The translations under genes and the position numbers were made by a program. The notes beneath the pieces were generated by a model. That model had not been told where the DNA came from and did not search any database. It saw nothing but the letters and a program-made list of their open reading frames with translations. This document shows positions 1-25,932 of a DNA stretch of 25,932 nt, piece after piece (the stretch's first letter is position 1; the number at the start of each line of letters is the position of its first letter). Source of the stretch: a virus (Duplodnaviria; Caudoviricetes); IMG/VR virus record IMGVR_UViG_3300038313_000220, positions 1-25,932 of that record, one strand, 5' to 3'.

Positions 1-3000
1 CGGCAGTTTGAATATCAGCAGATTCACGCCAAAGGCTCATAAGTTCCGGCAAATTGTAGAACTTCGCAAACCGTGTTTTTGCCCGATACCCTGAACCCTC
101 CGGTTTTAATTCCATTGCAACCTCTTTTTGTCCGAAATTTGCCGCCCAGTTGTCAAAATGCAGCATACCAAGTTCCTTCAAATCTTCATACTGGAGATAC
201 CGCTGCATAGTATACATTTCCACCATGGAGTTGCTGATTGGCGTACCGGTTGCAAATACCGTTCCGCGGCCGCCGGTTATACGGTCAAGATAGCGGACTT
301 TCATGAACAGATCAGAAGATTTCTGCGCATCCGTCTGTGAAATGCCCGCCACATTCGACATTTTTGTGAAATAATATAAATTTTTGAAATTGTGTGCCTC
401 ATCTACATAGAGCCTGTCGACACCCAGTTCCTCAAACGTTATCACATCATCACGCTGCGGTTTATCTGCAAGTTTTTTGAGCCGAGCTTCCAAGCCTTTT
501 TTGGACTTTTCCATCTGTTTTACCGTAAAACGTGGGGCGTCATCATTCTGAAGTTCTTCCAAACCGGTTTCGAGTTCCGTTATTTCCTCAGTGATGAATT
601 TCTTCTGCTCTTCGTCTGACAGTGGAATTTTTGCAAACTGGCTGTGACCGATAATGACAGCATCATAATTACCGGTAGCAATCCTGCTGCACATGGTTTT
701 CCGGTTCTGCGGTGTAAAATCTTTTTCGGATGCCACTAAAATATTTGCACCCGGGTAAAGGGTAACAAAGTCCTCACCCCATTGTTCTGTCAAATGATTG
801 GGTACAATAATCATGGCCTTTTTGCACAATCCCAGACGTTTGCTCTCCATAATTGCTGTAATCATTTCATACGTCTTTCCTGCGCCCACAACGTGTGCAA
901 GCAGTGTGTTTCGGTTACTGTACAGCATGCGTGCAACTGCATTCAGTTGATGCGGCCGCAGCTTAATTTCTTTGTTCATGCCAACAAACTGCAGATGACT
1001 GCCGTCGTACTCGCGCGGTCTGGTAGAATTAAACATCCGGTTGTATTTGCTGCAAAGAGTTTCCCGCCGTTTCGGGTCTTTCCAAATCCACGATTGGAAT
1101 TGTTCATCTATCATATCCGCTTTTTCCTGTGCCGCGGCAGTTTCTTTTCGGTTAAGGACACTCTTTTTCTTTCCGTCTGCATCTTCAATCGTATCGGTAA
1201 CACGAACCATACGTTGATTCAGAAGCGTGTCAAACAGCGCATAAGCACTGTATCGTGATGTGCCATAGGTTGCTGCTGCCAAAATATTATTTCTGTCTAA
1301 TGATTTATTGATTACATTCCATTCTCCTGTTGCAGAAGAATACAATACTTCAATTTTATTATGACTTCTTGACCAGTTGTCAGCCTGCATAGAAGGCGGC
1401 GTTTTCAACAAATCGTACAAAAACCGTTGATAATACTCTTTGTCTATCCACGGTGTGCCAACTCTAACGTGAATTTCACCAGCCGAAAGCGGTTCCGGCT
1501 GTATCTTTTCCAGTGCTGCAATATTTTTTTGAGCTTCAAGCTGGTATTCATTGGGGATTGTCTGCAGAAGGGTTCTGGTTGCTTTCAGGCGTGCACGAAC
1601 ATTTCCGGAAAAATATTCATCTGCTGTCACATAGGGACAAGTAGCAATCAAAACAGAACCATCCGTACTATCCCTATCCCCAGCGGTAAAGTCACGGTAA
1701 ATTACTCCCTGCAGGTCATCTGCAACCTTTTGCAGGTCTTGATTTCCCAACAGCTGTGCCATGTAGGGCAAATCCACCTTTGCTTTTTCCCGCAGTGATA
1801 CAGCCAGTGCTTCACTGGCTGTATCAACCGAAGTGACCGGAACGGCCGGTTCAATCGTGCGCTTTGAAAAAATAGCCGCTTTTTCTTTGAGTCGATCATT
1901 ATCATCCAGTGTTTCCAGGGAACGCAGCAGCGGATATGAAGAGTCTTGGTGAAAGGCCGATTGATTGGCCTTGCTTGACAGCAGACCATATTCTTTTGTG
2001 AAGGCATCATACTTTTCGTTTAAGGCTTTCTGCAAATCATGAATATGCTCATCCGATTCGCCGTTTACCTGCGCATCAATTAAAGAACGTGTAATATCCC
2101 TGATTGCTGCCATGCCGGTAATTCGCCTGCGTACAGTATCGGTGCACTCCACAGGCACCATGCCATTGGCTTCCTTAAAGTAAATATTCTCTCCTTCTGC
2201 CGCATAACTGAACAACCGTAAATTATCAAAATCTACCATTGGCTTTTCCACATCAGCAGACTCCGCATATGCAGCAGGCTGCTCAATCATGCCATACGGT
2301 TCTTCCGCAGCTTCCTTCCCAGTGTCAAGCACATCAAGCTGCTGCATTGCCGCATTCAACTGTTCCGGCAGATTACCATCTGCTTCGCAAGTTGCTGTCA
2401 TTCCGTATGGTCCGGAAACCATCTTCATCTCACCAAGTACCATTTGTGGATTTTCAGCAAAGTACCGATTAACTGCCACACCATCAAGGAAACTTATTTC
2501 TGTACCGTCCACTGGGTCTGCCCACGCATGACGGTCACGTTCCTCATTGACGCTTTCACGCTTCTGTAAAAAGAGAATATCACTCGTGACGCTTGTTCCG
2601 GCCGCTGAAAAAGCATTGTCTGGCAGTCTTACAGCACCCAAAAAGCGTGCTCTCTGATTGATGTATTTTCGGACTGTGCTGTTCTGTTTGTCCATTGTAC
2701 CGCTGCTGGTAATGAAAGCAACAATACCGCCGGGGCGAATCTTTTGCAGTGCCTTTGCAAAGAAATAGTCATGAATCAAAAAACCTTTTTCTTTGAAAGC
2801 GGCATCGGCAACCTCGTAATTTCCAAACGGCACATTTCCAACCGCCAAATCAAAACTGCTGTCTTTTACGGAACTTTCTTCAAAACCTTTGATTTCTATG
2901 TTTGCTCCCGGATAGAGCTGCCGGGCGATTTGACCGGTTATTCTATCCAATTCAATTCCGTGCAGTTTACAATCGCGCATAGATTCCGGCAGGCAACCAA

Positions 3001-4816
3001 AAAACCGGCCTGTTCCGCAGGCCGGTTCCAAAATGCTGTTTGGTTGTAATCCGATATGTTCAATACCGTTGTAAACTGCCCGAATGATTTCCGGACTGGT
3101 ATAATGTGCGTTCAGTGTAGAAGCACGTGCTGCCGCATATTCTTCTTTTGTCAGTAATTCCTTTAATTCAGCATATTCTTTTTTCCATGCCGGTTTTGAT
3201 GCATCAAACGCATCCGCTGCACCGCCCCAGCCGGAATACCGTGCCAACACCCGCTGTTCCTCCGGTGTTGCGGTGCGATTTTCAGCCTGTATAGCTTTCA
3301 GTGTCCGTATGGCAGCAATATTATTTTTGTATTTCGCTTTGGCCCCGCTCACATCTACATCAGCAGCGGTCAGTACATAATTCTGCTTCTCAACCGGAAC
3401 CGGTTCCGGTTTGTTGATGCTTGATTGTGTGATTGCCGTAACTGGGACTGATTCCGATTGGGTCGTATTAAAGAAACTCAGCTGTTCTGTATCAACTTTT
3501 GCTGCATAAATGCGAGCAATCATTTCTTTGTTTTCGGGCTGCTTTTCTGTGAGAATCTGCTTGTTAAAGGATTTGACTGACATCTTTTTAGGAGTAAGTG
3601 CCAGTTCTTCCCAATCACTTAAGAATATCTGCACTGTGTTTTTGGAAACATATTCGATCGTATAAATTTGTTCGGAAAGTTTTACAGTATCGCCAGCCTT
3701 ATACGCCGCCTGCACGTTTTCATTCGCTGTACTGTTTTTAGAAAAAAACTCAATACTGCCCGGAATAATATTTGCTGACCAAAGTGACTGCTCATCTACT
3801 CGATCAGCATAGTACTTTGAAAGCCAGCTTTCATGCTTTTCAACTGCTTTTTGAGAAAACGGTATATACGCAGTCTTTTCTTTATCAGCGTCCGAAAAAT
3901 AGGAAACAGATGCTTCTATGTTTTGACTTTCTGCAACTGCACCATCATCTTCCCAAGAATGGCCGCCCGGTTCATGATTTGAAAAGGTACACAAATCATC
4001 AAGTACATTCGTGGCGGTTTCCTTATTGCCTACTGTAAATAGGTAATGATTCTTGAAATAAAAATGATAGTAGGTTTTTGTGCCATTTTCTTCTGTCTGT
4101 TTTTCATCCGGAACTGGTTCCGGTTCGTTGCTGCTTGACTGTGTGCTTTCCAAATCGCCTGATTTCCACAAATAGCGTATAACCGGTGCAGCATTAGTCC
4201 AGTTCATCCCATATTTCTCGTTGTGAATTTCCACTTCAAATCCAACAGGGGAAACAAAACAGTCAGCTTTTTCACCGGTTTCAAGTTCCATCGTCTGTGC
4301 ATCTGCGGGAAACATTTTCGAAAGCTGTGCTGCAATTTTGCCATTGCCTGCATTATGTTTCAGCATTTCGGCAAGTGCTGCTTTGTCATCGTTAGACAAT
4401 AATCCATTCAGTAAAATGTCTTTCATGTCATCTGAAACCTGATTGTAGCCTGCAGGCAGAAAATCTACAATCTTTTGGTTACGAGAATCTCTTTTCAGCA
4501 GCTGCTCAAAGTGCTTCTGGTCCTCCACATGCTCAATGGGAGAAGTAAGCGCCGGGTCCGACAGCTTCACGCTGTATTCAGTAATTTCTGTAATGGTCAA
4601 TAAGCGGCCATCCAAATATACAGGTGTACCAACCGGATAAGGACTTTCCGCACTCGGAACTGGTGTCTGCCCAATATGAAATTGGTCTGTATTTCCTATG
4701 GTCGGAACTGGTTCCGCTTTTCGCTCTAAAATCGCATGCTCATTATTTGTAAGATTTTCAATATTTTTGTATGCATTTTCATTGACACTTTTCTCAATTT
4801 GGTATATAATAGTACT
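1..4816 (-). CDS. Large N6-adenine DNA methyltransferase / SNF2-family helicase (DarB-like polyvalent protein); partial, runs off left edge, 5' part disrupted
   Basis: Manual translation: no stop from 4816 to the window edge (~1600 codons). MTase motif I LEPACGTG (~3008-3031), motif IV GNVPF (~2825-2839), YSGWGG (~3222-3240); helicase Walker A HVVGAGKT (872-895), DEAH (392-403), FATGTPISNS, RFAKFYNLPELM. No clear RBS/start after the TAA at 4817-4819. Confidence 0.9.
3391..4145. repeat. Two 41-bp direct repeats (3391-3431 and 4105-4145), 36/41 identical, 714 bp apart and in frame
   Basis: caaccggaaccggttccggtttgttgatgcttgattgtgtg vs catccggaactggttccggttcgttgctgcttgactgtgtg; encode the linkers TQSSINKPEPVPV / TQSSSNEPEPVPD. 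Confidence 0.8.
4782..4810 (+). promoter_or_regulatory. Perfect consensus sigma70/SigA promoter, antisense to the polyvalent gene
   Basis: TTGACA (4782-4787), 17-bp spacer, TATAAT (4805-4810). Confidence 0.8.
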
Positions 4817-4892
4817 TTAAAAGTTCGAACGTGTAGAAGACTTACGCAATTGTAGCGTCGGCCACCCTGCATGGCGAGCTTTTTCTTTATTT
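4817..4892 (+). ncRNA. Putative ~75-nt antisense small RNA
   Basis: Lies downstream of the consensus promoter; ends in an imperfect hairpin tcg(g)cca-ccctgca-tggcga followed by gctttttctttattt. Existence is inferred. Confidence 0.4.
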
Positions 4893-5116
4893 ATGTATAA
4901 GCAGCTTTTTGCGGCGATTGTCCGGCCTAAATAACAATCCGGCTCAATAGTGCCTTCCGCATTTACTGATACGAAGTGGTGACGACTGTATTCGCTGGTA
5001 ATAAAATTGCTGCTGATTGCTTCAAGTGCATAGTGGCCCACACCGTCCGGTCGAATTGCAATAATTGTTGGTTCACCATTTTCATAAAGGGTTTGTGAGA
5101 CAACGCGGCAAAAAAT
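4817..5116 (-). pseudogene. MuF-C-terminal-like (BECR-type nuclease-like) domain fragment of the polyvalent protein
   Basis: RVVSQTLYENGEPTIIAIRPDG...SNFITSEY...LYINKEKARH...LQLR resembles MuF-C-type domains of polyvalent proteins; same frame as both neighbours, bounded by TGA 5117-5119 and TAA 4817-4819. Confidence 0.55.
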
Positions 5117-5380
5117 TCAGGAAGCATCACATTTTGTATGATGATTGTACAGTATAATTGGCTTTACGCCCTCCTGCACTCTTCTTGCGACTCTACCCCA
5201 TTCATTTGGGTCTGCACATACTTCCGCTTCTGGATTTTGCCCATAAATCAGCAGTTGATTCTGAAAAGAATATTTGTAGAATTTTGCGGCACAAGATAAG
5301 AATTTTTCCCATTCTTCCGTACTGCTTACTACTTTTTTCAGAATCTCGTGTTCCATAAGCTGGCATTCTTGAAAATTCAC
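5117..5380 (-). pseudogene. ArdC-N-like (ssDNA-binding antirestriction) N-terminal domain of the polyvalent protein, truncated
   Basis: AGGAGG RBS (5389-5394) with GTG at 5380; WEKFLSCAAKFYKYSFQNQLLIYGQNPEA...W...RRV..G matches the ArdC-N pattern; ends at an in-frame TGA. Confidence 0.75.
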
Positions 5381-5402
5381 TTGTATGACCTCCTTTTGCT
5401 GC

Positions 5403-5453
5403 ATAAAAGCAGGCACCTGCATGAGTATCTTTCATGCAAGTGCCTGCTTTTAT
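5403..5453 (-). terminator. 22-bp-arm hairpin, probably a bidirectional intrinsic terminator or attenuator
   Basis: ataaaagcaggcacctgcatga-gtatctt-tcatgcaagtgcctgcttttat; the single mismatch is a G-U pair on the minus transcript; A/T tracts on both sides. Confidence 0.75.
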
Positions 5454-5479
5454 ATGTTCATATAATTTTTAACTCTACT

Positions 5480-5488
5480 ATTATAGCA
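5480..5488 (-). promoter_or_regulatory. Extended -10 promoter element upstream of the polyvalent gene
   Basis: TGCTATAAT on the minus strand; no good -35 at canonical spacing. Confidence 0.45.
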
Positions 5489-5571
5489 CGGTTCCATTCC
5501 ACAAATGGTAACACTTTTTTCCACAAAATCGATTCAGCTTGCTAAACTGCAAAAGTAGAAACAGTTCAGCT

Positions 5572-6483
5572 CTATTCTAATTCAGATGTATCCTGATACG
5601 GTATTTTGAAATAGTCCAGATATTTCTTAAAAATATCCTGTGCCGAAAGGCAGGTGCCTATCAAATAGCCTTTCTCTGAATTCCATTCTTGTAGTCCGCG
5701 ATAATAAAACATCTTCTTATCATCCGAAATAATAAATGGAACAATGTTATTTCGCAAACATTCCTTAAGCATAATGAGCCGGCCAACACGGCCGTTGCCG
5801 TCCTGAAACGGATGAATGCTTTCAAACCGGACATGAAAATCAATGATTTCTGAAAGCGTTTTTCTTTCGGTAGGATGATATCTTTTCAAAAGCACACTCA
5901 TTTTGTCCGACACCTGCTCCGGCAGGGCAGTTTCTCTCCCTCCAACTTCGTTCGGCAGCTTCTTATAGTCACCAACTGCAAACCAATCCTTTCGGCTGTC
6001 ACTTGTACCGTTTTTAAGGGTAAGATGAAGTTGTTTGATGAAACTTGCAGATAAAGGATAGTTAGCTTCGTCAATCACCATATCAATGCACTTGAAATGG
6101 TTTGCTGTTTCGACAATATCATCTACATTCAGAAGTTCGTTTTGCGCACCGATAGTATTCGTCTCAAAAATATATCTTGTTTGATCATGCGTAAGGCGGC
6201 TACCTTCCATATGATTGGAGTTGTATGTCATATCAATTTGCAGTCTATGATAAATACCTCCATGCGTTTTTGCCGCTTTTTCGATTTTTAAGACTTCTAA
6301 AAGAGTCCGGGGAGCGTTTATAAGCTTGTTAATTCTATCCGGTCTTGTAGCACTCTCTGGTATGCTCCAAGTTTTTCCTGTCAGAAAAGCACCGTCTATC
6401 TTACCTGTGGCGCAGTAGTTGCGAACTGTTCGTTCCGAAACATTCCACCTTTTCGCCATATTGGCAACTGATAAATAGTTCAA
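5572..6483 (-). CDS. fic: Fic family protein with N-terminal HTH
   Basis: Catalytic HPFQDGNGRVGR; inhibitory (S/T)xxxE(G/N) motif SNHMEG; N-terminal excisionase-like HTH (SVANMAKRWNVSERTVRNYC); TTG start with AAGGGGG RBS. Confidence 0.93.
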   Translation of the reverse strand: MNYLSVANMAKRWNVSERTVRNYCATGKIDGAFLTGKTWSIPESATRPDRINKLINAPRTLLEVLKIEKAAKTHGGIYHRLQIDMTYNSNHMEGSRLTHDQTRYIFETNTIGAQNELLNVDDIVETANHFKCIDMVIDEANYPLSASFIKQLHLTLKNGTSDSRKDWFAVGDYKKLPNEVGGRETALPEQVSDKMSVLLKRYHPTERKTLSEIIDFHVRFESIHPFQDGNGRVGRLIMLKECLRNNIVPFIISDDKKMFYYRGLQEWNSEKGYLIGTCLSAQDIFKKYLDYFKIPYQDTSELE

Positions 6484-6504
6484 TACAACACCCCCTTATT
6501 AAAT

Positions 6505-6578
6505 ATTTTATCATATTATCGGCAAAAATTCAATTAATTATTTTAAAACATTATTATGAAATTTGCCGATATTGGCAA
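6505..6578 (-). promoter_or_regulatory. fic promoter with overlapping inverted-repeat operator
   Basis: TTGAAT (6528-6533)-17 bp-TAAAAT (6505-6510) with TG extension; 10-bp inverted repeat tatcggcaaa (6517-6526) / tttgccgata (6562-6571); near-palindrome ttgccgatattggcaa (6563-6578). Confidence 0.6.
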
Positions 6579-6792
6579 TGAATCATCCATGTTTTTCGTC
6601 TCCGGAAAGTTGACAGTAAAATTTGTAACAATTCAAGCTATGCCGGACAAAATCAAGTATCTCCGTTGTGGTCGCTGCCACAGATCTTAATTCATTGACA
6701 AATTCATCAAACTGCGATAATTGGTAATAAGCCACTGCATATTTTTAAATTGCTGCGTATTCTTGTAGTCCTCTGCATTGCCATATAGGGGT

Positions 6793-6972
6793 TTATCCTC
6801 TGTAATACGCAAGTACGAGTATTCTTATCAACTGAGGTATTTCTATCTTTGAAAGTTCATCTGGATTACAAAGATCGTCCAAATACCATGATTCCAATTC
6901 TGAGCTTTCAAAACCTTGCAGCTTCGCTTCCTCATGAATCTTTTGAAAAAATTCTTCACAAGTTGCGTCCAT
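6793..6972 (-). CDS. Small hypothetical protein (59 aa), possibly the 5' part of a disrupted gene
   Basis: MDATCEEFFQKIHEEAKLQG...LAYYRG* with GGAGAG upstream; coding-like sequence continues in other frames toward ~6630. Confidence 0.35.
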   Translation of the reverse strand: MDATCEEFFQKIHEEAKLQGFESSELESWYLDDLCNPDELSKIEIPQLIRILVLAYYRG

Positions 6973-7025
6973 AGAAGTTTCTTACTCTCCATTTTCTTTC
7001 ACTCGCATCCGGAACTAGTTCCGAT

Positions 7026-7574
7026 TTAGTTGAGCGAATATTCCTGTTTGATTGAATCCTTTGGAATGTATAAAATATGTTTTTCTTCTGTAACAGGCAT
7101 CAGTGCTGGAACAGAACGGATTCCAAGCGCTTGATACTTTTGCTTCAAAATCATTGTGGTAGTTACTTCCACAGTGCCGTAATGAGGCTTTGCAATCGTA
7201 ATTTTCACAATAACATCATTTGGTTTGACCTTTACCTGATTGACCTCATCGTTCCTGCCTTTTGTATAAAATTTGTAATCGGATACTTTTTTGCTGCTGC
7301 CGTTTACGTATCCGTTACCGCTGCCAAGCGTAACCCAGCCAAAGCCATCCAAACTGCTTTCCTGCTCTGATGTCGATTTCAATGCGATGAGATTGCTGGT
7401 CTGCGTTACTTTTTGAACAACTGATTTTGTGTAATTCCGAGCATTACCCATAACTGCGAACCAACCGAATATGGCAGTTCCAAGTATTAAACCACTTATA
7501 ACTGCCATCACAACGAAAACTTCCTCAACCCACAAAATCGTTTGTATCCTTTTTCGTTTGCGGCTGCCGGGCAT
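7026..7574 (-). CDS. Hypothetical membrane-anchored protein (start uncertain; 5' end may be frameshifted from an ATG near 7647)
   Basis: Hydrophobic segment VFVVMAVISGLILGTAIFGWFAVM followed by a polar domain; paralogous to 7796-8258. Confidence 0.6.
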   Translation of the reverse strand: MPGSRKRKRIQTILWVEEVFVVMAVISGLILGTAIFGWFAVMGNARNYTKSVVQKVTQTSNLIALKSTSEQESSLDGFGWVTLGSGNGYVNGSSKKVSDYKFYTKGRNDEVNQVKVKPNDVIVKITIAKPHYGTVEVTTTMILKQKYQALGIRSVPALMPVTEEKHILYIPKDSIKQEYSLN

Positions 7575-7795
7575 TTATATTCTGCGTAATTTCTACCAAT
7601 AAATCCCAAAATCAATGAGAAACGATTAAAATAATTCTGATATTCATGTGTTTTCTTTCCTCTCACAGATTACGATAAATTCAATTTTTCCATATCGGCC
7701 TGTGCCACGAAAAATATCTGATAATTTTTTCATCTTTATCGCATTCACAAAATTTTCGCCCTAATATTTCCAATCATTTTTTTATCTTCCAACGT

Positions 7796-8258
7796 TTATT
7801 TAGAATTGCTTTTGCTAAAATCAAATTGCTGCTGGATGGAACCCTGTGGCACACACAGCACATTGTTTTTTTCTGACGTTATCGTAAAGAAAGAAAAAAT
7901 ACCTAAATTTTAAAAATATGATTCCTTGAGTTTTTGCGTGTCTGTTTCCATTTGATATTTAGGCTCTCCATCCGTATATCTGATGGAAATGTCCTTTTCA
8001 TGAATTTTTCCATCCTTTTCTTGATAACAAAATTCATAATAAGTTTTCTCTGTTGCGGACGAACCTCCATGAACAGAGCCAAAATGAAACGCCGTCCAGC
8101 CGGATAAGCTGCTGTTTGGAGAAGTCTTGTCAGTGATTTTTGACTGAATCAGTTTATAGCTGTTATCCGCGTTAACTTCTGAAACGAACTCATAATTTTT
8201 GCTTTGACTGATCAGCCCTAGTGTAATTGCCACCATGGCTACAATGAAAATAATAGGA
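7796..8258 (-). pseudogene. Paralog of 7026-7574; internal TAA and 5' end cut at the IS remnant
   Basis: Frame continues past TAA 7910-7912 as NLGIFSFF...NNVLCVPQGSIQQQFDFS*, aligning with ALGIRS...KHILYIPKDSIKQEYSLN of the neighbour; SSLSGW..FGS vs SSLDGF..LGS. Confidence 0.65.
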
Positions 8259-8742
8259 TTTGATTATCTGTGTCAAATCAGAGATACCTATACCAACGTC
8301 GTTTTGGCAAGCTGTCAGGAAAAGCGGATGAAAAAGGAACTGGTTTTGCATACCCTGCATGCTGCTAAGGGGCGCTGGAATTTACCGACTGAAGTGATTT
8401 TTCACAGCGACCGCGGCAGTCAATACACGTCACAGGCCGTTAAAGAACAGATTTCCAGCTATAGTTGGAAGCAAAGTTTTTCACGACTCGGCACTCCGGG
8501 AGACAATGCCTGGAGTGAAAGCTTTTTCTCCATTCTCAAAAAGGAAATCATCCACTGGCATTTCTATCCCACAAGAGAAGCTGCCCGCCAAGCCATGAAT
8601 ATATCGAGGCCTTTTACAATTGCAGCCGTGCTCAAAAGCGGCTGGGTTATCTTGCTCTCATTCAATTCTTATCTCGCTGGTTTCAGTTGAGCCATCCGCT
8701 TAGTGCTTAACATTTTTTCCATTTCTCTGTTGACAACCTGTT
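8258..8742 (+). mobile_element. IS3-family remnant: 3' part of OrfB integrase core (frameshifted) plus right end
   Basis: IFHSDRGSQYTS, GTPGDNAWSESFFSILKKE; frameshift near 8596 into EYIEAFYN..R.QKRLGY, stop 8708-8710; IR-like tccatttctctgttgacaacctgt; exact end uncertain. Confidence 0.88.
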
Positions 8743-8758
8743 TATGCTATTATAGAAT
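8730..8758 (+). promoter_or_regulatory. Hybrid promoter (IS-end -35 plus flanking -10) facing the phage operon
   Basis: TTGACA (8730-8735), 17 bp, TAGAAT (8753-8758); also TGCTATTAT at 8745-8753. Confidence 0.6.
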
Positions 8759-8832
8759 TTCAGGAAACGGAAGCAAGGGAGCCTTGCAAAAGGTACTTCC
8801 ATGTTCATGCATTTTCCTCCAATCCATCCGCC

Positions 8833-9048
8833 GTGTCGGAATGCTGCTGCGGGCCTATGAGCCGGTTCAGGGGCATTAACCCTGCTGACTCCAAACTCTT
8901 CTTAAAACACTTTTTTGGCAGCCGAGAACAGAGCGGCGATGTGCCGGCGGTAAAGGAACTGCGGAACCTGATTGGTGAGGATGATGCAAATACTGCTGAC
9001 TCCGGTCAACTGGAGGAGCTGATAAAGGGGTTGCAAGAAGATGAGTAA
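8833..9048 (+). pseudogene. Terminase small subunit C-terminal remnant (chimeric 5' end)
   Basis: Position directly before and overlapping terL; last ~40 codons GDVPAVKELRNLIGED...LEELIKGL are TerS-C-like; upstream part has no RBS and looks unrelated. Confidence 0.55.
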
Positions 9049-10309
9049 AGTCTATTCTCAAAAGCAGCAGCAGCTTCTCCAGATCTGGCAGCAGCACAAG
9101 CTCCGGCGCATCAATCTACTGGAAGGCTCCGTCCGTTCCGGAAAGACATGGATCAGCTTAGTACTTTGGGCGTTCTGGGCAGCAACAATGCCACAGGAAA
9201 GTAATTACCTGATGGTAGCAAAGACACTCACTTCCCTACGCCGTAACTGTCTGGACCTGCTGCAAGCATTGGTTGGCAAGAATCATTTTTCCTACTCTTT
9301 GAGTAAAAAAGAAGGCTGCCTATTTGGGCGGCTTATTTATTTGGAGGGTGTCAACGATGCGCGTGCAGAAAGTAAGATTCGCGGCATGACACTGCAAGGT
9401 GCTTACTGTGACGAACTAACGCTATTCACGGAGGACTTCTTCTCTATGCTGCTGTCCCGTCTCTCCTGCCCCGGCGCAAAGCTGATTGCCACAACAAACC
9501 CAGACAGCCCACAGCACTGGCTCAAAGTCAAGTACATTGACCGCTGTGCGGAGTTGGATATGCTCTGTATGCAATTCCTGATTGATGACAACCCCTATCT
9601 TGACCCGGCATACATTGCAAATCTGAAAAAAGAATACTCCGGCGTCTATTATGACCGTTTCATTCTTGGCCTTTGGAAAACGGCAGACGGCCTGATTTAC
9701 CGGCAGTTTGCAGACAATCCCGAGCACTGGATGGTTGATACGGTGGACAAAAAGCAGATTGATTTTATCAGCATCGGCATTGACTTTGGCGGCAACCGCT
9801 CCCTAACCACATTCGTTGCCACCGCTGTCATGCGTAATTACAGTGAATTAGTTGTGCTGCGGGACTACCACATTGCAGGCAAGAAAGGCGAAATTGACGC
9901 TGATCGAATGGCACGCGAATTTGTTGGATTCATTCGGAAACTTCAGGCAGACTATCCGGGCATCTACATTCGTTACTGTTTTGCCGACTGCGCAGAACAA
10001 TACTTGATTACGACCCTGCGCAAGGCATTACTGGCCGCTGGGCTGAATATCCCGGTTGGTGACAGCGACAAAAACGCTATTACTTCCCGCATTATCTGCA
10101 CCAACACGCTGCTGAACACCGACCGGCTGCACCTTATGCGCGGCTGCGATTTGCTGCGGCGCGGATTAGAGGGCGCTGTATGGGACAGCAAAGCGGCGCA
10201 AAAAGGTGAGGACAAGCGACTGGATGATTTCACATCCGACATTGATATTCTGGATGCGTTCGAGTATTCCTTTGAACGTTTCATGCGAAAGCTGGTGAAA
10301 ACAACATAA
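9041..10309 (+). CDS. terL: Terminase large subunit (PBSX-family-like)
   Basis: Walker A EGSVRSGKT, Walker B AYCDE, coupling motif TTNP, nuclease GIDFG and DILDA. Confidence 0.95.
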   Translation: MSKVYSQKQQQLLQIWQQHKLRRINLLEGSVRSGKTWISLVLWAFWAATMPQESNYLMVAKTLTSLRRNCLDLLQALVGKNHFSYSLSKKEGCLFGRLIYLEGVNDARAESKIRGMTLQGAYCDELTLFTEDFFSMLLSRLSCPGAKLIATTNPDSPQHWLKVKYIDRCAELDMLCMQFLIDDNPYLDPAYIANLKKEYSGVYYDRFILGLWKTADGLIYRQFADNPEHWMVDTVDKKQIDFISIGIDFGGNRSLTTFVATAVMRNYSELVVLRDYHIAGKKGEIDADRMAREFVGFIRKLQADYPGIYIRYCFADCAEQYLITTLRKALLAAGLNIPVGDSDKNAITSRIICTNTLLNTDRLHLMRGCDLLRRGLEGAVWDSKAAQKGEDKRLDDFTSDIDILDAFEYSFERFMRKLVKTT

Positions 10310-11799
10310 TGGACAATTTGGAAACAGCACCGATTCTGCAATACCTCAACAAGAAGTATGGTACAAACCTACAAACACAATATTACAATCATATCCGGCT
10401 TTGGAAAGCATGGTGGCGTGGTTATGTAAAGTCATTCCACCGTTACTATGAGCTGGATGGTGAACGGAAGCTGGAACGCAAACTGTACAGCATGAAGATG
10501 GCAAAAAAGGTCTGCGAGGACTGGGCTTCCATCCTGCTAAATGAAAAGACAGAAATTGCGATTGCGGATAAAGCAAGCAGTACCTTTGTGCAGGGGGAAA
10601 AGCAGGTCACTGGTGTACTGGGCGAAAATGATTTTTGGAGCAAAGGCAATGAGCTGGTGGAACGTGCCTTTTATAGCGGAACGGGTGCTTTCGTACTGCG
10701 GCTGCTAAATGCTCCGGTCAATGCTTCCGGCACGATTCTGCGCGGCCCCGAGTCCCGCATTGCCATCACCTACCTTGATGCGCCATACATCTTCCCTATC
10801 TCCACGCAGGCCGGGCACATCACGGAAGCCGCCTTTGCATCTGTGCAGCTCGTACATGGCAAATATCAAATTTACTTAGAGGAACACACACGCGGCAAAG
10901 ACGGGCTGTATGTTATCAGCAATGAACTGTTTGCCTATGACGACGGTTCCTTCCGACCTCTGCCCCTGCCGGATGGGATTGCACCCGTTATCAATACGGG
11001 TTCCGCCATACCGTGGTTCTCCATCATTGAACCGAACCTTTCCAACAACCTCCCCTACTCCAATGGCATGGGGCTTTCCATCTATGCCAACGCCATTGAT
11101 GAACTGCAGAATGTGGATATTGCATTTAATAACTTCGTCAAGGACTTTAAGCTTGGCGGGAAAAAAGTTTTCTATGATCAGTCGCTGACCCGACACAATG
11201 AAAAAGGCGCGGTCATTACACCGGACGACATGGCACAGCAGTTGTTCCTCACCGTCCCCTCCGGCAATGGTCTGGACGACGATAGTAAGCTTCCCCTGCA
11301 TGAGTACAACCCCGCCCTGCGGGTGGAGGAAAACACAAAGGGCATTCAGGCGGCACTTGACTATCTCAGTTTCAAGTGTGGGCTTGGCACCCGATTTTAC
11401 GCGTTCAACGGCGGTACCATCCAAACCGCCACACAGTACACCGGCGAGCGGCAGGACCTTGTTCAGAACGCCAATAAGCATTACATTGTGGTGGAACGTG
11501 CTCTGCAAAATCTTGTGCGCGGCATTCTCTATATTGGCCGGGAATTTTTAGGCCAGCCAGTGGACGAAAACTGCGATATTGAAATTCAGTTTGAAGACTC
11601 CTATATCATTGACAAGGAACAGGAACGTGAACGGGACCGGCAGGACGTGCGGGATGGTCTGATGCAGAAATGGGAATACCGTGTCAAGTGGTACGGAGAA
11701 AACGAGGAAGAAGCGAAAGCTGCACTGGGACCCGCGGTGGATCTGCAAAATCCGTTTGGATTTAAACAACAGCAGGGTGATGGCAATGCTGACACCTAA
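10309..11799 (+). CDS. Portal protein (SPP1 Gp6/A118-like)
   Basis: 496 aa after TerL; GLSIYANAID, TATQ, FEDSYIIDKE, GLMQKWEYRVKWYGE motifs. Confidence 0.93.
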   Translation: MDNLETAPILQYLNKKYGTNLQTQYYNHIRLWKAWWRGYVKSFHRYYELDGERKLERKLYSMKMAKKVCEDWASILLNEKTEIAIADKASSTFVQGEKQVTGVLGENDFWSKGNELVERAFYSGTGAFVLRLLNAPVNASGTILRGPESRIAITYLDAPYIFPISTQAGHITEAAFASVQLVHGKYQIYLEEHTRGKDGLYVISNELFAYDDGSFRPLPLPDGIAPVINTGSAIPWFSIIEPNLSNNLPYSNGMGLSIYANAIDELQNVDIAFNNFVKDFKLGGKKVFYDQSLTRHNEKGAVITPDDMAQQLFLTVPSGNGLDDDSKLPLHEYNPALRVEENTKGIQAALDYLSFKCGLGTRFYAFNGGTIQTATQYTGERQDLVQNANKHYIVVERALQNLVRGILYIGREFLGQPVDENCDIEIQFEDSYIIDKEQERERDRQDVRDGLMQKWEYRVKWYGENEEEAKAALGPAVDLQNPFGFKQQQGDGNADT

Positions 11800-13375
11800 G
11801 TATCTGGAACACTGCTCCGACGATATTGTAGAACTGTATAGTGAACTTGACCAGTTGATTGTCCGGGACGTTGTGCGGCGCATCATGAAAACCGGCCGTG
11901 TTACCACAACTGCCGCATGGCAAATCCTGCGGGCACAGGAATCCGGGACGCTGTATGAAGAAGTCATTGCCGAAGTTGCCCGCTGTACCAACGCATCCGA
12001 ACAGCAAGTGCAAAAGGTCTTTCGGGAAGCGGGGCTAAAAGCGATTGCTTATGACTGTACAGTCTATACGGCTGCCGGGCTGTCTCCCCCACCGCTGTCT
12101 ATGGCCCCTGCCGCCATGCAAGTGCTGAATGCCGGACTGCAAAAGACTAGCGGCTATCTGCAAAACCTCACTAAGACAACTGCCAACGGCGCGCAGCAAG
12201 CGTACATACACGCGGCAACAATTGCAGAAATACAGGTGGAAAGCGGCGCGTTTGATTATACCTCTGCTATCCGCAATGCAGTACGAGCAGCCATAGAAGG
12301 CGGTGACTGGGTAACCTACCCCAGCGGCCACCATGACCGGCTGGACGTTGCCGCACGACGCGCGGTGCTGACTGGCACCAATCAAACCGCGGCAGAAATA
12401 TCACTTTCTTATGCGGATGACATGGACTGCGACCTTGTCGAAACTACTGCTCATGCAGGCGCACGGCCATCTCATCAGGTCTGGCAGGGACAGGTATTCA
12501 GCCGTTCGGGCAAAAGCGACCAGTATGACGATTTTGAGAGTGCCACCGGATATGGCACCGGCGCTGGCCTTTGCGGCTGGCACTGCCGGCACAGCTTTTT
12601 CCCATTTTATGAAGGACTTTCAGAACGTGCTTACCCGAGCGACAAGTTAAAAACTTATGAAAACCAGGCGGTGCAGTATAACGGTGAAAAAATCAAATAC
12701 TATGATGCCACCCAGCGACAGCGTGCAATGGAGCGGGCAATCCGTGACAGCAAGCGAAAAGCCGCAGGATATGATGAAGCGGTAAAATCCGCAAAGGATG
12801 GGCCCACTGCCAAAGCCATGAAGCAGGAGTTTGATGCTGCCGCCGTCCGGCTGAAACAGCAGGAAGCGAAGCTGAAAGACTTCTGCAGTCAAACCGGCCT
12901 TTACCGCCAGCGTGAACGGGAGCAAGTCGTTGCCACGCGTGAAAATGCGGCACACACAACTGTTTCTTTTGGCCGCAGTCAGGCACAAAAAGCAGTACAG
13001 GCTGCAAAGGTACAGCAGCGGCTTGACTCTGCAAACAAGGAGTTGAACAGTCTGCGCGAGAGTGGTACAATTAGAGTAAAAGGGACGCTTGTAAAGGCTC
13101 CTGACGTACCAAACGCTCTAACTTTTAGCGGTCATGCTTTGGATAGACTGTCTGAGCGCGGTATGACTTTAAAAGATGTGAAACGCATCACGAAATCTCC
13201 TAAATTTGCAATCCGACAGCGCAATGGTATGCAGCATGTTTACTATTCGGAAACCGGATTTATTGCAATAAAATCAGATGGCACCGTGTCTTCTATTGGT
13301 CATCTTGATGAAGGAGGGAAAAAAGTATTGGAGGTGGCAAAAAAATATGGATTTTATCACGAATCCACAAAATGA
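11786..13375 (+). CDS. Phage minor capsid protein (Phage_min_cap2/MuF-type) with C-terminal toxin-like extension
   Basis: Likely start MLTPKYL at 11786; HAGARPSHQVWQG, GLCGWHCRHSFFPF, QRAMERAIR, RQREREQV; then ~150 extra residues ending in FSGHALDRLSERGM...YYSETGFIAIKSDGTVSS. Confidence 0.9.
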   Translation: MLTPKYLEHCSDDIVELYSELDQLIVRDVVRRIMKTGRVTTTAAWQILRAQESGTLYEEVIAEVARCTNASEQQVQKVFREAGLKAIAYDCTVYTAAGLSPPPLSMAPAAMQVLNAGLQKTSGYLQNLTKTTANGAQQAYIHAATIAEIQVESGAFDYTSAIRNAVRAAIEGGDWVTYPSGHHDRLDVAARRAVLTGTNQTAAEISLSYADDMDCDLVETTAHAGARPSHQVWQGQVFSRSGKSDQYDDFESATGYGTGAGLCGWHCRHSFFPFYEGLSERAYPSDKLKTYENQAVQYNGEKIKYYDATQRQRAMERAIRDSKRKAAGYDEAVKSAKDGPTAKAMKQEFDAAAVRLKQQEAKLKDFCSQTGLYRQREREQVVATRENAAHTTVSFGRSQAQKAVQAAKVQQRLDSANKELNSLRESGTIRVKGTLVKAPDVPNALTFSGHALDRLSERGMTLKDVKRITKSPKFAIRQRNGMQHVYYSETGFIAIKSDGTVSSIGHLDEGGKKVLEVAKKYGFYHESTK

Positions 13376-13544
13376 AGATGAGCAAGTGCTCTGCCCTATT
13401 TGGAACAAAAAAATTGCCGCCGGTCTGTGCTTTGACATCTCCAATATTGGTAATGACAGCTTGAATTTGCCGCCAAAGCTTCGTCCGCCATGTGGTTGGC
13501 AAAAAGCACACGAAATATGTGATAAATGTGAAAATTACAATTAA
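13347..13544 (+). CDS. Small Cys-rich putative immunity protein (65 aa)
   Basis: GGAGGT RBS, ATG 13347, overlaps the toxin-like gene end by 29 bp; CPIW...LCFDI...CGW...ICDKC; function inferred from position. Confidence 0.65.
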   Translation: MDFITNPQNEDEQVLCPIWNKKIAAGLCFDISNIGNDSLNLPPKLRPPCGWQKAHEICDKCENYN

Positions 13545-13618
13545 GCCGCCCGGCACACGCCCGGCGGTATTTTTACGCCCAATTTTAGAAACTGGCAGCC
13601 TTTTCGGGCTGCTTTTTT
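13545..13618 (+). terminator. Two tandem intrinsic terminators
   Basis: gccgcccggc-acac-gcccggcggt-attttt (13545-13574) and gcagcc-ttttcg-ggctgc-tttttt (13595-13618). Confidence 0.75.
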
Positions 13619-13629
13619 CATATTAACTT

Positions 13630-13707
13630 GCCCCTTCCGGCCGGGCTTAAAATGCCGGGACCGCATGGCGCAGAGTGGCTGCGCATTTATAAAATAAATC
13701 TATGCGG
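13630..13707 (+). other. Structured RNA leader of the scaffold gene (predicted pseudoknot plus three-way junction)
   Basis: gccc/gggc interleaved with ccggc/gccgg; ccgcat/atgcgg enclosing gcgcag/ctgcgc and atttat/ataaat. Confidence 0.5.
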
Positions 13708-13720
13708 CAAGGAGATTATC

Positions 13721-14320
13721 ATGGATATTAAAGAACTGTTCGGAGACAAATCCCTCACCTATGCCGACTTTGAAAAGGCCGCTGGTGAGCACAAAGCAAA
13801 GTTCGTTGACCTATCAGAGGGCGGCTACGTGGACAAAGGCAAGTTTGACGGGAAGGCAAATGAGCTAAAAACCGCCAACGACACCATTGCAGATCTGCAG
13901 GGCAAGGTGAAAACCTTTGACGGTGTGGACGTTGAAAAGCTGAAGCAGGACGTCAAGGACGCACAGACAAAGTATGACACCGATATCGGTAATCTGAAAA
14001 AGTCCAGTGCGGTCAATCTTGCATTGATGGGAGCGAAGGCACATGATGTCAAGGCCGTATTACCTTTTGTCAACATGGATGCCGTAACTGTGGATAACGA
14101 CAAAGTGATGGGACTTGACGAACAGGTACAGAACTTAAAAAAAGACAAGGCTTTTCTATTTGAGGATGAAAAGCCCGCAGAAGATAGCCAGACCGCCGGA
14201 CATGTCAGCAGTGCTGGAGAGCATCACGACTCCCCCGACACTAGCCTTGATACATTTGCTGCGGCGGCCTACAAAGCCGCGGGTATTTCTGCCCCGGAAG
14301 CAACAGGAGGTAAAGAATAA
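13721..14320 (+). CDS. Capsid scaffolding protein (Phage_GP20-like)
   Basis: AAGGAG RBS with ATG 13721; acidic/Lys-rich coiled coil, GLDEQVQNLKKDKAFLF; precedes the capsid gene. Confidence 0.88.
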   Translation: MDIKELFGDKSLTYADFEKAAGEHKAKFVDLSEGGYVDKGKFDGKANELKTANDTIADLQGKVKTFDGVDVEKLKQDVKDAQTKYDTDIGNLKKSSAVNLALMGAKAHDVKAVLPFVNMDAVTVDNDKVMGLDEQVQNLKKDKAFLFEDEKPAEDSQTAGHVSSAGEHHDSPDTSLDTFAAAAYKAAGISAPEATGGKE

Positions 14321-15201
14321 TGCCAAATTCGATTGAATATGCACAGAAATTTATGCCCGTTATTGACGGCCTTTACAAAGCCGCGTCCATTACCAATGGC
14401 ATGGATGCCGCCACAAAGCCCGATTTCACCGGCACGAATGAAGTAAAAATTATGAAAGTAGAATCTTCCGGCCTTGGCGATTACAGCCGGCAGAACGGAT
14501 ATCCGCAGGGAAATACAACCGTTGCATGGGAAACGCTCAAACTGACGGAAGAGCGCGGAACCGAACTGAGCATTGACCGTATGGACAACGAGGAAACGCT
14601 GGGTATGGCCTTTGGTGCAGTAACTGGTGATTTCATGCGCGTCCATGTCGTGCCGGAACTGGATGCCTATCGTTTCGCAAAATATGCCAGCGCAACAGAT
14701 ATTCAGAAAGCCCCTCCGGTTGCTCTGACAAAAGACACCATCATTCCCGCTATTGATGAAGCGGTCCGTGCTTTGGACAGCGCCGAAGCGGCTGCAGAAG
14801 GCCGCCGACTCTATGTCAACAGCGACCTGAAGCCGGTGCTGGCACAGGCGCTGAATCGTCAGTATGGCAGTGACAGTGCGGTAAATAATCAGCTGCAGAA
14901 TTACAATGGCCTGCCGATTGCTTATGTCCCCCCGACGCGTTTCTACACGGCCATTACGCTCAACAGCGGCGCCGACAAATTTGGCTTTGAAAAAGCCACG
15001 GGTGCGGCAGCAATCAATTTTATGCTGATTGACCCGAAAGCCATCACGCAGGTCGTGAAGTTTGCGCTGCCAAAGATTTTCGATCCGGACACCAACCAGA
15101 AGAATGATAGCTGGCTGTTTCAGTACCGCGAATATCACGATGCCTTTGTGTTGGATAACAAGGCTAAAGGTGTTTACCTGCACGCACAGCCGACTGCTTG
15201 A
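14320..15201 (+). CDS. Major capsid protein
   Basis: 293 aa; GLGDYSRQNGY, IDRMDNEET, VVPELDAYRFAK, YHDAFVLDNK; position. Confidence 0.92.
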   Translation: MPNSIEYAQKFMPVIDGLYKAASITNGMDAATKPDFTGTNEVKIMKVESSGLGDYSRQNGYPQGNTTVAWETLKLTEERGTELSIDRMDNEETLGMAFGAVTGDFMRVHVVPELDAYRFAKYASATDIQKAPPVALTKDTIIPAIDEAVRALDSAEAAAEGRRLYVNSDLKPVLAQALNRQYGSDSAVNNQLQNYNGLPIAYVPPTRFYTAITLNSGADKFGFEKATGAAAINFMLIDPKAITQVVKFALPKIFDPDTNQKNDSWLFQYREYHDAFVLDNKAKGVYLHAQPTA

Positions 15202-15212
15202 GGTGATGTGAT

Positions 15213-15356
15213 ATGTTGATTCAAAATGGCGGGATTTACCGCAATATCGACAGCAAGGATTTTCTCCGCTATGAAGGGATGGGCTACAAAGCAGTAAAAA
15301 GCGCTGCCGAACCAACAGCCAAATCAGGACAACCCGCGAAACCGAAAGGAAAGTGA
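15213..15356 (+). CDS. Small capsid-associated hypothetical protein (47 aa)
   Basis: GAGGTG RBS; MLIQNGGIYRNIDSKDFLRYEGMGYKAV...KPKGK*; fills the gap and overlaps the next gene; below ORF-track cutoff. Confidence 0.7.
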   Translation: MLIQNGGIYRNIDSKDFLRYEGMGYKAVKSAAEPTAKSGQPAKPKGK

Positions 15357-15742
15357 TTTGCTTGTATGCCGATTATGACTACTATCAGAGCACCTACCAC
15401 GGCACTTTGATTCCTGAGGCTGACTGGCCACACCGTGAACGGCAAGCGGCTGCCTTTATCGACCATATTACGTTTGGGCGGCTGCGGCATGGCTGGGAAA
15501 TTACTACTGATGCGCAAAGCGCTGTCTGCGCTGTGGCCGAAAAGTTACAGTTGCTTGACACAAACATGGGCATGCAAGTACAAGCTGCACGTGCAGCGGG
15601 TATTTCCACAGAAAATACAGACGGTTATTCCGTATCCTTCAAAAGTTCGGCAGAGGCACAGCAGGCACGAAACTCTGCGCTACTGGATGCGGCGAGTTTA
15701 TGGCTTCCAGCGAATGAACCGCTGCGGTATGCGGGGGTGTAA
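15353..15742 (+). CDS. Head-tail adaptor/connector protein
   Basis: YADYDYY, AVCAVAE, SENTDGYSVSF-like motif, LRYAGV end; position after capsid. Confidence 0.8.
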   Translation: MICLYADYDYYQSTYHGTLIPEADWPHRERQAAAFIDHITFGRLRHGWEITTDAQSAVCAVAEKLQLLDTNMGMQVQAARAAGISTENTDGYSVSFKSSAEAQQARNSALLDAASLWLPANEPLRYAGV

Positions 15743-15745
15743 CAG

Positions 15746-16096
15746 ATGCTCACAAATGCCGACTGCACTATTTATCACAAGGTGTATGACAGGGCGACGC
15801 ACCTCGACCGCTGGGAACGCACACAGTACCGCGGTGTCAACTGGTATGCCAAACAGGCAGCCACAGTCGGCGAAAGCGGCTTAATGGCGGCTGATACGCT
15901 GACCGTGCGCATTCCCGCCTCTGAATCGGATACCATTCCTGCCGCTGTGGGTGACATCATTGTGCGCGGGTTATTTGATACCGACATCACCCAGCCGAAA
16001 GAGCTTGACCAGCATGAACACTATACCATCACTGCCGTACGGGATAACCGCCGCGGCAGTCTTTTTATGCAGCATTGGAGGATTGAGGGAAAATGA
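15746..16096 (+). CDS. Head closure-type neck protein
   Basis: 116 aa, MLTNADCTIY...GDIIVRG...HWRIEGK; synteny. Confidence 0.7.
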   Translation: MLTNADCTIYHKVYDRATHLDRWERTQYRGVNWYAKQAATVGESGLMAADTLTVRIPASESDTIPAAVGDIIVRGLFDTDITQPKELDQHEHYTITAVRDNRRGSLFMQHWRIEGK

Positions 16097-16485
16097 ATGA
16101 CAGCATCCATATCACAACTCCGTCCGGAATGCGCGTCCATACGGGTTCTTTTGCAGCTGAATTAAAGTGGAACCATGTAGGCAGCAGATTCACCGGCAGT
16201 CTATCCCATGCCCAGTCTTTTTTAGACAGTGAGGTCCTGCGGCTTTCCTCCCCCTATGTCCCCTTCCGTACCGGTATGCTTGAAAAGTCCGGCATCCTCG
16301 GTACGCAAATTGGCAGTGGTGAAGTCCGCTGGACTGCTCCCTATGCAGCGGCACAGTATTACAATACCGCCGATACCCGCCGTTATGATCCCATGCGCGG
16401 CGGCCACTGGTTTGAGCGCATGAAAATTGACCATGGAGACGGAATTATCCGCGGCGCGAAAAAGTTAGGAGGCCGTAATGGCTGA
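16093..16485 (+). CDS. Minor capsid/neck protein (Minor_capsid_2-like)
   Basis: PYVPFRTGML, APYAAAQYY, GGHWFERMK. Confidence 0.8.
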   Translation: MNDSIHITTPSGMRVHTGSFAAELKWNHVGSRFTGSLSHAQSFLDSEVLRLSSPYVPFRTGMLEKSGILGTQIGSGEVRWTAPYAAAQYYNTADTRRYDPMRGGHWFERMKIDHGDGIIRGAKKLGGRNG

Positions 16486-16903
16486 CACGATTATTCAGTC
16501 TCTGCGGGATTACTTTCTCACCTGCCCCCTCATGGGCAACAATAAAATCAATGTGGACTTTCTGCCAGAAAAGGGGTTGGAATACTCCATTGATACGACA
16601 CCCGCAACAGAAATTATTAAAGAGTACACGAACGGAAGCAGTCTGCGGCAATATCTGTTTGTTATCCGTTCAGTTAACGATTACGGCTCAGATGTACTCC
16701 AAAACATAGCAAACTCCGGTTTTTATGAAAAGCTGTCCGAATGGATGGAGCAGAACACAAAAGCCGGTACACTGCCGCAGCTGCCTACCGGCAAAACCGC
16801 ACAAATCATACAGGCACAGTCTACCGGTTATCTGTTTACCACCAGTGCAGATGCTGGGCGGTATCAGATTCAGTGCAGGCTGCAATATTTACAGGAGGTT
16901 TAA
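16478..16903 (+). CDS. Tail terminator/completion protein
   Basis: 141 aa before the tail tube gene; RYQIQCRLQY C-terminus; synteny. Confidence 0.7.
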   Translation: MADTIIQSLRDYFLTCPLMGNNKINVDFLPEKGLEYSIDTTPATEIIKEYTNGSSLRQYLFVIRSVNDYGSDVLQNIANSGFYEKLSEWMEQNTKAGTLPQLPTGKTAQIIQAQSTGYLFTTSADAGRYQIQCRLQYLQEV

Positions 16904-16905
16904 AA

Positions 16906-17694
16906 ATGCCGAATGAAACAAAAGGCACGCCCATTTTTCGTAACCTGATTGCGGATTATTTGGATGTCAGCAAGACAGATACGCCGGACATTCATCTTAT
17001 GAGCGTGTTTGAAACAATTGACGAAGACCCGAAAGCGAAAACGCTTGACCGGCATTATACTGCCGACAAATCCACCAGTACCATTACTACCGGTTACCAG
17101 ACGCAGTTTCCCATTACCGGCGACCGCTACAAGGACAATGCGGTCACGGATTATATTGCCGCCATTGGCGAGGAACAGCTGCTTGGCGTGCAGACAAGTT
17201 ACTACCGCGTCAGCCTGTACCGGCCAATTTCTGGAAAAGCCAATACCTATTATGCGCGTAAATTCACCGTGGAATTTGCTGTTGACAAACTATCCGGCAA
17301 AGGCGGCGAAATTGCACAGTTAGAAGGCAACATGAACACGCAGGGTGATGTGACAATTGGAGAATTCAACACTGAAACTCTGCAGTTCACAGCCGCAACT
17401 GACAGCAGTCCGGCGCTTGGTGTGTTAACCGTTTCCAGCAATGCCGGAACCAATGTGGGGGATACCAAAATCACAGTGTCCCCTGCAAAAGCAACCGGAG
17501 ATAGTTATCGCATTCAAACGGCTGCGACAGTTACCCTACCCGGTTATGGTGACGATTGCAGCGGCCTGACTGCATGGGATGGCGCCGCAGATGTGGCAGC
17601 CGTTACCGGCAATCAAATTCTTGTTGTGGAAGTTGACAGCAGCAACAAGGCAATTGCAGCAGGCGTTGCCACAGTAACAAGTAAATCCAAATAA
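16906..17694 (+). CDS. Major tail (tube) protein with C-terminal beta-rich accessory domain
   Basis: GGAGG RBS with ATG 16906; tube domain to ~FTAA, then LTVSSNAGTNVGDTKITVSPA...VVEVDSSNKAIAAG. Confidence 0.85.
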   Translation: MPNETKGTPIFRNLIADYLDVSKTDTPDIHLMSVFETIDEDPKAKTLDRHYTADKSTSTITTGYQTQFPITGDRYKDNAVTDYIAAIGEEQLLGVQTSYYRVSLYRPISGKANTYYARKFTVEFAVDKLSGKGGEIAQLEGNMNTQGDVTIGEFNTETLQFTAATDSSPALGVLTVSSNAGTNVGDTKITVSPAKATGDSYRIQTAATVTLPGYGDDCSGLTAWDGAADVAAVTGNQILVVEVDSSNKAIAAGVATVTSKSK

Positions 17695-17698
17695 CAGG

Positions 17699-17721
17699 AA
17701 GCCCCAGTATAGGGGCTTTTT
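17699..17721 (+). terminator. Intrinsic terminator after the tail tube gene
   Basis: aagcccc-agtata-ggggctt-ttt. Confidence 0.75.
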
Positions 17722-17779
17722 ATGTCCGCCTCCTGCGCATGAACAGAAAGCGGGCTAAACTTTTTTTTGGAGGTACGTC

Positions 17780-18151
17780 ATGAGTAAAATTACAATTAAG
17801 GATACAGAACTTGACCTTGACATTTACGACGCGGACGAAAATGAGCGGGTACTTTCCGCTATTCAAAAGGCCCAAAAGGCTTTGACGGCTATCGACGGTG
17901 GGAATGACGACACCTCCGGTGGAATCCGCGATGCCTGCCATGCTGTATTTGAATGTTTTAATACTATTTTCGGAGATGGGACCGACCGTAAGATTTTTGG
18001 AAACAAGTGCAATCTGCGGGACGCTATGCGGGCAATCTTCCAACTGTGTGATGCGGTAAAGGTGCAGCGGGATGAATTTGAAGCCGAAACACAGCAGTTC
18101 ACCGCAAAATACAGTCCGAACCGCGCAGCACGCCGAGCGAAGAAAAAATGA
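17780..18151 (+). CDS. Tail assembly chaperone
   Basis: 123 aa; FNTIFGDGTDRKIFG, NRAARRA C-terminus; position. Confidence 0.8.
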   Translation: MSKITIKDTELDLDIYDADENERVLSAIQKAQKALTAIDGGNDDTSGGIRDACHAVFECFNTIFGDGTDRKIFGNKCNLRDAMRAIFQLCDAVKVQRDEFEAETQQFTAKYSPNRAARRAKKK

Positions 18152-18723
18152 ACCTGCTGATTGATGCCGCACCAGAATCGGTAGCCATCAATGACTGTCA
18201 GGTACCTATCCACACCGACTTCCGGATATCCATCCTGTTTGAACAGCTCATGCTGGACCGCACGGTGCCGGATAGTGAAAAGCTGCCGCTGGCACTGAAT
18301 CTGTACTATCCGGACTGTCCTCCTGATTTGTCTGCCGCTGTGAAACAAATGCTTTGGTTTTACCGCTGTGGCAAGCCTAAAGACAAATCACTTGATTCGG
18401 ATAACAGCGGCCGGAAAATTTATGACTATGATTATGACGACGGCTACATTTTTGCGGCCTTTCTAGCGGATTACGGCATCGACTTAGAGGCTATACCCTA
18501 TCTGCACTGGTGGAAGTATAAGGCACTGTTCGACTCCCTGCGGGTAGAAAATAAGTTCTGCCGTATTCTCAACTATCGCGCTGCCGATACCAGCGAAATG
18601 AAAGGAGAACAGCGGCGGGCTTATGAACGTATGAAAAAGCTCTATGCCCTGCCCCGCTCCGCTGATGAACAGGAAAAGCTGGACGATATTGAAGAAAAGT
18701 TACGCCACGGCGGGAAACTGTGA
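18148..18723 (+). CDS. Bacteriophage Gp15-family tail protein/chaperone
   Basis: TDFRISI, DDGYIFAAFLADYGIDL, YLHWWKYKALF; ATGA overlap with the upstream gene. Confidence 0.88.
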   Translation: MNLLIDAAPESVAINDCQVPIHTDFRISILFEQLMLDRTVPDSEKLPLALNLYYPDCPPDLSAAVKQMLWFYRCGKPKDKSLDSDNSGRKIYDYDYDDGYIFAAFLADYGIDLEAIPYLHWWKYKALFDSLRVENKFCRILNYRAADTSEMKGEQRRAYERMKKLYALPRSADEQEKLDDIEEKLRHGGKL

Positions 18724-18738
18724 GGAGGTGAAAAAGAT

Positions 18739-21699
18739 TTGGCTTATGATGGCAGTATTATCATTGACACAAAAATCAATGGGAAAGGCATACAAGAAGG
18801 ACTCGACAGTATCAGCAATTCTGCGGACAGCAAAATTGAAGGCACCGGACAAAAGGTATCTGCTACCAGCAGTGATATGAAAAATAATATCAACAGTGTG
18901 GGCGGCACGGCATCCCAAAATCTTGAAAGCACCGGAAAAAAGCTGACTTCTACCGGCACAAAAATGACACTTGGCATTACAATGCCACTTGGTGTTGTAG
19001 GTAAAAAAGTAGTTGAAACCGGCGCTGATTTTGAAGATACCATGTCTCAAACAGCCGGCGCTTTGGACATACCCATGTCAAGCATGGGGAGCTTACGTAG
19101 TCTTGCTCTTAAAATGGGCGCAGATACCATGTTTTCTGCCAAAGAAGCCGGTGAAGCAATGGTGGAACTGGCAAAAGGCGGCATGAGTGAAGCACAAATT
19201 AAGGGCGGTGCTTTAAAATCCACTATGGATCTGGCAGCGGCATCTGGAATGAACTTAGGAGACTCCGCAAATGTTGTTGTGCAGTCCATGGGCGCTTTTG
19301 GCCTATCCGCCGACAAATCTGCATTAGCTGCAAATGCGTTGGCGGGTGCAGCCGCTGCATCTTCCACAGATGTACGGCCGCTAACAGAAGGTCTTTCCCA
19401 ATGCGGCGCACAAGCGCATTTGGCCGGCTGGAATATACAGGATACGACTGCTGTTTTGGGCATGTTTGCAGATGCCGGTGTAAACGGCGCAGATGCAGGT
19501 ACTTCCTTAAAGGTTATGCTGCAAAGACTCGCTTCTCCGACTGGAAAAGCTGCAAAGCTTATGAAAGCCTATGGAATTAATGTGCGAAATTCGGATGGCA
19601 CTATGAAAAGTGCCTCGGAAATTGCCCAGATTCTACATGATAAGCTTGGAAAATTAAGCCCAGCTACACGAGACGCCGCTTTGCAAACCATTTTTGGGAC
19701 TGATGCAAGCCGTGCTGCTGCTATTATGATGAATAATGGCGCAAAGGGCTTGGCCAAGTACACAAAAGCAACTTACGATCAATCAAGTGCATCCAGACAG
19801 GCTAAAGCCCGTATGGGAGATACACGATATGCCTTGGAACAAATGAATGGGTCTATTGAAACCGCGGCAATTGCTTTGGCTACAATTCTTAATCCGGTGG
19901 TTGCAAAAGTTGCTAAAAAAATTCAAGATTTAGCAAATAAATTCACTGCGTTACCCAAGCCCGCGCAAAAGGCTATTTTAATTATCGCTGGAATGGCTGC
20001 TGCCGCAGGACCAGCACTTGGCGCAATTGGCAAAATGGCAACTGGAATCAGCGCAATTTCTAAACTGTTCTCTCACTTTGGCACTGGTGCCGCAGCCGTC
20101 TCCGGCGTTTGCAAGAAACTTGGTACGGTATTTAAAACGGTTGGCTCTGGCATCGGTTCCGCAGCAAAGGTGCTCGGCTCGGGATTGAAAGTGGTTGGCT
20201 CCGGGTTATTGAAAGGTATTAAAGGAATCGGTACTGCTGTTAAGGGACTTTTTACTTTGCTGGCTGCAAACCCCGCCGCATTGATTGTTATAGCGATTGC
20301 GGCTATCGTGATTGCTCTTATTGCCGCCTATACGCATTGCAAAGCCTTCCGCGACGGTGTGAACGCTGTGTTTGGCACAATCGGGAACTTCTTTAAAACG
20401 ATTGGCACTGGAATTGCAAACTTCTTTTCTAAGACCCTCCCGGCGGCACTTGCAGGGGTGGGAAAGTTCTTTAGTTCTATTGGGTCCAGCATCGGAAATT
20501 TTGTGACGAAAACAGTCCCTTCCGCTTTCAGAGCTCTGCCTGGAATTGTGGGCGGAGTATGGAATAAAGTTCATTCCGGCGCTTCCTCTGCATGGTCCAA
20601 CATTTGTAATGGAATTACTGGATTTGCCAAGAATATCAAAAGCAATGTAGTAGGAGCGTTCAATGCTCTAAAAGGTAATGTTTCCGGCATATGGAACAAT
20701 GTTCATTCCGCTGCTTCCTCCGCATGGAACGCCATCCATTCCACAATTTCTAATAAGGCGAATGATATTAAAAATAAGGCCATTTCCACTTTCAATAACC
20801 TAAAATCCGGAGCTTCTAATATCTGGAATCAAATGCACAGCGGCGCCTCTTCTGCATGGGGCACTATCCATTCAACCATTTCTTCAAAAGCAAACAGCGT
20901 TAGGAACAGCGCCATCTCGGCCTTTAACCAATTGAAAAGCGGTGCTTCTGGAATATGGAATTCCGTTCATAGCCGGGCATCAAGTGCTTGGTCGGGAATC
21001 AGCGGAACGGTTGGGAACTTTGCAAACAGCGCCCGAAACAAAGCTGTGGGGGCATTTAATTCTCTGCGCTCCGGTGTCAGCGGTGTGATGGGAAGGATCA
21101 GCCCGATTATCCGAAACGGCTTTAACGGTGCAATTGGATTCCTTTCTTCCCTTCCCGGAAAAATGTTCCACTGGGGCAGCGAAGCAATCGGTCATCTGGT
21201 GAGTGGAATTCGCAGTATGATAGGCCATGTTGGAAAAGCAGTTGGTGATGTTGCCAACAAGATTAAATCCTTCCTGCATTTCTCGGTTCCGGATGAAGGA
21301 CCGCTGCGGGATATTATGGACTGGCCGCGCGATATGATGCAGCAGTACGGCGGTGGTATCACTTCCAATATGCGATATGTTACGGATGCAGTTTCAGACG
21401 TTGCAGGAAATATGGTGCTACGGCCGAATGCTGGTTTCATTCATCGTATGGTATCGGATATGTATGCAGCAGTCGGTGCAGAATCCGCTAATGTCGCCAC
21501 TCAGTTTTCAGAATATTCGTCTTTTGCTGCCGTGCAGTCGGCACCGCATGTCAGTACAACCGTACAGCCAGCCCCTGTCACGGTACAGACTGACGACCGG
21601 CCTATCGTAATGGACGGGAAAACAGTTGGCCGAGTGCTGGCTCCCCACATCAATGAGGAATTTGGCAAAAACGACATTAAAGTAAAGCGAGGCGGTTAA
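18739..21699 (+). CDS. Tail tape measure protein (TP901-type core)
   Basis: 986 aa Ala/Gly-rich; FSAKEAGEAMVELAKGG, AGTSLKVML, hydrophobic segments, W/F repeats, LHFSVPDEGPL. Confidence 0.95.
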   Translation: MAYDGSIIIDTKINGKGIQEGLDSISNSADSKIEGTGQKVSATSSDMKNNINSVGGTASQNLESTGKKLTSTGTKMTLGITMPLGVVGKKVVETGADFEDTMSQTAGALDIPMSSMGSLRSLALKMGADTMFSAKEAGEAMVELAKGGMSEAQIKGGALKSTMDLAAASGMNLGDSANVVVQSMGAFGLSADKSALAANALAGAAAASSTDVRPLTEGLSQCGAQAHLAGWNIQDTTAVLGMFADAGVNGADAGTSLKVMLQRLASPTGKAAKLMKAYGINVRNSDGTMKSASEIAQILHDKLGKLSPATRDAALQTIFGTDASRAAAIMMNNGAKGLAKYTKATYDQSSASRQAKARMGDTRYALEQMNGSIETAAIALATILNPVVAKVAKKIQDLANKFTALPKPAQKAILIIAGMAAAAGPALGAIGKMATGISAISKLFSHFGTGAAAVSGVCKKLGTVFKTVGSGIGSAAKVLGSGLKVVGSGLLKGIKGIGTAVKGLFTLLAANPAALIVIAIAAIVIALIAAYTHCKAFRDGVNAVFGTIGNFFKTIGTGIANFFSKTLPAALAGVGKFFSSIGSSIGNFVTKTVPSAFRALPGIVGGVWNKVHSGASSAWSNICNGITGFAKNIKSNVVGAFNALKGNVSGIWNNVHSAASSAWNAIHSTISNKANDIKNKAISTFNNLKSGASNIWNQMHSGASSAWGTIHSTISSKANSVRNSAISAFNQLKSGASGIWNSVHSRASSAWSGISGTVGNFANSARNKAVGAFNSLRSGVSGVMGRISPIIRNGFNGAIGFLSSLPGKMFHWGSEAIGHLVSGIRSMIGHVGKAVGDVANKIKSFLHFSVPDEGPLRDIMDWPRDMMQQYGGGITSNMRYVTDAVSDVAGNMVLRPNAGFIHRMVSDMYAAVGAESANVATQFSEYSSFAAVQSAPHVSTTVQPAPVTVQTDDRPIVMDGKTVGRVLAPHINEEFGKNDIKVKRGG
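20560..21087 (+). repeat. Four tandem 132-bp (44-aa = 4x11) repeats in the tape measure gene
   Basis: Trp codons at 20560, 20692, 20824, 20956, each starting WNxxHSxASSAW...FNxLxxxxSxx. Confidence 0.9.
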
Positions 21700-21700
21700 T

Positions 21701-22399
21701 TTGCTTGGCATTAAAATCGGTGATAAGCATACCTATCAAGACTGGGGGCTGCGTCTGCTGTCTTACAGTATCGGCATGCCGGAACCGCAGATGAAAACCA
21801 TTGAAGTGCCGGGCATGAGCAGCGTGCTGGATCTGACCGAAGCACTGACCGGCACAGTCCCCTACAAGCGGCGCACACTGTATTTTACTTTTTCCCTGCG
21901 GGATTTACGCTATGAAAAATGGCAGTCGGTATACTCGGAAATTGCGAACTACTGCCACGGCCAGCGGATGCGGATTGTGCTGGACACAGACCCCGGCTAT
22001 TACTATGACGGCCGCTGCACCGTGTCTTCCTCAAAAGATAACAATGTGGTTTCCGATGTCAGTATCTCTATAGACGCAGAACCGTTTAAACATGAGCTGT
22101 CCTCCACGGTAGAGCCGTGGCAATGGGACGGTTTTAATTTCATTACCGGCGTTATCCGTGACTATGGCGATATTCAGGTAAATGGCAGCAAATCCATGAC
22201 GTTAGTCGGATTCAGCCGGCCGGAAGTGCCGACCTTCACCTGCTCTGCTGCTATGCAGTTGACCATTGGCGGCAACACCTATTCCCTGCCTGCCGGTGAA
22301 TTTCAAAACTCCGACATTATTATTCCGTCGGGTGAAACACCCATTACACTGACCGGCACCGGCACCGTATCCATTTTGTTGAAGGGAGATTACCTGTAA
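21701..22399 (+). CDS. Distal tail protein (Dit)
   Basis: IEVPG...LDLTEALTG.VPYKRR, DPGYYYDGR, AEPFK; position after tape measure. Confidence 0.85.
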   Translation: MLGIKIGDKHTYQDWGLRLLSYSIGMPEPQMKTIEVPGMSSVLDLTEALTGTVPYKRRTLYFTFSLRDLRYEKWQSVYSEIANYCHGQRMRIVLDTDPGYYYDGRCTVSSSKDNNVVSDVSISIDAEPFKHELSSTVEPWQWDGFNFITGVIRDYGDIQVNGSKSMTLVGFSRPEVPTFTCSAAMQLTIGGNTYSLPAGEFQNSDIIIPSGETPITLTGTGTVSILLKGDYL

Positions 22400-24579
22400 T
22401 GTACAAAGTATTGCTGGACGGTAAGCCTATTTATGATCCGTTGATTGGCATTGCACTGACCGACCCGACTGTGGAACTAGCAGAAGGAAAGTCTGGCTCA
22501 TTTACCTGCGGCATTCCACCCGGCAATCCCGGATATGGAAAAATAAAAAAGCTGGTGTCCGTAATCGAGGTGCTGCAGGATAACGACAGCCTGTTTGTCG
22601 GACGCGTGCTGTCCGCTGAAAAGGATTTCTATGGTGTCGAAACCATCACTTGTGAGGGAGAACTGGCCTATCTTCTAGACAGCATCCAGCGGCCGGCCGA
22701 ATATCACGACATAACGGTGCGCGGATTCTTGCAGACACTGATTGATAATCATAACGCACAGGTGGACGAAGCAAAGCAGTTTGAAGTGGGTGAAGTTACT
22801 GTCACCGATTCAAACGACAGCCTGCACCGTTACACCAATTGGGAAACCACACTGGATGACATTAACGATAAGCTGGTATCACGGCTTGGCGGACACATCC
22901 GCATACGCCACGCAGACGGACACCGGTACCTTGACTATCTGGCTGATTTTGACAACACAAATACACAAACGATTGCTTTTGGCGAAAATCTGCTGGACTA
23001 CACGGAGAACACCACAGCAGATGATTTAGCGACCTGCGTAATCCCACTGGGCGCCGCCATTGAAAACCAGACAGACGACCCGCAGGCGCTCCAAAAGTAC
23101 ACCACCTGCGCAGATGCCAATGGCGGCAGCGATTATGTGTGTGACTCTGATGCGATTGCTAACTATGGACGAGTTTTTAAGGTTGTCCATTTTGACAATG
23201 TAACACTGCCCGCAAATTTGAAAACAAAAGGTGAACAGTACCTGCATGACACACAGTTTGAAAAAATGGCATTAACTGTTACCGCTGTGGACAAACACCT
23301 GCTGTCCGGTGATTTTGAACGCATCAAGGTAGGTGACCGCATTCGCTGCCTGTCCAAGCCGCACGGTATGGACCGGTTTTTCCCTGTCACCAAGCGGAGC
23401 ATTCACCTTGACGCCCCAGAGCAGGACACCATCACGCTGGGCGATACGGTATCTGTCAGTTACACAGAACGTGCCAACAAAGACAATGATGCGATTTATC
23501 AGCAGATTGACCATATTCCCCCCCAATCTGCCACACTAAAATTGGCGCAGGACAATGCTACCGCCTTGCTGACAGCTGCCACAACAGGGCATGTCGTCAC
23601 CCGTGCAAATGAAATCCTGATTATGGATACGGATGATACGAAAACTGCCCAGCATGTTTGGCGCTGGGATGTGAATGGCTGGGGGTACAGCAGCACCGGC
23701 ATTGACGGCCCATACAAGCTCGCGGCCACCATGGACGGTGCAATTGTAGCGGACTGTATCACTGCCGGAACAATGAGTGCAGAACACATCCGCACCGGCA
23801 CTCTTAAAAGTCAGGATGATGTTGTTAATTTTGACCTAGACAATGGGTCTCTGACAATTAATATGCATATATCAAAATACTTGTCCAGTTCAAAAATGGT
23901 ACTTAATGGTTCGGGGTTAAGGGTGTTTGATGCTGCTCAAACAAAGCCACAGATGACATTAAGCTGTATTGTCTCAGGAGATACTTTTAATCCAGATGGC
24001 AGTCGGGTTAACTTGGGAGGGACCATTGACATCCCATATTATGACACCAAAGGAAATAAGCTTTCGTCAATTTGGATAGAGGGGGACTATATTTCAATTG
24101 ATGGTCCAACTGGCCTTCCCATTGCTAAAATTTCTTCAGATATGTTATTGGTTGGAAGTCAATCAGCACTTCTGTTCTATGCTGGCCGGGCTGTTAATAC
24201 CGGGGATAATCATGCATCTTTCACTCTTGGGGATGGCACAGAACCGGTATGGATTTTAGGTCCATCCGATGACCCTTCCGGTAGGGATTGGACCATCCTG
24301 TTTGAAAGTGGTTCCTTAAATGATATTGTCATTGGTCGTGATGTATCAATGAACAATAATACTATTTCTCGTGTTAAACTATCTTCTCCAAAGATTGAAA
24401 ATGCCGAATTTGATGGGGCACCCAGCTTTCCGGACGGAATCACAATTGGCGGGGAAACATTGGATGGAAAAAATGATGGCGTAACGCAGAAGTTAAACCT
24501 ATTTGGCGCCGGAGAAAACGGCAGCACAAGACAGCTTGATGTGAAAAATGGACGCATTACTAGCGTGCAGGATCTTTAA
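22399..24579 (+). CDS. Tail-associated/baseplate hub protein (Tal, prophage endopeptidase-tail-like)
   Basis: CEGELAYLLDS, FGENLLDY, VWRWDVNGWGYS, ATMDGAIVAD..TAG; position after Dit. Confidence 0.87.
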   Translation: MYKVLLDGKPIYDPLIGIALTDPTVELAEGKSGSFTCGIPPGNPGYGKIKKLVSVIEVLQDNDSLFVGRVLSAEKDFYGVETITCEGELAYLLDSIQRPAEYHDITVRGFLQTLIDNHNAQVDEAKQFEVGEVTVTDSNDSLHRYTNWETTLDDINDKLVSRLGGHIRIRHADGHRYLDYLADFDNTNTQTIAFGENLLDYTENTTADDLATCVIPLGAAIENQTDDPQALQKYTTCADANGGSDYVCDSDAIANYGRVFKVVHFDNVTLPANLKTKGEQYLHDTQFEKMALTVTAVDKHLLSGDFERIKVGDRIRCLSKPHGMDRFFPVTKRSIHLDAPEQDTITLGDTVSVSYTERANKDNDAIYQQIDHIPPQSATLKLAQDNATALLTAATTGHVVTRANEILIMDTDDTKTAQHVWRWDVNGWGYSSTGIDGPYKLAATMDGAIVADCITAGTMSAEHIRTGTLKSQDDVVNFDLDNGSLTINMHISKYLSSSKMVLNGSGLRVFDAAQTKPQMTLSCIVSGDTFNPDGSRVNLGGTIDIPYYDTKGNKLSSIWIEGDYISIDGPTGLPIAKISSDMLLVGSQSALLFYAGRAVNTGDNHASFTLGDGTEPVWILGPSDDPSGRDWTILFESGSLNDIVIGRDVSMNNNTISRVKLSSPKIENAEFDGAPSFPDGITIGGETLDGKNDGVTQKLNLFGAGENGSTRQLDVKNGRITSVQDL

Positions 24580-24590
24580 GGAGGGATAAT

Positions 24591-25538
24591 ATGGCAAACG
24601 TATCAGACAAGGTCGCACAAATTCGACAAGCGGTCTATGGCAAAGACGTACGTGAAAGTATTGCCTCCAGCATTGAGGCAATGAATGACGAAAGCAAATC
24701 GGCATATGATACCGCCCAGCATGCCCCATGTATCAGCTCTGCGACGGGAAATTGGGAAATTTGGAACATCACAGCAAATGCCTATACGGACACTGGCAAA
24801 CCTGCTCGTGGTGAGACCGGTCCGCAAGGTCCACAGGGCGAGAAAGGCGATACCGGCGCGACAGGCCCGCAAGGTGAAAAAGGCGATACTGGTGCTCCAT
24901 TTGTCCTTGGCACGACGATTTACCCAACACTGGCAGACCTGCAGGCAGCCTATCCCAGCGGCGACACACACGCGTACTATGTTGGTACTGCCGAACCTTA
25001 TTCGATTTATCTCTGGCATGGCAACGCATGGGGCCGTTTTAGTGCTTCCGGACAGGATATGGACAAATATGTGCAGTCCGTCAATGGAAAAACACCCACG
25101 AATGGCGCAGTTGACCTGACAACAGCCGATATTACCGATACTGCTGAAAAACGGTATACCAGTGACACAGAAAAAACGAATCTGTCAACAGCGATACAGT
25201 CTGCAAAAATAGGAGATACAGAAGTACCAAAATCCGGAACGGAATTGCAGCTGCCATCATACCCGTCTGGTGTCCAATTGTTTAGTGCCCCCCTCCCTAC
25301 CTCTGGATGGAACACTTCCGCGCCATATTCGCAAACGGTAAGCATTTCCGGCTTACCGGACAAGGACGGGGATTTCCGGCTTGCACCCACAGCCGCGGGA
25401 GCGCCAACGGCGGCAGAAGAAACCGCATTTTCCTGCATTACCGGCAGCACGGGCACCGCAGGCAGCATCACATTTAACTGCCGCGATACAAAGCCGGACA
25501 CCGATATTCATGTAAGATTGGTGGTGTATGATACATGA
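24591..25538 (+). CDS. Tail fibre/upper-baseplate protein with collagen-like segment
   Basis: IRQAVYGKDVRESI N-terminus; ten G-X-Y triplets at 24810-24899; VQSVNGKT; GWNTSAPYSQTVSISG. Confidence 0.8.
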   Translation: MANVSDKVAQIRQAVYGKDVRESIASSIEAMNDESKSAYDTAQHAPCISSATGNWEIWNITANAYTDTGKPARGETGPQGPQGEKGDTGATGPQGEKGDTGAPFVLGTTIYPTLADLQAAYPSGDTHAYYVGTAEPYSIYLWHGNAWGRFSASGQDMDKYVQSVNGKTPTNGAVDLTTADITDTAEKRYTSDTEKTNLSTAIQSAKIGDTEVPKSGTELQLPSYPSGVQLFSAPLPTSGWNTSAPYSQTVSISGLPDKDGDFRLAPTAAGAPTAAEETAFSCITGSTGTAGSITFNCRDTKPDTDIHVRLVVYDT

Positions 25539-25565
25539 GTCAGTTCTTTCCGGTAGGGAAACACA

Positions 25566-25733
25566 GCAGCGTAGGCAGCGCTTATGGCACATAGCTATAG
25601 CGTTGGCAGCAGCGGTATTGATGGCAAATTTGGTGCCGGTACTGACAGTGCGGTTCGTACATTCCAGCGCAGCAAAGGGTTGTCTGTTGATGGACTGTCT
25701 GGCAAAAACACTTTCGCTGCGCTGTGCAGATGA
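25566..25733 (+). pseudogene. Endolysin remnant: peptidoglycan-binding domain only
   Basis: Frame not in ORF track: AA*AALMAHSYSVGSSGIDGKFGAGTDSAVRTFQRSKGLSVDGLSGKNTFAALCR* (PG_binding_1 pattern DG.FG..T..AV..FQ...GL.VDG..G..T); TAG at 25572-25574; no catalytic domain. Confidence 0.85.
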
Positions 25734-25743
25734 GGTGACAAGT

Positions 25744-25856
25744 GTGGGAGCAATAAATATAGGTTTGCCATTGCAGTAATTGGTTGTTTTATCGGTCTTG
25801 CCGGCTGGCTGAGCGGACGGGATAAGAAGATTTTAGGTGATGGTGAGTGGAAAGGA
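25744..25856 (+). pseudogene. Lysis-module small membrane protein (holin-associated), frameshifted and IS-interrupted
   Basis: GAGGTG RBS with GTG; after a frameshift near 25766 reads AIAVIGCFIGLAGWLSGRDKKILGDGEWKG, then breaks at the IS end. Confidence 0.6.
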
Positions 25857-25932
25857 TGTAATGGTCAAGCATTTTTGTAACGCTACTGTCTAAATTGACT
25901 CAATCCATACCTTGTCTCATAAGGCGTCCGAT
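25857..25932 (-). mobile_element. Right end of a probable IS3-family element (continues beyond the window)
   Basis: Terminal TGTAATGGTCAAGCATTTTTGTAAC; minus strand reads RTPYETRYGLSQFRQ* (stop 25883-25885), like a transposase C-terminus. Confidence 0.65.

Follow-up and report, generated by a model that had tools for sequence, protein, structure and literature searches.

An open structural operon in a trimmed prophage: a probable cryptic siphovirus remnant overwritten by sister-phage DNA

Introduction

Why a phage locus should keep every gene from the large terminase to the tail fibre open between damaged edges is the question raised by IMG/VR record IMGVR_UViG_3300038313_000220 (Caudoviricetes), of which positions 1-25,932, the whole stretch analysed, are here called the window. 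A first-pass annotation had seen in it an intact virion-building operon with its own IS-made promoter, and had read the asymmetric decay as selection on particle genes, possibly those of a host-kept particle that transfers DNA or kills competitors. The observation on the locus was partly confirmed, being borne out with corrections, and the interpretation was partly supported. We favour, at a probability of roughly 0.6, a cryptic siphovirus prophage remnant trimmed by IS3 elements and deletions, the interior of which was likely kept open by recombination with sister phages. The good condition of the particle genes alone does not prove a gene-transfer or killing particle used by the host. The host is a fermenting bacterium, and the remnant sits in its chromosome.

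Results

The 18 siphovirus genes, which begin with terL at 9041 and end with the tail fibre at 25538 (about 16.5 kb), are all open and tightly coupled as had been claimed, with intergenic gaps mostly of -29 to +15 nt and three larger ones of 85-176 nt (Table 1). Three small lesions were counted in 1,001 nt of edge DNA as compared to none in the 16,498-nt module, where about 49 would be expected (P 1.9e-4), and the contrast between open module and damaged edges is thus above chance. The operon is nevertheless not intact: the last tail-region gene, 347 aa long in the whole prophage of congener G002, to which the tail module is 73-74% identical at the nucleotide level, has been deleted to a stub of about six codons. 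What we take to be the ATPase and nuclease motifs of TerL are preserved. Its cluster is labelled 'PBSX family', which is the name of a family and no evidence in itself. Tape measure and capsid are of ordinary size for a phage.

Table 1. Features of the window and recombination tracts (positions in nt)
Feature	Position	Strand	Basis or remark
Left flank, non-phage, decayed conjugative-element DNA	2..8253	-	Pfam
Methylase/SNF2 helicase (left flank)	2-4816	-	Pfam
Other left-flank content: ArdC-like fragment; HTH-Fic gene; two small paralogous genes	5572-6483 (HTH-Fic gene)	-	Pfam
IS3-family 3' remnant: rve fragment, 4-nt deletion at 8595, right inverted repeat ending 8739	8255..8739	+	PF00665 E 1.6e-12
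Predicted hybrid sigma-70-type promoter: TTGACA (IS end), 17 nt, TAGAAT (phage late promoter)	8730..8758	+	
Native late-promoter -10 region and leader	8740..8937	+	phage homologs
Presumed small terminase remnant, residues 87-123 only: second hairpin helix and C-terminal helix	8935..9048	+	
Terminase large subunit, 422 aa, intact	9041..10309	+	PF03237, PF04466, phrog_2
Portal protein, 496 aa	10309..11799	+	phrog_533 E 6e-99
MuF2 minor capsid protein, 529 aa; variable C-terminal domain ~residues 425-529	11786..13375	+	PF06152
65-aa gene, putative immunity protein	13347..13544	+	co-varies with MuF C-terminal domain across relatives
GP20-a cis-regulatory RNA motif before scaffold gene	13627..13718	+	Rfam RF02991, 72.8 bits
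Scaffold, major capsid, 47-aa gene, head-tail adaptor, three head/tail completion genes	13721..16903	+	phrog_194, 422, 541, 3366, 556, 3266
Tail tube, two chaperones, tape measure (986 aa), Dit, Tal (726 aa), collagen-repeat fibre (315 aa)	16906..25538	+	
Stub MSQFFP of last tail-region gene	25535..25552	+	alignment with G002 prophage
Endolysin remnant, peptidoglycan-binding domain only, TAG at 25572	25553..25733	+	PF01471 E 6e-13
5' fragment of 97-aa lysis-cassette gene, weakly XhlA-like; 1-nt deletion near 25769, IS-cut	25744..25856	+	
Right end of second, multi-copy IS3-type element	25857..25932	-	
Tract 1, G001 lineage, 277 coding differences	8949..11091		donor type P0010/P0204/P0197
MuF-region tracts in X8, X13, X15, L230	11949..12574		
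Tracts 2 and 3, G001 lineage	19089-19981, 20463-23208		
Tal C-terminus and fibre start swapped in L230	23814..24806		

The MuF2 gene follows the portal gene, has a C-terminus that is swapped among relatives and precedes a small gene co-varying with it, which is the layout of the MuF polymorphic toxins described from Firmicute temperate phages (PMC5576092). Unlike the toxins described there, the C-terminal domain in the window has weak DUF4258 matches only (below the cut-off, in 11 of 20 members; atlas leads 0.80-0.83), and no PDB match was found for it; it is likely an antibacterial ribonuclease, to which the 65-aa protein is likely the immunity protein. The latter gene is identical in phage L023 and present on 36 contigs. 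The putative capsid-linked toxin cassette proposed earlier is not special to the remnant, since the ordinary phage L023 carries it too; it is inherited phage cargo.

Paralogous copies of the left-flank genes lie on contigs C19 and C23 of G001, an incomplete UBA4871 MAG of the host species. Among the nonsense codons previously listed as decay, 4817 falls at a position open in the paralog, 7910 breaks a frame that resembles, as judged by eye, the end of the 7026-7574 protein, and 25572 stands as well, whereas the stop at 5117 is common to the paralog and would not be decay specific to this locus. Both frameshifts said to flank the module were recovered, as were the inward-pointing IS3-type right ends at 8739 and 25857. 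No integrase, repressor or replication gene was found among the 26 frames scanned in the window, in agreement with the first-pass annotation, the side beyond the right IS being unseen; within the window, head-tail genes stand without genes for replication, integration and repression, as they do in a gene transfer agent (GTA).

The left IS is itself decayed (5' truncation, a 4-nt deletion and 4 of 78 nt different from its sister copy). Its end provides the -35 of the predicted promoter, the best site (11/12) of the 29 found, while the -10 is the phage's own late -10, so that the promoter is IS-made in one half only. TTGAC is conserved at the ends of related copies across the IS family; the end in the window reads TTGACA and that of the other copies in the host TTGACG (3/3). 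With a -35 in the IS end and a -10 in the target DNA 16-18 nt away, the arrangement corresponds to the fusion promoters of IS3-family elements, in which an outward -35 of the right inverted repeat is joined to a resident -10 (PMC9330008). Positions 8745-8827 share 89% identity with the stretch that directly follows the activator gene in the C24 prophage of G001, and 8828-8937 match L022 and L024; the activator gene upstream and its direct repeats have been replaced by the IS. Activator repeats directly behind the activator gene are likewise found in Ltr-activated late promoters (PMC3753634). Unlike both systems as described in these sources, the fusion in the window stands in place of the repeats to which the activator of a phage late promoter binds, for which no precedent was found among the matches listed in our literature searches. 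TTGACA at exactly 17 nt from the -10 looks like tuning, and spacing and hexamer both count against overwriting as the sole account of the locus.

The loss of the TerS N-terminus was confirmed and goes further than described: only codons 87-123 of a 123-aa gene are left, half of the helical hairpin being lost too, and a GGC microhomology (8935-8937) marks their junction with leader DNA that lies about 700 nt upstream in relatives. No named profile matched in the profile search, and position and shared tail point to TerS. The model of the intact protein (pLDDT 85) has helices at 15-48, 54-62, 72-85, 89-99 and 108-122, of which helix 72-85 of the predicted hairpin is missing in the window. The C-terminal helix likely docks on TerL, and the retained tail is what three TerS bodies, unrelated to each other but all found with this TerL family, have in common. 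Whereas the TerS of a GTA lacks the DNA-binding part and keeps those for oligomerisation and TerL binding, the remnant would be short of helices that, going by the model, presumably oligomerise. Its candidate starts match AGGAGG at 1-3 of 6 positions, which leaves no good ribosome site, and a cognate full-length TerS was not found in the incomplete MAG G001.

On the right, the deletion of the endolysin catalytic domain was verified, only the PG_binding_1 fragment being left. PBSX-like elements and tailocins have their own holin and endolysin and a complete tail in all carriers; here the lysin catalytic domain is deleted, the lysis cassette frameshifted and cut, a tail-region gene lost, and the tape measure protein of G001/L150 cut short at 588 aa. 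The right element, presumably IS3-type from its motif, is where assemblies break: the window ends inside it, none of the assemblies examined extends past it, all stopping within it or shortly before, and at 25857 flanks differ and depth is high. G001 has no second copy of terS or of the holin-side remainder. Two further prophages in G001 each have an activator and terminases of their own, and the contig of one of them carries a lysin and a holin-like gene. As to genes elsewhere in the genome that could act in trans, the lysin and holins seen in this incomplete MAG are genes of other prophages.

The left junction recurs in G001 and in 4/4 DNA runs from three studies, all within one host species, and is present in every near-identical copy reaching it; the terS junction occurs in one record of genome_contigs. 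Strain specificity of the module can thus be dismissed. Its presence at the same locus in relatives holds within the species and not beyond: it is absent from 11/11 congener genomes, which may be incomplete, with a best capsid match of ≤31% and only scattered prophage pieces, in contrast to a GTA conserved and vertically inherited across related species. A fixed chromosomal position (G001 and 4/4 DNA runs) with IS and deletion damage, and an ordinary temperate phage origin with progeny genes lost, are the marks of a cryptic prophage, and from the gene loss we infer that the element makes no infectious progeny. Neither is the amputation fresh, as the competing account had it, for the edges hold accumulated lesions.

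Between the window and G001, all 476 differences fall within three tracts, which add up to 5,782 nt or 35% of the module, with 0 in the other 15,457 nt; tract 1 begins 12 nt past the terS junction. Six tracts of 0.1-2.7 kb so far amount to 7,510 nt or 46% of the module, the X8 and X15 contigs stopping at the same place as the Tal/fibre swap of L230. Junction and patch lie on one 15,135-nt X8 contig with a flat depth of 36 across flank and module, which argues against assembly mixing. Tract dS reaches 0.89, and the differences can therefore not have arisen in place. The TerL of G001 differs at 31/421 aa from that of the window and at 5 from P0204, its TerS tail is that of full-length P0010 and P0012 (0/37 different), and 12 of the 14 changes in MuF P0186 match P0183; the tracts thus match sister phages with full-length TerS. 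Window and G001 do not differ over 11092-19088, so that replacement throughout the interior is an extrapolation. The 588-aa tape measure results from a 1-nt deletion in a tract region and was seen on 3 contigs, possibly from one sample, with intact alleles on 19; no clear lesion in head genes was seen among the members listed for the clusters.

Per-gene dN/dS, suggested earlier as a test of selection, was 0.05-0.08 in 9 of 10 gene tracts and 0.25 in one, values that are misleading because the differences are blocks imported by recombination, and private mutations that could be used instead were not found. Nor does it follow from the asymmetric decay that the particle genes are under selection, since swapping in sister-phage DNA can reopen the interior without selection but cannot reach the deleted edges. 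In RNA libraries, the capsid contig of X16 is the sister allele P0143, and in X16, X17 and X20 the bin that holds the toxin tip and the immunity gene had no cover; contigs with sister alleles provide no expression evidence for the window locus.

Discussion

The sequence shows that an IS3 element took the place of early genes, late activator and binding repeats, leaving a -35 17 nt from the phage -10, that terS for the most part, the last tail-region gene and the catalytic domain of the lysin fell to deletions, and that a second IS severed the lysis cassette. The hybrid promoter would render the late operon activator-independent, which would favour loss of the lysis genes; without working TerS, lysin and holin, at most empty heads and tails would probably form inside the cell. 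Copies in one host species differ by kilobase patches matching sister phages with full-length TerS, and patch turnover faster than point mutation would erase interior lesions, the element serving the local phage family as a pool from which structural alleles are swapped. Mosaicism between temperate and defective prophages is common, and 12% divergence is tolerated by Rad52-like recombinases, according to PMC3945230, where the assays described did not address flow into a chromosomal remnant at the rate proposed here. Recombinants may also have been picked by selection, against pure overwriting.

The remnant resembles defective prophages described as IS-damaged, non-excisable and sharing mosaic tracts of 85-97% identity with active relatives; unlike these, it is the recipient, its tracts together make up as much as 35% of the module in copies that are identical elsewhere, and its late operon is wholly open behind a hybrid promoter (PMC3945230; PMC6379469). 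With temperate Oscillospiraceae siphoviruses (L023, L024/L241 and the G002 prophage; A118-type portal, MuF2) it shares gene order, leader, GP20-a RNA, MuF cassette and tail module at 73-85% nt identity by module, whereas these keep the activator, full TerS, last tail gene, lysin and holins that the window lacks.

It is possible, though rather unlikely, that the host keeps the operon for protection inside the cell, the immunity protein blocking the same MuF toxin from sister phages and surplus scaffold, capsid or TerS tail disturbing the assembly of superinfecting ones; a released particle would be unnecessary, and toxin-immunity addiction could add stability. The near-consensus hybrid promoter, the immunity gene shared unchanged with L023 and 36 contigs, the abundance of sister phages in the same habitat, the retention of just the TerS tail common to three TerS bodies, and lesions so far in tail but not head genes would fit. 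Against this, the X16 sister allele ties no transcript to the locus, the TerS remnant has poor start sites, the head/tail contrast comes from few lesions, mostly unplaced at the window locus, and immunity accounts for one small gene, not 16 kb.

We regard as improbable an emerging GTA-like or killer particle, in which stripped TerS and TerL pack random host DNA into heads with MuF toxin, Tal tips are swapped, and lysin and holin of co-resident prophages effect release. Such a particle would be at its birth in a Gram-positive fermenter, the IS having given a constitutive promoter and deletion having cut TerS DNA recognition; equally doubtful is the rest of this scenario, with lysis silenced and borrowed and sister-phage alleles captured that freshen or retarget head and tail. 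As in RcGTA-type agents, a head-tail cluster lacks early genes, TerS is truncated and lysis lies elsewhere (PMC11841831). The candidate GTA of Faecalibacterium, from a related host family, is likewise a structural operon without replication genes, with a TerS lacking the DNA-binding domain and a separate lysis operon, and GTA-like packaging is reported in Oscillospiraceae (10.1101/2024.11.15.623857). The two further prophages in G001, one with lysin and holin-like gene, could supply release, and the Tal C-terminus swapped in L230 recalls the fibres of tailocins such as carotovoricin, which keep their structural genes and vary the receptor-binding end (PMC13195805). However, RcGTA TerS still oligomerises and binds TerL, whereas that of the window lacks helix 72-85, and neither the host regulators nor the dedicated accessory loci of RcGTA were seen for the window (PMC11841831). 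The Faecalibacterium operon measures 10.5 kb, occurs in 12/12 genomes and was shown to yield particles and 8.4-8.9 kb packaged DNA, as compared to 16.5 kb in one species and a TerS cut inside its hairpin here (10.1101/2024.11.15.623857). Tailocins keep lysis genes and a genus-wide conserved locus, as described for carotovoricin; the window has neither, and the tail is broken in one lineage through the tape measure frameshift (PMC13195805). Translation of the TerS remnant looks poor, no cognate full TerS is seen in the incomplete MAG, one tail-region gene is lost, tape measure and capsid have the size of an ordinary phage's, and the locus lies within decayed conjugative-element DNA.

Least probable is a complete but rearranged or very recently amputated prophage, simply young and with its missing genes beyond the right IS, where all assemblies examined end, in strains nearly identical outside the tracts: terS, last tail gene and lysin were lost by internal deletion, not displacement, the left IS has itself decayed, and G001 holds no second copy of terS or the holin-side remainder.

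For an overwritten cryptic prophage remnant, the implication reaches beyond this locus. Open frames and low dN/dS in defective prophages are commonly taken as domestication, and the window offers a measurable alternative: copies without point differences in 15.5 kb have had a third of the module swapped for that of active sister phages, up to 12 nt from a deletion junction. Screens for GTAs or domestication should mask such tracts first. Moreover, the locus unites steps that a GTA origin would need, i.e., loss of early genes, an activator-free promoter, a truncated TerS and detached lysis; in a host family with reported GTA-like packaging, it would make a cheap test case, given a cultured carrier strain.

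Gene content and distribution of the locus

The window equals one 25,932-nt virus contig record, in which gene scanning and profile searches identified 18 open genes on the plus strand and a GP20-a RNA motif upstream of the scaffold gene. In agreement with the first-pass annotation, integrase, repressor and replication genes were absent among the 26 frames scanned, and a tRNA search of the window found none. The left 8.2 kb was recognized as decayed conjugative-element DNA with paralogs at other places in the host MAG. This flank is patchy between strains too (alternate allele in the sequencing runs X13 and X15; 259-nt skip in X8, X13 and X17) and holds an intact HTH-Fic gene, covered deeply by RNA-library contigs in X16-X18, as well as a six-fold repeat lying partly within helicase coding DNA.

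Coordinates of features at the locus (window positions unless another contig is named)
Feature	Position	Remark
Repeat CCGGAAC..GTTCCG (six copies)	1480-7030	21-22 nt
Match to host MAG G001	4638-25876
HTH-Fic gene	5572-6483
Skip in left flank	6753-7013
Alternate allele in left flank	7638-8253
IS3 remnant	8255-8739
Differences from nearest IS copy (L134)	8715-8739	last 25 of 79 nt
DNA resembling post-activator stretch	8745-8827
Leader hairpin	8857-8895	CAGGG-7-CCCTG inside GAGCCGG...CTGACTC, then CA
TerS remnant with tail GQLE.L.KG, window	8935-9048
TerS genes with the same tail, other contigs	L007:9538-10008; L009:7078-7509; L039:102-557
Tracts differing from G001	8949-11091; 19089-19981; 20463-23208
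Module, plus strand	9041-25538	TerL, portal, MuF2 minor capsid, 65-aa gene, scaffold, major capsid, 47-aa gene, adaptor, completion genes, tail tube, chaperones, tape measure, Dit, Tal, collagen fibre
Tail skip in RNA-library contigs	19725 to 24721	4,995 nt
Right IS end	25857-25864	TTGACC
L235-type locus	G001:C1:102333-105983; G008:C2 (L232); G009:C1 (L233)

The same module was found at the same locus in a related strain, namely the host-species MAG UBA4871 (G001). The left junction was present in all four DNA runs mapped (three studies), with a depth equal to that of the flank, and the right junction was present in contig L230. At least half of the sequence words from 7000-16900 occurred in 15 of the 23 runs listed, five of these 15 being possible sources. 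Within the genus, only G001 among 12 genomes carries the module: the other 11 held no capsid above 31% and just pieces of other prophages. The junction pattern was detected in one record of genome_contigs and in none of viral_contigs, a set that may leave out near records. Eight GenBank phage records matched, each covering at most 8%, and a literature search found no description of this element.

Decay of the edges and of the tail genes

The asymmetric decay noticed earlier was borne out: the 1,001 nt of the edges contain three small lesions as compared to none in 16,498 nt of the module, with P = 1.9e-4 under uniform decay, a rough value since the lesions were chosen after looking. The stop at 5117, formerly taken as damage to the locus, is shared with a paralog and was therefore left out of the count. 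At the right edge, comparison with a whole prophage in the congener G002 showed that the gene 3' of the fibre is reduced to MSQFFP; it is joined to a PG-binding fragment of the lysin that contains a stop codon, and a frameshifted lysis-cassette fragment follows, which is truncated by a second IS. The TTGACC of this IS end is directed back into the module and could drive antisense transcription over the lysis remnant.

Tail genes are broken in some copies. In G001 and contig L150 a 1-nt deletion shortens the tape measure protein to 588 aa, a form recorded on three contigs vs 19 with the intact allele. Short-protein records of the fibre (159 aa, three contigs) and the tape measure (816 aa, one contig) imply breaks that were seen in proteins, not in DNA. 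Cover in X8 and X15 ends at about 24190, which can be explained by a filter or a different allele. Moreover, RNA-library contigs of X16 and X20 (two studies) skip 4,995 nt of the tail out of frame, with ATG microhomology; 376-aa proteins fitting this skip occur on 7+1+1 contigs, and none of eight loci carried the skip. The tail-deleted version may be a sister remnant. The head genes of a sister allele were deep in the same RNA libraries, and a second, tailless and possibly expressed remnant may exist.

Recombination tracts in the module

Comparison of the window with G001 gave 476 differences. Each of them lies in one of three tracts, and the remaining 15,457 positions are identical. The identical 476 differences recur in L150 and L132, which may be one data set. 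Other copies carry different patches: the MuF region is patched in X8, X13, X15 and L230, L230 differs in the Tal tip and at the start of the fibre as well, and L151 has six changes in its fibre. Since dS reaches 0.89 while dN/dS is 0.05-0.08 in nine of ten gene segments, the tracts are imports. Per-gene dN/dS, proposed earlier as a gauge of domestication, was thus low in the tracts but uninformative in that respect, the differences being imports. The types of donor can be traced: G001 TerL differs by 5 aa from P0204 and by 31 from the window, G001 portal by 1 aa from P0197, and the G001 TerS tail is identical to that of P0010 and P0012, both of which are full-length; of the 14 changes in MuF P0186, 12 agree with P0183. 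Assembly chimerism is an unlikely source of the patches, given a 12-nt shared start, a single flat-depth X8 contig and the recurrence of all 476 differences in L132 and L150.

Thus a third of the module was replaced in the time that it took fewer than ~2e-4 substitutions per site to arise. DNA exchange between temperate phages and defective prophages is established, with the direction prophage to phage in the assays described (PMC3945230). We propose that the locus is a cryptic prophage remnant that stays open through recombination, in which sister-phage DNA would repeatedly overwrite the interior, and assign this reading a probability of roughly 0.6. An intracellular role in defence or addiction, under selection, is weakly favored by the finding that no clear head-gene lesion occurs among the cluster members listed, and is considered unlikely.

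A predicted hybrid promoter at the left edge

The DNA following the IS3 remnant is 89% identical to that directly 3' of a late activator gene in another host-MAG prophage, where four TGCCGG-like repeats precede TATAAT. Ltr activators bind repeats of such kind (PMC3753634), and IS3 right ends contain outward -35 hexamers (PMC9330008); on this basis, the IS took out the activator and its repeats and placed TTGACA 17 nt upstream of the phage -10. The predicted promoter, described earlier as IS-made, is thus a hybrid: TTGACA comes from the IS end, but the -10 is the phage's own. It was the best of 29 predicted promoter-like sites in the window, a count that carries no weight itself because 26.5 are expected by chance. 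TTGAC is conserved in related IS copies five bases before their end, the IS end differs from a sister copy at 4 of 78 nt, and the three other host copies all read TTGACG. Every difference from the nearest copy falls near the IS terminus, including the G to A change that creates TTGACA, which reflects either tuning of the promoter or another variant of the IS.

The leader did not fold better than shuffles (z 0.24). Its hairpin, conserved in the leaders of L022, L024 and G002, looks like a tRNA acceptor plus T arm and received no call by ARAGORN or Rfam. The late activator is nearly the same in two further G001 prophages, a myovirus and a siphovirus on contigs C24 (L236) and C8 (L271, L272); the myovirus terL consists of two frames in this assembly.

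Predicted MuF toxin cassette and RNA-library contigs

MuF C-termini and the small genes 3' of them are swapped among relatives, which fits the MuF polymorphic toxins described for temperate phages of Firmicutes (PMC5576092). The tip is likely an RNase by sequence comparison: DUF4258 matched weakly in 11 of 20 members and the atlas lead was colicin E5-like RNases (0.80), while the profile found nothing in the PDB and a fold search of the single-sequence model (pLDDT 52) gave no match. The capsid-linked toxin had been taken to point to a possible host-kept particle that transfers DNA or kills competitors. Phage L023, with full TerS, has a tip almost like that of the window together with a 65-aa gene that is identical, and the cassette is inherited, not special.

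Four RNA-library runs (shares 0.07-0.17) were compared at 90% likeness, below which an 87%-identical terL allele falls, and uncovered bins do not equal silence. Contigs were deepest over the 3' part of the portal gene, the scaffold and the capsid, the X16 capsid contig being sister allele P0143. They were rejected as support for expression of the locus, as they come from sister alleles and lack strand, start and level.

Comparison with gene transfer agents and related particles

As noted before, the N-terminal part of the presumed TerS is lost: a deletion of ~700 nt left only residues 87-123 of 123 aa. In a model of the intact protein (pLDDT 85), the missing part includes the long helix at the N-terminus and one hairpin helix (72-85). 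The retained C-terminal helix is common to three unrelated TerS bodies paired with this TerL family, which suggests that DNA specificity may be swapped behind a fixed docking helix. Fold searches with TerS had two hits at E<0.001, both to unnamed phage proteins, and one at 3e-3 to a terminase fusion; close full-length homologs are abundant (~20 at 85% or more among 120 matches listed). GTA TerS, as described in PMC11841831, has no DNA-binding domain and still oligomerises and binds TerL.

The element could work like an early GTA-type particle, and other G001 prophages could supply lysis. However, no cognate TerS was found in G001, an incomplete MAG, and the element departs from such particles in four features (TerS, conservation, lysis and tail), hence it was not classed as a GTA, PBSX or tailocin. 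For Faecalibacterium, a candidate GTA is reported that occurs in 12 of 12 genomes and whose particles were demonstrated (10.1101/2024.11.15.623857), as opposed to a module in 1 of 12 genomes of the genus here, and carotovoricin is described as genus-wide (PMC13195805), whereas this module occurs in one species. A nascent GTA or killer particle is improbable, and a rearranged or very recent prophage is more improbable still.

At L235-type loci, short scaffold-like, 281-aa capsid-like and sigma-factor-like genes recur in three species of the genus; the capsid-like protein shows 30% to the window capsid. Such a locus may be a satellite or else a capsid locus that is conserved, and is a better GTA-like lead than the window. 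As for the proposed cryptic remnant itself, if its edge lesions mean a few percent of neutral change, a premise that we infer and that compares with the 4 of 78 nt at the IS end, the interior would have gone through many rounds of overwriting.
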